Below are positions 1-64,000 of a stretch of DNA of 64,000 nucleotides, in pieces. The position numbers were made by a program, and so were the translations under genes. This DNA comes from Euprymna scolopes. Taxonomy: Eukaryota. The stretch lies in assembly GCA_053919585.1 (NCBI GenBank), contig CM132815.1; one strand, 5' to 3'. Position 1 is the stretch's first letter. Each line of letters starts with the position of its first letter. The notes beneath the pieces are model-generated. The model saw only the letters and a list, made by a program, of their open reading frames with translations, was not told the origin of the DNA and made no database searches.

Positions 1-790
1 GGGTCAGATTTAAATGTTAAGTTAGAGTATCCTTTAATTATGAACTCATCTAGGGAAGTGGTCGGCCCTATGCCAGTTTCGCTTAGAAAGAATATGTTCA
101 GTTTCGTCTCCTGCAATTGGGTTTCAACCTCTGGAAGGTTGGAACATAGACCCCTGATGTTGGAGAAGGAGTCATGGTAGTAGGGGTCTACGTTGGAGGA
201 TGGGGTTCTAGGTTTATTCGTGTTTTTTTTCTGGAGATATTTCATGTTGAGGTTTTGGGATTTGTGGAACAGATCGACAGACTTGGTTAGAGCAGGACAG
301 AGAGGGAAAGTAAGAGAGAAAAAGACAGGAAATTTCTTTTTTCTTTTGTGGCACATGATAAGGTAAAGCCGTAACAATTACCCACTAGTATGGCATCGAG
401 AGGCCCCACCAGAAACTCCTGCATGGTCCAGCATCTATTCACCAAATGGCAATACAGCACCCCAGTACTTTGCACCTGCTGATAGGACAGCCTCCTTAGT
501 GGTTAATCCAAGGTTCAGGTCACTGACTATCAGGTGGATAACGTCAGCCCAGATGAAACGTTTACCTCCAGCACCCTTACTAATGATATGGCGACAAGGA
601 TAGACACAGAAACAGAAAATTTCCGACATCTCAGGCTACTGTTCACAAAGTACTACTGACCTGGAAAGCAGCTTTTTCTTCATCCTTTTGTCAGAAACAT
701 CACTCATTGGAAATGAGGACTGAGGGACAAAAAAGGAGAAGTGAGAGTTACCGGAGCGGCCGATAACACATCCACAGTGCATTATCTACT
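1..790 (-). mobile_element. 5' end of a non-LTR retrotransposon (5'UTR plus start of the AP-endonuclease ORF, continuing off the window)
   Basis: Minus-strand ORF from ATG 245 reads MKYLQKKNTNKPRTPSSNVDPYYHDSFSNIRGLCSNLPEVETQLQETKLNIFFLSETGIG, with APE motifs N-I-R-G-L and L-S-E-T. The 5' boundary is approximate. Confidence 0.75.
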
Positions 791-3100
791 CTCCATTTAA
801 AATTAAAAAAAAGGTAAGAGGGACTTATCAATATCTACTTGATATAAGTCCGTTGCTCCATTCCCAGTTTAGGACGATATTTGAAAATAGTCTCTCCTCT
901 CATATTAATGCGTGGATATTTTTATCTTTATCTACCTCAAGTAAGAATGTTCAAGCATTCTAGCTTTACCTTATAATTAAAATACGATAATGGAACTTTT
1001 ATCAATTTGTGAAGTCTGGTTATTTTGTATTAATTTAGATTTGAAGAACTCGTTTAAAAACTGGTTAAGAGTAATACCGGTTGGGTTACGTATTAAGTTT
1101 AGACTAGTTAAAAATAATACAGAGAAAAAAAGCCGTGTTTTTCTGAGTTTAGATAATAGTACAGATTTAATTTGGAAAATTCTCGTGTTCATGTGTGACC
1201 TTTTTTTTTTTTTGTCGTTTTAAATATAAGAAAACAGTATTGGTTATAAATAGTATATTTTACAAAAAAGATTTAAAAAGAAAACTACAAGTACAGTTAA
1301 AATGTTCAGAGTTCAAGTCAAAGCTTAAATAAGAAAAAAAAATGTTTGCAATTCACAAATGTTAGCGATTTTAGGACAAGTAGATTTGAAAGGTTATAGA
1401 TAGAAAAATTGCTTAACTTAGCTTTTGGTCCGGGGAGTTTGACCCTGCCTTCCTGAGTTCATATCGTAGAATAAGGAAAAACTAGCCTACCTAACTGATT
1501 TTATGCCGGTACTTAAAGGATATGTTGGGGGTGGGGGGGTGAGTCTTGGTTGGGTTCTGTAAAAAATACCATTCTTGAACAGTGTCATTACATTTTAACA
1601 CTCAAACAGAAAATAAACGCAAAGAAGAAATACATTTTTTTTCCAGTTTTAACAAAAGGCATTTATTACTTTTTAACAACACATTGCAGATTGTTTTAAA
1701 AGTTTCCCCGCATCGACATGTCTATTTGTTCTGCCACATAAGTTTTCTTTAAATATGTCTTTTTCTTTCCGCTTCTATGTCGACAACTTTGCCCCACAAC
1801 ACACAGATTGCATCTTGTTTTAAAAGTTCCTCTTTCACTGACTCGTGTTTCCAAAATTCCTTTGATCGCCGATGAGGTTCGTTGCTGTTGCTGCACACAT
1901 GCTTTTCCATCGCTTGCCACTCGCATGTGAATACTATGTGATTTTGAATATTTGGTCAGGGTTTACTTCTAGGGAAAAGTATCCTCATGCCAGGTTGTTC
2001 TGACAAACCTTTGTACAGAGATACCTTAGACACTCGAGGACAGTGTCTAGTAGGCATTCAAGTTCTCTCCAAATAAAGAAAATAGTGTTTCAAGTTCTCT
2101 CCATGTAAAGAAAATAGTGTTTTTTACGGTTTTCAGAAATTGATAGCATATTACAGTCATTATAAGAGTGATTTTAAAATTTTGGTAGTTCGAATTGAGT
2201 TCGCTCCCCTTATAAAATATGGCAGATCAAGACACCATTTTAGCTTTGTCATAAAATTTGATTTTCTTAATTAATAAAAAAAAAAACTGCTTGATTGATT
2301 TCGTGGTTTTTGGAATATGGCATCTTCATTCCATGACGGATATATACATCATAAAAGTTTTTCTGTAATTTTTTCTTCTTTAAACTAGGTGGAATTTTGG
2401 ACTTGCACCCAACTTTTTGTTATTGCTTAACTCTTTAACATTAGATGTAATTCAAACGCATGCAAAGAAGAAAATGGAAGCTCATATTGAAATTATGATT
2501 ACAAAAAAAACTTTAAAACAGTTTCAGAACTTTAAATTTATGCAGATTGGTAAAAAAAATGTAATTTTTTTGCATTTGGTGAAACTTATTTGTTTTATAC
2601 TGTGTTCGCTTTTGATTTCTCGGCCATTAACTAGGCAACACAATTGCCAAAAAATAAATGGTGCTTGTGCAGTATAATGCAATTTTAAACACATGCATTT
2701 CAAGTAAAAACATTATCACATATCATGCTTGAAATTAATGTAAATTCCAAAAATTATGGAAAATGATCCAGAAGATATGTTAGAGCTAATGTTCACAAAA
2801 TCACTAGCAGTTTCACATTTACTATTTTTTTATGGCAGATTTCAAAGAAAGCAAGGGAGATAAGTCAGTTTGTCATACAGAATTGATCGCATAACTTTTC
2901 CACATTACAAGACGATAAAATTTGTTAATTTAAAAAATGTTATTTTTACTTGTAATTGTTCGTTTGGATCATTTTTAATCATTTTTGGAATTTATACAAT
3001 ATTTTCAACAATATATACATGTATATAACAAATAAATATTTGTTTATTTTTCATAATACTACGTTGTAATTTGACTTTCAAACCTATCTCATAGGTATTT

Positions 3101-3104
<4 letters not shown>

Positions 3105-3162
<58 letters not shown>
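3105..3162. repeat. (TA)n microsatellite
   Basis: Direct reading. Confidence 0.95.
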
Positions 3163-3168
<6 letters not shown>

Positions 3169-3243
3169 TAAATAAGTTCAAATGTATTGAACTAACAAAC
3201 CAATATTGTTTCAAAAGGAATCAATACATATGTAGAGTTATTA

Positions 3244-3413
3244 TAAGTGAAATATAAATACCAGAAAAACCTAATGCAGATTAATCTACGTTTAAATGAT
3301 ATAAATCGTCTCCTCAGCGGTTCAAGTCTTGAACCCCTGAGGAGACAATTAATATTGTCGAAACATAGATTAATCTGCATTGAGTTTTTCTGATGTTTAT
3401 ATAACTTCACTTA
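3244..3413. ncRNA. ~170-bp palindrome made of two head-to-head degenerate type I hammerhead-like motifs (probable Penelope-like element remnant)
   Basis: Inverted arms centred on 3327. The + arm reads gaaccc-CTGAGGA-gacaat-taat-attgtc-GAAAC-atagattaatctgc-att-gagttt. The - arm has the same architecture with GAAA decayed to TAAA. Confidence 0.6.
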
Positions 3414-3417
3414 CACT

Positions 3418-3439
3418 CACACACACACACGTATGCACG

Positions 3440-3476
<37 letters not shown>
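3418..3476. repeat. (CA)n microsatellite
   Basis: Direct reading. Confidence 0.9.
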
Positions 3477-3479
<3 letters not shown>

Positions 3480-3655
3480 CAGCCATCCAACCATTATTTT
3501 TTAAGGGATAACATAAAAAATACCGCAGATATAAACTTAGCACAATGATAGAAGTAATAGATCCACCAGCGTTATTAGATTATAGATACAACATAATTAA
3601 ATTTGCTCCAAGAATTGTGCATAAACGACAATTGTGTGTACAATCGTTTCTGAGA

Positions 3656-3657
<2 letters not shown>

Positions 3658-3725
<68 letters not shown>
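3658..3725. repeat. (TA)n microsatellite
   Basis: Direct reading. Confidence 0.95.
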
Positions 3726-3728
<3 letters not shown>

Positions 3729-3730
3729 AA

Positions 3731-3905
3731 AATTAATATCAGATCTCATCATCAGCACAGGGAATTGACAACAAGTTTGTGGATGCATTAAACAGCACAT
3801 TCAGTTGTATTACTGTTTAATGTCTGCAGAATAGTGAGATTGCTATGTTTTAATTTTGAACTTGGTCTCAATTTCCTGTGCTAATGATGAGAGCTGATAT
3901 CAATT
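3731..3905. mobile_element. MITE-like element with ~42-bp imperfect terminal inverted repeats
   Basis: atatcagatctcatcatcagcacagggaattgacaacaagtt ... aacttggtctcaatttcctgtgctaatgatgagagctgatat. Confidence 0.6.
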
Positions 3906-4235
3906 AAAAGCCACAGTTAATAACAACAGATGAAGTTACCCTTCTATATTTTTTGTGTGTCTGTCATACTTAATATGAGAAACAGGAAGTTGCGCACAAC
4001 ATACATGTATCAGATGAGGTTTGGTTAACTACTCTAATAAACTAGAATGGCCCGGAAATGGAGAATCCTTTTTACATTAAATTTATGTACAAAACTGATC
4101 CACCATTTTAAATATTTTTTTTTTTTTTAGATCTTGTTAGTGAGACTTATAGTTTGTGTAAAAAAAAAAATTGATTCTACTTTGGCTCCAAAACGCCAGA
4201 ATGGCATAGAAATAAGAGATTTAAACACTATCAAT

Positions 4236-4550
4236 AATTCCCCCCACTCTTTATCTGTGCCTAAACCTAAACGTAGATTCCATGAACAAAGCTTTTTAAT
4301 TAGAACTGCACGCCTGTGGAATTGTCTTCCGTTTTCCTGCTTTCCGGCTGACTACAATATGGTTGTCTTCAAGTCTAACGTAAATAAGTTCTTGATGAGC
4401 CGTTCCATATAAGTTATCAAATTTAACAAATTTTCATTACTAATGATTATTATATTGTCCAATTTCTACTGTACACTCTTTAACCCTTATACTTGAGTGG
4501 CCCCTTGGCCTTGATAATGTGTTGATACCTATGAAAAAAAAAAAGAAAAA
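4236..4550 (+). mobile_element. 5'-truncated LINE 3' end with poly(A), same family as 9962-11220
   Basis: Encodes PHSLSVPKPKRRFHEQSFLIRTARLWNCLP...FKSNVNKFLM, matching 10940-11100. Shares the 3'UTR hairpin and A tail. Confidence 0.85.
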
Positions 4551-4654
4551 GTCCAATGTGAACAAGTTCTAATTGAATCGTCCCCCTAAGTAATCCAAGT
4601 TACAAAATTCCCACTGTTTACTATGCTAAAATCACAATGACTAATGTATACCTA

Positions 4655-4734
4655 TTAACCCTTATCCTCGAGTGGCCTCTGGGCCTTGATAAGTGGTGAC
4701 ACCCATGTAAAAAAAAAAAACAAAAAAAAAAAAA
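4655..4734 (+). mobile_element. Very short LINE 3' tail fragment (hairpin plus poly(A))
   Basis: taacccttatcctcgagtggcctctgggccttgataagtggt...tgtaaaaaaaa matches 11154-11220. Confidence 0.75.
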
Positions 4735-5301
4735 CTGATCTTCCACTCTAAATGCTATAATGTTTCTGTTTTTTTTCTTTTTGCCAAGTTTTTCAGGGTG
4801 ATCACACGTAATAACTTAACAAAAGTAGAATCTTGTTTTTAGGAGGGTGATTTAGCTGATGGTGTTTTGTTGCTTGGTGATTGTTTATTATTCCTTTCAT
4901 TGATAAAATATTCCTCCCTAAGGCACTTCTAAACATAAACATGGCACCGTAAACAATTTATTGACTTCTTAGACCGTTTAATTTTTTGCGTTACGCCAAG
5001 CGTTGCAGAAAAGTGTTTCTTTTTATCAGTTTCGTAAAAGGACACCCAACAATAACAAATAATAATTCGATATTGTGTTTTGTGATCACTCAGGATGTGT
5101 CCTGGTTTTACGGCATCAATTTATAATACTATGTGTATAGTTACTTGGAAGTTTTTCTTAAAAGTGAATACATACCTGGAATTGGGTGTGGCTTTTTCTC
5201 TCAATGATGACTTCTTCCTGTTGGGTTCCAGCTGAGAAGGTGGATGACCTCATCTTCATGGTTAACGTAGATTAAACAGCATGCAACACAGATCGTAATA
5301 T

Positions 5302-6123
5302 ATTATGTTGTTGCATAAGTTCCTGCCATTTTTTTAAAGAAAATAAAAGAATTTTAACAGCAAAAGTTTGTGTGGGATCCAAGCTTCAAGTTTTTGAGTG
5401 AATCACGTCGAGTGAAGGTGGCGTAAAATTGTCATAAAATCATACTTTCACCCAATTCTCTACATGTCTGATGGCCATCTTTCCTCAAAAGAAAGTTGGT
5501 CGTCTATCTTGATTGGATGCTGGATATGACTTTAAACTATATCCGATGGTGAGGCCCCAGCTTGCAGGCTTTAGGGAGTGTGGAGCCACCCTTTAATTGC
5601 CATTGCTCCCAGGTCCACTCTGACCCGGAGTGGTAGTACCTGTTAGGGTCCCAACTATGGGTTAAATAGAAACCGACTTGAAAAAAAAAAATATATTCTA
5701 TTAAAAAATTATTTTTCAAAATAACTGGATTCGGCATTAAATAACCTGAAAAGGGTTGATATGCCATAAAACATGGTCTTCCAGAACGAGGACCGTCATT
5801 GAGCTCAAAATTACCATGTATGAATCTGGTAAACTAGTATTGAGCACTTATAGCGTTTTTTCTATATATCCTTGGTCACTTTGACCTCAATTAAAGGCGA
5901 AAAGAAGGCGGTGTTGAAAATGTGATTTTTTTAATCTACTTGAGAATCCATTTGGCGGTTCTGAAAAACGAAAAAAAAAATTATATGAAAAAAAAAACAA
6001 TGACCATTATCTTGTAGAACAGAATACGTGCTTTCTAATCATATATAACACTTTGTCAAATATCAAAACATGTTTTAGAACAAATTTTTATGAAACGGTG
6101 GGAACTTAATCAACAGTCTGATA
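5302..6123 (-). mobile_element. Decayed Tc1/mariner element inserted at TA
   Basis: Degenerate TIRs (tatattatgttgttgcataagttcctgccattt / reverse complement tatatcagactgttgattaagttcccaccgttt). Minus-strand relic FTRFIHGNFELNDGPRSGR at ~5778-5834 resembles the mariner ...D-x-P-R-S-G-R-P motif. Confidence 0.65.
5538..5772 (+). mobile_element. SINE-like interspersed repeat nested in the mariner relic
   Basis: GC-richer block (ggtccactctgacccggagtggtagtacctgttagggtccc...gggttgatatgccataaaac) interrupting the mariner sequence. It resembles an abundant repeat I recall from octopod genomes (not verified). Confidence 0.5.
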
Positions 6124-6739
6124 TACACGAGAATCTTAACTATTTTATTTTACAAAAAATATTCACAATATATTCCAATTAAAAATAGACAATTCATAAC
6201 AATTAAACTTTTAACCATTAAACTTTTAAAGAGCTTAACTAACCTTAACTTACTGCTGGGAAAGAGGGGTGCCCCCCTTTTTGGAGAGACAAAATTATGC
6301 ATGCTCACCCCATGCTTGCCAGCTGAAAAAAAGAGAATGAGTCCTGGCGAATTACATTGTTGTCCCTTCCCTATATCTTTATTAGTTAGGCCAGAGTTAT
6401 GTGACTTCATCGCGGATTAGATGATCACGCCGACCCACACAAATTGGATCTTCATCAATTACAGAGTGGCCAACATAAAATACCATCTACGAAGTATTTC
6501 ATAATTGTTAAGCTTTTATTTATTTATTTGTTTTTGTAATCAATATATCTTTAATTTCCAAATGTAGTAATAGTTATTTAAGGATTAATTAAAGAGAAGA
6601 GCAATAAGTTGGATTACCCAATCAGGGCAATTTTCCACAAAATGGATAAACTCAGGAACGTTGACTTACATTAGTCAATGAAGTAGTATGTTAACAATTT
6701 TTTTTTAAACATCATAAAACATCATTTCAAAGTATTTCG

Positions 6740-6925
6740 GTTATAATTACTTTCTTCCATGAAATTTAGAAAACATTTTAAGTTATTTCATTCATAATTT
6801 ACTTTCTCTTAAAATTTAGACAACATTTTAAGTTATTTCATTCATAATTACTTTCTCTTAAAATTTAGAAAACATTTTAAGTTATTTCATTCATAATTAA
6901 CTTTCTCTTAAAATTTAGAGAACAT
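6740..6925. repeat. ~49-bp tandem repeat, ~4 copies
   Basis: Unit aaaatttagaaaacattttaagttatttcattcataattactttctctt. Confidence 0.85.
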
Positions 6926-7466
6926 CTCAAAATACATGACCAAAGTATTTGATTCATTAATAAAATAAAACTTTCCCTAAAAGATCAAAAATTCATTTAA
7001 AATGAATCTACTTCCACCATACCTAGGAGCGAAATTAGTCAATGATTAATTCTGTTCAATTTAACAGCTTGAGAAAAATAAAGTTTCGATGTATGTCGAA
7101 TCCCCATTAATTTAAATCAGTCGTTAATCTCTCTCTCTATATATATTCGTTTACTATATAAAAAGTGATTATTTAGAGAATAGTTATTTAACATTGCCTT
7201 TTGAAACATTCATTTAAAATGGAAAAATCAGCATGCACAATTTATGAAATCAATAAAATTGTTCTTGAAAGAGATTTTCACACAAAAAATAGTTCATTAA
7301 CTGTTGTGACTAATTATATTTACTTTTTAACAGTGCCTTAACGTTCGTAAAATCAAAAGAGTTCTGTTGATTTATGTTCAATTACTTTCTTTTTCAAACT
7401 CAAATGAGAATGTATCAACACATTCGGATTAATTAAACAAGATTAATTGGTTTTCATGGAACAGAT

Positions 7467-7686
7467 CCATCCATCCATCCATCCATCCATCCATAGACTT
7501 TGAGCCCCTGGAGGGGCATAGGCCATCTACAACTTTGTAGATGCTTTTGTAGTGAGGAGTTCTTTTTACAGAGTGAGGGTGCTGGCCCCAAGCTCAACCT
7601 TCCCAGAGGGTACATACAGCACCTAGCTTTCCCAAATGGTCACCCATCTGGTACTGGCCAGGCTCAACGTTGCTTATTGTGCCATA
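7467..7686 (-). mobile_element. 5'-truncated 5S rRNA-derived SINE (SINE3-like) with (GGAT)n tail and 12-bp TSD
   Basis: The minus strand reads aagcaacgttgagcctggccagtaccagatgggtgaccatttgggaaagctaggtgctgta, i.e. the 3' half of 5S rRNA. TSD CATGGAACAGAT at 7455-7466 and 7687-7698. Confidence 0.75.
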
Positions 7687-7725
7687 CATGGAACAGATAC
7701 GATACACATATTTTTTTAATCACAG

Positions 7726-7795
7726 TTCGACGTGATGGAGAATTTTCTGAATTCAATTCTATTGGTGAATTATTTAAAAATTCCACTGAGGAAGG
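7726..7795 (+). CDS. Candidate small upstream exon carrying the start codon (ATG 7735; MENFLNSILLVNYLKIPLRK-G)
   Basis: Acceptor tttttttaatcacag|7726 and donor G|GTTTGT at 7795/7796. The phase-1 end (G) joins GG at 16980 to give Gly in frame with the giant ORF. Confidence 0.35.
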
Positions 7796-8247
7796 GTTTG
7801 TCTCTACATTTACTGAAGGGCTTTTGTTTGAACACCATTTTTTTTTATAGATGAGACATTTTTTATTCCATCAAAGGTTTCCTTTTTTAAATTATTTTTT
7901 TTTTATAAAGGAGACAATTTTTAATCAATCGATGGGGAATATTTTCGTATTATTTTTTTTATCAGGTTCCCGAGTCTGAGTGTTTGTGCACATATGTAAA
8001 ATCTGCTTTCCTCACAGCCTGTGGAAGGTTGTGAATTTTTAACCGTGGATTTTAATTTTTGGGAGAAGGGGGGATCATCATGCACTTTTTCTGTGTGAAA
8101 TATTTTTTCAGGGCTAGAAAAAGTCGTTGTGATTTTTTTTAACTGTGGATTTTAAACAGAGTCGAATCTTTCGTCTTTAGGCACCAATTTATAACACAAT
8201 GGGTCGGTCACTTATGTGACCGCCCAACGGTTACAAAAAGTTTCAAA

Positions 8248-8665
8248 GAGTGAATGTATACCTGGAATTGGGTGTGGTTCTTTCTCTGTGTGGTTTTTCA
8301 TTCCTCAATAATGACTTCTTCCTGTTGGGTTCTGGCTGAGAAGGTGGATGACCTCGTCTTGATGGTTAAGGCAGATTAAACAATACACAACACAGATTGT
8401 AATATATATAAGAGAATCTTAACTATTTTTTTTTTTACAAAAAGTATTCACAATATATTGCAATTAAAATAAACAATTCATAATAATTAAACCTTTAACC
8501 ATTAAACTTTTAAAGAGCTTAACTAACCTTAATTTACTGCTGGGGAAGAGCGAGCCCCCCCCCTCCTTCTTGGAGAGATAAAATTATGCGTGCTCACCCC
8601 ATGCTTGTCAGCTGAAAAAGAAAATGAGTCCTGACGAATTACATTATTGTCCCCTCCCCGTATCC
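8248..8665. repeat. Dispersed repeat, uninterrupted copy
   Basis: Matches 5160-5302 plus 6121-6375. Confidence 0.75.
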
Positions 8666-8984
8666 CTCGGTGAGTGACCAAATCACCTCCTGGCTATGGA
8701 AGGGGGGGGGGTGACAACGCAGTGGCACTTACAACATGTAGTGCCACATGTTAATCTACCAATTTTCTCCCCCAAAAGTAGAGATTATATAAGAAATACT
8801 TTTCCATTTCTCTTCGTCACTTGTCAGGTTTTCTTCATGTTTCTTTACGATCACTGCATGAAAAAAAAATTTTTTGTTTCGACTTGACAATTTTTGAGAT
8901 GGACACTCCAATACTTTTTAACACATAACTTACAAAATCTCGGTGGATTTTGATATAAAACAGGTATTTTTTGTGATTCTTTTC

Positions 8985-9390
8985 AAAATTCCACGATGGA
9001 GAAAAGCAAAAAAAAAACCTGTATGATGTATGTATCCGTGATGGAACGGAAATGTCATATTCCAAAAATCACATAAATTGATCAAATAGTTTTGTTTTTA
9101 ACTAAGATCAAATTTTATGAGTAAGCAAAGAAGGACTATTTCACATCACCATCTTGAAGAAACAAAAGGAGATAACTCAAGAATAATTCAAACTTGCAAG
9201 ATACCCATCGTAATGCCAATGATTTCCCATTAATCACTTTAAATCGCTTATAATGGTTTTCTTTATAAAAATATAACTTGTTGATCAATTTACGCAGTTT
9301 TTGGAATATGATATTTTTGTTGCATCACAGGTGGATACATCATAAAGACTTTTTCCTATATTTTTTTTAATATATAAGGGAATTCTGGGC
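8985..9390. mobile_element. Foldback/MITE-like element with long imperfect inverted arms; related copy at ~2230-2400
   Basis: tatgatgtatgtatcc...catattccaaaaatc (9020-9070) is the reverse complement of gtttttggaatatg...ggatacatcataaag (9297-9348) and of 2306-2357. Confidence 0.55.
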
Positions 9391-9844
9391 ACATTTTGAT
9401 TTTCCATGAGAACATTATGGGTAACGGCACCATGTTGCTTGTGTCTATTAAATTCTGACAATACAAAATATTCATTATTTTTTCATTTTTGAGATGAGGA
9501 TAATTTTGATTATTTGTAAGCATTGAGTACACCAAGAAGTGTCCCCGCATATCAATGAATGGTGATAAAACAACAACTGTTGAATCCTTATGATAAAAAC
9601 TTGGTGGACAAGTCAAGCATAAGTTGGAGTCTATTTGAACGAAATTTTATTTGCAGAAAGAATTGTGGATTTTATAGATGGAAAGTTGAGATGCAATACT
9701 TCCTTAGATTAGAGTGAATTCAGGAGTAATTGCAATTAAGGGATGGATAAAGGAGTAATGACAACTAAGGGATAACATTGCACTTACAAATTGGGACCTC
9801 ATCACTTGGTGTGATTTAAGATCATGCACAGGACAGCATAATAT

Positions 9845-9954
9845 GTTGTGCGACATAATTATGTTGACACCGGTTCTTGCTGGATCACTAAAGTTAAGCA
9901 ACATTGAACCTGGTCAATACTAAATGGGCGACCATTTGGAACTTCCAGATGCAG
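9845..9954 (+). pseudogene. 5S rRNA-derived sequence (SINE3 head or 5S pseudogene)
   Basis: acaccggttcttgctggatcactaaagttaagcaacattgaacctggtcaatactaaatgggcgaccatttggaac aligns to metazoan 5S rRNA with many substitutions. Confidence 0.75.
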
Positions 9955-9961
9955 ATGTGCT

Positions 9962-11220
9962 GACGGTCATATCCCACAGGATTAGTGAATCTCTTGACAA
10001 AGGCTTCCTTTCTAGGGCAATTGCTCTTGACATATCAAAGGCCTTCGACAAGGTATGGCATAAGGGCCTACTTCACAAGATTTCCAGCTATGGTATAATT
10101 GGAAATGTTTTCTCAATCATTAAATCATTTCTCTCCGATAGGCTCATAAGAATAGTGGTCGATTGACAAAAATCGGAGGCTTGCAATATAAATGCTGGAG
10201 TCCCTCAGGGGTCAATCTTGGGTCCAACTCTCTTCCTGATCTACATCAATGACCTCCCTAAACACATACTTAAATCATTCGTTGACATCTATGCTGATGA
10301 CACGACCATCTACGGCAACACATCAAAGGCTGTAAATGACAAAGTTCTCTCTGATTCTCTCTCTGATCTCGAGCGCGTGGTTCAGTGGCGGAAGATGTGG
10401 CTGGTTACCTTTAATGCATCCAAAACCAAACTCCTATCCTTACATCATCAATGCTCTGATCCCCATCTGGCATCAATTGTGATGGATGGCTCTCGTCTGG
10501 GTGAGGCCCCGTGTTTTGACAAGCTTCTGGGTTTGACCTTTACTCCTGATCTGAAATGGAACACGTACATCAAGTCTGTTGCCAAGGTCGCTGGAAAGAT
10601 GGTGGGATCCTTCTACCGCTCGAGAAGATATCTCACTACTGATGCAATTCTCTATCTATATAAAAGCCAAGTACGTCCAAGGATGGAATATCTGGGCAGG
10701 AGCTGCTAAAAACAGCCTATCCTGCCTTGACAGAGTACAAAATAGACTTCGTGGCTTAGTGGGGGATGCTCTTTTCTCTACCCTGCAACCTCTCTCCCAC
10801 AGAAGAGACGTTGCGAGCCTATCCTTGTTTTATTGCTATTTCCATGGCAGGTGCTCGTCTGAACTCCAATCTCTGGTCCCCCCTCGCCAATCTTTCACGA
10901 AAAACACCCGTCTAGCTGGATCCACTGTGAAAAATTTCCCCCACTCTATATCTGTGCCTAAATCAAAACGCAGATTCCATGAACAAAGCTTCTTTCTTAG
11001 AACTGCACGCCTGTGGAACTCTGTTCCGTCTGCCTGCTTCCCACCGGACTACAACTTGGATGTCTTCAAGTCCAACGTTAACAAATTCCTAATGAACCGC
11101 CCCCTTAAGTAAACACTTCATCAAATCTCCACACTAACGTAATGTACTGCCAATAACCCTTATCCCTGAGTGGCTTCCGGGCCTTGATAAGTGGTAATCA
11201 CTGTGTAAAAAAAAAAAAAA
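9962..11220 (+). mobile_element. 5'-truncated CR1/Jockey-like LINE (RT domain, disrupted) with poly(A)
   Basis: RT motifs ALDISKAFDKVWH, GVPQGSILGPTLFLIYINDL, YADDTT. In-frame stop at 10166 and frameshifts. Poly(A) 11207-11220. Candidate TSD ATGTGCT at 9955-9961 and 11221-11227. Confidence 0.92.
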
Positions 11221-11479
11221 ATGTGCTCTCCGCTTATCTCAGTATTGTTTCCAGTTGTCCTGGTCTTCTCCTTGCCACTGGACTCAAGCAGTGCTGATTC
11301 AGGAGAGGTGGGATTCAGGATTGCGCAACCCTTACCTCACAATTACATGCACAGCTGCCCTTTGTCTTTCGAGACTGAACAAAGACATCGACAGGACAGC
11401 ATTTTGAGTAGTTGATGGGGTTAGATAGTAGTGTAGTCAGAAAAGGATACATTATATGACTCTAAAGTAACTCAATTTT

Positions 11480-12187
11480 TTGTGGAACACAATAGGTGAA
11501 ATGGAATCACTGGTAAGTTGAGAGATGATAACCAATTTGTGTGCAAAAAGTGGAAGACAATGGAGACAGATGAGAAAGTATATTTGGATGGTGAAGCTAT
11601 TGAGGTTGTCTATAAATTTTGTTACCTTGGTGATACAATTGTGGCACAGGGTGGAGCAAGTGCTAGTGTGATTGCAAGTTAGGAATGGATGGAGTAAGTT
11701 CAGGGAACTTTTGCCATTACTAACCAGCAGAGTGTCATCACTGTTGACAAAGTAAACCAATCTATTAGACATGTGTTCTGAGTATGATGATGTATGAAAG
11801 TGAAACCTGACTATTGTAGGTTGAGGATATGTGTTGCATGGAGAGAAATGATATGAGACTGATATGCTGGATGTGTTATGTTAGTCTTAAAGACAGGCTT
11901 AGCTGTGATGACATCACGGAATGATTAAATCTGGGTAGTATAGGAAGATGTGTACAGAGCAGCAGATTTCATTGGTTTGGTCACTTTGAAAGCATGGATG
12001 AGTGCTTGAATTATTTGATGTAGAACAGTTGAGGTAGCTGGATCAGTTGGCAAAGAAAGCCAAGAAAAACATGGGAGGAAGTGACAAGGATGGACTTGGG
12101 AGAAAGAAAGATAAAAAAAAAAGATGTGGCCAGAGATAGGTTTGTTTGGAACTCAAAAGCCGTCCAATAGATGCCAGCATGTTAAAC

Positions 12188-12245
<58 letters not shown>
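11480..12245 (+). mobile_element. Decayed RTE-clade LINE 3' part ending in an (ATG)n tail
   Basis: Relic peptides EVVYKFCYLGDT, WSKFRELLPLLT, RFHWFGH. (TGA)n at 12189-12245. Confidence 0.7.
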
Positions 12246-12291
12246 CCTGTTGTTGTTGAGCATCATTCATGATGATGACTTTATTTCCCCA

Positions 12292-12462
12292 ATATTATTT
12301 TATTAAGAATTCTTTCTAGAATGATATTTGGTACTTACAGGAGGGACCATGTGAAGGTTGCCAACATCACTAAGTGAAAGTATTTCTGTAGAACGAACTG
12401 GATTCGAACTTGACACACTCAGGTTGTCAGTCTGTGTTGTTAACCACTGAGCTACCGTCACT
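12292..12462 (-). mobile_element. tRNA-derived SINE
   Basis: Minus-strand A box TAGCTCAGTGG (~12444-12454) and B box GTTCGAATCC (12400-12409), with an AT-rich tail. Confidence 0.7.
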
Positions 12463-12466
12463 TTCC

Positions 12467-12467
<1 letters not shown>

Positions 12468-12547
<80 letters not shown>
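12468..12547. repeat. Compound (CAT)n(TAT)n microsatellite
   Basis: Direct reading. Confidence 0.95.
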
Positions 12548-12548
<1 letters not shown>

Positions 12549-13110
12549 TGCGGGACCTGTGGAAATTCCACAGTAGACTCATTCATATGTAATATATTGA
12601 TGTTGGCATTCTGTAGATGTTCAGTGTAAATCGAGACGTCCTGATATTATTGTAGCTCTTTTTGTTAAAACTGCAAAAGTATTTGTCCAAGTCAGCAGGG
12701 ACACCCAGCATAGCCTGGTCGTAAAGTATGCTTAAATATATTTTAATTCTTGCAGATTTCGTATATATCATTATAGGGTTAATGTTCTTTCGAATTTTAT
12801 ATGTAATAAAGTTGCGATTTAAAAAATAAAAAAAATATATCCATATGACTTAGGTGCATCAGCTTGAATTGAAACCAAAACTTATAAAAAAAACGTGTGT
12901 GTATGTACATAACTTGAGTTCCTTCAGCTATAATCGAAACCGAGAGCAAAACTTATCAACAATTCTTAGTAAAATGATTTATTACAAGAAATGGAAATTC
13001 ATAACAATTAAACAACTCAGATGTAAGCGTGACACATAAAGTAAATAAAAAACACGTACGCTATCATATTAGTATATATCATATTAGTATATATCATATT
13101 AGTATATAGA
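12547..13110 (-). mobile_element. Non-autonomous Helitron, copy 1 (3' CTAG degenerate)
   Basis: Hairpin CTGTGGAA-A-TTCCACAG at 12557-12573. Minus-strand 5' TC at 13110. Colinear with copy 2. Confidence 0.7.
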
Positions 13111-13721
13111 CTAGCAGGACCTGTGGAAATTCCACAGCAAACTCTTTCATATGTAATATATTAATGTTGGTATTCTATGGATGTTCAGCGTAAATGGAGA
13201 TGCCCTGATATAATTGTAGCTCTTTTGTTAAAGCTACAAAAGTATTTATCTAAGCTAGCAGGGACGCTCGGTGTAGCCTGGTCGCAAATTACGCTTAAAT
13301 ATGATATTTTGATTTATGCAGATTTCGTATATATTATTATAGAATCAATTTTATATTGATTCTTATATATTATTAAGTTAAGATTTAATTTTTTTTTTAA
13401 ATATATCCATATGACTTAGGTTCATCAGCTTAAATTGAAGCCAAAACCAAAACTTATGAAGAAAAAAGATGTTCCTTTAGCTATAATCGAAACCAAAATT
13501 TATGATGACTTCTTGGTAAAATTGTTTATAAAAAAAAAAAAAAAAAGATGACTTGAGGGTTATCAGCTCTGAAACCGAAACCAAAACTTATGAAGAATTC
13601 TTAGTAAAATTATTTATTACAAGAAATGGAAGGTCATAATAATTAAACAACAGTCACTCGGAAGAATAAAGATGTAGGTGTGACACACAAAATAACACAC
13701 GCTATCATATTAATATATAGA
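13111..13721 (-). mobile_element. Non-autonomous Helitron, copy 2
   Basis: Minus strand A|TC...CTAG|T termini (CTAG 13111-13114) with a subterminal hairpin at 13121-13137. Confidence 0.78.
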
Positions 13722-14284
13722 TTATTCATGTTATTTTAACAATGTTTCAGTCGATCTTCTTCAAATGTCTCCTTTTGAACTTGGGAATCGATATGGAATT
13801 TCGAATTGAATTCTTTAAGTAGGTCAAAGTGTTAAGTAATTTTTATTTTATGTGTAGTTATTATCACCTGTAATGAGGATGAAACCTTCAACCACAAATT
13901 GATATCATCTAGTTTATGGTTGGTTCATGTTTCAAAATTTTTTAGATGAGGATTGATAATTTGGATTATTCGAACTATTGTTCTTATCTTGGATGTTGTT
14001 TTCGCAACATTTCAACCTCCATGAAACTGTCAATTAGAACTGATTGGTAAAGGCGTTGATTAACAGTTTTTTGGAAGCTAATGGTTCAATTCTTACTGCA
14101 GGCGATAATAACAAAGCTTAACATAATAATTAATTAACACTTCTCCGCAGTCATTGCTGACGGAACAAGGACAATCTATCTCTATGAACTGAATAAATGG
14201 ATCAGTCCGAAATTCCATATTGCTATCACAACGAAAAAAGAATTTACTGTCTTTCTCCAGATGCCTGGCATTAGGTTGAATTTC

Positions 14285-14546
14285 TATGCGCAAATCACCT
14301 TTGCAAGGGCTCTCTGTTCACAGAACTGACTCCCTGTTGATTACAACTTGATCATCTTCAAATCCAATGTCAACAAATTCTATCGTTATAAGTAATAATA
14401 CATTTATACCATTGATCAGTGTAATCCCATAGTGGCCCTCATCTTTCGGCTTGAAATCATTTTTGTCTCATTAATCCTTACCCTCCAGTGGCTCTTGACC
14501 TTGATATGTGCTGACTTAACAGTACCCCCCCCCCCCGAAAAAAAAT
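14285..14546 (+). mobile_element. Old LINE 3' end fragment
   Basis: gattacaacttgatcatcttcaaatccaatgtcaacaaattc and taatccttaccctccagtggctcttgaccttgata resemble 11047-11200. Confidence 0.55.
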
Positions 14547-15529
14547 TCTGACATTCGAAGCTTGAAAAGATACACTTAAAGAAGATCGGATATTACATCG
14601 ACCGAAATGTGAAAATAATAACTAAGATAAGAATAGTAGTCTGAAACAAATTGGAAAAATCCACATAATACAAACAATGAGGTTTAACACTATGGATATT
14701 TTTATGAGTAACCATCAAGTAACAGTCTTCTGGAGGTTGACGGTTCAATCTTTAATTCTGGTGATATTAACTAAAATCTATATATTTTGCTTGTTTTGGT
14801 TAGTCCATATGTTATGCTTTGAAAAAGGTAAAATATAATATTTTCAAGATCAAACTGCTTCAAAAAAGGCCAAATTCTAAAAATTTGGCTTTAAAAAGGC
14901 CAATCTGTCAACCTTGGACAAGAATATAGGAGTGATCACCTTTTGGTGTAGCCTTGTTTACGATTAGCATTATAATAATATATGATCATTGTTGTAATGG
15001 TGTAAGAAAGGAACTCATAGTAATCACAACGTGTAGTAGTTCTTCAGCAAAGAAAGAAGTCAGTGAAGCGTTACATAAAAAAAGGGAACATTTGAAAGAA
15101 ACAAAGCCAAAAAGAAGAACATTGTTTGCCAAGAGATGCTGGACTGAAGGAGTAAATTGAAGATTGTCTCTTACAATGTGATTTTATTATTTGTATTGAA
15201 CTATGTAGCACAATATTACTTTCTGAGTATTTATTAGTACTTTTTTTATTTTATTTTTTATTGCATTTTTGCCCCAAACAAAGCACTGTGCAACTTTAAT
15301 GTAGGGGGCTACTATTTGGGTCATAATTTACAGGGATACTATGTAGGGAGTTGAGCAGCAAGATGTCTGTTTACATTATGCTTGAACTTTTGCATGTCAA
15401 TACAGTTAGGGAGCAGGAACCCGGAAGGGAGTTCTAAAGTCTATCAGTCCTAGAGAAGGAACTATTAGAGTAGAAGGATTTTTACCCAGCAAACTATTCT
15501 CTCCCAGACTTTCCTCTGCAGACAGAAAC

Positions 15530-15968
15530 CACTTCCTCCCAAATATTCCTTTATGGACAGAAACCACACTAGATGGTCTGAAAATCACCCCTTCTCAAGT
15601 ACATGATATCATAAAAACCCTAGACACCTTAAAAGCATGTGGACCTGATCTCATCCCAACTGTACTATTTAAAAAAATGTTCTGCTGAGGTTGGTCCAAT
15701 TCTCTCCAAACGTTTCAACAAATGCCTTAACGAATCTTGTTTTCCTGATTGCTGAAAAACTGCTTCTGTGGCACCAATTTACAAGAATTTTGGCGAAAGA
15801 ACTGATCCATTAAATTATCGCCCCATTAGCTTCCTCCCTCTTTTCGCCAAAATATTTGAGTCCAAAATTAATCAAGCTCTAGTCCACCACCTCACAGCAG
15901 CTAAACTTCTGTCAGACCAACAGTATAGGTTTAGGCAAGCTCGTTCTACTGCAGATATCTTAACTTGT
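15530..15968 (+). mobile_element. Internal LINE fragment (pre-RT/RT N-terminus), disrupted
   Basis: KACGPDLIP...CFPDC*KTASVAPIYK...NYRPISFLPLFAKIFES...QYRFRQARSTADIL. Confidence 0.85.
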
Positions 15969-16979
15969 TAATTTATCTCATTTGGGTGAGTTCTATATTT
16001 ACAATACAATGGACACTATTTTCATAGAAATGTTAATAAACTCATATTGGCTGTGTGTTATAAGTTTTTCTGTCCAAAAGTTCAGTTCAGATTTCTGTAG
16101 TGGTTCTCGAACTTGGCAAAAAGGTCCCAGAGTTCAAAAAGATGCACTTGAAGAAGATCAGAAGTTACATTGCCCAAAATGTTGTGAAAATAACAACTAG
16201 GTTGAGAATAGTTGTTGAAAAATAGTTTGAAAAAATGCAAATAATACAGATGATAACTTAGTTGAAAGGTTTTGATATTTTGATTCTAATTGAAATCAGT
16301 TTTATAAATTGAATCTTTATGTCGGACTCTGGAATTTGTATGGAATTTTGAAATGATGCTTTTATTCACTCAACTGAGGCAGATTATTAAAAAGAAAGTG
16401 TTGGAGAATCTTTCTTAGACTTTCTTAGACTTAGAAACTTTCGCATCTTGTAAGTAATGCATGAGGCAGTCAAAGCATACCATCGTTTTTTTTTTATGTG
16501 AAACCAGATTCAACACATCTCACCAATTTCTTCCCGATGCAATCAAATCTTTCTTGATTTCTGTTTCCAGTTTGTTTGTGGTCTTCCTTTTCTTTTTCTA
16601 TCAGGGGTTCATTGGAACACTTGGTTGGCAATTTTCTCTGTGGAAAATCTTAGGGTATGTCTGGGCCAACCTAGACATCATTTGCAGATTATTGACGATA
16701 CTACATGTTTGTTAGTGTGGTCTCTCATTTCTTCGTTGATAATTTGATCACTCAATTTAATCTCTATAATCTTTCTAACGCACTTAAAATCAAACGCATC
16801 TAATTTCTTTTCTGGGCTGATTTTGCGATGTTAAGTTTCACTTCCATATAGCAGTGTGGACAAAACGTTGCTGTTATATTAATTCTGAATGTGAATGTTT
16901 TTGTTTCTTCAGATTTTTCAGAATGTTTCACAAATTTCTAAATAATTTAATAAAGTGAATTTTCGTTTTTTTTTTTCAG

Positions 16980-19900
16980 GGCCGAAACCGAACTTGATGC
17001 TTATTCTTGTATTCTACATGCTAACCTCCAAGCCACTGACTATTCACAGCAAAAAAAATCAATATGATATCGGCATATCCAATGAGCCGATTCCACAAAG
17101 ACCCCCATCCCTAATCAGTAAAAAATATTTCATAAGTTCTGCAGCATCAAACGATAAAATACAGAGATTAAATCAAAATAGTGCAGAACAAAGATCAAGT
17201 GACCATTCCATTAAGCAATCGCAATCTGGGGATGTAGAGTCAACATTAAATCGTTCAGAATTAGATGAAGACATTGATTTTAAATTTCAACGGTTCATAA
17301 AAAATAATCATTCCATCTTGCTCACAAATAAACATGAAAGAAATAATAGAGAAAGTTTCTTGATGAATTCTAGAAAAAGTATACCTGTGTATAGTAATCC
17401 TCTTAGAATGGAGCCAATATCTTTTTCAAAAAGTAGAATCTTAGTAAGTAATAGCATAGAGTCGAAAGAAAGAAATGTAAATAGTGTTAAACCTTTGAGT
17501 AAATTATATTCACAGCCTGGCTCAAATATAAAACATATGGCTATTAGACATAGAAGAGTTTCAGATAAGAATTTAAACAAAAATGTCAATTTGATCGATA
17601 CAGTTACAGATAAAAATCTAATGAATAATGTTTTCAAATCCTCAATCAGTTATTTAAAGAATGATGTAAAAAGTAAAATGTCGAGAATAAAATATATAAA
17701 TGCTGAACAAGATGAACTTTTGAAAAAAACGAAAAACTTTTTAATAAAATCATCAATGAATTTTGATACATTAAATCAAAATGAATTTTCAGATAAAAGT
17801 TTTATTAGCCTTCTTGATCTTAAACGACAGCAAAATCATCCATCATATAATTCGCTATCAATAAATTTCAGCAATTCAACTACGAATGTATATTACAAAA
17901 AGGTGTTTTATTTTTATGCAAACAAAAATGAAAGCAAAGATAATCTTCCAATTATTGTTGATAAAAAGAATTTTCAAAGAAATGGTGAGGTTGGCTCAAG
18001 CAGAAATAAAACCAATACGACCGCGAATCAAAAATTGATTCAATTATATGCACCGACACAAAAGAGAAATAATCACGAAATATCCACAGAAATATATTCC
18101 TTGTTTAAAAAAATAAATAATGATCCAAAGGCTCTTTCTTTACCTCAAAGCGCAACTGTGATATCTACGATAGACCAAGATCAAATCGATGTAAATAATG
18201 ATCAAATGTATAAAAGAAGTTCAAATGAATCAGTTGAACCAAACTATAAAAAAAATTATTCCATGTTAAAGAAAGGAGAGAATTTGACTGACAATTCAAC
18301 ACTTCATAGACATTTTATTCAAAAGAGTCAACCAAAACTCAAGAACAGAACTCCATTTAGTCTTGATAAAAAAACGATGACCTTTGTACAGAACATCTTC
18401 AGCAGCAACAAGACGAAGAAAAACAAAAATTCAGTATTTTCTCCATCTAAAGGAATCGTAACAAGCAATAAAACCATAAGCAAAAATGCTTATCGAGCAC
18501 AAATTATTCAACGTAATCATTCCACAACTTCCAGTATATTTCCTATTCCTGTGCCTTCACTCAAATCATTTCATCCTAATATCAAAAACAAATCTTTTGT
18601 GCCTTCCTTGAAGCCTAAGAGTCACAAAACAAACATTACGACATCAAAACAAACATACAGTCATTTGTCAGCATCTAATGTGCCTATAAATATGAATCAT
18701 GACGCGTTTAAACCATTTTTTAATAATTCCTTTTATACAAAAATTACTAATTCAGACAATAACTATAAATCACTTCAATACAGATCAAAACGGAATATCA
18801 TTTCCAAATTTCACAAAGAAATTCAACCTGTAAATAATTATACTCATATCTTGATCCCATCGGACATGCCCGAAAATTCCAAAGATCAGGTTTTATTAAT
18901 AACAAATAGAGAAAACGTTTATATAAATTCTTCCGCATCGATCTTAACAGTTTTTAAAACAGTTAAAATTATGGAAACAGACAACGCAGATTATGACGCA
19001 TACAATGATTGCTTTATGGAAGAATCAACTGAAATGACAGACGTTACAGAAGATACACCTTTAATGTTAAATGATTCGTATCTAAATGATAACGGAAATA
19101 TTTTATCACAGCATAAAAGCGAATGGATTAACGGAGACGTATCATTAAGCGGCAAAGCAAGAAACATTTTAAAAAACCCGTTCAATTCACGGAAAGTTCC
19201 CTATCCTATTTTTCACACAAACCAATTAAGCAAAATTGAGGTATCCCTGCATAACGAGCCGGCAGCTGGTGCTCTCCAAGAAAATGGATCGATTGGAATT
19301 TCCCTTGTGTGTATCCATGGATCAAGTTTTACGACAACTGAAGAAAACATAAATATTACGTTGAATTGTTCTTCATCTGATAACATTGCTCCGAAATCTA
19401 CGGATATAATAGTATCGCTATACTGTAACCCAGGAACCGAGACGAAAACCGACAGAGGAAAGATTTATGTATCCTTATATTGTTTACCTGGAGAAGGGAC
19501 CAAAGGTGAAGGTTCCACAATTCCAGTGAGTCTTCATTGCACAAGTGAATCCGGACATTCGCCATATAAAGAATTGGTCCACGTATCATTATATTGTGCA
19601 CCTGTTAAAAATGAAACGTCCGTATTGGAGGAACAAAGAAATATAACCAAAAAAGAAACGAAATCTTCGAAAGAATTTGAAAAGGCCACCGTGCCGAGAT
19701 CTCGGCATATCTCTGCAGTTACAAAACAAACACTTTTTGTATCTTTAAAATGTACGACTCGACGTGGTTTTTCTGCTGACGGGAAACGCATAGAAGTATA
19801 TGTGCACTGTATGCCCGGACCGATTTCGGAAACTACATTGACGACGTCTTATAGGACACGTAAAATCAAGGCAAGAGATAAAAACGGACGGAAAAAGATA

Positions 19901-22900
19901 TGTCCATACAGACGATGGAAGAAGAAAAGGAAGAAAAAGAAGAAGAAAAAGAAGAAAATATGCCTAAGTGTACCAGAGAGAAAAGTATTTTCACAAACAG
20001 AGTCAACAAAAAAGCCGATTACGTCACAGCGTTTGACCGAAATCAAAATAAGGAAATCGACCAGATTTTCAAACCTGACAAAATTACCAATTATACTGCC
20101 AACTGAAATTGATTCAAAGTTCCAAACAAAGTTACACCCTGCTATCTTATCAAAACATTTGACGAAAACTTTTATAAAACCATCTACTAGATATGCTCAA
20201 AAGGAAAAGAATGTTACTGATGTTTCAATATTTCCTATAAAGCTTCAGACAAAAATTCTAAAACTGGACAATCGAACTCTGATTGAAGATAAAATGAGGA
20301 CAGCAATTACTTACAAGCCATTAACAAAACGGATACACTTATCAACATCTACGCTGCGTAATGGCGAAGAAGTAAGCATGTCAAAATATAAATCAAGCAC
20401 CGTCAAACCAAGCGTCTATTTATGGAAAACAGTTACTTTGTCACAAATAGAGCGTGACCTGAGAGATATGCTAAGGAAAAAGGTTCGACAAAGTTTTTTT
20501 TCTTTCCTAAAAGAAATACCGACATCAGAAGCTAGTAAATCGATAATTCTAAAAATTGTCAAAGGTTCAGAACACCCAACTCTGAGCACATCATCAAAAA
20601 AGCTATTAGTTACATTCACTGAATCTCCGACATCAGCACTAACAACATTAAAACCGAGAAGCATGCGTGCATTTGTGCCTTTTATAACAAGCGCTGATGA
20701 ATTACAATTTCCTATATCATCTGCGACGTCTATGAGAGTTCTTCCAGTAACAACTATTAAACCATCAACAAAAGAACAAACACCAGTGTCAACTCGAAGA
20801 ACACCATTAAAATATACCACAACTCCATCTTCAATAATCACATATAAAATACTGACAATCACACCAAAACCTATTGCAAATTTTACCTTGTTTAGACCGC
20901 TATCACGTAAAATGAAATTACCATTCTTAAAACCACAAACCGCAACTGTAAGAGAGTCTCTCAAGTTTCCATCATCATCATCATCAGCAGCAGCAGCAAC
21001 AGCAACAGCAACAATCAAACCGTTCATACCAGTGACGAGGGTCCCATCTATTGTGAAAACCGTTTCGAAAGAAATACCATTTCCAAGTAAGGCAAGTCGA
21101 AATGAAACCATACCAATCTGGAGGAAATTTGTCGATTTAAAAAGCGAAACGCTGAAATCAACATTAATAGCAAGTAAAATGCCAGAATTAAGCAGGAAAC
21201 TTGCGCCAAGTTTTACATCAGTGTTAAGTAAAGAATCACAACCCTCTTTGAATATGACATCTTTATCTACATCACCTATGCATCGTATGCTGTCAACACT
21301 AAAATCTAGTTTTACAAATATTTCAAAGGGAAGTCGGATTAAAGAGGCAGAACCGACCTTAGTTTATGCAGATGAAATAGTGCAGAAAGAATATACAACC
21401 AAAGATACCAAACAACAAATGACCGATAAAGATACAGGGATGTTGATTACACCGATGCCCCTACGGGCACCCCGTTACGGAGACACAGTTTATCATTTTG
21501 TTGATTTTGATCAAGTTAAAGAACAAGATTTAAGCCGAGACATATCTCCTGAGAAAGACCAATTTACAGAAAGTTATTTTAACACAACAGAAGCAATGGA
21601 TATGAGAGAAACATCATTCGTTGATCTAACAGATGAGCCAACACCTGATGATACGAAGAAAACCACTTACATTGAGAGTACAGAGGATGTGTCTGATGAA
21701 TACTTGATTGGATCTTCAAGTCCTTATATCAAGAGTGATGAATTCTCAACAATCACGCCCATAGATGACCAGGTGGAATCCTCAACTATATCCAGCCGAT
21801 CAAAAGATCTTTCGACTGATCTTGTTTCACAAGATGACCAGATCTTTTCGAAAGCATCAGCAGATCTAATGGAAGAAGATACATTTACTGGTCAAACTAT
21901 TAGCATCGACGAATCGTTTGTTTTTCTCCCTCTTCCAAGCCCTCCTGCACCAACTGAAATGCTGCACGAAACCTTAAAACCTGAAGAATTTTCCACACCG
22001 ACCACAGATGCTGAAATATATAGCAAGAAAGCTGATTTGAAATTGATTTCAACCCCAAAAGATGCTGTGCCATCAAAGACATCATTCAAAGATTTAGCTT
22101 TTACAGACAGCATGAACAAAACACACGGATCCAAACATACAACGGTAATAAAGGACTTAGAAGAAATGGTATCGGAACCAGTTGAAGAATTAAGTTTCAG
22201 TTCTAAATTGCAATCAAAAGATTATTTCTCATCGACAGTTGAGAAATACAGACGTAAATTAATAGATGATGAAAAGCTTGAATTATCAACAAAAGATGAC
22301 TTTTTAACCAAACTTACTGCCTCAAAAAATGTAACTTCAATTAAAACGAAAGCTGCTAAATCAACTGAACCTTCATTTAAAACAGAAACTGCTAAATCGA
22401 CTGAAACTGCTAAATCGACTGAACCTTCATTTAAAACAGAAACTGCTAAATCGACTGAAACTGCTAAATCGACTGAACCTTCATTTAAAACAGAAACTGC
22501 TAAATTGACTGAACATTCATTTAAAACAGAAACTGCTAAATTGACTGAACTTTCATTTAAATTGGAAACTGCTAAATCGACTGAACCTTCATTTAAAACA
22601 GAAACTGCTAAATCGACTGAACCTTCATTTAAAACAGAAACTGCTAAATCGACTGAATCTTCATTTAAAACAGAAACTGCTAAATCGACTGAACCTTCAT
22701 TTAAAACAGAAACTGCTAAATTGACTGAACTTTCATTTAAAACAGAAACTGCTAAATCGACTGAACCTTCATTTAAAACAGAAACTGCTAAATCGACTGA
22801 ACCTTTATTTAAAACAGAAACTGCTAAATCGACTGAACCTTCATTTAAAACAGAAACTACTAAATCGACTGAACCTTCATTTAAAACAGAAACTGCTAAA

Positions 22901-25900
22901 TCGACTGAACCTTCATTTAAAACAGAAACTGCTAAATCGACTGAACCTTCATTTAAAACAGAAACTGCTAAATCGACTGAACCTTCATTTAAAACAGAAA
23001 CTGCTAAATCGACTGAACCTTCATTTAAAACAGAAACTGCTAAATCGACTGAACCTTCATTTAAAACAGAAACTGCTAAATCGACTGAACCTTCATTTAA
23101 AATAGAAACTGCTAAATCGACTGAACCTTCATTTAAAACAGAAACTGCTAAATCGACTGAACCTTCATTTAAAACAGAAACTGCTAAATCGACTGAACCT
23201 TCATTTAAAATAGAAACTGCTAAATCGACTGAACCTTCATTTAAAATAGAAACTGCTAAATCGACTGAACCTTCATTTAAAACAGAAACTGCTAAATCGA
23301 CTGAACCTTCATTTAAAACAGAAACTGCTAAATCGACTGAACCTTCATTTAAAATAGAAACTGCTAAATCGACTGAACCTTCATTTAAAACAGAAACTGC
23401 TAAATCGACTGAACCTTCATTTAAAATAGAAACTGCTAAATCGACTGAACCTTCATTTAAAACAGAAATTGCTAAATCGACTGAACCTTCAATAAAGTAT
23501 TTTGAAAAAAGAGATGTCAGCGATATTGTTGAAAAATCCCATACAAGTACAACTCGGCCATTTACAGACATTATAAGCGTTAAAGCTAATACTACCACTT
23601 TGCCTACTAGTAATCTGGTGCCAACTGCACAAGGAAGCATGACAACATCTAGACCAACAATATCTGTTTTTACTACTGGAACAAGTTCAAATGAGTCATT
23701 AATTGAAATAGTAACACCTTTACCAGAACTCATATCAGTTCATGAAATACCTACCAAGCATATTACAAATGAATCAGAAGTTGAAATTACACAAAAAAAA
23801 GTATCCAAACAATCTGATATACCGACAACATATTCATTATCGCCTGATAAATCACTTTCTATGGTAAAAACAGAGGAGTCCGAGTCGCGTCTATTTTCCG
23901 TCACAATGTCAAAAACTGATTTGTCGACCGAGTTTTTACCTGTGAATGGTACTAAATCTTATACAACATTAACTGAATCAACCAATATCAGTTTTGTAAC
24001 TACACCATCCACAGTCGATTCGGATGGTCCTCTCAGTACATTATATAGTAAAAATGAAAGTATAACCCCAAGATCTATAGAAACATTACCTTCTAGTGTT
24101 AAATTGGAAATTGCGCCTTCTAACTTAACAAAATCTATACTAAAAAGCGAAACACAATCAGCAGTACCAACATCGACATTACAAACATTAAGCACTGCAG
24201 AAGTTTTATTAAAACCATATACAACACAATTAGTTTCCGATGTGGAAAGTGACTCTACGATTATAAAATCTCTAATCTCAAGTACAGTAAGTAAATTATA
24301 TTCAGATTACAGTAAATTAACAAGTGATTCACCATTTTCATCTTCAAATCTGCTATCAAGTAAGAAAAATGGAAGTGTGCTTAAAACAGATATCTTTACT
24401 TTAGAAAAGACAAGCCAGACTCCAAATGTAAGTATCTTATCAAAAGTGACCAGATCAATTGGAAGCAGCCCCACTGAAGATCAAACGCATGGATTTGAAA
24501 CTGACTTTTTAATTTCGCTAACAAAAACTGGTAGTTTAAAACCTTCATTCTTGACATCAAAACCTGTATCAGTGACCAAACTGACACAAGAATCAAGCCA
24601 AAAAGAAATTCATACAAATCTCACACAGCAAACAGAATCCCCAATAATTCTGATCGATTTGACAGCAAAGCCTTATGAGCAAACTGATCATTTGATGATG
24701 ACAAGTAAAAAAGCAACAATTGGCACACAATTGGCACTTGAACCAACAATGCAAAGCTCAAAATTATTAAGTTTGACCTCATCAGAAAAACTTCTGAGAA
24801 AGGATTTAGACAGTTCAAAAGATCACAAAATAGAAATTGCCTCATCTACTACAACTGACACACCATCAGAATTTGAACAGAAAATGTTGACCACAGATAA
24901 ATCAGAAATCCCTAGTAGTAAGAGAACAAAACTCAGCTCAAAGATGGTACAAGATTTTATATCATCAGAAAAAACTTTTACAAAAGATCAAGATGGTTTC
25001 TCAACTGAAAAAACAGTTTCGAAACATGAAAAATTTCAAACACAAAGAATAACATTGGTTACAGACAAAGCACAAAAAGAAATTCTCGCATCTCTTACAA
25101 ATCAAACGGCAGATCTTATAACTTCAATAACAAAACCTTCTACACAACTTGATAGTTTAATGATTGCGAGTGAAAAATCAGTTTTGAAACCTAAAGTATT
25201 TGAAACGGAAACAAAACCAGTGCCGACTGACAGTTCAGATATAGTTAGCTCTGAACCAACGATCAAAAGCTCAAAATTATTACAAGGTATGACTTCACCT
25301 GAGAAAACTTCAACAAAGGATGTGGACAGTTTAATAGATTTCAAAATAGCAATGACTTCATCTACTGAAACTGCAACTGATGCACAACCAAGTTTTGAAT
25401 GCGATATAATGTGTGCTACACCAGCCGTGGAGGTAGATACTTCTACCACTGCTGAAGATCTATCCATTTCTACTCATATTTTATCTGCAGCTGATCTGGA
25501 TGGTTACCAAAGGCAATTGACGTCGATATCAACAATCACGCAACCAGAAAAGACATTATTTACCAAGACAGTTGATTCAACAACTTCTTTATTAAGTTCA
25601 ACTAAAACACCAACAATCGATAGAAGTGCTACATCAACAGTTAGAGTAGATACTTCTGTGGCCGCTCAGAAACTAACCAGCCAAACTCCTATTTTGAGTT
25701 GGATCGATAGGGAAAAACAGGTGACTGCAATACCACATGAAATGACGTCAGAATCAATAGAAACTGCAACAACCAGAAAAATGACACTGTTTACAAAGAA
25801 AGATGACCCAACGACATCTTTAATAAGTATACAAACGAACGAAGTTGATACAACATCAGATTCAGTCTCTATTCCACAAAAAGTCATGTTAGAAAGCGAA

Positions 25901-28900
25901 ATACAAAATACAACAACTATGATGACAACTAATATAACATCTTTTTTCACATCTAAACAAAAACGCATGCCTACAATGGATGCATTTCAGATGCACATAT
26001 CTGCAACGCCTGATAAAAACGACACTGGTGTTCCTCTGTTTCAAACAACAAAAACTGAGGAAGTTGATACATTTCCAGCTTTAGTCTCTACTCAACAAAC
26101 AGACATGTTAGAAAGCAAAGTACAAACTACAACAGCTATGATGAGCACTAATATAACTGATGCCGAACCAACCAGATCATCAACAACTGAAATGAAACCT
26201 TCACCAACAGAGGAGCTAGTTTTCACACAACTTCCCCTTAATAAAACAGTCTCACTACTGTCTTCACATCAAAGCATTTTAAGTAATGCTAGCATGCCAG
26301 TTGATAGAATACATACTAAAGGTCAAACACATCCATTCAAAACTGACTTTGCTGACTCAACAACAATTACAGATAGTTTTAAACCTTCAGTATCCACATC
26401 AACACCTCTAAGTAATATTAGCTTATCAGTTGATACCATTCTTCCTGAAGAACAAACATATTCAGTCAAAACTGATTTTGTAGACTCAACCATTTCAGGT
26501 AGTTTAAAACCAGTATCAACAACTCTAAGTAAGACTAGTTCGTCAACTGATAGTATTCTCATCCAAGAACAAACAAATAGATTCAAGACTGACGTCAAAA
26601 CAGATAGTTCTAAACCTTCGGTAGTCACTTCAACACCTCTACATAATTCTAGTTTGTCAGTTGATAGCATTTTCACTCAGGGACAAACACATACATTCAA
26701 AACTGACTTGATAAATTTCTCAACAAGAACAGATAGTTTTAAACCTTCAGTATCTACATCAACACCTTTAAGTAATGCTAGCTTATCAATTCATATTGAA
26801 TCGTCATCTCATAGTCCCAAACCATCAGTATCCACATCAAAAATTAGATTGACCAAAATGACAAGTCAATCAACAAATACAGACAGTTTTAAACCTTCAG
26901 TATCAACACCTTTAACTAACACTAGCTGGTCTGTTGATACTATTCCCATTCAAGAACAAGCACATTCATTCAAAACTGACCTTGTCGATTCTTCAACAAA
27001 TGCCGACAGTTTCAAACCTTTAATCAGCACATTAATACCTCTATCAAAAGATACAGTAACTAAAATGACAAGGGGATCAACACTAAAAACTGAACTAATA
27101 GACGCAACTACAAATGATTTTACAGATCAAATAGTAAAGAAAGAATTTCACAAAAAATTAACAAAAGAAATTCAGAGTTCAACGACTCTTGAAGGTTACT
27201 TTACATCTTTAAAGTTACAAAATATCACATACGGTTCAACAACACAATCTGCTGAACCTAGTAGTTTAATTTTAACTAAAAAAGACTTTTCAGAATATGA
27301 ACTCTCAAAAACAGAGAAGAAAACACTAACCTCAGGTGAAACAGATTCATTTAGCGCTGAACCAACAATTCCTCATTTAAAACTGTTACAACGTCCGATG
27401 TCATCTGAAAGAACTCCTACAATAGACCAAAATGGTTTAATGGACCAGAAGCTTTCGACAGTTGAGACGACAACAGCGTTCAATGTGAAGCAAAGCTCGC
27501 CATGTGACGTTATGTGCGCTCCACCAGCAGTGGAGGTTGATACTTCGACCACGGTTGGAGGACTCTCTATTCTTACGACTGCCTTAAGCACGGTTGATTT
27601 GGTTGATGTAGAAAAGCAACCAGTTAAAGTGATACATGAAAGCTCATCCAGATTAAAGTATGCATTAACGACTCCATCATCACCAGAAAAAACAACAACA
27701 GGGAAAATTGAATCAACAAAATCTTTGTTAAACCCAACTGTAATAACAGAAACGAAGGCAGGTAAAGTAACTGACATTGATCAAACAGAAACAATCCCGC
27801 TTGAAAGAGAAACTCTTCCAAAAGAAAATCAATATATGTTAAGTAAAGCTGATATATCTACATCTGCACTGACAAGAGATCATGAGTCAGAGAAAGATGC
27901 AACTGAAATCTCTAGTCAACAAATGTTACCTACTGAAACAGACGATAGGGCAAGGCAACTGGAGCGTAAAATAGCTGCAATAGATGCATTTAATGAGAAT
28001 CGAACCAAAGTTCCTGCATTTGAAACAGTAAAAGATGTGTCAACAATTCAACACGACAGAAATGCGTCATTACAGCTTTCCTTTCAACCAACACAATCGG
28101 TTGATACGACCTCATCTGCATCACAAATAGAAAACAAAATATCAGATACAACACTGGCCACTAACATAACTTCTTTATCTACATCTGGTGAAACACTGAC
28201 TCACATTACTGACACACAACTGAGCAGCGAAATAAAAACTTCACCAACAGGCAGGCAATTTGTCACACGAAAATCATTTCCCAATAAAACATTCCAACTA
28301 ACTACTGGGATAAGCATTTCACCTACCGCCCCAATGTCGCCTGAGACGATTCTTATTAAGGAAGATAGGCACGTGACCAAAACAGATTTTGTAGATTCGT
28401 CAACAAGAAATGATGGCATTCACACAAGTCAAACCATAATTTCAGCTTTAAAAGATGATGCGTTAGAAAAACAAACGGAAATTCCAACTTCTACGCAGAC
28501 AAGTAAATCTTTAGTTACACCTGAACAACTAAACATTGAAACTGAACCGACCATGCCAATCATGGCTCAAACCTCCTCAACTGATTCATCAACACAAATA
28601 TCAATTATTAATGAAACATTCGCATTAAACATCACAAAGTCATTTGATTCGATTCTCACTCAAGAGCAAACGCATTCATCTCAACCTGACTTTGTAGTTT
28701 CATCGGTAAAGGAAGACAAGCTAAAAGCTTCAAAACTTATGTCAACAGATATGTTTACCAAAATGACGACTGAATCAACTCTGGAAACTAAACTACCAGA
28801 CTCCAAACATCTGTCAACTGATATAATAACCAACATGACAGAATTGACTTCTATTTCCACATCAAAGTCTCTGCAAGCCAACGGAGTAAGAACCCTAAGA

Positions 28901-30104
28901 AAATTAACCTCGGAAGCTCAAACACCAGATTCAACTATAATAATGCGTGATTTCACTGATCAAACAGTGAAGGAAACCCAAATAGATGAGAAACGAATTC
29001 CACCTTCAACAAGTGAAATTGATATCAAATCTACAATGATTCAGAAGTCTCCTTCAACTGATCCTGTGCACATGACAGAAATACAGTCACAAGCAAGAAA
29101 ACAGAATTTATCGGACAAAAGTATGTATCAAGTTGAAAAGAAATTAACAACTGTACCTGAATCACGTGAACCTCGGTTATCTCATTTGTACACTGACCGA
29201 ATAGTTTCAGAAAGCAAAGCAATGAATGAGACATTAAAATGGGATCCAATGGTTTTTGCATTTTCTTCAACTGAAATGATTCGTTCATCGAGTCGAGGTG
29301 GAATGAGCTCTACACCATTCGAAACAACAATGGTTAAAATGACTACAACGACACCGGCTGGAGGAAAATTAACGGGAATTTTAGAAAAGAAAATGAAAGC
29401 ATCGACACTTAGCACAGATATTACGGATTCTTTAATAAGTGGTTCGACTTTTCTAGCAAGAGACAAAAGAGTAATTAATCAAACCAAAGCACATATTTCT
29501 CAGATTAGTTTACCAGGCACAACCGATCAAACATTGTTGATGCTGCCTGAAACAAGCACAACTTTACCAGTGGGAGAATCGTCATCGTCGTCATCATCAT
29601 CATCAACATCATCTACATTATCATCATTGACAACAAAAACTGGAGTGGAGCCTGGTATGCTTTCACTCACAGATCCATATACTGATCCATCATCAGTAAA
29701 ATTTGTGCCAGAAACCAAAAAGCTACAGACGACAACAACAACAACAACAGACACGAGATCATCATCATCGTCATCAACAATTGATATAAATCTTTTCAGC
29801 GATAAAGATGAAACAAAAACTCAAAGTCAAGAATCTCATATTTTGGAAGAATCAGTATCAAAAGAAGGAATCACTTTAATTCCACGAGTGACAAAAGTTG
29901 AATCAGAATTGAGAAAAGAACTAAAAGACATGAAACAAGAAATGTTGGAAGCGGAAAAAGATTTTATACAAACTGAGTCTGACAAACATATCGCAACGAC
30001 GAAACGTAGCAAAATCTTTTTTGATCCGAGGAAAACTGATTTTATATCTACTCTTAAAACTGATGATTACTTTGCAGATCTAACACAGGCAACACCTGAA
30101 ACTG

Positions 30105-30144
<40 letters not shown>

Positions 30145-33100
30145 GGCATTAAGTCCTGATTGTGATGTATTATGTGCAACACCTGCAGTGGAAACTGACA
30201 CAACGGAAACTGTACCAATTATTTCACAACTGATTACCACATCTACTACAGACAAAGATTTCGAAAAATACTTACAAAAAAGCGATCAGGGGAACATAAC
30301 TCTTTCAACTTCTAAAAGTTTTAGTACTGACAGTAAATTGGCCAGATTTCTCAGCACGGATGCTGATTTGAAATTAATTAAGATGTTTAAAATATATGAA
30401 GAATTTATGACTTTACCTAGAACAAGTAAATCCTTTCTTACGAGATCGAAAATGAAACTGCCTGCCACAGAGAAAATGCCTTTTATCACAACACGCCAAG
30501 ATGTATTACCGTCCATGGAAAAACAACGTTCTAGTATATCCATTTCAGCTGATGAGTTAGTTACTGCAAAAGAATATTTAACAATCCCAGAAGATACAAA
30601 ACCTTTTGCAACCCCAAAAATGTTATTTTTCAAGTCCAGATTATTACCCGCAGGTAAATTAACTCGAAAAGACAAACTTCTTACTTCTTCATCTTTGAAT
30701 GATAAAAAAGAATTGTATGTTACAAGTGACTATCAAGTGCCAACAAGTCAATACAAATTAATTTCTGCAGAGGAAAAATCAGAATCGACTGAAACACAGG
30801 AATTTGAGTTGAAAGATAAAGTCATTTCGACTTTGAGATCATCTTTAAAGAGTCTTGAAGATAGAAAGGTTTCGCCAATAAACGTTACTGGAAAAATGAC
30901 CGAGAGTACATTTACTAAAATGGATGAGGTCAGAAAAGTTGAGCCGATGTTTAAAGACACAAGATTTACTGAGTTGAACTTTTCTTTACCAACATATGAC
31001 AGTGGTTTTAGCCAAACTGTTCCTTATGAAACACCAAAAACAAAGGAAATTTTAACAAGAGAAACATCAAAAGACGAGAGGGAAATTGATGCACGAGAAA
31101 AGAATGAAGGCGAAATTTTATGGTCGGATCAAACAGTGGAAAACAAACAAAAAGAAGATCAATTTTACCGAATGAAAAAAGTGTATGAATTATTTGGAAA
31201 AGATGATAAAATAATTCATCTAAAAAACGAACTGGATAATGAAATGACGACAAAAAAAGTTGATGTGCACGAAAGATCAACTTTGTATACTCATGAAGAA
31301 GACATGAAAACAACCAAATTTGAGAAAGAGAAAGAGAATGTCACTAAAATTCCAGTTGTTCAAACATTTAAAGATGACTCAACACGTGAGAAAGACAAAA
31401 ACGAGTCTTTGGTGTCTACTTTGCAGACAATGAAAACCAATGGAATTCAGTTGAAGAAAAAAACAGAAAATCCAACTTCTATGCACACGGCTAAATTGTC
31501 ATCTTTAGTTGAATCTGAACAACCAAACATTGAGACTGAACTGATCACAAAAATCAGGGATCAAACTTCCCAAACTGGCTTATTGACACAAACATCATTA
31601 CTTAATGAAACATTCCCATTGACTTCAGCTAAAATAACAAAGTCAACTATTATTGAAGACAGAACACATTCATTTCAAACTAACTCTGTAGTTTCATCAG
31701 CAAAAGAAGACAGACTGAAATCTTCAATATCTACGCCAAAACATGTATCAACAGATAGAATAACCCAAATGATGACAGAAGCAATTATAAAAACTCAAAA
31801 ACCAGAGTCAAAACTTATGTTAACAAGTACAATGACCAACACGACAATAGTTTCAAGTCCGGAAACTTTAATGCCAGAATCAAAGCATCTATCAACAGAT
31901 ATGATGATAGACTCAACTCTGAAAACAGAAATACCAGAAACAATGATATATGATTCTAAACAAATGCCATCTTCTAAAACGGCTGAAACATTGAAAACTG
32001 TACAGACAAAGGTATTGCCTACTTTATTCAAGACGCAGACACCTGACATAAGTTCATCCAATAACAAAGTTTATGATACGTTATATGAATTACCAGTTCC
32101 AGAAGAGCAAATAAGAACCATAACTCAGTCAATTATGCCTGAATTTTCATTTAAAACAACATACACAGAAAAAAGTAATGTTGCAATGCAACAAAAAGAC
32201 AAAATAACTTTCCCTAAAATATTAACAGAAAAAATCGTAGATACAACTCAGATTGGAGATATTGAAGAAACCCAAACATATATTACACAAAGACATGAGC
32301 TAACATCAACAATAAAACCTTATAATTTTACTGATAATTTAATAATATCAAAAGAGAAAGAATCTTTAGAACGTGAAATATCAGAACGAGATAGTGAACC
32401 ATTAATTAGAGACAAAGATGATCTTAGCTCTGCTGTAACAATGCCGAGCACAACGCTATTACAAGATTTAACACCATCAAAGAAAATTGCTACAATGGCT
32501 AAAGAGTATCCAACAGATCAAAAGATAGAAACGCCATTGACTTCCAAATCAACTGATGCACAACCAGATTTTGAATGTGATTTTCTATGCGCTACACCAG
32601 CAGTAGAGTTAGATACTTCTGCTGTGACTAGAGGAGCGTCCATCCCAAGTATCACATCAGATAAAGGTGATTTATCTGATTTAGAAAAATTGGAAACTAC
32701 AATGACACATGGTAAGACATCTAAATTAATAGATACATTAACAACACTGATGGGTGGGAAAATGATTTCTTCATTTAAAAATGTCAGCTCAAAAATATCT
32801 CAGCTAGAGGTTGTGGTGAAGCAAACGGCAACAGCAACTGATGCTTTTGAACCGCATTTGTCTGAGACTCATGGAGAGAATTTCACTGAACTTTCAGTAA
32901 TTAAAGCAGTAAAAGATGACTCAACAATACAACTAGATACAAACAAATCTTGGTCGTCTACAACTCCAACGACAAAAATCAAAGATGGTTTTACTGATTT
33001 AGATAAGAAAACAGCGACAGTAAAGGTAGATGCTCCTACTGTGGTTGAAGGAATGCCCATCCGAAGTATCACGTCAGATAAAGTTGATTTGTCTGATTTA

Positions 33101-36100
33101 AAAAAGGAACCAAATACAATAATACATGAAAAAACATCTAAATTAATAGATACATTAACAACAGAAAAAATGATTCCTAAAATGAATGTGAGCTCAACAT
33201 CATCTCAGACAGAGTTTACAACAAAACAAACAAAGCAGAAACTATCTGTAATCGATGATTTTAAAACAGATTCATTTTTAATCCAAGAGAGTTTTACAAA
33301 AGATCAAGCAACTCAATCATTAAAAGATGATTCCATATATCAACAAGTAAAAAACGAATCTGTCTACATCCCAAACATGCTGTCTACATCCCAAACAACA
33401 GAGTCCAGTGACATTGATGCGATTCCACTTTTAATTTCCACGTTACAAACAGATATGGGAAGAAGGAAAACAGAAAATATTACTACTATACAAACAAACA
33501 ACATCTCATCTTTAGTCACCCCTGGCAAAACAGACATTAATAGAACCCAGATTGAACTGACAACATCACCCACTACTCAAATAAAAACTTCTCTGATTGG
33601 TAAAAAAGTTTTCACAGAAAAATCATTTCTTTTTGACACATTTCCATTGATTTCACAAAAGATGATGTCATCTCACATAACAAAGTCATTTGATTCAAAT
33701 TTCACTGAAGAACGAACACATGTTTCGAAAAGTGACTTTGCTGTTTTATCATTACAAACAGACAGTTCGAAATATTTAATATCGACATCGACACCTCTGT
33801 CAATAACCAACATGACAACAGAATCAAGTCTGAAAACCCAAATGCCAGACTTAAAACTTCTGTCAACAGATACAATGACCGAAGTAAAAACAGAATCAAG
33901 TCTGAAAACTCGAATGCCAGACTCAAAACTTCTTTCAACAGATACAATCACGAACGTGACAGCAGAATCGAGTCTGAGAACTCGAATGCCAGACTCAAAA
34001 CTTCTTTCAACAGATACAATCACGAACGTGACAGCAGAATCAAGTCTGAGAACTCGAATGTCAGACTCAAAACTTCTTTCAACAGATACAATCACGAACG
34101 TGACAGCAGAATCAAGTCTGAGAACTCGAATGCCAGACTCAAAACTTCTTTCAACAGATACAATCACGAACATGACAGCAGAATCAAGTCTGAGAACTCG
34201 AATGCCAGAATTAAAACTTCTGCCAACAGATACAATCACGAACGTGACAGCAGAATCAAGTCTGAGAACTCGAATGCCAGACTCAAAACTTCTTTCAACA
34301 GATACAATCACGAACGTGACAGCAGAATCAAGTCTGAGAACTCGAATGCCAGACTCAAAACTTCTTTCAACAGATACAATCACGAACGTGACAGCAGAAT
34401 CAAGTCTGAGAACTCGAATGCCAGACTCAAAACTTCTTTCAACAGATACAATCACGAACATGACAGCAGAATCAAGTCTGAGAACTCGAATGCCAGAATT
34501 AAAACTTCTTTCAACAGATACAATGACCGAAGTGAAAACAGAATCAAGTCTGAAAACTCAAATGCTAGGATTAAAACTTCTGCCAACAGATACAATGACC
34601 AAAGTAAAACAAGAATCAATTCTGAAAACTCAAATGTCAGAAGTAAAACTTCTATCAACAGATACAATGACCGAAGTAAAAACAGAATCAAGTCTTAAAA
34701 CTCGAATGCCAGAAGTAAAATTTCTGTCAACAGATACAATCACCAATATGACAGTAGAATCAATGCTGAAAACTCGAATGCCAGACTCAAAACTTCTCTC
34801 AACAGATACAATCACGAACGTGACAGCAGAATCAAGTTTGAGAACTCGAATGCCAGAATTAAAACTTCAGCCAACAGATACAATGACCAAAGCGAAAACA
34901 GAATCAAGTCTGAAAACTCGAATGCCAGAATTAAAATTTCTGTCATCAGATACAATGACCAAAGTGAAAACAAAGTCAAGTCTAAAAACCCAAATGCCAG
35001 AAGTAAAACTTCTGTTAACAAATGCAATCACCAATATGATGACAGAATCAAGTGAAAAAACCGAACAACCAACATCAGCTAAAATGACATTCAATATCTC
35101 TGATATGAAAGTCAAGAAATATATTACCACAAAACAGTTGCCAGATTTAAAAACGACTGAATCAATTCCTAAATATCCACACAAAAAAGATTTCAATGAA
35201 AGTGTTATGACACGATTACTGTCAACCGAATTTCAATCACAAACACCAGAAATCAAATTATCTGATGAAGCCGTGTATCCTGCATCATTGATTGTAGGTA
35301 AGCAAATTACAATGACAACACAATTAGTTATACCTGAATCTTCATCTCAAAAAAAGTACACAACAAAAAGTAGTGTTTTCATGCAAAGAAAAGACAAAAC
35401 AACTTTGCCAAAAGAAAGAATATTTGACACAACTCAGATTGGAGACACTCAAACGTATGTTATGCAAACTCATGAGATGACATCAGGAGTAAAACCTTAT
35501 AGTCTTACTGATAGTTTTATAATATCAAAAGAGAAAGAATTTACAGACGGTGAAATATTAGAAAGAAAAGATATGCATGACTCTGCAACAACGATGTTGA
35601 GCACAACATTTTCCCAAGATTCCACATCATCAAGGAAAGCTGCTACAATGACTGACGAAACTTCAATGGATCAAAAGACAGAAATGCCGTTGATTTCCAA
35701 ATCAACCGATGCACGGCCAGATTTTGAATGTGATTTTCTATGTGCTACTCCAGCAGTAGAGTTAGATACTTCGACTGTTGCTCAAGGAGTGTCCATCTCA
35801 AGTATCACCGCAGATAAAATTGGTTTAACTGAGTTGGATCAGGATCAAACAACAACACAACATAAAAAGACATCTAAATTAATGGATATGTTAACAGAGA
35901 TATCAACAACAAAGACGTCAGCTATTGCTACAATGATAAACAGTTCAACATCACCGACAACAAAGTCTTTTACGGATCAAATTGAGCAGAAAACGCAAGG
36001 CAAAACAATATTTGAAACGCACTTGTTTGAAACCCAGAAAACGAATTTCACCAAACTTGTAGCAATTGAAACATTAGATGATGATTCAACGCATCTTATA

Positions 36101-39100
36101 GATAGAAATGTATCTGTAGAGACTAGCTCTGTAGCATCGGAATTCGATGATGTTGATGAAATCCCAACTCTAGTTTCAGAGCAGCATACAGGTAGGGAAA
36201 CGAAATCTCCGATGAAAACCACAAATATTTCCGCTTTATTATCACCAGAAAAAACACGCATTCACAAAACTGAGGCTTTACACACAATGCCCATTGCTCT
36301 GCAAACAGAAGGTTTTTCAACTGGCAAACAAGTTATAAAAGAATCATTCCATGATGAAACATTCCGATCGACTTCAACAGCAGCAGATATATTTACTGCA
36401 GATACTGAACCATCCACGATGAGCACTATTTTAAGAAAAGTTGATTTGGAGAGGAAAGAAATGATGACGATGCATGAAACGTCAGAATTATCTGATACAC
36501 TAACAACAACAAGAAAGACTGTAGAAAGAAAAACGAAAGAAAACAGAACATCTACAGAACAAGACACTTCAACAATTCCTCAAACAGATTTTGTAACAAT
36601 TGCAACAGAACAGAAAATTATTGCAGTGGATGATTCTGAGAAAGGTTTTTTAGTTACAAAAGAAGCGAAATTTACCAAGCCATCAGCAACTCAAATACTC
36701 AAAGATGTTGCAGCAATAACACAGGATGCAGACAAATCATTGCAGTCCACTTCCCAACCAACAAATACTGATGGTGTTGGTACAATTCCGACCGTGATTT
36801 CAACTCAACAAACAAATAGGTTAGAAAGTGAAACACAAAGTAAAACACCTGCGACTCACATATCGTCTTTAGTCACATCCCAAAAAACACACCTTATTAA
36901 AAGTGAATATGAATTGACTGCACCACTCTCCACTCAAATACGAACTTCTCCAATTGCCGAGCAAACTTTAAAAGAAAAATCATTTCTTAATGAAACATTG
37001 CCATTGATTTCCGCTAATGTCACAAAATTATTTGATGTGAGTCTACCTCAGGGACAAACAACCAAAATGGACATTGTAGGTTCATCAGCAAAAATGGATA
37101 AACTAAAATCCTCAATATCTGCATCGGAACACCTAGCAACAAGTACAATGAGCCAAAGGTTGACAATTTCAACTATGGAAACGCCAATACTAGAATCAGA
37201 ACTTTTCTCAACAGATACAATGACCAATATTATAACAGAAACTGAAATACCGCAACGAGTATCAACTTCCAAACCTTTATCAACAGGTACAATAACGAAT
37301 GCAACAACAGTATCAACCCTAGGAATGTTAACAGCAGAACCAACGGTAATGACGTATGATTTAACAACTAAAAAAACAGAGAAAGATGTTATGAGAAATA
37401 TTACCAAACAGATGATGTCTACGAAACCAGCAGTATATCCATCAAAAAAGGAATCTGATGAAACTGATATGGCAAGTGTACAGACACTTGAATTCCAAAC
37501 ACTTTCACCTGACATCAGAATAGAGGATAAAACAGTTTCTCATACATCAGGTAAATTATCAATCATACAAGAACTGACAACCACAAAAGGTGAACCAAGT
37601 ATACCTGAATCTTTGCCTCCAAAACTTCTGCAGACAGATACAACAACTAACATATCAAGAGAATTAAGTACGGTAACTCGAATGCTTGAATCAAAACATC
37701 TATCGACTGATATGATGACCAATATGACGACAGAATCAATTTTGAAAACTCAGAAAACAGAACCAAAATTTCTCTCAACAGGTACAATGACCAACATGAC
37801 AACAATGACAACTCTAGAAACTCTAATGCCAGAATCCAAACTTCTGTCAACAGATACAACGACTAACGTGATGACAGAATCCACTTTGGAAATTAAGAAA
37901 CCAGAAGCAAAAGTTCTGTCAATAGGCACAACGACGAACATGACAACAGTTTCAAGTCTGGAAACTCTAATGCCAGAATCCAAACGTGTATCAACAGATA
38001 TGATGACGAATATAATGACAGACTCAACTCTGAAGACAGAAATACCAAAAACAATAATATATAATGCTACTAAACAAATGCCATTTTCAAAAACGGCTGA
38101 AACTGCAAAGATATTGTCTACTTTATTCAAAACACAAGCACCTTACATTAGATTATCTGATAAAAAAGTTTATCATACGTCATATGAATTACCAGTTCCA
38201 GAAGAGCAAATAAGAACCACAACTCAGATTAGAGATATTCAAGAAACCCAAACATATATTACACAAAGACATGAGCTAACATCAACAATAAAACCTTATA
38301 ATTTTACTGATAGTTTAATAATATCAAAAGAAAAAGAATCTTTAGAACGTGAAATATCAGAACGAGATGGCAAACCATTAGTTAGAGACAAAGATGATTT
38401 TAGCTCTGCTATAACAATGCCGAGCACAACGCTGTTACAAGATTTAATGCCATCAAAGAAAATTGCTACAATGGCTAAAGAGTATCCAACAGATCAAAAG
38501 ATAGAAACGCCATCGACTTCCAAATCAACTGATGCACAACCAGATTTTGAATGTGATTTTCTATGCGCTACACCAGCAGTAGAGTTAGATACTTCTGCTG
38601 TGACTAGAGGAGCGTCCATCCCAAGTATCACATCAGATAAAGGTGATTTATCTGATTTAGAAAAATTGGAAACTACAATGACACATGGTAAGACATCTAA
38701 ATTAATAGATACATTAACAACAGAAAAGATTATTTCTATAAGTAATATAAGCTCGGCATCATCTCAGACAGAATTTACAACAAAACAAAGAAAGAAGAAA
38801 ATATCTGTAATCGATGATTTTGAAACGGATTCATTTTTGATGCAAGAGAAGTTTACAAAAGATCCAGCAACTCGAGCATTAAAAAGTGACTCCACATTTC
38901 AACAAGTAAAAAACGAATCTTTCCTTTCTAAGTCTCAACCAACAAAAATCAGTGATGTTGATGCACATTCGATCTTTATTTCAACTTTACAAACTGATGT
39001 GTTAGGAACAACAGCACAAAATACAACTTCTATGCAATCAACTCTGAAAGTTCCAATACCAGAATCAAAACTTTTGTCAACAGATAAAATGACCAAGATA

Positions 39101-42100
39101 CCGGAATCAACATTTGACACAGTAGATATTCATATGATGGAAACAGAACCAACCACGACACGCAGTACTGAAACGAAAACTTCTCCAACTGTTGAAAAAA
39201 CTTTTACGCAAAAATTGTATCTTAATGAAACATTCCAGTTGATTCCACACCAGATTTTACCTGAAACCACAGAATCATTCCATGCAGTCCACATGCAAAA
39301 GCAAACGCATCCATCTGAAAATGTCTCCGAGGTTTCCAAAGCGACAACGCCCGCATCTTCTTTATTAATATCGGAAGATTTATCAACAGATCTAATCACC
39401 AAAAAGGAACAAAAGATATTGGTTTATGGGAAGATATCTGTATTAAGAGATGCATTAACAGCAACAGACAAAACATCATCTACAAAGCAAGATGCTTCAA
39501 CACAACAAATGGAGTATTTGAGCAAAGATATAAAACAGGTAATATCGAACACGGCTGCATTTAAAAGCCACTCGTTTGAGATGGGCAAAGATAATTTCAC
39601 CAAGCTTCCATTAATTCATAATGTTTCAACATCTCAACAAGATGAAGAGGCATTTTTGTTGTCTACTACCGCGGCAGCAAAAACAGGTGATGCTGATACA
39701 ATTCCACTTTTAAATCCAACTCCTATGCAGACCACTAACTTCTCATCTTTAGTCACATCTGGACAAACAGACATTAGGACTGGATTGATCACACCAATCA
39801 CGGCTCAAACCTCCTCAACTGATTCATTAACACAAACATCATTTATTAATGAAACGTTCCCGTTGACTTCAGATAAAATAACTAACCCACTTGATCCAAT
39901 TCTCACTCAAGAACAACGCCATTCACCTCAAACTGACTTTGTAGTTTCATCAGCAAAAAAAGACAGGCTAAAATCTTCAACGTTTACATCAAAACTTCTA
40001 TCAACAGATACGTTTCCCAAAATAATAATAGAATCAACTTTAAAAACTTTAAAACCAGACTCAAAATCTCTGTCAACAGGTACAAGAACAAACATGATAA
40101 TAGAATCAACTCTGGAAACTCTAGTGCCAGAATCAAAACTTCTGTCAACAGATACATTAACTCAAATAATGACAGAATCAACTCTGAAAACACTAGTGCC
40201 AGAATCAAAACTTCTATCAACTGATAAAATGATAAACATGACTACAAATACTGAAATACCAGAATCAACCAGACACGATTTCACTGATACAAAAGTTGAG
40301 AAAACCATCTCTGCAAATACCACAAAGCAAATACTATCTTCAAAAACCCCAGATACAAGCATAAAATCTACAATGCTCCGGATATTATCATTCTCTGAAC
40401 TTGAAAATCAAACTGATTATCCGGCTCAAACTGAATTAGAGTCTACTGAAATAGATACTTTCACAACTGGGCAGCACATACCCGACAAAGTTATCCATAC
40501 AGAAAAAATATTAGCAATGACAACTCAGCCAATGGAGCCTGAATCTTCGTCTTTACAATTAGACACTGAAAAAATAAGTATGAAAACACAAATAAAAGAA
40601 ACATCATTTTTGCCAATTATATCTACGGAAAAATTATTTCAAGACACGCACTATATTGAACAAACAGTATCAGAAAGGGAAGCTGAGAGAATAACGGAGG
40701 GCTCATCATTGGCAAGTATAAACTTATTTACAAAGTATGTTTTCGAAAAGAAAAGGTTAACCATGGATGAAGCAGATAGACTTGGCACAGAAAAAATAAC
40801 ACAGAGATCAAATATATTACAGGATTTGATCTCACCTACAGAAATCAGTTTGTCAACTGAAAAATCAGATTTGAAACAGGAAATATCAGAAACAGTAGAG
40901 AAAATATCAGTTGTGGATCAATATGAAAAACTTAGCACTGAGCCAATAGTGAAGAGCTCAAAACATTTAGAAGATTTGAGCGCAACAAAGAAAAGTCTCT
41001 TAACATATCCTCATAGTTGGATAGATGATAAAATGATGACAACATTGACTATGCAAGTGACTGATGCACAACAATATCCTGAATGTGATATTCTGTGTGC
41101 TACACCTGCGGTGGAGGGAGATACATCAACCACAGCAGAAGGATTGATAACCACTTTAAGTAGAGATGTCTTAACTGATTTGGAAAAGCAACCGACTGCA
41201 ACAACAAATGAAAAGTTTTCACAAAATGAAATAAACTTTACTACAAAGAAAGTAGATGCAGCAATATCGCAAGAAAATGTCACCAAAAAAACAGCAATCA
41301 AAGTGCATGAAATAAGTGATCCAGACGTGAAAGAATTTACATTACTTAAAACGGATTCTTTACAAGACGGAAAAATAGATTCAACGGCTGAAACAGACAT
41401 GTCTTCTTCTGCACCAACAGGACATCGTATATCCATTAAGAAAATGGTTAGTATCCCCACTATATATCCTCAAATTGATATAACAGCACAAAAGTTGCAA
41501 CAAATACCTACAATGGATACATTTGACTCGTATGGGACGCCAGATAAAATTAGCACAAGTGTTCCTTTATTTCATACGGAACTGGAAGTCTCAATAATTG
41601 AACAAGACCAAAAGACGTCCTCACTGGCTGATTTTCAAATAAGAAAAACTGATGAAGCGGTGATCAACAAAAGTGCTACACCTACAGTTAAGGTAGATAC
41701 TTCTGCAACTGATCAGAAATTAATCAGCCAAACTCCTATTTTGAGTTGGATCGATAGGGAAAAACAGGTGACTGCAATACCACATGAAATGACGTCAGAA
41801 TCAATAGAAACTGCAACAACCAGAAAAATGACACTGTCTTCAAAGAAAGATGACCCAACGACATCTTTAATAAGTATACAAACGAGCAAAGTTGATACAA
41901 CATCAGATTCAGTCTCTATTCCACAAAAAGTCATGTTAGAAAGCGAAATACAAAATACAACAACTATGATGACAACTAATATAACATCTTTTTTCACATC
42001 TAAACAAAAGCGTATGCCTACAATGGATGCATTTCAGATGCACATATCTGCAACGCCTGATAAAAACGACACTGGTGTTCCTCTGTTTCAAACAACAAAA

Positions 42101-45100
42101 ACTGAGGAAGTTGATACATTTCCAGCTTTAGTCTCTACTCAACAAACAGACATGTTAGAAAGCAAAGTACAAACTACAACAGCTATGATGAGCACTAATA
42201 TAACTGAAGCCGAACCAACCAGATCATCAACAACTGAAATGAAACCTTCACCAACAGAGGAGCCAGTTTTCACACAACTTGCCCTTAATAAAACAGTCTC
42301 ACTATTGTCTTCACATCAAAGCATTTTAAGTAATGCTAGCATGCCAGTTGATAGAATACATATTAAAGGTCAAACACATCCATTTAAAACTGACTTTGCT
42401 GACTCAACAACAATTACAGATAGTTTTAAACCTTCGGTATCCACATCAACACCTCTAAGTGATACTAGCTTATCAGTTGATACCATTCTTCCTGAAGAAC
42501 AAACACATTCAGTCAAAACTGTGTTAGAAGATTACTCAACCAATACAGATAGTCCCAAACCTTCAGCATCCACATTAATGCTTTCAAGTGATTCTTACTT
42601 GTCAGTAGATATTGATACTGCACTTCCTCAAAAACAAACACATCTATTAAAAACTGATTTTGCAGATCCTCCAACAGAAACCGGTAGTCTTAAGCCTTCA
42701 ATATCTACATCAAAATCTTTATTTAATACTAGCTTTTCGGTTCAAGATCAAACGCATTTATTAACAAAAATAGATAGTTTCAAAGCTTCAATAAGCACAT
42801 CGACATCTCTATCAAAAGATACACTTACCAAAGCAACAAGGAGATCAAGATTAATAACTGAATTAATAGAGTCAACAACAAATAATTTTACAGATCAAAT
42901 AGTAAAGAAAGAAATTCACAAAGATTTAACAAAAGAAATTCAGAGTTCAACGACTTCTGAACACAGCTTAACAAATGAAAGCATTTATACTAGCAAAGAT
43001 AATTTAACAGTCGAATTTGAATCATCACCTGAACTTACTCAGACAGGTTTATTAACAACTGAAATCAAGCCGGAGAAGTTTTCATTTTCTGGAGATTTAG
43101 TAGCAACTATGAGTCAAGCGATACCAATTGAAAGATTATCTGAAAAAAAAAGTTTTAAAACACAAACAAGAGAGAAATCTTTGCACACAATAGAAACGGG
43201 AGACTTAATGCATATTTCACAGACACACAAGATAACACAAACAGGAAAATCGTTTGCTTCTAATGATAGTTTAATAATGTTAAGGACAGAAGAAGTTTTG
43301 AGACCATCATCAGAATTTGAACAAAAGCAAATAGTACCCCTTGCCACAATTGACACACCATCAGAGTTTGAACAGAAGATCGTAACCACGGACCAATCAG
43401 AACTACCTCGCACTAAAAGAACAAAGCGCTGGTCAAAAATGACACAAGCTTTTATATCATTGGAGAAAACTCCTGCAAAATATCAAGATGGTTTTTCAAC
43501 TGAACAAACAATTTTAAAACATTTAAAATCTCAAACACAAAGGAAAATTTTAATCAGAGATGAAACCAAAAAAGAAGTTGACATGAATTTCACAAAGGAA
43601 ATGACATTTCAAACAATTCCTTCAAGAATAAAGCCTTCAGAGAAAACCGATAGTTTAATGATTGCAAGTGAAATATTTGAAACAGAAACAAAACCATTGA
43701 CCATTGACAGTTCAAATATACTTGGCACTGAATCAACGACCCAAAGCTCAAAATTATTAGAAGGTTTAACTTCATCTGACAAAACTCTGACAATAGAAAT
43801 TTCTTCCTCTATTCCAACAACTGATATGCCGTCAGAATTTGAGCAGAAAATGTTGACCACAGATAAATCAGAAACCTCTAGCAGTAAGAGAACAAAACAC
43901 AGCTTAAAAATGGTGCAAGATTTGATATCATCAGAGAAGATTCCAACAAAATATCAAGATGGTTTCTCAACTGATGAACCAATTTTGAAACATGAAAAAC
44001 TTCAAAAATCAAAAAGAACGTTTATCACAGACAAAGCAGATACATTAATCGCTGATGCAGCACTACAGAGATCAACAATTACCCAAGATCGTATTTCACC
44101 AGATAAAACTCTTCCAATAGATAAAAGTGATTCAACATCTTACCAACGAATAGTTGCATTAACTGCAACTGAAACTGCAACTGATGCACAACCAAGTTTT
44201 GAATGCGATATAATGTGTGCTACACCAGCCGTGGAGGTAGATACTTCTACCACTGCTGACGATCTATCCATTTCTACTCATATTTTATCTGCAGCTGATC
44301 TGGATGGTTACCAAAGGCAATTGACGTCGATATCAACAATCACGCAACCAGAAAAGACATTATTTACCAAGACAGTTGATTCAACAACTTCTTTATTAAG
44401 TTCAACTAAAACACCAACAATCGATAGAAGTGCTACATCAACAGTTAGGGTAGATACTTCTGTGGCCGCTCAGAAACTAACCAGCCAAACTCCTATTTTG
44501 AGTTGGATCGATAGGGAAAAACAGGTGACTGCAATACCACATGAAATGACGTCAGAATCAATAGAAACTGCAACAACCAGAAAAATGACACTGTCTTCAA
44601 AGAAAGATGACCCAACGACATCTTTAATAAATATACAAACGAACAAAGTTGATACAACATCAGATTCAGTCTCTATTCCACAAAAAGTCATGTTAGAAAG
44701 CGAAATACAAAATACAACAACTATGATGACAACTAATATAACATCTTTTTTCACATCTAAACAAAAGCGCATGCCTATAATGGATGCATTTCAGATGCAG
44801 ATATCTGCAATGCCTGATAAAAACGACACTGGTGTTCCTCTGTATCAAACAACAAAAACTGAGGAAGTTGATACATTTCCAGCTTTAGTCTCTACTCAAC
44901 AAACAGACATGTTAGAAAGCAAAGTACAAACTACAACAGCTATGATGAGCACTAATATAACTGAAGCCGAACCAACCAGATCATCAACAACTGAAATGAA
45001 ACCTTCACCAACAGAAGAGCTAGAAGATAAAGCCTCAGCTTTTGTTATAACTCTACAAAAAGATGAGTCTAAGTCTGAGAGCAAAATGCAAAATGAAAGC

Positions 45101-48100
45101 ATGATACTAACCACTAAGCTATCATCTTTATTCCTATCTGGGAAATCTCATATTCATGATGTCCAACCAACCGGACCACTCACTACTGGAAAGGAAATAG
45201 ACAAGCAAGATTTTACACAACAAACGTTTTTAAATAAAACATTCCAACTGACTTCACATCCAGGAATTTTATCTAATGTCTCCATGTCATTTGATACGGT
45301 CCTCACTGAAAAAGACACAGATGCATACAAAACTGAAATTTTGTCGGCAAAAACTGATAGTTCGAAATACACATCAAATCCTTCATTAAGTTCTAAACTG
45401 ACTAAATTGATAAAAGAATCAACCCCAAAGTCTAAAAAGTTAGATTCAACAGAAACAACACGTGATTCTACTGACCAAGTAAAATTTAAACAAAATGACA
45501 CAGATCCCACTAAACTAATGCCGTATACAACTACTGCATCTAGCATTAAATCTACAATGTTTGAAATGTTATCCTCTTCTGATGCTGTCAATACCACTCA
45601 AGACCAATCTGATGAACATGTTACAACAAAATTATTGATAACTGAAACCAAAACACGTGCATCGGAATACAACTTATCAGACCAAATTATTTATTCAACC
45701 AAAGATAACTTAACACTTGCAGATGAGTTAGATGCTGCGACTATGAAGTTTTCTGTCAGTGAAAGACAAAAAGCAACCAAAGCTCAACCATCTACTAAGG
45801 AAAGAAGTGTTACACCACAAACGTTGTCAGAAGAAATGTTTGTTGCAGATGAGATGAGTAAGATGATGCATACTGAAATGCATGTTGCACAAACATATGC
45901 ATCATTATCAAATGCAACATCTGATGAACAAATTGATAGCTCAGTAATGTCAACAGAAAAGTCTGTCTCAAAACGAGTTGTATCAGAAACAGAACGTGAA
46001 AAGTTAATAACAGGTCAATTTGATTCAGATATCACTGAGACAACATTACAGGGCTCAAAACTTTTAAAAGACTTGATGTCAACAGGAAAATTTGCTCAAG
46101 CTCAAATACCCAAATCAGAAGTAAGAGTACATGATTCAACTGAAGAGGAAGAAATCCGCTCAAATTTCACAAAGAAAATTCCCTCTTCTAAAACAAGCTT
46201 TGAATCTACAACGTTTCAGGAGTTATCATCAGGAGTTGCATACAGTTATCTAACACAACCCGATGAATCTGTTACAGGAAAATTACTCATTGCGAAAATC
46301 AAAACATATACTCCTAAACAAAGTGTCTTCGATAAAATCAAATACAACACGTCTGATGAATATGAACAAACAACATTACTGACATCTGAAATTAAAACCG
46401 ATTCACCGAAATACGACTTATCGGAGCAAATTATTTATCCTACGCAGGATGAACTCATGCTTATAGATGAGCTTGATACTACTACTAGGAAGTCACCAGT
46501 TATGGAAGGACAAACTTTAGAGCAATTGACAACCGAAACTCAAACTGAATCATCATCATCATCGTCGTCGTCGTCATCGTCATCATCATTATCGTCATGG
46601 TCAACGTCCTCGTTATCATCATCATCATCATCAGCATCAGCAGCAGCAGCATCTCCAAAGACGTACATCAGAAGCAAAAGTCCTACACTACAAACAAAAG
46701 AAATCATTTTGCAAGGAACATCCAAAGAGAAACCATTCGATAAAACACAGATGGCTGATATGACAAGCACAGAAATGGACATTGTGCAAACACATAAAAC
46801 AGTATCCACAACGAAACCTTACAATTTAACTGATAAGAAAATATTAATTAGTGATGAAGCAGATACACTCAGTGCTGAACCAATGGTGCAGATATCAAAA
46901 GTATCACATGATTTTATAGCGTCACCAAAACCGCTGGAGATGGATCGAGATGGTATATCTGTTCACAAAATTGATGAGACAACAGTAGATGTACAAGCAA
47001 GTCTCGAATGTGGTGTTCTGTGTGCTACACCAGCAGTGGAGGTAGATGCTGCTACAATGATGCAAAAACTATCTAGTACGAGTGATGATTTAAGCAGGGT
47101 GGATTTGACTGAATTCGAAATGCAACCGACTACGATGATATACGAATGGTTATCAAAATCACTTACAACAGAAAGGACACGTTCAGCACCAAAAATCAAT
47201 TTAACGATTCCTTTAAAAAGTACAACTGAATTACCAGTAGTTTTACCATCAAAGTCAACAGATATTTTAATGAAAGCAATGACAAATGAAGAAGCACTTT
47301 CTACAGAAAGAGTTAGTTCATCGTTATTAAGCAGTGAGAAACCAGTTTCAGAAAGTGAGTTATCGTCTTTAGAAATCGTAACGCATGCCATGGAAACATT
47401 GGATATACTTAACAATCAATCTAGGAAACAAATAGCAACAACGTCACAAGATCGCATTTCAAAATTGCAAACTTCGACAATTGAAGAAGAAAGTTCATCA
47501 TCTAATAAAACTAGTTTGAAAAAAGAAATAGCAGTTTCAGGAATGCAAAGATTTGTCACAGACAAATTGGATACCCTTAGCACTCAATCTAGAAAACAAA
47601 TAGAAACAACATCAAAAGATCGCATTTCAAAATTGCAAACTTCGACAATTGAAGAAGAAAGTTTATCATCTAATAAAACTAGTTTCAAAAAAGAAATAGC
47701 AGTTTCAGCAATGCAAAGACTTGTCACAGACAAATTAAATACACTTAGCACTCAATCCAGAAAACAAATATCAACAGAATCTCGAGATTTGATTTCAACA
47801 TGGTACCCATCAAAAGTGGAACAAGAATTTTTGTCAACTGATAAAACAGTTGCTAAAAGTGAGTTATCGTCAGAATTACAAGATCTGATTTCCACTTTAA
47901 AAACTCCTACAACAGAACAAGAAAGTTTGTCCACTGACAAAAAGGTCTTAGAAGGTAGGTTATTTGTTTCGGAAATAAAAGGACATGTCACAGATACATT
48001 GGATACACTTAGTGCGACACCAAAGACACACATGTCAACAGAACTGCAAGATCTGATTTCAACTGTACCAACTCAGACATTGGATCAAGAGAGTTTATCT

Positions 48101-51100
48101 ACTGATAAAGAATTTTCAAAAGATGCATCATCAATTTCAGAAATGAAAGCATACGTCACGGACGCATTGTATCAACATAGCACTAAACCAATAGCACACA
48201 CAACAAAACTTTTACAATATCTGTTTTCAACAGAACAAAGTCCAGCACAGGAACAAAAAAGAAAGACAGTTTCAAAAAGTGAGGTATCAACTTCACATAT
48301 GAAAACATTAAAAGCAGATACCTTGGGTAAACTTAGCACTGTGCCTAGGACAGAAATAGCAACAGAAATACAAGATTTGACTTCAACAGTACAAACTCCA
48401 ACATCTGTTTCCAGTATTTTTTCAAGTGAACAACCAGTTTCCAAAGCTGAGGGTTCAAAAATAAGAACAGACTTTTTGGATAAATTTAGCTCCAAATCCA
48501 CGGAACAAATATCAACAACATTACAAGGTCTTGTTTCAAAAATGCAAACTCCGACAATTGAACAAAGCAGTATCTCAACTGAAAAAACTCTTTCAAAAGA
48601 GGATATATCTGTTTCAGCAATGAAAACACATGTCATAGACACATTGGATTCACTCAGCACTAATCAAAGAACACATATAACAACAGATCTACAAGATCTG
48701 ATTTCAACAAGACAAGCACCAAAAGTTAAACAAGAAAGTTTGTCAATAGAAAAACATGTTTCAAAAAGTGAGGTATCACAATCAGAAATAGAAACACACA
48801 TCACAGACACACCTAGAAGTAAACCAACAACACACAGAGCAACAGAATTCCAATTACAAGACTTTATTTCAAAAGAGCAAACACCAACATCAGAACAAGA
48901 AAGTTTATCAACTCCAAAAATAGTTTCAAAAAGTGAAATATCAGTTCCGGAAATGAAAGCACATGTCACAGACACATTGGATATGGCTAGTGCAAGGCCA
49001 TCAACAGAATTACAGGATCTGATTTCGAAAGTTCATTTTTCAACATTGAAAGAAGAAGGTTTGCCAACTGAAAAATCTGTTTCAATGATTGAGAAACTTA
49101 AAATAGAAACTGCAACAGCAGTTACTGACAAATTAGATAGATTTAGCACTCGAACAAGAAAGCAAACTTCCAAATTATGGCATGATATGATTGCACCTGC
49201 AAAAACCTCAACAACACATTCAGACAGTTCTACTGATGAGAAAATAACAACAGCCTTGACGTCAAGTGTAACTGATTCACAGCCAAACACTGATTGTGAT
49301 GTTCTCTGTGCTACACCAGCAGTAGACTTAGATTCTTCTACTATATCTGAAGAACTATCCATTCTAACTTCTACCACAACCAAAATGGGTTTGGCTGATT
49401 ATGAACAGCTACACGCTAACATGACACAAGAAAACCCGTCAGTGTCAACCGATATTTTGAAAACACCAATTACAAACAAAGAAACACTTTCTATGGAAAC
49501 GGTTGGCTTATCGTTATTAAGCAGTGAAAAAACAAAACCAACCACATCATTATTACATTCCAAAGAGCCAACTTTGACAATGGAACAAGAAAGTGTGTCG
49601 ACTGAAAAAAAAATTTCAAAAAGTGAGGCGTCAACTTTAGAAACAAAAACACAAATGATTGACATTTTGGATACACGTAGTACTAAATCAAGGAGAGAAA
49701 TGTCCACACTAATACAAACTTTAATTTCAACATTGCAAACTCCAACAATGGAACAAGAAAGTTTGTCCATTGAAAAAAATGTATCAACAAGTGATGTCTT
49801 AACTTTAGAAATGAAAACAACAATGACGGAGAGATTGAATGCATTTAGCACTAATCAAACCACACAAACATCAACATCTTCGGATAATCTGATTTCAACA
49901 TTAGAACAACAAAGTGAATCAACAACTAAATCAGTTTCAGAAATAAAAAAAAACATCACGGAAAAATTAGATATGTTTAGTACCAGGCCAGCAACAGAAC
50001 TACATGATGTGAGTTCCCCATTGCAAACGTTAACAACGGAACAAGAAATTCTGCCCACTAATAAAACGATTTCGAAAAGTGAGACATCCGCTTCAGAAAT
50101 GAAAACAAACATTACAGATACTATAGATACACTTATCCCTACACCAGTAACACAAATATCGACAGAATTACAAGATCTGATTTCAACAATGCAAACTCCA
50201 ATAGATGAACAAGAAACTTCCTCAACATTCAAAGCACTTTCACAAAAAGCGATATCTGCTTCAAACATGACAACATCAATAATGGATAAATTGGATACAC
50301 TTAAGCCTGCACTAAAAATACAAATGTCGACGCCATTACAAGATCAGATTTTAACACAGCAGACAATGACACTGGGACAAGACAGTTTGGCAACTGAAAA
50401 AACTGTCTCAACACACATGAAATCAGAAGCAGATCTTGAGATGGCAATGACGGACAAATTTGATACATTTAGCACTAGACCAAAAACAACAACTTCAGAA
50501 CTGTTGCATGATTTGGTTTCACGTGAAAAAAACACAACTGCATCTCTCCAGCATTTAATAGATGACGAAATAACTGCCGTCTTGACTACAGTTGCAACTG
50601 ATCGACAGCCAAGTTCAGATTTAGAAGATGGGGTGACATTTACAGAAATAAAAACACGTGTCACCGACACATTAGATACACTTAGCTCTAAACCAATCAC
50701 CCAGATATCGACAGAATTATCAGATATAATTTCAACTTTACAAACTCCTACAACAGACAAAGAAAGTTTAACCATTGATAAAACTGTTTTGAAAGATGGG
50801 TTGTCAATTACAGAAATAAAACCACGTGTCACGGACGCATTCGATACACTTAGCACTGCACCAATGATACAAATATCGACAGAATTACCAAATATAATTT
50901 CAACTTTACAAACTTCCACGGACAAAGAAAGTTTAACCATTGATAAAACTGTTTTGAAAGATGGGTTGTCAATTACAGAAATAAAACCACGTGTCACGGA
51001 CGTATTAGATACACTTACCACTACACCAATGATACAAATATCGACAGAATTACCAGATATAATTTCAACTTTACAAACTTCCACGGACAAAGAAAGTTTA

Positions 51101-54100
51101 ACCATTGATAAAACTGTTTTGAAAGATGGGTTGTCAATTACAGAAATAAAACCACGTGTCACGGACGCATTAGATACACTTACCACTACACCAATGATAC
51201 AAATATCGACAGAATTACCAGATATAATTTCAACTTTACAAACTTCCACGGACAAAGAAAGTTTAACCATTGATAAAACTGTTTTGAAAGATGGGTTGTC
51301 AATTACAGAAATAAAACCACGTGTCACGGACGCATTAGATACACTTACCACTACACCAATGATACAAATATCGACAGAATTACCAGATATAATTTCAACT
51401 TTACAAACTTCTACGGACAAAGAAAGTTTAACCATTGATAAAGCTGTTTTGAAAGATGGGTTGTCAATTACAGAAATAAAACCACGTGTCACGGACGCAT
51501 TAGATACACTTAGCACTACACCAATGATACAAATATCGACAGAATTACCAGATATAATTTCAACTTTACAAACTTCCACGGACAAAGAAAGTTTAACCAT
51601 TGATAAAACTGTTTTGAAAGATGGGTTGTCAATTACAGAAATAAAACCACCTGTGACAGACACATTAGATACACTTAGCACTAAACCAAAGATAAAAATA
51701 TCGACAGAATTACCAGATATGATTTCAACTTTACAAACTTCTACGGACAAAGAAAGTTTAGCCATTGATAAAACTGTTTTGAAAGATTGGTTGTCGATTA
51801 CAGAAATAAAACCACCTGTGACAGACACATTAGATACACTTAGCACTAAACCAATGATACAAATATCGACAGAATTACCAGATATGATTTCAACTTTACA
51901 AACTTCTACGGACAAAGAAAGTTTAACCATTGATAAAATTGTTTTGAAAGATGGGTTGTCAATTACAGAAATAAAACCACCTGTGACAGACACATTAGAT
52001 ACACTTAGCACTGCACCAATGACACACATATCGACAGAATTACAAGGTCTGATTTCAATTGTACACACTCCATTAATAGAACAAGAAAGTTTATCATCTG
52101 AAAAAACTGTTTCAGCGGATATGAAACTACACACAGAAACTGAAGCTCCAATTATGGATAAATTAGATACATTGAGCACTCTAGCTGCAAAAGAAACTTC
52201 AAAATTATTGCATGATATGATTTCGTATGGAAAAACTCACAAAACACATCCAGAAAGTTCTGTTGATGATAAGATAACAACAGCTTTGACAACAACTCTG
52301 CAGTCAAGTTCGGATTGTGATGTTCTCTGTGCTACCCCAGCTGTAGACGTAGATTCTTCTACCATCTCCGAAGAACTATCTGTTATAACATCTACCACAA
52401 CCAAAGTCGATTTGGCTGATTATGAACAACTACGGATCAACATGACACAAAGAAACACATCAAAACTAACTGATATTTTAACGACACCAATTACACATGA
52501 GGAAACATTTTCTATGATATCAGTCGGTTTAAAGACATCTTTATTAAGCAACAAAACAGAGGAACAAGTATCAACGATTCAAGTCGGAAATGAGGAAGCA
52601 ATTTCCATGGAAACTGATGGCGCATCATTATTAAGCAGTGAAACCAGACCAGCAATCTTACCAGTTTCGTCTGTGCAAGCGCCAACAATTGATAAAAAAA
52701 GTTCATCAACGAAAAAAACAGTTCCAAAAAGTGAGATATCAGTTTTGGAAATGATCACACCATTCGGAGAAAGAGTAGGCAAACTTAGCACTGAACTAAC
52801 TGCACAAATGTCAACAAAGTCACAAGACCTGATTTTGCCAACAACCGATCAAGAATCACTGAATACTTTGACAACAGACAAAACATTTTTAACAACCAAA
52901 ATTGATCCAATTTCTTTGATGCTTACAACTGCATCATTAGAAGGCCAGTTGGTTAAATTAAATGATACAGAGACAACCACATTTCGAGTAGGAACGTTAG
53001 AAGATAAAAAACAAAATGCTGAACAAGATTCACTCGAGAAAAGAACCATCTTTACTCGGAATACAGAAGCTTTATCCACTCAAAGAATGCAAACAAAAGA
53101 ATTTCAAATCCCTTCGCAGTTTGAAAAACAAGCAGTGAATCTCACCAGAGTTTCTGCAATAGAATTAGTAAAAAATGTCTCAGCAATTCCACAGAGCAAA
53201 AAATCATCGGCAGTGATAACTTTTCAACCCATGCAAACTGATACTGTTTCATCTTCTGTCTCAATAGCAGAAACAGCAGAGTTGGAAGACAAAACTATTC
53301 CGACAACAAATATATCAACTTTTGTAACATCAGAAGAAAAATTACCACGAACATCAGATCAAAAGATTTTCACAACTGTTACTATGTTAACTAATACTGA
53401 AAAAGATATGCATGTATCTGACACTGACGTAGTTGTTTCATCAGAAAAAACTTCACTTTCCACTTTAAAGTCACTATCAGTTGATACACGGCCCGAAATG
53501 ATGAAGGCATCAACGCTGGAAACTCAAATACCAGAATCCACTGAAACAACATATGATTACACTGATAGAAAAGTAAAGAAAGAAATACAAAAAGGTTTGA
53601 CAGCTGAAAAATCAATTTCAAGAAGTGAAGAGTCAGATTTCAAAATGAAAACACCAATCACAGAGATATCAAATGCAATCAGCTTTAAAACAGAAACAGA
53701 AATACCATCGCTAATGGAAGATGCGATTTCTTTGACAGTCCAAACTCCAAAAATTGAACATGAAATTTTGTCAATGCCCCAAACTGTTTTGAACAGAGAA
53801 ATATCAACTTCAGAAATGGAAACTCCAGTAACAGATAAATTAGATATTTTTAGCACTGAATCACTGAAACAAGTCTCAGTGCAGTTTAGAGATCCAATTT
53901 CAACAATGAAAACTTCAACCACTGAACATGAAAGGTTGCCAACTGACAAAACAGTTTTAAAAAGTGCGGTGTCCGCTTCAAAAATCGCAACACATGTCAC
54001 AGATGAATTAGGTGGAATTAGTATTAAAGAAACAAAACAAACTTCAGTAATAATAGATGATCTTATATCGACAGCTGATGGAGAAAGTTTGTCACCCAAG

Positions 54101-57100
54101 GTAGCAGTTTCAAAAAGCCCAGTATCAGCATCCGAAATGAAAACACACATCACAAACATATTGGATACACTTAGCATTAAACCAACAAGCCAAATACCAA
54201 TGATTTCAACAATGCAGGCTGCAACAATGGAACAAGAAAGCTTACTCACTGAAAAGCCAGTTTCAAAAAGTGAGGTATCAGTTTCCGCAATAGAAGAGAT
54301 TAAAGACCCTGTCACAGCCACGCCGGACACACTTAGCACCGAACTAGTAGCATCAACACTTTTACAGCATCTGCTTTCAACAGTGAAAACTCCAACAGTG
54401 GAAAAAATAAGTTTATCCACAGAAGAAAACGTTTTCAAAAGTGAGGTAACAGATTCAAAAACTAAAACAACAATCACTGACAGATTGGATGCAGTAATCA
54501 TTGAACCAATGAAAGATATCCGAGCACTGTCACAAGATCTGATTTCCACAGTTCCAACCTCAACAATGGAACAAGAAAGTTTGGCAAAAACAGTTTCGAA
54601 AAGTGGGACTTCAGAAATCAAAAAACATGTTAAAGACATATTGGATGCACTTAGCACTGGACCGACGAGACAAATACAAACACTATTACAAGACGTGATG
54701 CCAACAATTGAACAAGGAAGCTTGTCCACTGATAAAATTGCTTCAAAAACGGAGGTATCAGTTTCAGAAATGGATGCACACATGACAGGCACATCGGATG
54801 TTTTAGTAACCAGATCCACAACACAAATATCCACAGATCCGATTTCAAAAGGGAAAGCACCAACACTGGAACAAGATAGTTCATCAACTAAAAAAACAGT
54901 TTCAAAAACTGTTGTATCAAGTTCAGAAATGAAAATGCACGTCACAGATGCATGGGATACGGTTAACAATACATTAACAAAACAAACAGCAACAGCACTA
55001 AGAGATCCGATTATTAAACTATACATTCCAATAATGGAACAAGAAAGTTTGTCAACTAAAAAAACACATGTGAAACTACAAACAGAAACTGAAACACCTA
55101 TTACCGACGAATTAGATTTGTTTCACACTCAGACTACAAAAAAACCTTCAAAATTATTGCATGATATGATTTCACATGGGAAAATTCCAACAACACATCA
55201 GGAAAGTTCTATTGATGAGAAAATCACAACAGCTTTGACACCAGCTGTAACTGATACACAACCAAGTCCTGATTGTGATGTCCTCTGTGCTACACCAGCA
55301 GTAGATGTAGATTCTTCAACAATAACTGAGGAATTATCTGTGATAACATCTACCACAACCAAAATGGATTTGGCTAGTTACCAACAGGTCACCATGACAC
55401 AAAAAAACTCATCAGTATCAACTGATATTTTAACGACACCAACTACAAATGAGACAGTATTTTCTACAGAAACAGTTGGCTCATCATCATCATTAGATAG
55501 GAGAACAAGAAAATCAACTTTATTGCAAGATGTTATTTCAACAGCGCAACCATCAACAATTGATCAAAAAAGCTTGCCAACAGGAATAAAGGATAGGAAA
55601 ACTGACAGATCGTTATCAGAAAGCGGAACGCATATCATGGGCACAATGGATACAAGCTTCGAACCAACGACACAAATATCAACAGAAATACAAGATTTTA
55701 TTTCAACAATGAGACAAGAAAGTTTGTCAACTGATAAAACAGTTTTAAAAAGTGAGCTACTATCTTCAGATATCAAAATGCATATCACAGGCACATTGAA
55801 TGCATTTGGAAACAAATCAACGTTGCAACCTCCAACAATTGATCAAAAAAGCTTCTCAATGGAAAAACCAGTTTCAGGTTTTCAAATGATCACACCAATC
55901 ACTGAAAAAGTGTATATAGTTGGTTCTAAACCAACAACACAAATATCTACGGAAAGACAAGATCAGATTTCAACAGTGCAAACTCCTACGATGAAACAAG
56001 ACCGTTTGTCGACTGATAAAAACATTTCAAAAATTGAGTCATCTGTTTCAGAAATGGAAACACACGTCACAGATATATTTGATCCATTTAGCACTGTGTT
56101 AACAAAACAAGTATTAACAGAGTTACAAGGTCTGACTACAATAGTCCAAAGTCCAACATTAAAACAAGCAAGATTGCCAACTTCAAAACCTGTTTCAAAA
56201 TATGTAGAATTACAAACTCCAACACTTGAAGCAGAAAGTTTGTCAACTGGAAAAATTGCCACAAAAAATGATATATCAGAATCAGAAACCGAGAAATTAA
56301 TCACCGATAGACTAGAGACACTGAGAACAAAACCAGCAAAACAAACCTTAAAAATATTGCAAGATCTGATTTCCACAATTGATCCAGAAAGTTTGCCGAC
56401 CGAAAAAACAGTTTTGAAAAGTGAAAACACAACTTCAGAAACAAAACCAATAATAACAGACATCTTGTATAGATTTAGCTCCAAACCGAAGAAAAAAATA
56501 TCAACAATATTACAAGATCTGATTTCAACAGTGCAAACGCCAAGAAGTGATCAAGAAAGTTTGTCAACTGAAAAAACAGTTTCAGAAATGAAAAAAAGTG
56601 TCACAGACATTAAACGAAGGACACAACCAATGTTAGTTTTGCAATATCTGTTTTCTACAGAACCAACCCCAACACTGGAACAGGAAAAAAAGAGAGAGGT
56701 ATCAACTTTGGGAATGAAAGCACTTATAACAGGGCAATCCCCAAGAAGTGAACAAAAAAGTTTGCCAACTGAAAAAACGGATTTGAAAAGTGAGGGAACA
56801 ACTTCAGAAATTAAAACACGAATAACGAACATATCCGATATATTTAAACAAACAACACAAATAACAGAATTACAAAGCATGATTTCAACAATTGAAACTC
56901 CAACGATTAAAGAAGAAAGTTTGTCAACTAAAAAGACTTTTCCGAAAAGTGGGGTATCTGCTTCTGAAATGAAAACAGGTATCACAGACGCATTGGATAA
57001 ACTTAGCACCAAACCAATGACACACATAAGAACACCTTTACAGTATCTGTTTTCAACAGAACAAACTCCAACACCACAACAAGAAAATAAGACAGCTTCA

Positions 57101-60100
57101 AAAAGTGAGGCATCAACTTCGGAAATAAAAGCACTAATAATGGACATCTTGGATACACTTAGCATTAAGCCAAGGACACAAATAGGAACAGATATACAAG
57201 ATCTAATTTCAACAGTAAAAATTCCAACATTTGCATCAGCTAGTTTGTCAACAGAACCAACAGTTTCCAAAAGCCAGGAAGTAGGTTCAGAAATAAGAAC
57301 GGACATTTGGGATAAACTTAGCTTTAAATCCAAGAAACAAATATCAACAACGTTACAAGATCTCATTGCAAAATTGCAAACTGTGACAATTGAACAAGAC
57401 AGTTTCTCAACTGAAGAAACTTTTTCAAAAAAGAATATATCCGTTTCAGTAATGAAAACACATGTCACAGACACATTTGATTCACTTAGTACTAATCCAA
57501 GAACACATATAACAACAGATCTACAAGATCTGATTTCAACAAGACAAGCACCAAAAGTTAAACAAGAAAGTTTGTCAATAGAAAAACATGTTTCAAAAAG
57601 TGAGGTATCACAATCAGAAATAGAAACACACGTCACAGAAACACCTAGAAGTAAACCAACAACACAAAGAGCAACAGAATTCCAATTACAAGACTTTATT
57701 TCAAAAGAGCAAACACCAACATCAGAACAAGAAAGTTTATCAACTCCAAAAATAGTTTCAAAAAGTGAAACATCAGTTCCGGAAATGAAAGCACATGTCA
57801 CAGACACATTGGATATGGCTAGCGCAAGGCCATCAACAGAATTACAGGATCTGATTTCGAAAGTTCATTTTTCAACATTGAAAGAAGAAGGTTTGCCGAC
57901 TGAAAAATCTGTTTCAATGATTGAGAAACTTAAAATAGAAACTGCAACAGCAGTTACTGACAAATTAGATAGATTTAGCACTCGAACAAGAAAGCAAACT
58001 TCCAAATTATGGCATGATATGATTGCACCTGCAAAAACCTCAACAACACATTCAGACAGTTCTACTGATGAGAAAATAACAACAGCCTTGACGTCAAGTG
58101 TAACTGATTCACAGCCAAACACTGATTGTGATGTTCTCTGTGCTACACCAGCAGTAGATTCAGATTCTTCTACTATATCTGAAGAATTATCCATTCTAAC
58201 TTCTACCACAACCAAAATGGGTTTGGCTGATTATGAACAGCTACATGCTAACATGACACAAGAAAACCCATCAGTGTCAACCGATATTTTAATGGCACCA
58301 ACCACAAAGGAAGAAACACTTCCTATGTTGTCAATGACTTCAAAAACATCTTCCATTGCAAACATATCAGCAGTACTACAAGATCTTAGTTCAACACTCC
58401 AAATATCAACAATGAGACAAGAAAGTTTTCCCACTGATAATACAATTGTGGAAGGAGAATTGGCCATTTCAGAAATGAAAACACACGTAACAGACTCATC
58501 AGCCATGCCTAGTAGTATGCCAATGATGCAACTTTCAACAGAATTAAAAACTCCAATTCCAACTTTACAAACTCCAACGATGGAAAAAGAAAGTTTATCC
58601 ACTGATAAAACAGTTTTGAAAGATGGGGTGTCAATTACAGAAATAAAAACACATACCACAGACACATTGAAAATACTTAGCACTACACCTATGACTCACA
58701 TATCGACAGAATTGCCAAATATAATTTCAACTTTACAAACTTCTACAATGGACAAAGAAAGTTTAACAACTTATGGAACAGCTTTGGAAGATGAGGTGTC
58801 AGTTAGAGAAATAAAACCATATGTCACGGATACATTGGATACACATCGCACTACACCAATGACATACATATCGAAAGATTTTCAAGATATACATTCAACT
58901 TCAGAAACCCCTACATTACACAAAGAAAATTTGCACACTGATAAAACAATTTTGAAAAATGAGGTGTCGGTTACAGAAATAAAAACACATGTCATGGACA
59001 CATTTGATACAATTAGCACTACACCAATAACAAGCATGTCCACAGAATTGCCAAGTATAATTTCAACTTTACAAACTCCAATAATAGAAGAAGAAAGTTT
59101 CTCCACTGCTAAAACAGTTTTGAAAGATGGAGTGTCAATTACAAACACATTGGATATGTTTAGCACTATACCGACAAACATATCGACAGAATTTCAAGAT
59201 CTGATTTCAACTGTACAAACTAGTATGATAGACAAAGAAAGTTTACACACCGATAAAAGTGTTTTGAAAGATGAGGTGTCAGTTACGGAAATAAAAACAC
59301 ATGTCACGGACACATTGGTTGCATTTAGAACTGCACCAACAACACAATTATCAGCAGAATTTCAAGATCTGATTCCAACTTTAGAAACTCCTATGTTAGA
59401 CAAAGGAAGTTTACACACTGATAAAACTGTTTTGATAGATGGGGTGTCAGTTACGGAAATAAAAGCACATGTCATGGACACATTGGACACGCTTAACACA
59501 ACAGCAACAACACACATATCGACAGAATTGTCACAAAAAAATTTAACTTTACAAATTCCTACAATGGAAGAGGACAGTTTATCCACAGAGAAAACTGTTT
59601 TGAAAGATGGGGTTTCAGTTACAGAAATAAAAACGCGTTTCACAGATACATTGGATATGCTTAGAACTGCACCAATAACACACATATCAGCAGAGTTTCA
59701 AGATCTAATTTCAACTTTAGAAACTCCTACATTAGACAAAGAAAGTTTACACACTAATAAAACTGTTTTGTCACATAAAATTCCAACTTTACAAACTCCA
59801 ACAATAGAAGAAGAAAGTTTATCCACTGATAAAACAGTTTTGAAAGATGGAGTGTCAATTGCAGAAATAAAAACACATGCCACAGACACATTGGAAATAC
59901 TTAGCACTATACCTATGACTCACATATCAACAGAATTGCCAAATATAATTTCAACTTTAGAAACTCCTACATTAGACAAAGAAAGTTTATACACTGATAA
60001 AACTGTTTGGAAAGATGGAGTGTCAGTTACAGAAATAAAAACACATGTCACGGACAAATTAGATACACTTAGCACTACACCAATGGCACAAATATCGACA

Positions 60101-63100
60101 GAATTACCAGATATAATTTCAACTTTACAAACTCCTACAGCAGACAAAGAAAGTTTACACACTGATAAAACTGTTTTGAAAGATGAGGTGTCAGTTACAG
60201 AAATAAAAACACATGTCACAGACACATTGGATATGCTTGGCATTACACCAACGACACATATATTAACAGAATTGCCAAGTATAATTTCAACTTTAGAAAC
60301 TCCTACAACAGACAAAGACAGTTTATCCACAGAGAAAACTGTTTTGAAAGATGAGGTGTCAATGACAGAAATAAAAACGCATGTCACGGACACATTGGAT
60401 ACGCTTAGAACTGCACCAACAACACACATATCAGCAGAGTTTCAAGATCTGATTTCAACTTTAGAAACTCCTACATTAGACAAAGAAAGTTTACACACTG
60501 ATAAAACTGTTTGGAAAGATGGAGTGTCAGTTACAGAAATAAAAACACATGTCACGGACAAATTAGATACACTTACCACTACACCAATGGCACAAATATC
60601 GACAGAATTACCAGATATAATTTCAACTTTACAAACTCCTACAACAGACAAAAAAAGTTTACACACTGATAAAACTGTTTTGAAAGATGAGGTGTCAGTT
60701 ACAGAAATAAAAACACATGTCACGGACACATTGGATATGCTTGGCATTACACCAACGACACATATATTAACAGAATTACCAGATATAATTTCAACTTTAG
60801 AAACTCCTACAACAGACAAAGACAGTTTATCCACAGAGAAAACTGTTTTGAAAGATGAGGTGTCAGTTACAGAATTAAAAGCACATGTCACAAACACATT
60901 GGATAAGCTTAACACAACATCAACGACACACATATCGACAAAATTGCCAAGTATAATTTCAACTTTAGAAACTCCTACACGAGACAAAGACAGTTTATAC
61001 ACTGATAAAACAGTTTTGAAAGATGAGGTGTCAGTTATAGAAATGAAAACACAAGTCACGGACACATTGGATACGCTTAGCACTACACCAATGACACACA
61101 TATCAACAGAATTACAAGATATAATTTCAATTATACAAACTCCAGCAATGGAAGAAGGTAGTTTATCAACTAAAAAAACGCATATCAAACTACATTCAAA
61201 AACTGAAATGCCAATTACAGACCAATTAGATAGATTCATCACTCAAACAAGAAAGCAAACTTCGAAATTATTGCGTGATATATTTTCACCAAGACAAACT
61301 ACGACACCACACCTAGGGAGTTCTGTCGATGAGAAAATAACAGTAGCCTTTACATCAGCTGGAACTGATCCGCAGCCAAGTCTGGTTTGTGATGTACTCT
61401 GTGCTGCACCAGCAATAGACGTAGATTCTGCAACCATATCTGAAGAACTCTCCATTCTAACTACCACAACTAAAGATGGTTTGGCTGATTATGAACAGCT
61501 ACTGATTAATATGACACAAGAAAATGGCACAAAGTCAACCAATACTTTAATGACATCAACTGCAAATGGAAAAACACTTTCTATGGAAACGGTTGATTCA
61601 CCAGCATTTTTGTTAGCCAGTGACACGTTAAAAGAAGATTTGATTTTCACTGAGCAAACACCTACAAAAAGTTTTTCAACTGTAAGCACAATTTCGAAAA
61701 ATGACGTATCATTTTCCGAAATCGAAGCGCATATCACAAATATATTAGGTTCACTTTCCTCTAAATCAACAACACAAATATCAACTCCTATAGCAGACCA
61801 AGTTGCAAGAGCACAAACTTCAACAATGAGACAAGAAAGTTTACTTTCGGATAAAACACTTTCAAAAAGTGAGTTACCATCTTCAAGACAAGAGAGTGTG
61901 TCTACTGAAAAAACAACTTCAAAGAGTGAGGTAATATCTTCAGAAACCCAAGCGTATACAACAGACACATTGGATACATTTAGCATGCAAACTACACAAA
62001 TACCGATATTATTACAAGTCCTGACTTCAACAGTTAAACCACCAACTATGGAACAAGAGAGTGTGTCTACTAAAAAATCAGATTATCAGAGTGAGGTAAT
62101 ATTTTCAGAAATCCAAGCAAATATCACTGACACTTTGGATACACTTAGCACTAAACTGCCAACACAAATATCAACAATTTCACAAGATTTCGTTTTGACA
62201 ATGCAAGCCGCAACAGGAGAACAAAAAAGTTTGTTCATGAACAAAACAGACTTCATACATGAGTTATCATCTTCAGACATGAAAACACATGTCACAGACA
62301 CATTGGATGTGCATAGTACTCAGCCATCTGTTACAGAAAGTAAAACACATGTCACAGACACCTTTGATGTGCTTAGTACTCAATCAATTAAAGAAAATAA
62401 AACACATGCAACGGACGTATTGGATACACTTACTACTCAACCATCAGTCACAGAAAGTAAAACACATGTCACGGACACATTGGAAGAGCTTAGTACTCAA
62501 CTGAAAGTTTCAGAAAGTAAAACACATGTCACAGACACATTTGGTATGCTTATTACTCAACCATCAGTTACAGAAAGTAAAATACATGTCACAGACACAT
62601 TGAGTGTCCTTAGTACTAAACCGTCAGTTACAGATACTAAAACACATATAACAGACGCGTTAGATGTGCTTAGTACTCAACCATCAGTTAAAGAAAGCAC
62701 AAAACATGTCACAGACGCGTTAGATGTGCTTAGTACTCAGCCATCAGTTACAATAAATAAAACACACATCATGGACGCATTATTTACAATTAGTACTCAA
62801 CCGTCAGTTACAAAAGGTAAAACAAATATCACGGACACATTTGATGTACTTAGTACTCAGCCATCAATTACAGAAAGTAAAACACTTGTTAAAGACAAAT
62901 TGGATACACTTCCAACTAAACCATCAATTACAAAAATTAAAACACATGTCACAGACACATTGGATACACTTAGTATTCAAACATCAGTCACAGAAAGTAA
63001 AACCCATGTTACAGATACATTGGATGTGATTAGTACTCAACCATCAGTTACAGAAAGTAAAATATCTATAACGGACACATTTGATGTGCTTCGTACTCAA

Positions 63101-64000
63101 CCGTCAGTTACACAAAATAAAACCCATGTTACAGGCACATTGGATGTGCTTAGTTCTCAACCATCAATTACAGAAAATAAAACATATGTCACAGGAACAT
63201 TGGATACACATAGCACACAACCATCAGTTACAGAAAGTACAACATCTATCACGGACACATTTGGTTTGTTTAGTACTCAACCATCACTTTCAGAAAATAA
63301 AACACATGTTAATGACACATTGGATGAGTTTAGTGCTCAACCCTCAGTTACAGAAAGTAAAACACATGTCACGGACACATTTGGAACACTTAGTACTCAA
63401 TCAACGGCACAAATATCGACTGAATTAGATATCCTGATTCCAACAATTCACACGCCAATGACTGAGCATGAAAGTTTATCTACTGACAAAACCGTTTCCA
63501 AAAGTGAGATATTTATTTCAGAAAGACATTTCACAGACACATTGGATATGCTTAACACTGCACCAGAATTACAAATTCCGATTTCAACTTTACAAACTCC
63601 AACAACGGAACAAGAAAGTTTGTTCACTGATAAAGAGGTTTCAAAAAGTGAGGTATCCGTTTCAAAAAAGAAAACACGTGTCACAGACACATTAAATACA
63701 ATAAGCACTAAATCAACGTCACAAATCTTAACACTTTTACAAGATACGATTTCTACAGTTCAAGCTCCAATATTCAGACGAGGAAAATTTTCAACAGTTA
63801 AACCCATTTTGGAAAGAGTGATATCTGCGGCAGTCATAACGACACCAATAACAGAAACTTTGGATAGAACTAGCATGAAATCAACAGAACAAATGTCCAC
63901 AGAATTACAAGATCTGGTTACAACACAACAGTTGGCGTTAGAACAAGAAAGTTTATCCAGTGAAAAAAACGTTTCAACTGAAATGCTAATGACAGACACA
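16980..64000 (+). CDS. Giant single coding exon (3' partial) of a probably secreted mucin-like T/S/E/K-rich protein, >=15,600 aa
   Basis: Polypyrimidine+CAG acceptor (ttttttttcag|G at 16979/16980). Frame reads PKPNLMLILVFYMLTSKPLTIHS (ATG 16997). Manual translation of many lines from 17 to 64 kb stays in this frame without stops and ends ...EKNVSTEMLMTDT at 64000. The ORF track has no + ORF in this frame, as expected only if there is no stop before the window end. All measured repeat units are multiples of 3. Confidence 0.92.
19235..19812 (+). repeat. Cryptic 19-aa (57-nt) protein repeat, I-x-V-S-L-x-C, 9 units
   Basis: Cys codons at 19310, 19367, 19424, 19481, 19538, 19595 (each +57), then 19751 and 19808 (+57). 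The first unit has Asn at 19253 (-57). Confidence 0.85.
22352..23490 (+). repeat. 36-bp coding minisatellite, ~30 copies (TETAKSTEPSFK)
   Basis: Unit acagaaactgctaaatcgactgaaccttcatttaaa, near-perfect. Confidence 0.95.
25363..26480 (+). repeat. Long intra-exonic duplicated block (copies at ~41670-42520 and ~44165-45020)
   Basis: Near-identical sequence, e.g. cagccaaactcctattttgagttggatcgatagggaaaaacagg at ~25678, ~41725 and ~44482. The ORF track shows matching antisense peptides. Confidence 0.9.
32250..32745 (+). repeat. Duplicated block, second copy at ~38220-38720
   Basis: Near-identical, including QPDFECDFLCATPAVELDT. Confidence 0.85.
33810..35050 (+). repeat. 72-bp coding tandem repeat, ~17 copies (AESSLRTRMPDSKLLSTDTITNVT)
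   Basis: Direct reading. Diverged units also occur at ~31.8, 37.6-38.0 and 40.0-40.2 kb. Confidence 0.92.
48660..49460 (+). repeat. ~800-bp duplicated block, second copy at ~57490-58290 (offset 8832)
   Basis: Antisense ORFs 49033..49383 and 57865..58215 are almost identical. Confidence 0.9.
50625..52040 (+). repeat. 165-bp coding tandem repeat, ~8.5 copies (55 aa)
   Basis: ESLTIDKTVLKDGLSITEIKPRVTDALDTLTTTPMIQISTELPDIISTLQTSTDK. Confidence 0.92.
58540..61170 (+). repeat. 168-bp (56-aa) coding repeat array with a 504-bp higher-order duplication
   Basis: Diagnostic variant gtttggaaagatgg at 60005 and 60509 (offset 504 = 3x168). Confidence 0.85.
62280..63400 (+). repeat. 60-bp coding tandem repeat, ~18 copies (KTHVTDTLDVLSTQPSVTES)
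   Basis: Units align vertically in the 60-nt lines. Confidence 0.92.

What the first reader, a model, noticed from the sequence alone, without database searches (positions are those of the whole stretch)
16980..64000. Hidden >=47-kb uninterrupted coding exon encoding a >=15,600-aa mucin-like giant protein
Seen: a single + frame opens at a canonical acceptor (16980) and has no stop wherever I translated it, up to base 64000. The ORF track reports nothing in this frame, which implies no terminating codon. The many minus-strand ORFs are its antisense shadow. Established: the largest well-known human coding exons (MUC16, TTN) are about 20 kb, so this one is at least twice as long and still unfinished. 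Inference: it encodes a secreted structural glycoprotein (mucus, egg-case, adhesive or matrix) that automated annotation would probably fragment or miss.
Basis: partly seen in the sequence, partly recalled or inferred. Interest (0 to 1): 0.95.

Follow-up and report, generated by a model that had tools for sequence, protein, structure and literature searches.

The report
Giant 47-kb repeat-protein coding exon
One real, transcribed and spliced exon runs stop-free for at least 47 kb and encodes at least 15,674 residues of a threonine/serine-rich, disordered, probably secreted protein with no detectable relatives; its size is striking but falls within what long-read work now reports for mucin-type exons.

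Summary
Observation confirmed. The + frame is open from 16946 to 64000: 15,685 codons, 0 stops, about 1,100 expected from composition. A spliced transcript contig joins foreign 5' sequence exactly at the acceptor at 16979/16980.

The product is at least 1.74 MDa, with T 16%, S 13%, 25% charged residues and only 39 Cys. AlphaFold2 models it as disordered.

It is more than a simple VNTR. A unique N-terminal 1,200 aa carries 19-residue Cys-periodic repeats. At least 14 old super-repeats of 700-1,087 aa follow (cores 23-86% identical). Each has one invariant C-D-x-L-C-A-x-P-A-x-x-x-D motif, kept despite synonymous codon changes.

Elsewhere the sequence evolves almost neutrally (omega about 0.7-1), but indels are in frame and no stops occur.

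No homologue or Pfam domain was found in four protein searches. Only 2% of 100-aa windows meet the classical PTS criterion, so it is mucin-like by analogy only.

Expression is sample-specific. The size is not a record: a 2026 preprint reports human MUC12 alleles of 23,080 aa.

This scan noted other giant mucin-like genes on other pieces of this genome, but not this locus on other DNA.

Verdict: a real new member of a known kind, of moderate interest.

The parts
16966..16979 (+). Polypyrimidine tract (11 T) and CAG splice acceptor
   Evidence: Sequence read. The spliced X2 contig's match starts at 16977, the 3 nt CAG being shared with the end of the upstream exon.
16980..64000 (+). Giant coding exon, phase 1, open to the window end (47,021 nt; at least 15,674 codons)
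   Evidence: 0 stops against about 1,100 expected. RNA contigs are continuous over 16977-22299. Run X2 holds 0.78 of the sampled words at 17000-21000 and 0.82 at 54001-64000.
16980..17050 (+). Signal-peptide-like N-terminus; the ATG lies 7 nt before the donor of an upstream exon outside the window
   Evidence: The loose end of the X2 contig gives an in-frame ATG GCA G, then the exon: M-A-G-P-K-P-N, a 10-residue hydrophobic run, then T-S-K-P. Inference; no signal-peptide predictor was available.
16980..20545 (+). Unique N-terminal region (about 1,190 aa), N/K/S-rich, 29 N-x-S/T sequons
   Evidence: No internal repeat hits in self-BLAST; composition; sequons.
19010..19963 (+). Cys-bearing block: 11 Cys, six at exact 19-residue spacing (x-V-S-L-x-C), ending in a poly-K run
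   Evidence: AlphaFold2 puts strands at roughly 19-residue spacing but at pLDDT 42, so the fold is not established.
22335..23491 (+). 32 copies of a 12-aa unit (P-S-F-K-T-E-T-A-K-S-T-E)
   Evidence: TRF period 36, 93% matches; translation.
25400..61426 (+). 14 core motifs C-D-x-L-C-A-x-P-A-x-x-x-D, one per super-repeat; first Cys codon at 25400, 27503, 30161, 32576, 35729, 38552, 41084, 44204, 47009, 49295, 52316, 55274, 58127, 61388
   Evidence: alignment A1: C, C, A, P, A, D invariant. Synonymous codon variation at the invariant residues. Cores are 23-86% identical pairwise.
33801..35053 (+). 17 copies of a 24-aa unit
   Evidence: TRF period 72; translation.
50423..50620 (+). Fifteenth core lead-in, truncated just before the position of the first Cys and joined to the 55-aa array
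   Evidence: lead-in homologous to the other cores up to Q-P-S-S-D, then the array begins.
47291..63910 (+). Zone dominated by 55/56-aa units: 93 HMM matches, including partial matches to the 20-aa units of the 62282-63400 array. Arrays at 50625-52069 (95% alike), 58555-61143, and the 20-aa derivative at 62282-63400
   Evidence: TRF; hmmsearch with a unit profile; translations.

Best explanation
This is a genuine, transcribed giant exon: the second or a later exon of a gene whose preceding exon lies at least 17 kb upstream, outside the window. It encodes at least 15,674 residues (at least 1.74 MDa before modification) of a lineage-restricted, secreted, intrinsically disordered T/S-rich polyampholyte. 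Shown: the open frame, the splice junction, RNA presence at both ends of the exon, the hierarchical repeat architecture, selection that keeps the frame and composition but barely the sequence, strong conservation of one short Cys motif per super-repeat, and the lack of any detectable homologue or domain. Inferred: a signal peptide directs it into the secretory pathway, where the roughly 4,600 Ser/Thr residues are heavily O-glycosylated into an extended, hydrated chain several micrometres long. The N-terminal Cys block and the C-x3-C motifs, spaced about 700-1,090 residues apart, would serve as regularly spaced disulfide or metal cross-link points that tie chains into a gel, glue or fibre network. 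In working principle this resembles the CysD modules between PTS domains of gel-forming mucins and the Cys-containing regions of Chironomus Balbiani-ring proteins. My probabilities: real giant coding exon 0.9; secreted 0.7; glycosylated gel or adhesive role 0.55; C-x3-C as cross-link point 0.4.
For: Open frame. About 98 new stops would be expected from only 4% unconstrained divergence, and about 600 at the divergence seen between paralogues. Splicing and transcription. Runs X2 (23 M letters) and X3 (129 M letters) are too small to hold most of the gene unless it is abundant RNA. Two deep polyA runs, X21 and X24, had no reads in the exon, and X21 is from the same study as X3, so expression is sample-specific. 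Architecture. Motif under purifying selection. Relaxed sequence constraint with the frame kept: 5 synonymous to 20 nonsynonymous differences to organism C against a 20% neutral expectation, with only +3 and +6 indels listed in the exon; paralogue omega 0.68-0.75. Disorder: pLDDT 35, pTM 0.12 with a 14-row alignment. No TM-like segment; pI 5.4; 203 N-glycosylation sequons. Mucins are a functional rather than evolutionary class that arises repeatedly through exonic repeats (PMC9417175).
Against: Only 2% of 100-aa windows meet the usual PTS criterion. Median S+T is 30%, Pro is 4.7%, and 27% of residues are hydrophobic, so bottle-brush glycosylation is assumed, not shown. The signal peptide rests on a 30-nt loose-end consensus that is itself open upstream, so the true start may lie further 5'. 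No predictor was run. The C-terminus is unseen, so a membrane anchor or further domains cannot be excluded. Continuity in RNA was checked directly only over 16977-22299. The copy number of the most homogeneous arrays (22335-23491, 50625-52069) was not checked against long reads. Runs X2 and X3 are labelled RNA only by guess, although X2's contig is spliced.
Confidence: 0.7

Rival explanations
1. Polyprotein precursor. The super-repeats are released as separate glycopeptides of about 80-120 kDa by cleavage at or near the conserved core, as profilaggrin is cut at linker peptides. The conserved motif would then be a processing or recognition site rather than a cross-link.
For: One short, strictly conserved motif per unit amid freely drifting sequence is what a processing site would look like. 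Unit sizes are fairly regular, 701-1,087 aa.
Against: The invariant residues are two Cys, Ala, Pro, Ala and Asp, with no basic or dibasic site. Only 4 R-x-K/R-R sites occur in the whole protein, and none lies at a core. Units differ greatly in internal repeat content.
Confidence: 0.1
2. Transcribed, but length or continuity is overstated. Some arrays are mis-sized by the assembler, or stop-free introns are removed, so the mature message and protein are substantially shorter than the open frame suggests.
For: Two arrays are 93-95% homogeneous. RNA continuity was seen directly only for the first 5.3 kb. X3 holds only 0.48 of the distal words.
Against: Most internal duplicates are only 65-85% identical in DNA, which is easy to assemble. 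Independent samples hold 0.72-0.82 of the distal 31-mers. An intron of any length in 35% G+C sequence would almost certainly carry stops: the other frames are open for about 11 codons on average.
Confidence: 0.08
3. Non-secreted giant scaffold (cytoskeletal, nuclear or cell-cortex protein such as AHNAK-type repeat proteins), with the hydrophobic N-terminal run being incidental.
For: Composition is not classical PTS: 25% charged and 27% hydrophobic residues. A few low-confidence helices appear in the model.
Against: The N-terminus is signal-like, directly after a good-context ATG. There are 203 N-x-S/T sequons. Cys is nearly absent except in conserved pairs, a pattern typical of extracellular proteins. 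Expression is strongly sample-restricted and abundant.
Confidence: 0.07
4. Chance or non-coding open frame in a compositionally biased repeat.
For: The sequence is A-rich and repetitive, and antisense open runs of up to 630 codons arise as by-products.
Against: 0 stops against about 700-1,100 expected. Codon-position composition is strongly asymmetric. Only in-frame indels are listed against a related species. Motif residues are invariant despite synonymous variation. A spliced transcript exists.
Confidence: 0.01

Closest known systems
Vertebrate mucin VNTR exons (human MUC12, MUC16, MUC4)
   Same: One very large exon of in-frame tandem repeats encodes a Ser/Thr-rich disordered chain. Sequence constraint is relaxed while the frame is kept. 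Sizes are comparable: MUC12 alleles reach 23,080 aa and the longest MUC4 VNTR-exon allele is 27,843 bp (PMC13345508).
   Different: No sequence similarity and no SEA, VWD, CysD or other mucin domain in the part seen. S+T is only about 30% and Pro 4.7%, below the PTS norm. The repeats are hierarchical and old (super-repeats of 700-1,087 aa) rather than one homogeneous VNTR.
Chironomus Balbiani-ring secretory protein genes (BR1, BR2.1, BR2.2, BR6)
   Same: Genes of about 40 kb with few introns and a repetitive central part of about 35 kb (PMC4192438). They encode MDa secreted proteins. From my own knowledge, their repeats alternate a Cys-containing region with a sub-repeat region, the closest analogue to the core-plus-array layout here. 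Expression is gland-specific and abundant.
   Different: BR units are less than 100 aa with 4 Cys each (my recollection, not tested here). Here the units are about 10 times longer with a single C-x3-C. A different phylum, and no homology detected.
Spider aggregate-gland glue spidroin AgSp1
   Same: A giant repetitive secreted glycoprotein with 42,270 bp of coding sequence in very large exons (PMC6553539).
   Different: AgSp1 is split into two exons of about 21 kb and carries the conserved spidroin N-terminal domain; its C-terminal region is named in PMC6553539, and that it is conserved is my recollection. No Pfam domain of any kind was found here.
CysD modules of gel-forming mucins
   Same: Conserved Cys-containing elements interrupt long glycosylated stretches at intervals and are thought to set network cross-links. 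The CysD cross-linking role is from my own knowledge; PMC4948705 supports only that CysD domains occur in gel-forming mucin architectures.
   Different: CysD is a folded domain of about 100 aa with many Cys (my own knowledge). Here the element is a 13-residue motif with two Cys in a region modelled as disordered.

Membership tests
Mucins in the broad functional sense (PTS-repeat glycoproteins) | PTS domain: Ser+Thr at least 40% and Pro usually above 5% (PMC4948705) | tested here: not met
   Only 31 of 1,559 windows of 100 aa (2%) meet both. Median S+T is 30% and overall Pro is 4.7%.
Mucins in the broad functional sense (PTS-repeat glycoproteins) | Repeats encoded by one large exon of in-frame tandem repeats (PMC13345508) | tested here: met
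Mucins in the broad functional sense (PTS-repeat glycoproteins) | Secreted or membrane-tethered (signal peptide) | tested here: inconclusive
   Signal-like N-terminus reconstructed from a 30-nt transcript loose end plus the exon start. No predictor was run, and the true start is not proven.
Mucins in the broad functional sense (PTS-repeat glycoproteins) | Dense O-glycosylation of the repeats | not testable with these tools
   Needs glycoproteomics or lectin and PAS staining of the purified protein.
Gel-forming mucins | N-terminal VWD-C8-TIL units, CysD, C-terminal CTCK | tested here: not met
   No Pfam match across the 15,685 translated residues. The C-terminus lies beyond the window and is unseen.
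MUC16-type tethered mucins | Tandem SEA domains | tested here: not met
   No SEA match in Pfam scans. The super-repeat is modelled as disordered.
Spidroins / fibroins | Conserved N- and C-terminal spidroin domains | tested here: not met
   No Pfam match in the N-terminal 1,200 aa. The C-terminus is unseen.
Balbiani-ring secretory proteins | Sequence homology of the Cys-containing region and sub-repeats | tested here: not met
   The core-motif profile found 0 proteins at E of 0.001 or better among 1.84 billion representatives. The three word-indexed searches also found nothing. The resemblance is architectural only.

The most novel reading that the evidence does not exclude
The gene defines a new, lineage-restricted class of multi-megadalton secretion protein. 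Its material properties would be set by a regularly spaced 13-residue C-x3-C cross-link or metal-binding motif, one every 700-1,090 residues, rather than by canonical PTS bottle-brush domains. Its exon, still open at 47 kb, would be the longest transcript-supported coding exon yet documented outside vertebrate mucins.
Probability: 0.25. Interest if true: 0.65.

Novelty: new member of a known kind. Interest (0 to 1): 0.45.

Why it matters
This is a clean, transcript-supported example of how far a single coding exon can grow, at least 47 kb and 1.7 MDa of protein. It also shows selection that guards the reading frame, the composition and one tiny motif while the rest drifts.

For genome annotation it is a test case: no corresponding protein model was found in very large protein collections.

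For biomaterials and invertebrate secretion biology, it offers a candidate backbone protein. Its evenly spaced Cys motifs are a directly testable hypothesis for how the mesh size of a gel or glue is encoded.

It is not a conceptual surprise. Giant repeat exons of secreted glycoproteins are known from human mucins, midge Balbiani-ring genes and spider glue.

Tried and rejected
- **Pfam.** Scans of the whole translated exon in four pieces gave only sub-threshold noise.
- **Exhaustive profile search.** The 14 core motifs against 1.84 billion representatives gave 0 hits.
- **Word-indexed homology searches.** Three queries found nothing: a 10,000-aa query, the N-terminal 1,200 aa and a 964-aa repeat zone.
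- **ESM Atlas.** Two feature searches gave best scores of 0.68 and 0.79, below any useful level.
- **PDB.** The profile search gave nothing.
- **Rfam and tRNA scans.** The window gave nothing.
- **Upstream exon.** A search of the window for the transcript's 33 nt gave no match with up to 3 mismatches, so that exon lies outside the window.
- **AlphaFold2 on the Cys-periodic block.** Confidence was too low (pLDDT 42) to support or reject a beta-solenoid.
- **Viral or transposon polyprotein.** Considered and rejected. The only reverse-transcriptase matches lie upstream at 9924-10709, and the composition and repeats are unlike any polyprotein.
- **Organism.** I did not try to decode the organism behind the coded run labels.
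Full report
**Observation**

- The + frame in register with base 16946 has no stop codon up to the last base of the window. That is 15,685 codons.
- The stretch is 41% A and 25% T. Base composition predicts about 1,100 stops, and a codon-position model about 709.
- The two other + frames of the same stretch carry 1,215 and 1,353 stops and stay open for about 11 codons on average.
- Codon positions differ sharply in composition. G is 8% at position 2 and C is 35% there.
- The frame is entered at a textbook acceptor: 11 T followed by CAG, ending at 16979.

**Transcription and splicing**

- Two small runs of the same coded organism hold most of the sampled 31-mers at both ends of the exon.
  - X2 (23 M letters): 0.78 at 17000-21000 and 0.82 at 54001-64000.
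  - X3 (129 M letters): 0.77 and 0.48.
  - Runs this small can only hold the gene if it is abundant RNA.
- At the 95% setting, X3 has depth 0 over 16179-16966 and 3-33 from 16967 onward.
- A 3,961-nt X2 contig lies on 16977-20584 and is preceded by 341 nt that do not lie on the stretch. Its last 33 nt are absent from the whole window.
  - The preceding exon is therefore at least 17 kb upstream.
- In frame, that loose end reads ATG GCA G and then continues into the exon.
  - This gives M-A-G-P-K-P-N, a ten-residue hydrophobic run, then T-S-K-P.
  - It looks like a signal peptide behind an ATG with A at -3 and G at +4.
  - This is inference. The 30 known letters are open upstream of the ATG as well, and no predictor was available.
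- Two deep polyA runs, X21 and X24, had no reads in the exon. X21 belongs to the same study as X3, so expression is strongly sample-specific.
- RNA contigs are continuous without joints over 16977-22299. Beyond that, continuity rests on the open frame and on word shares.

**The protein**

- Composition: T 16.4%, S 13.3%, K 8.9%, L 8.4%, E 7.3%, I 6.7%, D 6.3%, P 4.7%. There are only 39 Cys and 23 Trp.
- The part in the window weighs 1.74 MDa, has pI 5.4, 203 N-x-S/T sequons and no transmembrane-like segment.
- The first 1,200 residues or so are unique and N/K/S-rich.
  - They hold a block of 11 Cys, six at exact 19-residue spacing in an x-V-S-L-x-C context, followed by a poly-K run.
- At least 14 super-repeats follow, spaced 701-1,087 residues apart.
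  - Each has one motif, C-D-x-L-C-A-x-P-A-x-x-x-D, in which C, C, A, P, A and D are invariant.
  - The 180-residue cores around it are only 23-86% identical. There are three recent pairs and otherwise old copies.
  - The invariant residues use different synonymous codons in different copies. The motif is therefore held by purifying selection, not by recent homogenisation.
- A fifteenth lead-in at 50423-50620 stops just before the position of the first Cys and runs into a 55-residue array.
- Between the cores lie arrays of units:
  - 12 residues (32 copies),
  - 24 residues (17 copies),
  - 55/56 residues (a unit profile gave 95 matches in all, 93 of them in the last third, including partial matches to the 20-residue units),
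  - 20 residues (19 copies).
- Internal DNA duplicates are mostly 65-85% identical. This argues against a collapsed or inflated assembly, except possibly for copy number in the two arrays that are 93-95% homogeneous.

**Selection**

- A 3,104-nt DNA contig of a related organism (X7) spans the intron-exon boundary with 124 substitutions, about 4%.
  - The only exon indels listed are +3 and +6.
  - The 25 listed exon substitutions split 5 synonymous to 20 nonsynonymous. That matches the 20% synonymous fraction expected with no constraint.
- Paralogous super-repeats give omega of 0.68-0.75.
- 7,343 single-base changes would create a stop. Even 4% unconstrained divergence should have produced about 98 stops.
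- Selection therefore keeps the frame open, keeps the composition and keeps the Cys motif, but hardly constrains the rest. This is the signature of a long disordered, probably glycosylated, chain.
- AlphaFold2 agrees.
  - A 400-residue super-repeat segment with a 14-row alignment gives pLDDT 35 and pTM 0.12.
  - The Cys-periodic block gives strands at roughly 19-residue spacing, but at pLDDT 42, which establishes nothing.

**Relatives**

- None was found. The negative searches were:
  - Pfam;
  - the exhaustive core-profile search of 1.84 billion representatives;
  - three word-indexed searches, including one tuned to models of 5,500-17,500 aa;
  - the Atlas;
  - PDB.
- Related organisms B to F carry near-identical DNA. 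They hold 5-31% of the 31-mers, and measured identity to organism C is about 96%. The gene is shared at least within a narrow clade.
- Other agents of this scan call the genome molluscan. I did not verify this.

**Interpretation**

- The best reading is a secreted, heavily glycosylated, disordered giant chain.
- Its N-terminal Cys block and evenly spaced C-x3-C motifs would provide cross-link or metal-binding points for a gel, glue or fibre.
- In principle this is like CysD modules in gel-forming mucins, or the Cys regions of Chironomus Balbiani-ring proteins.
- It is not a canonical mucin. Only 2% of 100-aa windows reach S+T of 40% with Pro of 5% (criterion from PMC4948705), and no mucin domain is present.
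- Mucins are a functional, convergent class that arises through exonic repeats (PMC9417175). 'Mucin-like by analogy' is therefore the right label.
- Rivals, all less likely, are a filaggrin-like polyprotein, an overstated length, and an intracellular scaffold.

**Size in context**

- Published figures:
  - the longest Drosophila exon is 27.7 kb (cited in PMC3563967);
  - spider AgSp1 has two exons of about 21 kb (PMC6553539);
  - Chironomus BR genes have a repetitive central part of about 35 kb with only four introns (PMC4192438);
  - a 2026 preprint reports human MUC12 alleles of 4,677-23,080 aa with a 55,233-bp range in the central exon (PMC13345508).
- The exon here, at least 47,021 nt and unfinished, is among the largest documented. 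It is of a known kind and within the known range.

**Verdict**

- This is a new, orphan member of the class of giant repeat-exon secretion proteins, with an unusual super-repeat and motif architecture.
- Interest is moderate.

Noticed in passing
window 9924-11112 (+) and 4134-4412 (+): Degraded non-LTR retrotransposon. Reverse-transcriptase fragments match Pfam RVT_1. A second copy of the same element's 3' ORF tail lies at 4134-4412, 62% identical over 79 aa. Both lie in the intron upstream of the giant exon, in the same orientation as the gene.
   Followed up: partly
window 15000-16100: A very high-copy repeat family. Summed contig depth reaches about 100,000 in RNA run X6, with many loose ends and pseudo-joints. 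It is probably an abundant, transcribed SINE or other transposon family in the intron.
   Followed up: no
window 12188-12548: Three adjoining perfect trinucleotide microsatellites, (TGA)19, (TCA)13 and (TAT)14. The first gives a spurious poly-His ORF on the minus strand.
   Followed up: no
window 50423-50620: A partial fifteenth core. The conserved lead-in is present up to the residue before the first Cys and is then replaced by the 55-aa array, apparently a recombination breakpoint inside the exon.
   Followed up: yes
window 17930-18615: One contig of the related organism C (X7) skips 684 nt here, with 28 other letters in between. Only 22 letters lie on the shorter side. It may be an allele, a paralogue or an assembly artefact in that species.
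   Followed up: no
window 19913-19960: A run of about 16 Lys (A-rich homopolymer-like tract) inside the coding exon, directly after the Cys-periodic block. Read-laying skipped it as a repeat. Such poly-A tracts in a coding frame are known to slow ribosomes (my own knowledge). Its tolerance here is unexplained.
   Followed up: no

What the first reader, a model, noticed from the sequence alone, without database searches (positions are those of the whole stretch)
19235..19812. Cryptic 19-residue I-x-V-S-L-x-C repeat domain: candidate beta-solenoid with a cysteine ladder
Seen: IEVSLHN, IGISLVC, INITLNC, IIVSLYC, IYVSLYC, IPVSLHC and VHVSLYC at exact 57-nt intervals, a 33-aa insertion, then LFVSLKC and IEVYVHC again 57 nt apart. 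The 12-aa linkers are polar/Gly-rich and divergent, so the repeat is nearly invisible at DNA level and probably old. Inference: alternating hydrophobic strands stacking in register with aligned Cys. It is the only clearly folded-looking module in the window and sits where gel-forming mucins have VWD/C8/TIL multimerisation domains. I do not recognise it as a known family.
Basis: partly seen in the sequence, partly recalled or inferred. Interest (0 to 1): 0.8.

Follow-up and report, generated by a model that had tools for sequence, protein, structure and literature searches.

The report
Orphan cysteine-bearing 19-residue repeat in giant mucin
Near the start of a giant mucus-type protein (over 22,000 residues in one exon) of a mollusc lies a real, old, nine-unit repeat of a short greasy strand ending in a cysteine, with no known relatives; its fold and its role, perhaps stacking or cross-linking, are still unproven.

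Summary
Nine 19-residue units with the core [ILV]-x-[IV]-S-L-x-C sit exactly where stated. Seven are in perfect 57-nt register, then comes a linker 33 aa longer than the others, then two more units.

They lie in one stop-free exon of 22,295 codons (16946 to about 83,830 in extended coordinates). The protein is Thr/Ser-rich.

The repeat is selected at protein level. In the core, codon positions 1+2 are 62% identical and position 3 is 35% (random 26%). Ser uses both TCN and AGT codons. Linkers share 11% of residues but keep their length.

No relatives were found in Pfam, PDB sequences, 1.84 billion protein representatives, the ESM Atlas, or the animal's own genome.

The beta-solenoid reading is neither confirmed nor refuted. 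AlphaFold2 places one strand on units 1 to 8, but pLDDT is only 39 to 43, and ESMFold2 gives 32.

New context: 16.5 kb downstream on the same strand lie exons for NIDO, VWD (with a GDPH motif), EGF and a membrane-span-like stretch. The gene therefore looks MUC4-type, not gel-forming, which makes the repeat a membrane-distal head module. Linkage in one transcript is not shown.

The same DNA occurs in at least five closely related organisms. Deeper conservation could not be tested. The scan's only other note on this repeat is this same stretch, not other DNA.

The parts
16980..64000 (+). Giant coding exon, Thr/Ser-rich and mucin-like. The stop-free frame runs from 16946 past the window end to about 83,830 in extended coordinates (22,295 codons).
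   Evidence: Stop-free stretch found and extended. A polypyrimidine tract plus cag|G acceptor sits at 16977-16979. A consensus donor CAG|GTAAGT sits at the far end, and both are phase 1. Indels listed between organisms A and C are +3 and +6 inside the frame, and 2 nt at 16966 just upstream of the acceptor.
16997..17050 (+). Candidate start codon with a short hydrophobic, signal-peptide-like stretch (M-L-I-L-V-F-Y-M-L-T-S). Alternatively, the exon is joined in phase 1 to an unseen upstream signal-peptide exon.
   Evidence: Read directly from the sequence. No RNA evidence for the 5' end: X1 contigs start at 17245.
19133..19153 (+). Possible degenerate unit 0 (G-D-V-S-L-S-G), 34 aa before unit 1.
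   Evidence: Read directly from the translation. Weak.
19235..19633 (+). Units 1 to 7 of the 19-residue repeat: a core heptad [ILV]-x-[IV]-S-L-x-C plus a 12-aa polar linker with P at position 9 and G at positions 10 or 12.
   Evidence: AlphaFold2 places one strand on each core, at low confidence.
19598..19732 (+). Long 45-aa linker between the cores of units 7 and 8, which is 33 aa longer than the others. It is charged, carries two N-x-T sequons, and is predicted helical in part.
19733..19846 (+). Units 8 and 9 of the repeat (L-F-V-S-L-K-C and I-E-V-Y-V-H-C).
19901..19963 (+). Polybasic tract (R-R-W followed by a K/R run) bracketed by two cysteines (aa 986 and 1006 of the open frame), directly after the repeat module.
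   Evidence: Encoded by a GAA/AAG low-complexity stretch seen by Tandem Repeats Finder at 19917-19958.

Best explanation
Shown: this is a lineage-restricted protein module of nine (perhaps ten) 19-residue units. It lies about 750 residues into the single giant exon of a Thr/Ser-rich mucin-like protein of a mollusc. Each unit has an amphipathic beta-strand-type heptad with I, V and L at positions 1, 3 and 5, C at position 7, and S plus Tyr/His on the other face. A 12-residue polar, probably glycosylated, linker follows and begins with a Pro-Gly turn. Selection keeps the heptad and the linker length, but not the linker sequence.

Inferred (gene context): the gene continues downstream into NIDO, VWD (GDPH), EGF and membrane-span exons. 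That would make it a MUC4-type tethered mucin, with this module near the membrane-distal head.

Inferred (mechanism): the units stack as a regular beta-arch or solenoid-like ladder of 19 residues per rung. The hydrophobic face is buried and the eight cysteines are aligned. They may be paired rung to rung (2-3, 4-5, 6-7, 8-9; the long insertion falls between pairs), or they may be used for links between molecules. Either way the module would give the mucin a stiff, covalently stabilised head or cross-linking point.
For: Reality and selection:
- Exact 57-nt register of seven units plus two.
- 0 of 20,000 shuffles reach 2 motif hits against 7 observed.
- Core codon positions 1+2 are 0.62 identical and position 3 is 0.35, with random at 0.26. 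Ser is encoded by TCC, TCG, TCA, TCT and AGT, and Leu by five different codons.

Coding and expression:
- The open frame has 22,295 codons.
- Contigs of a probable RNA run cover 17245-21999 almost identically.
- Four polyA RNA-seq runs of another study hold 24 to 41% of the words of 18800-20300.

Regular fold (indirect):
- Linker length is invariant in 7 of 8 linkers, although linker residues are only 11% identical. In-frame indels are tolerated elsewhere in the exon between close species.
- Column profile: hydrophobic at positions 1, 3 and 5, Cys at 7, Pro at 9, Gly at 10 or 12, and a weak hydrophobic position at 13, as expected for a return strand.
- AlphaFold2's best 250-aa model puts a strand on the cores of units 1 to 8, none on unit 9.
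- The non-significant Foldseek list of that model is dominated by parallel beta-helices.
- The ladder cysteines number eight, an even count.

Gene context:
- NIDO, E 2.8e-15, plus a second-half exon.
- A VWD exon with a GDPH motif matching FCGBP, MUC2 and MUC5AC VWD domains, E 2.4e-13.
- EGF above its Pfam cut-off, and a 24-residue hydrophobic stretch.
- The consensus donor at the end of the giant exon shows that the protein continues.
Against: - No confident structure: AlphaFold2 without an alignment gave pLDDT 43 (250 aa) and 39 (units 1 to 7). In the second model only five units are strands. ESMFold2 gave pLDDT 32 and the dimer job gave no answer.
- Only four to five inward-facing positions per 19-residue rung is few for a stable solenoid core. 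Sequons inside one strand (unit 3) and Ser/Thr-rich linkers suggest heavy glycosylation.
- No orthologue beyond about 4 to 6% DNA divergence could be examined, so long-term conservation of the cysteines is untested. Repeat DNA in organism C is only slightly, and not significantly, better kept than its surroundings (word share 0.37 against 0.28).
- The neighbouring N-terminal region evolves neutrally (3 synonymous, 13 non-synonymous changes).
- One polyA RNA run of the same species shows no reads on the exon.
- Linkage of the giant exon to the NIDO/VWD exons is not shown. The splice phases (1, then 0) require at least one unseen exon in between.
- The Pfam AMOP model does not match at the expected place.
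Confidence: 0.45

Rival explanations
1. A stickers-and-spacers cross-linking array without a fixed fold. Each heptad is a short aggregation-prone beta sticker carrying one free cysteine, often next to Tyr or His. Flexible glycosylated spacers separate the stickers. The stickers would make disulfides between molecules, or oxidative Cys/Tyr/His cross-links, or cross-beta contacts that knit the mucin heads into a gel or fibre.
For: - Low pLDDT in all predictions.
- Polar linkers rich in Gly, Pro, Thr and Ser.
- One cysteine per unit in an otherwise cysteine-poor protein, whose other cysteines are also periodic short motifs.
- Position 6, next to the Cys, is Tyr or His in 6 of 9 units.
Against: - A flexible array has no obvious reason to keep every spacer at exactly 12 residues after the spacer sequences have randomised.
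- The Pro-Gly turn right after the Cys, and the weak hydrophobic position 13, point to a defined chain reversal.
- The self-association job gave no support, although that is no evidence against.
Confidence: 0.3
2. A decaying remnant of an ordinary 57-nt tandem array inside a repeat-rich mucin exon, with no function of its own. The apparent motif is what is left of the founding unit.
For: - The exon is full of tandem arrays of 36, 60, 72 and 165 to 168 nt.
- The adjacent N-terminal region evolves neutrally between close species.
- The repeat DNA is not significantly better conserved than its flanks.
Against: - Third codon positions of the core are near random (0.35), while positions 1+2 stay at 0.62. 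Ser is kept through TCN and AGT codons.
- Linker sequences are at chance level, yet the cores and the spacing are kept.
- Neutral decay would erase core and linker alike, and would add indels.
Confidence: 0.12
3. A divergent member of a known solenoid family: a leucine-rich repeat with a cysteine ladder as in Listeria InlJ, or a curli/FapC-type or antifreeze-type beta-solenoid.
For: - The period of 19 residues is close to the shortest LRRs (20) and to curli repeats (19 to 23); this is my own knowledge.
- FapC, RTX and ice-binding folds appear in the non-significant Foldseek list.
- A cysteine ladder in an LRR is on record (Bublitz 2008, listed in the references of PMC3196904).
Against: - No sequence match to any Pfam model or PDB chain, even with a repeat profile at E up to 10.
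- The 2-2-2 spacing of I, V, L and C does not fit the LRR core pattern LxxLxLxxN/C.
- There are no Gln/Asn/Ser-Gly motifs of curli, and none of the Thr-Cys-Thr or Ca-binding Gly-Asp motifs of antifreeze or RTX solenoids.
Confidence: 0.03

Closest known systems
MUC4-type membrane-tethered mucins (giant repeat exon followed by NIDO, AMOP, VWD with a GDPH cleavage motif, EGF-like domains and a membrane span)
   Same: A single giant Thr/Ser-rich exon with a unique N-terminal part before the tandem arrays. Downstream on the same strand lie NIDO, a VWD exon with GDPH, EGF and a hydrophobic span.
   Different: The AMOP model does not match. One-transcript linkage is unproven. Proline is low (5 to 7%). 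To my knowledge human MUC4's N-terminal unique region has no cysteine-bearing 19-residue repeat. The exon also carries periodic C-D-x-x-C-A-T-P-A-V nodes.
Cysteine ladder of the InlJ leucine-rich repeat (Listeria; Bublitz et al. 2008, J Mol Biol 378:87, cited in PMC3196904 and PMC9525666)
   Same: One cysteine at a fixed position of a short repeat of about 20 residues that forms one strand per rung. In the known case the cysteines stack as a buried, reduced ladder.
   Different: No sequence similarity and a different hydrophobic spacing. Our period is 19 residues against 21, and the linkers are far more polar. The fold here is not established.
Beta-arch functional-amyloid solenoids (curli CsgA, FapC) and 19-residue Ca-bound solenoids of bacterial ice-binding adhesins
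   Same: Imperfect repeats of about 19 to 23 residues, each thought to give one strand-turn-strand rung. Extracellular, self-associating surface material (own knowledge). FapC appears in the weak Foldseek list.
   Different: No shared motifs. This is a eukaryotic mucin context. It has cysteines, not Gln/Asn ladders or Ca sites. No significant structural or sequence match.
CysD and other cysteine-containing interruptions of mucin PTS domains
   Same: Cysteine-bearing elements set within or beside a glycosylated mucin domain, thought to mediate non-covalent or covalent cross-links.
   Different: CysD is a globular domain of about 100 residues with ten cysteines. Here there is one cysteine per 19-residue unit and no similarity.

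Membership tests
MUC4-type tethered mucin | Very large single exon encoding a Ser/Thr-rich repetitive domain | tested here: met
   22,295 stop-free codons. Thr plus Ser is about 25 to 36% per 500-aa block. Many tandem arrays.
MUC4-type tethered mucin | NIDO domain C-terminal of the repeat domain | tested here: met
   PF06119: 57.3 bits, E 2.8e-15, profile positions 3-97 at L012:6405-6869. The second half (profile 99-180) is at L013:945-1340.
MUC4-type tethered mucin | AMOP domain between NIDO and VWD | tested here: not met
   A Cys-rich exon lies at the expected place (L013:2568-3083), but Pfam gives no AMOP hit at E up to 10. A whole-genome AMOP scan finds other loci and not this one. PDB search is blank.
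MUC4-type tethered mucin | VWD domain with a GDPH autocleavage motif | tested here: met
   The exon L013:4779-5069 contains W-G-D-P-H-F. PF00094 scores 21.9 bits for this exon alone (cut-off 22.9). phmmer against the PDB hits the FCGBP VWD at E 2.4e-13, and also MUC2 and MUC5AC.
MUC4-type tethered mucin | EGF-like domain(s) and a membrane span at the C-terminus | tested here: inconclusive
   One EGF exon scores 23.6 bits against a cut-off of 21.5. A 24-residue hydrophobic stretch followed by Arg lies in L017:9622-9837, read by eye. No topology predictor was run.
MUC4-type tethered mucin | All parts in one transcript | not tested
Phases 1 and 0 need an intervening exon.
Leucine-rich repeat (including the InlJ-type cysteine ladder) | Core pattern LxxLxLxxN/CxL in units of 20 to 30 residues | tested here: not met
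   The conserved positions are 1, 3, 5 and 7 of a 19-residue unit. No LRR model in Pfam matches at E up to 10.
Beta-solenoid (generic fold class) | Parallel in-register stacking of one rung per repeat | tested here: inconclusive
   Strands are predicted on the cores of units 1 to 8, but pLDDT is 39 to 43. No Foldseek match has E below 1. Constant rung length is compatible with this fold.
Gel-forming mucin N-terminal assembly (VWD/C8/TIL) | D-assemblies N-terminal of the PTS domain | tested here: not met
   No Pfam domain in 16946-22000. The only VWD found is C-terminal of the giant exon.

The most novel reading that the evidence does not exclude
The module is a previously unseen fold: a 19-residue-per-rung beta-arch solenoid held by a column of rung-to-rung disulfides. 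It would be a cephalopod-lineage invention serving as the polymerising or anchoring head of a giant MUC4-type mucin, and so an independent solution to mucin cross-linking that does not use von Willebrand D assemblies.
Probability: 0.2. Interest if true: 0.6.

Novelty: new variant of a known kind. Interest (0 to 1): 0.4.

Why it matters
Mucins and other giant surface glycoproteins are usually described as disordered brushes with a few borrowed globular domains. Here a short repeat born inside such an exon has been kept by selection as a strand-plus-cysteine unit of fixed length. That pattern is what one expects when a new structural or cross-linking element arises from tandem repeats.

If it folds or cross-links as proposed, it would show how a lineage builds a mucus network or stiff head without the classical D-domain machinery. 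It would also give a small, expressible piece (about 200 residues) of an otherwise intractable protein of more than 22,000 residues for biochemical study.

If it does neither, it remains an ordinary lineage-specific repeat in a fast-evolving mucin.

Tried and rejected
- Pfam scan of the module and both flanks: nothing.
- phmmer of 250 aa against 1.84 billion representatives: 0 hits at E up to 0.001.
- PDB sequence search with the module, and with a two-unit profile (A1): only chance rows with E above 1.
- ESM Atlas feature search: no usable hit, with recognition 998, below the 2300 reached by most known families.
- Own-genome six-frame search: only the locus itself. The next hits (E 0.001 to 10) are satellite arrays on C12 and C27 whose 51/57-nt period mimics the repeat. 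At nucleotide level they match the units no better than shuffled controls (0.39 to 0.49 against 0.40 ± 0.03, maximum 0.49) and in inconsistent phases, so an origin from that satellite is rejected.
- AlphaFold2 twice without an alignment: pLDDT 43 and 39.
- Self-association job with two copies of units 1 to 7: 'no answer', score 0.00, pLDDT 32. This is evidence neither for nor against binding.
- Laying reads. A polyA RNA run of the same species had zero depth on the exon. The table of differences was truncated, so the organism-C orthologue could not be read through the repeat. Only one difference there was listed, 19336 A>G, which is synonymous.
- Word shares as a proxy for constraint: 0.37 in the repeat against 0.28 around it, within sampling noise.
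- Pfam AMOP at the expected exon: no hit.
- Literature searches for cephalopod or cuttlefish MUC4/NIDO mucins found nothing on this gene.

Full report
**The observation**

The + frame that begins at 19235 reads nine heptads at 19235, 19292, 19349, 19406, 19463, 19520, 19577, 19733 and 19790. The first seven are exactly 57 nt apart. Units 7 and 8 are separated by a 45-aa linker in place of the usual 12. Units 8 and 9 are again 57 nt apart.

The core reads [ILV]-x-[IV]-S-L-x-C. Unit 1 ends in Asn and unit 9 has Y-V for S-L.

- The strict motif occurs seven times in the whole 22,295-residue open frame, all of them here.
- None of 20,000 shuffles of the local 250 residues gave even two hits.
- The hydrophobic autocorrelation peaks at lags 19 and 38.
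- Tandem Repeats Finder sees nothing here even at score 30.

**Is it coding, and is it selected?**

The repeat lies in one stop-free stretch from 16946 to the window end. With downstream DNA fetched from the same contig, the stretch runs 22,295 codons to extended coordinate 83,833.

- A polypyrimidine tract and cag|G acceptor lie at 16977-16979.
- A consensus CAG|GTAAGT donor lies three codons before the stop.
- Both are phase 1.

In a relative about 96% identical (organism C), the indels listed inside the frame are +3 and +6 nt. A 2-nt indel lies at 16966, just upstream of the acceptor.

Evidence that the exon is transcribed:
- Contigs of a small run that is probably RNA cover 17245-21999 nearly identically.
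- Four polyA RNA-seq runs of another study hold 24 to 41% of the words of 18800-20300.
- One polyA run of the species has no reads there, so expression is tissue-restricted or low.

Among the nine units, codon positions 1+2 of the core are 62% identical. Position 3 is 35%, against 26% expected by chance. The conserved Ser is encoded by TCC, TCG, TCA, TCT and AGT, and Leu by five codons. Linker residues are 11% identical. This is the signature of an old duplication series with purifying selection on the heptad. It is not a decaying DNA repeat.

**Anatomy of a unit**

- Positions 1, 3 and 5 are I/V/L in all units, and position 7 is Cys in 8 of 9.
- Position 4 is Ser/Thr in 8 of 9, and position 6 is Tyr or His in 6 of 9.
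- Position 9 is Pro in 5 of 9. Positions 10 and 12 are each Gly in 4 of 9.
- Position 13 is weakly hydrophobic.
- The remaining positions are T/S/E/G/K-rich, and the module carries five N-x-S/T sequons.

So one face of each strand is greasy and ends in Cys. The other face carries Ser and Tyr/His. The chain leaves each strand through a Pro-Gly turn.

Seven of eight linkers have exactly 12 residues, although their sequences have randomised. In-frame indels are tolerated elsewhere in the exon between close species. This argues that unit length itself is constrained, as in a regular stack.

The ladder cysteines number eight. The single long insertion falls between units 7 and 8, which is between putative pairs 6-7 and 8-9. 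That pairing is an inference only.

**Fold**

- AlphaFold2 without an alignment gave pLDDT 43 for 250 aa, with a strand on the cores of units 1 to 8 (none on unit 9) and a helix in the insertion.
- It gave pLDDT 39 for units 1 to 7 alone, with strands on only five units.
- ESMFold2 gave pLDDT 32, and the two-copy job returned 'no answer'.
The weak rows are mostly parallel beta-helices (TBCC, FapC, SufBD, pectin methylesterase, RTX, ice-binding proteins). This shows only what shape the low-confidence model took.

The solenoid reading therefore stays a hypothesis. It is compatible with the anatomy but unsupported by any confident prediction.

**Relatives**

No relatives turned up:
- Pfam.
- PDB sequences, with the module and with a two-unit profile.
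- 1.84 billion protein representatives.
- ESM Atlas.
- The animal's own 5.9-Gb genome.

The only sub-threshold own-genome hits are satellites of similar period. At nucleotide level they are no closer to the units than shuffled controls.

The same DNA is held by runs of at least five other coded organisms and by a 'mollusc metagenome' run. Word shares imply roughly 2 to 6% divergence. The share in the repeat (0.37 in organism C) is not significantly above that of its 1.5-kb surroundings (0.28).

The only difference listed inside the repeat is synonymous. In the N-terminal region, 3 of 16 listed differences are synonymous, which is the neutral expectation.

**Gene context (new)**

On the same strand, 16.5 kb past the donor of the giant exon, lie:
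- two NIDO exons (E 2.8e-15, and the second half of the model);
- a Cys-rich exon that Pfam's AMOP model does not recognise;
- a VWD exon with the GDPH motif, matching the VWD domains of FCGBP, MUC2 and MUC5AC (E 2.4e-13);
- further VWD-like exons;
- an EGF exon;
- an exon with a 24-residue hydrophobic span.

This is the order found in MUC4-type tethered mucins, which also have one giant repeat exon (own knowledge).

The phases (donor 1, NIDO acceptor 0) require at least one unseen exon, and no RNA link was obtained.

If the link holds, the repeat module sits near the membrane-distal head of a tethered mucin. It does not sit at the place of the D-assemblies of gel-forming mucins.

**Rest of the exon**

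- After the module comes a polybasic tract bracketed by two cysteines.
- Then come about 21,000 residues of Thr/Ser-rich arrays with periods of 12, 20, 24 and 55 to 56 aa.
- These arrays are punctuated by 18 near-identical C-D-x-x-C-A-T-P-A-V nodes every 700 to 1,800 residues.

Earlier notes of this scan on the giant exon and on the C-x-x-x-C nodes agree with what I see.

**Verdict**

This is a real, selected, orphan repeat module. My best reading is a regular beta stack with an aligned cysteine column serving as a stabilised head or cross-linking point (confidence 0.45).

The rivals are:
- a non-folded sticker-and-spacer cross-linking array (0.3);
- a functionless relic (0.12);
- a divergent known solenoid family (0.03).

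It is a new variant within a known kind, namely lineage-specific repeats of mucins. It is of moderate interest until orthologues or a structure show more.

Noticed in passing
L012:6405-6869, L013:945-1340, L013:2568-3083, L013:4779-5069, L013:6405-6572, L014:1252-1476, L016:9298-9549, L017:9622-9837 (36 to 90 kb past the window end, + strand): Exons for NIDO (two), a Cys-rich AMOP-like piece without a Pfam hit, VWD with a GDPH motif, EGF and a membrane-span-like stretch. This MUC4-type C-terminal half is probably part of the same gene as the giant exon.
   Followed up: partly
window 25400-61400 and on to extended coordinate about 76,500: 18 near-identical C-D-x-x-C-A-T-P-A-V-E/D-x-D nodes, 700 to 1,800 residues apart. 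They hold all the cysteines of the exon past residue 1006. They mark a super-repeat of about 900 residues.
   Followed up: partly
window 19901-19963: A run of about 16 Lys/Arg residues bracketed by two cysteines, right after the repeat module. It could be a convertase-type cleavage loop held by a disulfide, or a polyanion-binding patch. It is encoded by a GAA/AAG low-complexity stretch where contigs of public runs break.
   Followed up: no
window 17042-17448: Between organism A and the roughly 96% identical organism C, 13 of 16 listed substitutions are non-synonymous, which is the neutral expectation, while the frame is kept. The Ser/Asn/Lys-rich N-terminal 750 residues look unconstrained in sequence.
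   Followed up: partly
G000:C27:4379254-4400159 (L004, L006) and G000:C12:151259654-151276079 (L002, L003, L005, L007): Large satellite arrays of 51 to 57-nt period that stay open in several frames and give Cys-periodic pseudo-proteins. They are chance look-alikes of the repeat in six-frame searches.
   Followed up: yes
window 9924-11109 and 15410-15968 (+ strand): Reverse-transcriptase-like open frames (a Y-A-D-D motif) and very high read depth at 16000-16900 in DNA runs. These are retroelement fragments directly upstream of the giant exon, which makes any 5' exon hard to find.
   Followed up: no
window 20416-21111, 22222-23733, 50344-52179, 53557-55026, 56551-57807 (- strand): Long antisense open frames (231 to 611 aa) inside the giant exon. 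They coincide with tandem arrays and A-rich sense codons, so they are most likely by-products and not genes.
   Followed up: no
extended coordinates 87030-87887 and 88957-90379 (L011): Two further short-period satellites in the interval between the giant exon and the NIDO exon. They are open in all three + frames.
   Followed up: no

What the first reader, a model, noticed from the sequence alone, without database searches (positions are those of the whole stretch)
25400..61430. 14 evenly spaced CxxxC 'knot' motifs (C-D-x-x-C-A-T-P-A-V-[ED]-x-D-[TS]) along an otherwise Cys-poor chain
Seen: first-Cys codons at 25400, 27503, 30161, 32576, 35729, 38552, 41084, 44204, 47009, 49295, 52316, 55274, 58127 and 61388. 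Spacing is 701-1087 aa (mean ~923). The intervening sequence is built from different repeat families, yet the ~16-aa motif stays conserved with synonymous variation. Established: gel-forming mucins (MUC2/5AC/5B) use interspersed ~100-aa CysD domains as periodic interaction nodes. This motif is far smaller and I do not recognise it. Inference: a minimal periodic cross-link (intermolecular disulfide or metal-binding) that sets the mesh size of a gel or fibre, possibly an undescribed polymer architecture.
Basis: partly seen in the sequence, partly recalled or inferred. Interest (0 to 1): 0.9.

Follow-up and report, generated by a model that had tools for sequence, protein, structure and literature searches.

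The report
Periodic two-cysteine nodes in giant protein
A cephalopod gene encodes a huge, floppy, sugar-coat-type protein (over 15,000 residues in one exon) whose only cysteines, past its head region, sit in 14 almost identical short motifs about 920 residues apart. These look like built-in linking points of a gel or fibre, and no such motif was found in the protein libraries or papers I could search.

Summary
One open frame runs from 16946 to the window end: 15,685 codons with no stop. After residue 1010 it holds 28 cysteines, all in 14 copies of C-D-[VIF]-[LM]-C-A-T-P-A-V-[ED]-x-D-[TS] at the stated coordinates. Base composition predicts about 85 Cys.

Spacing is 701-1087 aa (CV 0.12). No random placement out of 100,000 was that even.

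The motif is selected at protein level. Among copies, dN/dS is about 0.2 in the core and about 0.65 in the flanks, at similar synonymous divergence. It is shared by super-repeats whose spacers come from different sub-repeat families.

Each core is the most hydrophobic spot of the chain (at or above the 99th percentile). It lies in a K/R-free acidic zone of 27-65 aa. AlphaFold sees no fold in module or spacer.

Nothing similar was found in Pfam, the PDB, 1.84 billion representative proteins, 5.8 billion clusters, metagenome DNA or the literature. Contigs from probable RNA runs cover motifs 1-3 with no canonical splice joint.

Best reading (about 0.4): a sticker-and-spacer polymer whose Cys pairs bond in trans. 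Whether the bonds are inter- or intramolecular, metal binding, secretion and tissue are all untested.

The first-stage scan had separately noted the giant exon and the decapitated lead-in on this same window.

The parts
16946..64000 (+). Stop-free reading frame of 15,685 codons that runs off the window end. The likely exon start is at 16980, behind a T-rich tract plus CAG acceptor (16977-16979). An in-frame ATG at 16997 opens a hydrophobic stretch, MLILVFYML.
   Evidence: about 1,100 stops would be expected by chance from the base composition
19310..19812 (+). N-terminal 19-aa V-S-L-x-C repeat ladder (aa 789-955). It holds most of the 11 cysteines that lie outside the motifs. Given as context, not part of the periodic array.
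25400..25447 (+). Motif 1 core, CDIMCATPAVEVDTST
   Evidence: module HMM score 147; covered by run contigs
27503..27550 (+). Motif 2 core, CDVMCAPPAVEVDTST
30161..30208 (+). Motif 3 core, CDVLCATPAVETDTTE, preceded by a poly-Ser run
32576..32623 (+). Motif 4 core, CDFLCATPAVELDTSA
35729..35776 (+). Motif 5 core, CDFLCATPAVELDTST
38552..38599 (+). Motif 6 core, CDFLCATPAVELDTSA
41084..41131 (+). Motif 7 core, CDILCATPAVEGDTST
44204..44251 (+). Motif 8 core, CDIMCATPAVEVDTST
47009..47056 (+). Motif 9 core, CGVLCATPAVEVDAAT
49295..49342 (+). Motif 10 core, CDVLCATPAVDLDSST
50414..50620 (+). Decapitated node. A full lead-in (...ITAVLTTVATDRQPSSD) switches to the 165-bp repeat array exactly where the first Cys should be.
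   Evidence: (HMM positions 2-70, score 33)
52316..52363 (+). Motif 11 core, CDVLCATPAVDVDSST
55274..55321 (+). Motif 12 core, CDVLCATPAVDVDSST
58127..58174 (+). Motif 13 core, CDVLCATPAVDSDSST
61388..61435 (+). Motif 14 core, CDVLCAAPAIDVDSAT

Best explanation
The window holds most of one giant exon of a cephalopod gene. The protein is at least 15,685 aa long, intrinsically disordered, Ser/Thr-rich (30%) and probably secreted and glycosylated. It is built on a sticker-and-spacer plan.

The spacers are about 700-1,090 aa of fast-evolving tandem sub-repeats, and they tolerate almost any amino-acid change except a stop or a cysteine. Each spacer ends in one 'sticker'. This is a short linear motif, C-D-[VIF]-[LM]-C-A-T-P-A-V-[ED]-x-D-[TS], which is the most hydrophobic spot of the chain and is embedded in a K/R-free acidic zone.

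Proposed mechanism (inferred, not shown): stickers associate through their hydrophobic face, perhaps once divalent cations screen the acidic flanks. The two thiols, four residues apart and so able to face the same side, are then locked by disulfides to the Cys pair of another sticker on the same or another chain. This would give a covalent network whose strands between nodes are about 920 residues long. At about 0.25 nm per residue, as commonly assumed for extended mucin domains, that is roughly 0.2-0.3 micrometres.

Shown here: the anatomy, the Cys exclusion, purifying selection on the core, the lack of a predicted fold, and the lack of known relatives.

Inferred: secretion, glycosylation, disulfide formation and trans pairing.
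For: - A 47-kb stop-free frame.
- All 28 post-head cysteines sit in the 14 motifs, with 0 elsewhere against about 85 expected.
- Core pN is 0.11-0.14 against 0.40-0.43 in the flanks, while pS is similar (0.44-0.46 against 0.51-0.55). So the conservation is protein-level selection, not recent conversion.
- The motif is shared by units whose spacers belong to three different classes.
- The core 10-mer hydropathy lies at the 99.1-100th percentile of the chain. The K/R-free zones are 27-65 aa long with net charge -6 to -10, against a background run mean of 8 aa.
- AlphaFold finds no fold. The module has pLDDT 52, with its maximum of about 70 at the motif; the spacer has pLDDT 35.
- Variants in the spacers are mostly nonsynonymous, 33 against 7, which indicates weak constraint on spacer sequence.
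- Hints of the secretory route: NxS/T sequons number 177 against 81 +/- 7 in local shuffles, there is no transmembrane segment, and a hydrophobic N-terminal stretch follows a splice acceptor. The nearest language-model look-alikes are mucin-like or adhesin proteins.
- Contigs of three runs (X1 and X2 guessed to be RNA, X7 of unknown type) cover motifs 1-3 with no canonical intron.
Against: - No experiment or homologue shows that the cysteines are oxidised or paired in trans.
- A signal peptide is not proven. The exon start was not checked with reads, and the ATG at 16997 has a poor sequence context.
- Proline is only 4.5%, which is low for a classical mucin domain.
- Intrinsically disordered regions are generically Cys-poor, so part of the depletion needs no oxidising environment.
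- Even spacing may simply be inherited from duplication of ~900-aa super-repeats. The decapitated lead-in shows that nodes can be lost.
- The tissue is unknown because the runs are coded. The one certain poly-A run tried had no reads, and the tool calls that no test.
- The module was found in no other species, so conservation across species is untested.
Confidence: 0.4

Rival explanations
1. Local loop or recognition site. The two cysteines of one motif bond to each other, making a small C-x3-C ring. This gives a rigid, sugar-free hydrophobic epitope that binds a partner non-covalently, for example another matrix protein, a lectin or a modifying enzyme. It could also self-associate non-covalently, as reported for MUC2 CysD.
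For: - Seven of the ten core residues that are not cysteine or acidic (positions 0-12) are conserved just as strongly as the cysteines: V/I/F2, L/M3, A5, T6, P7, A8 and V9; position 11 varies. This is expected for a binding epitope.
- The core is a hydrophobic island.
- MUC2 CysD nodes were shown to be non-covalent, with only internal disulfides (PMC3195396).
Against: - From my memory of model-peptide work, unchecked here, a C-x3-C ring is one of the less favoured small disulfide loops.
- Total exclusion of other cysteines is explained better if free or exchangeable thiols matter in the assembled material.
- No partner is known.
Confidence: 0.25
2. Metal node. Two thiolates plus the flanking Asp/Glu bind a metal ion (Zn, Cu, Fe, or Ca through the acidic residues). 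Two motifs may share one ion, as two Rad50 zinc hooks do, which would give reversible cross-links.
For: - Acidic residues are invariant or nearly so at -1, +1, +10 and +12 around the Cys pair.
- The K/R-free zone carries net charge -6 to -10.
- If the protein were intracellular, metal binding would be the more natural role for the thiols.
Against: - No His is conserved.
- C-x3-C is not a common structural metal-binding spacing outside Sco-type copper sites (my own knowledge).
- No Pfam or PDB match to any metal-binding family.
- Composition and sequon enrichment point to the oxidising secretory route.
Confidence: 0.15
3. Processing or linker site of a polyprotein. The giant precursor is cut at or near each motif into units of about 100 kDa, as profilaggrin and nematode polyprotein allergens are cut at their conserved linkers.
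For: A short conserved element at the junction of long variable units is the typical layout of a polyprotein.
Against: - Only 4 Rx[KR]R sites occur in 15,685 aa, and none lies at a fixed offset from a motif.
- The zone around each motif is free of K and R, so no basic-residue protease site exists there.
- This reading does not explain the invariant Cys pair or the exclusion of Cys elsewhere.
Confidence: 0.05
4. No protein-level function. The motif is kept alike by gene conversion, by a DNA- or RNA-level signal, or by an assembly artefact of a repetitive locus.
For: - Some pairs of copies (1 and 8, 4 and 6, 10 and 13) are identical over about 30 or more residues around the motif, which shows recent block duplication or conversion.
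- One contig joint skipping 2,063 bases shows that repeats confuse assemblers.
Against: - Synonymous divergence in the core (pS 0.44-0.46) is almost as high as in the flanks, while nonsynonymous divergence is 3-4 times lower.
- The motif is conserved between units with unrelated spacers.
- Contigs from independent runs match at 99% or more across motifs 1-3.
Confidence: 0.03

Closest known systems
CysD domains of gel-forming mucins (MUC2, MUC5AC, MUC5B)
   Same: Cys-bearing islands interrupt long Ser/Thr-rich, otherwise Cys-free stretches. CysD was proposed to act as a cross-link that sets the pore size of the gel (PMC3195396).
   Different: CysD is a folded domain of about 100 aa with 10 Cys, five internal disulfides and a WxxW motif, and it dimerises non-covalently. 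Here the node is a 16-aa linear motif with 2 Cys, no predicted fold and no Pfam match. No VWD/C8/TIL or CK domains occur in the part of the protein seen.
MUC16 (CA125) tandem SEA repeats, each with one pair of cysteines
   Same: A giant mucin whose repeats each carry one conserved Cys pair. From my own knowledge, this pair has been discussed as a loop or as a site of intermolecular bonding.
   Different: In MUC16 the pair is about 19 residues apart, lies inside a folded SEA domain and recurs every 156 aa. Here the spacing is 3 residues, there is no SEA domain and the period is about 920 aa.
Central cystine noose / CX3C motif of the RSV G glycoprotein
   Same: A short, conserved, non-glycosylated Cys motif that includes C-x3-C, flanked by two mucin-like disordered regions. 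RSV G was the top feature-based look-alike, a weak one with score 0.67 (papers listed).
   Different: The RSV motif has four Cys with internal disulfides and occurs once per protein, where it acts as a receptor-binding epitope. There is no sequence homology, and here there are 2 Cys repeated 14 times.
Twin CX3C proteins (small Tims) and the Rad50 zinc hook
   Same: Both show that two short Cys pairs (C-x3-C or C-x2-C) on separate segments can be joined face to face, by two disulfides or by one shared metal ion. That is the chemistry proposed here for pairing in trans.
   Different: These are small intracellular or intermembrane-space proteins with helical hairpins or coiled coils. No homology was found, and no helix is predicted at the motif.

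Membership tests
Gel-forming mucins (MUC2/5AC/5B type) | N-terminal VWD-C8-TIL assemblies and a C-terminal cystine-knot domain | tested here: not met
   A Pfam scan of the 2,818-aa N-terminal part and of three later pieces found no such domain. The C-terminus lies outside the window and was not seen.
Gel-forming mucins (MUC2/5AC/5B type) | CysD domain (about 100 aa, 10 Cys, WxxW) interrupting the PTS regions | tested here: not met
   There are only 2 Cys per node and the whole chain has 23 Trp. No Pfam hit and no PDB hit.
Mucin-like (PTS) proteins in the broad sense | Long tandem repeats rich in Ser/Thr (and Pro), predicted to be disordered | tested here: met
   T 17% and S 13% in the repeat body. 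The arrays have periods of 36, 60, 72 and 165/168 bp. The spacer has pLDDT 35. Pro is only 4.5%, which is lower than typical.
Mucin-like (PTS) proteins in the broad sense | Dense O-glycosylation and secretion | not testable with these tools
   Only indirect hints: sequon enrichment, no transmembrane segment, and a hydrophobic N-terminal stretch.
SEA-repeat mucins (MUC16 type) | A SEA domain in each repeat | tested here: not met
   No SEA match in Pfam.
Twin CX3C / small Tim family | Two C-x3-C motifs 11-16 residues apart in a helix-loop-helix of about 70-100 aa | tested here: not met
   There is one C-x3-C per roughly 920 aa. No Pfam hit and no helix at the motif.
Furin-processed polyproteins | A conserved dibasic cleavage site in each linker | tested here: not met
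   There are 4 Rx[KR]R sites in all, none at a fixed offset from a motif, and the motif zone is free of K and R.

The most novel reading that the evidence does not exclude
This is an undescribed polymer design. A multi-megadalton, micrometre-long disordered chain is cross-linked only at 14 or more genetically encoded, evenly spaced minimal two-cysteine stickers. The stickers pair in trans, like a twin C-x3-C formed between chains, so the strand length of the network is written directly in the gene. The family would be restricted to cephalopods or an even narrower lineage.
Probability: 0.3. Interest if true: 0.8.

Novelty: new variant of a known kind. Interest (0 to 1): 0.58.

Why it matters
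If the motifs are cross-links, this protein would be a natural example of a network polymer whose node chemistry is 16 residues long and whose strand length is about 920 residues, both read directly from the sequence. That is much simpler than the folded CysD, VWD and CK machinery of vertebrate mucins, and it can be copied in designed materials.

It would also give cephalopod biology a candidate main component of a secretion such as egg jelly, slime, adhesive or surface mucus. [quoted passage not shown]

The strict exclusion of cysteine from about 14,600 otherwise nearly neutrally evolving codons is a clean case of selection against a single residue type.

Tried and rejected
**Searches that found nothing**
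- Pfam on four pieces: only sub-threshold noise.
- Profile of the 130-aa module against 1.84 billion representative proteins: 0 hits.
- Word-indexed searches with the module alignment, the 978-aa head and a whole 1,087-aa unit: 0 hits each.
- PDB profile search: 0 hits.
- ESM Atlas: only weak look-alikes driven by composition.
- Metagenome DNA pattern scans: 0 hits, then 2 chance hits in GC-rich bacterial contigs L001 and L002 with unrelated context.
- Literature searches for the motif string and for cephalopod mucins, slimes or adhesives with periodic cysteines: no description found.

**Structure**
- AlphaFold of the module and of three spacer repeats gave no confident fold, so no fold search was run.

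**Readings rejected**
- Furin-type polyprotein: no sites at a fixed offset.
- Transmembrane anchor within the window: none found.
- RNA editing creating or removing Cys: no signal. G>A, not A>G, is the commonest difference, and contigs drop rare variants.
- The 2,063-base 'skip' joint as an intron: its ends are TT..CC and its side is only 21 letters, so it is most likely a repeat-induced contig join.
- Absence of variants in motif cores 1-3 as evidence: it has no statistical power, since about 1 would be expected.

**Not achieved**
- Tissue of expression, because the runs are coded.
- Read-level proof of the exon start.
- Any comparison across species.
- The 15th copy predicted beyond the window end.
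Full report
**1.

The + strand has one frame with no stop from 16946 to the window end, 15,685 codons. From the base composition I estimate that more than 1,000 stops would occur by chance. Translation gives 39 cysteines. Eleven lie in the N-terminal part (aa 689-1006, most in a 19-aa V-S-L-x-C ladder).

In the 14,675 codons after residue 1010, position-specific base composition predicts about 85 Cys. None occurs outside the motif, although 1,664 single-base changes would create one.

The distances between motifs are 701-1087 aa (mean 923, CV 0.12). In 100,000 random placements of 14 points, the lowest CV was 0.23.

**2. Anatomy**

The core reads C-D-[VIF]-[LM]-C-A-T-P-A-V-[ED]-x-D-[TS]-[SA]-T. 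Invariant residues are C0, C4, A5, P7, A8 and D12. Several of these codons vary synonymously.

The core is the peak of a module of about 130 aa that can be aligned across all 14 copies at 30-65% identity. A profile of this module finds exactly 14 full copies. Its N-terminal half also gives dozens of weak hits throughout units 9-14, because it is a degenerate copy of the basic ~55-aa spacer repeat. The motif is therefore a special cap placed after every 14-19 or so basic repeats.

The spacers differ by region:
- A 12-aa PSFKTETAKSTE array occurs only before motif 1.
- A 24-aa repeat fills units 3-6.
- A 56-aa repeat and its 20-aa derivative fill units 9-14.
- Units 1, 2, 7 and 8 match none of these.

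Whole units are only 20-53% identical to one another. One lead-in copy at 50414-50620 is complete up to the residue before the first Cys and then switches to a young 165-bp array. This confirms an earlier first-stage note on this window.

**3. Selection**

Across all pairs of copies, the 16-codon core has pN 0.137 and pS 0.456, a ratio of 0.21. The 13-codon core gives 0.19. The flanks have pN 0.40-0.43 and pS 0.51-0.55, ratios of 0.63-0.67. Synonymous divergence is nearly the same in core and flanks, so recent gene conversion or duplication cannot explain the conservation. The constraint acts on the peptide.

Variants seen in run contigs over 24600-30500 are 33 nonsynonymous against 7 synonymous (pN/pS about 1.4). 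The spacer sequence is thus almost free to change, apart from stops and cysteines. No variant fell in motif cores 1-3, but only about one would be expected, so this adds nothing.

**4. Physical character**

The ten core residues have a mean hydropathy in the 99.1-100th percentile of all 10-residue windows of the chain. From +8 to +12 the pattern alternates hydrophobic and acidic residues (A-V-E-V-D). Each motif sits in a zone with no Lys or Arg for 27-65 residues and with net charge -6 to -10. Elsewhere, K/R-free runs average 8 residues and their 95th percentile is 24.

AlphaFold2 with the paralogue alignments gives no fold. The module has mean pLDDT 52, with the highest block of about 70 at the motif. 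Three spacer repeats have pLDDT 35, with only transient helices.

There is no transmembrane segment. No dibasic site lies at a fixed offset from the motifs. NxS/T sequons are about twice as frequent as in local shuffles (177 against 81 +/- 7), although repeat copies are not independent.

The frame opens behind a T-rich tract plus CAG acceptor at 16977-16979. It then reads ...GPKPNLMLILVFYMLTSKP, a hydrophobic stretch of signal-peptide length. This is suggestive, not proof.

**5. Expression**

A handful of runs of the same organism hold both the 5' part and the region of motifs 1-3, while many other runs of that organism hold none. Contigs from three of these runs (X1 and X2 guessed to be RNA, X7 of unknown type) lie on 24600-30500 at mostly 99% identity or better, with depths of up to about 20. 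They cover motifs 1, 2 and 3, and no GT..AG joint appears. One 2,063-base skip with TT..CC ends and a 21-letter side is most likely a repeat-induced join.

The tool warns that contigs in an RNA library do not prove transcription. My reason to accept transcription is that the best holder's contigs total about 129 million letters, far less than I would expect for a cephalopod genome (my own knowledge). Depth 10 on a single-copy locus is therefore hard to explain as DNA carry-over. The one certain poly-A run of raw reads gave no reads, which the tool itself calls no test. The tissue is unknown because the run names are coded.

**6. Comparison with what is known**

The searches are listed under Tried and rejected. 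In brief:
- Pfam, the PDB, the 1.84-billion representative library and three word-indexed searches all found nothing.
- The Atlas gave only weak look-alikes by composition, namely RSV G mucin-like fragments and fibronectin-binding adhesins.
- Degenerate DNA patterns found nothing relevant in metagenome contigs.
- Literature searches found no description of the motif or of a cephalopod protein with periodic cysteine pairs.

The nearest concept is the CysD domain of gel-forming mucins, proposed to act as a non-covalent cross-link that sets pore size (PMC3195396). CysD is a folded 10-Cys domain, and none of the defining domains of that family is present in the part of the protein seen here.

**7. 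Interpretation**

I read the protein as a sticker-and-spacer polymer, a giant and probably secreted disordered chain. The only associative and redox-active sites of its repeat body (after aa 1010, within the window) are the 14 or more motifs. The most likely chemistry is disulfide bonding of one Cys pair to the Cys pair of another motif (about 0.4). Less likely are:
- an internal C0-C4 loop that shapes a binding epitope (0.25);
- a metal site using the thiols and the conserved acidic residues (0.15);
- a processing site (0.05);
- no protein-level role (0.03).

Only the last is close to refuted.

The total exclusion of cysteine from the spacers fits best with a material in which any extra thiol would disturb a defined bonding pattern. 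Disordered regions are Cys-poor in any case, so the argument is supportive and not decisive. Whether the even spacing is itself selected or only inherited from super-repeat duplication cannot be decided from one genome. The decapitated lead-in shows that the pattern can change.

**8. Verdict**

The element is a new, minimal variant of a known idea, cysteine nodes in mucin-like polymers, carried by a gene with no detectable relatives in the protein libraries searched.

Noticed in passing
window 19235-19812 (aa ~770-955): Nine copies of a 19-aa repeat ending in V-S-L-[YHKx]-C (I-x-V-S-L-x-C) hold most of the 11 cysteines that lie outside the periodic motifs. This may be the head domain that polymerises or anchors the chain. 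No Pfam or database relative was found for the 978-aa head.
   Followed up: partly
window ~19910-19960 (aa ~990-1004): An in-frame run of about 15 Lys/Arg (WKKKRKKKKKKKKKKIC), encoded by an A-rich tract, lies between the head and the repeat body. It could be a charged linker, an internal oligo-dT priming site or a ribosome-stalling tract.
   Followed up: no
window 50414-50620: A complete motif lead-in (...TDRQPSSD) is followed not by the Cys core but by a young 165-bp array of 8.7 copies at 95% identity. A node seems to have been overwritten or never completed.
   Followed up: yes
window 22335-23491: A very homogeneous 36-bp array (32 copies, 93% matches) encodes PSFKTETAKSTE. It occurs only in the 1,800-aa stretch before the first motif.
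   Followed up: partly
window 10218-11112 (+), 8879-10441 (-) and 11765-13654 (-): Upstream of the giant exon there are reverse-transcriptase-like ORF fragments (+ strand) and two long ORFs on the minus strand. The + strand fragments look like retroelement remains; the minus-strand ORFs were not translated or searched. No upstream exon of the giant gene was identified.
   Followed up: no
window 40262-41776 (-): A 1,518-nt open frame lies antisense to the giant exon and overlaps motif 7. It is probably a by-product of the skewed codon usage of the sense strand.
   Followed up: no
window 24600-30500: Contigs from three samples differ from the window at about 46 sites in 5.9 kb. Of the 40 sites listed, 33 are amino-acid changing. 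G>A is the commonest change, so there is no A-to-I editing signature.
   Followed up: partly
window 16400-22300: Runs labelled as a second organism (B) and as 'invertebrate metagenome' hold 5-10% of the sampled words of the 5' part. A close relative, or host reads in symbiosis samples, may carry the gene. This could not be followed up because the read-laying run was already used.
   Followed up: no
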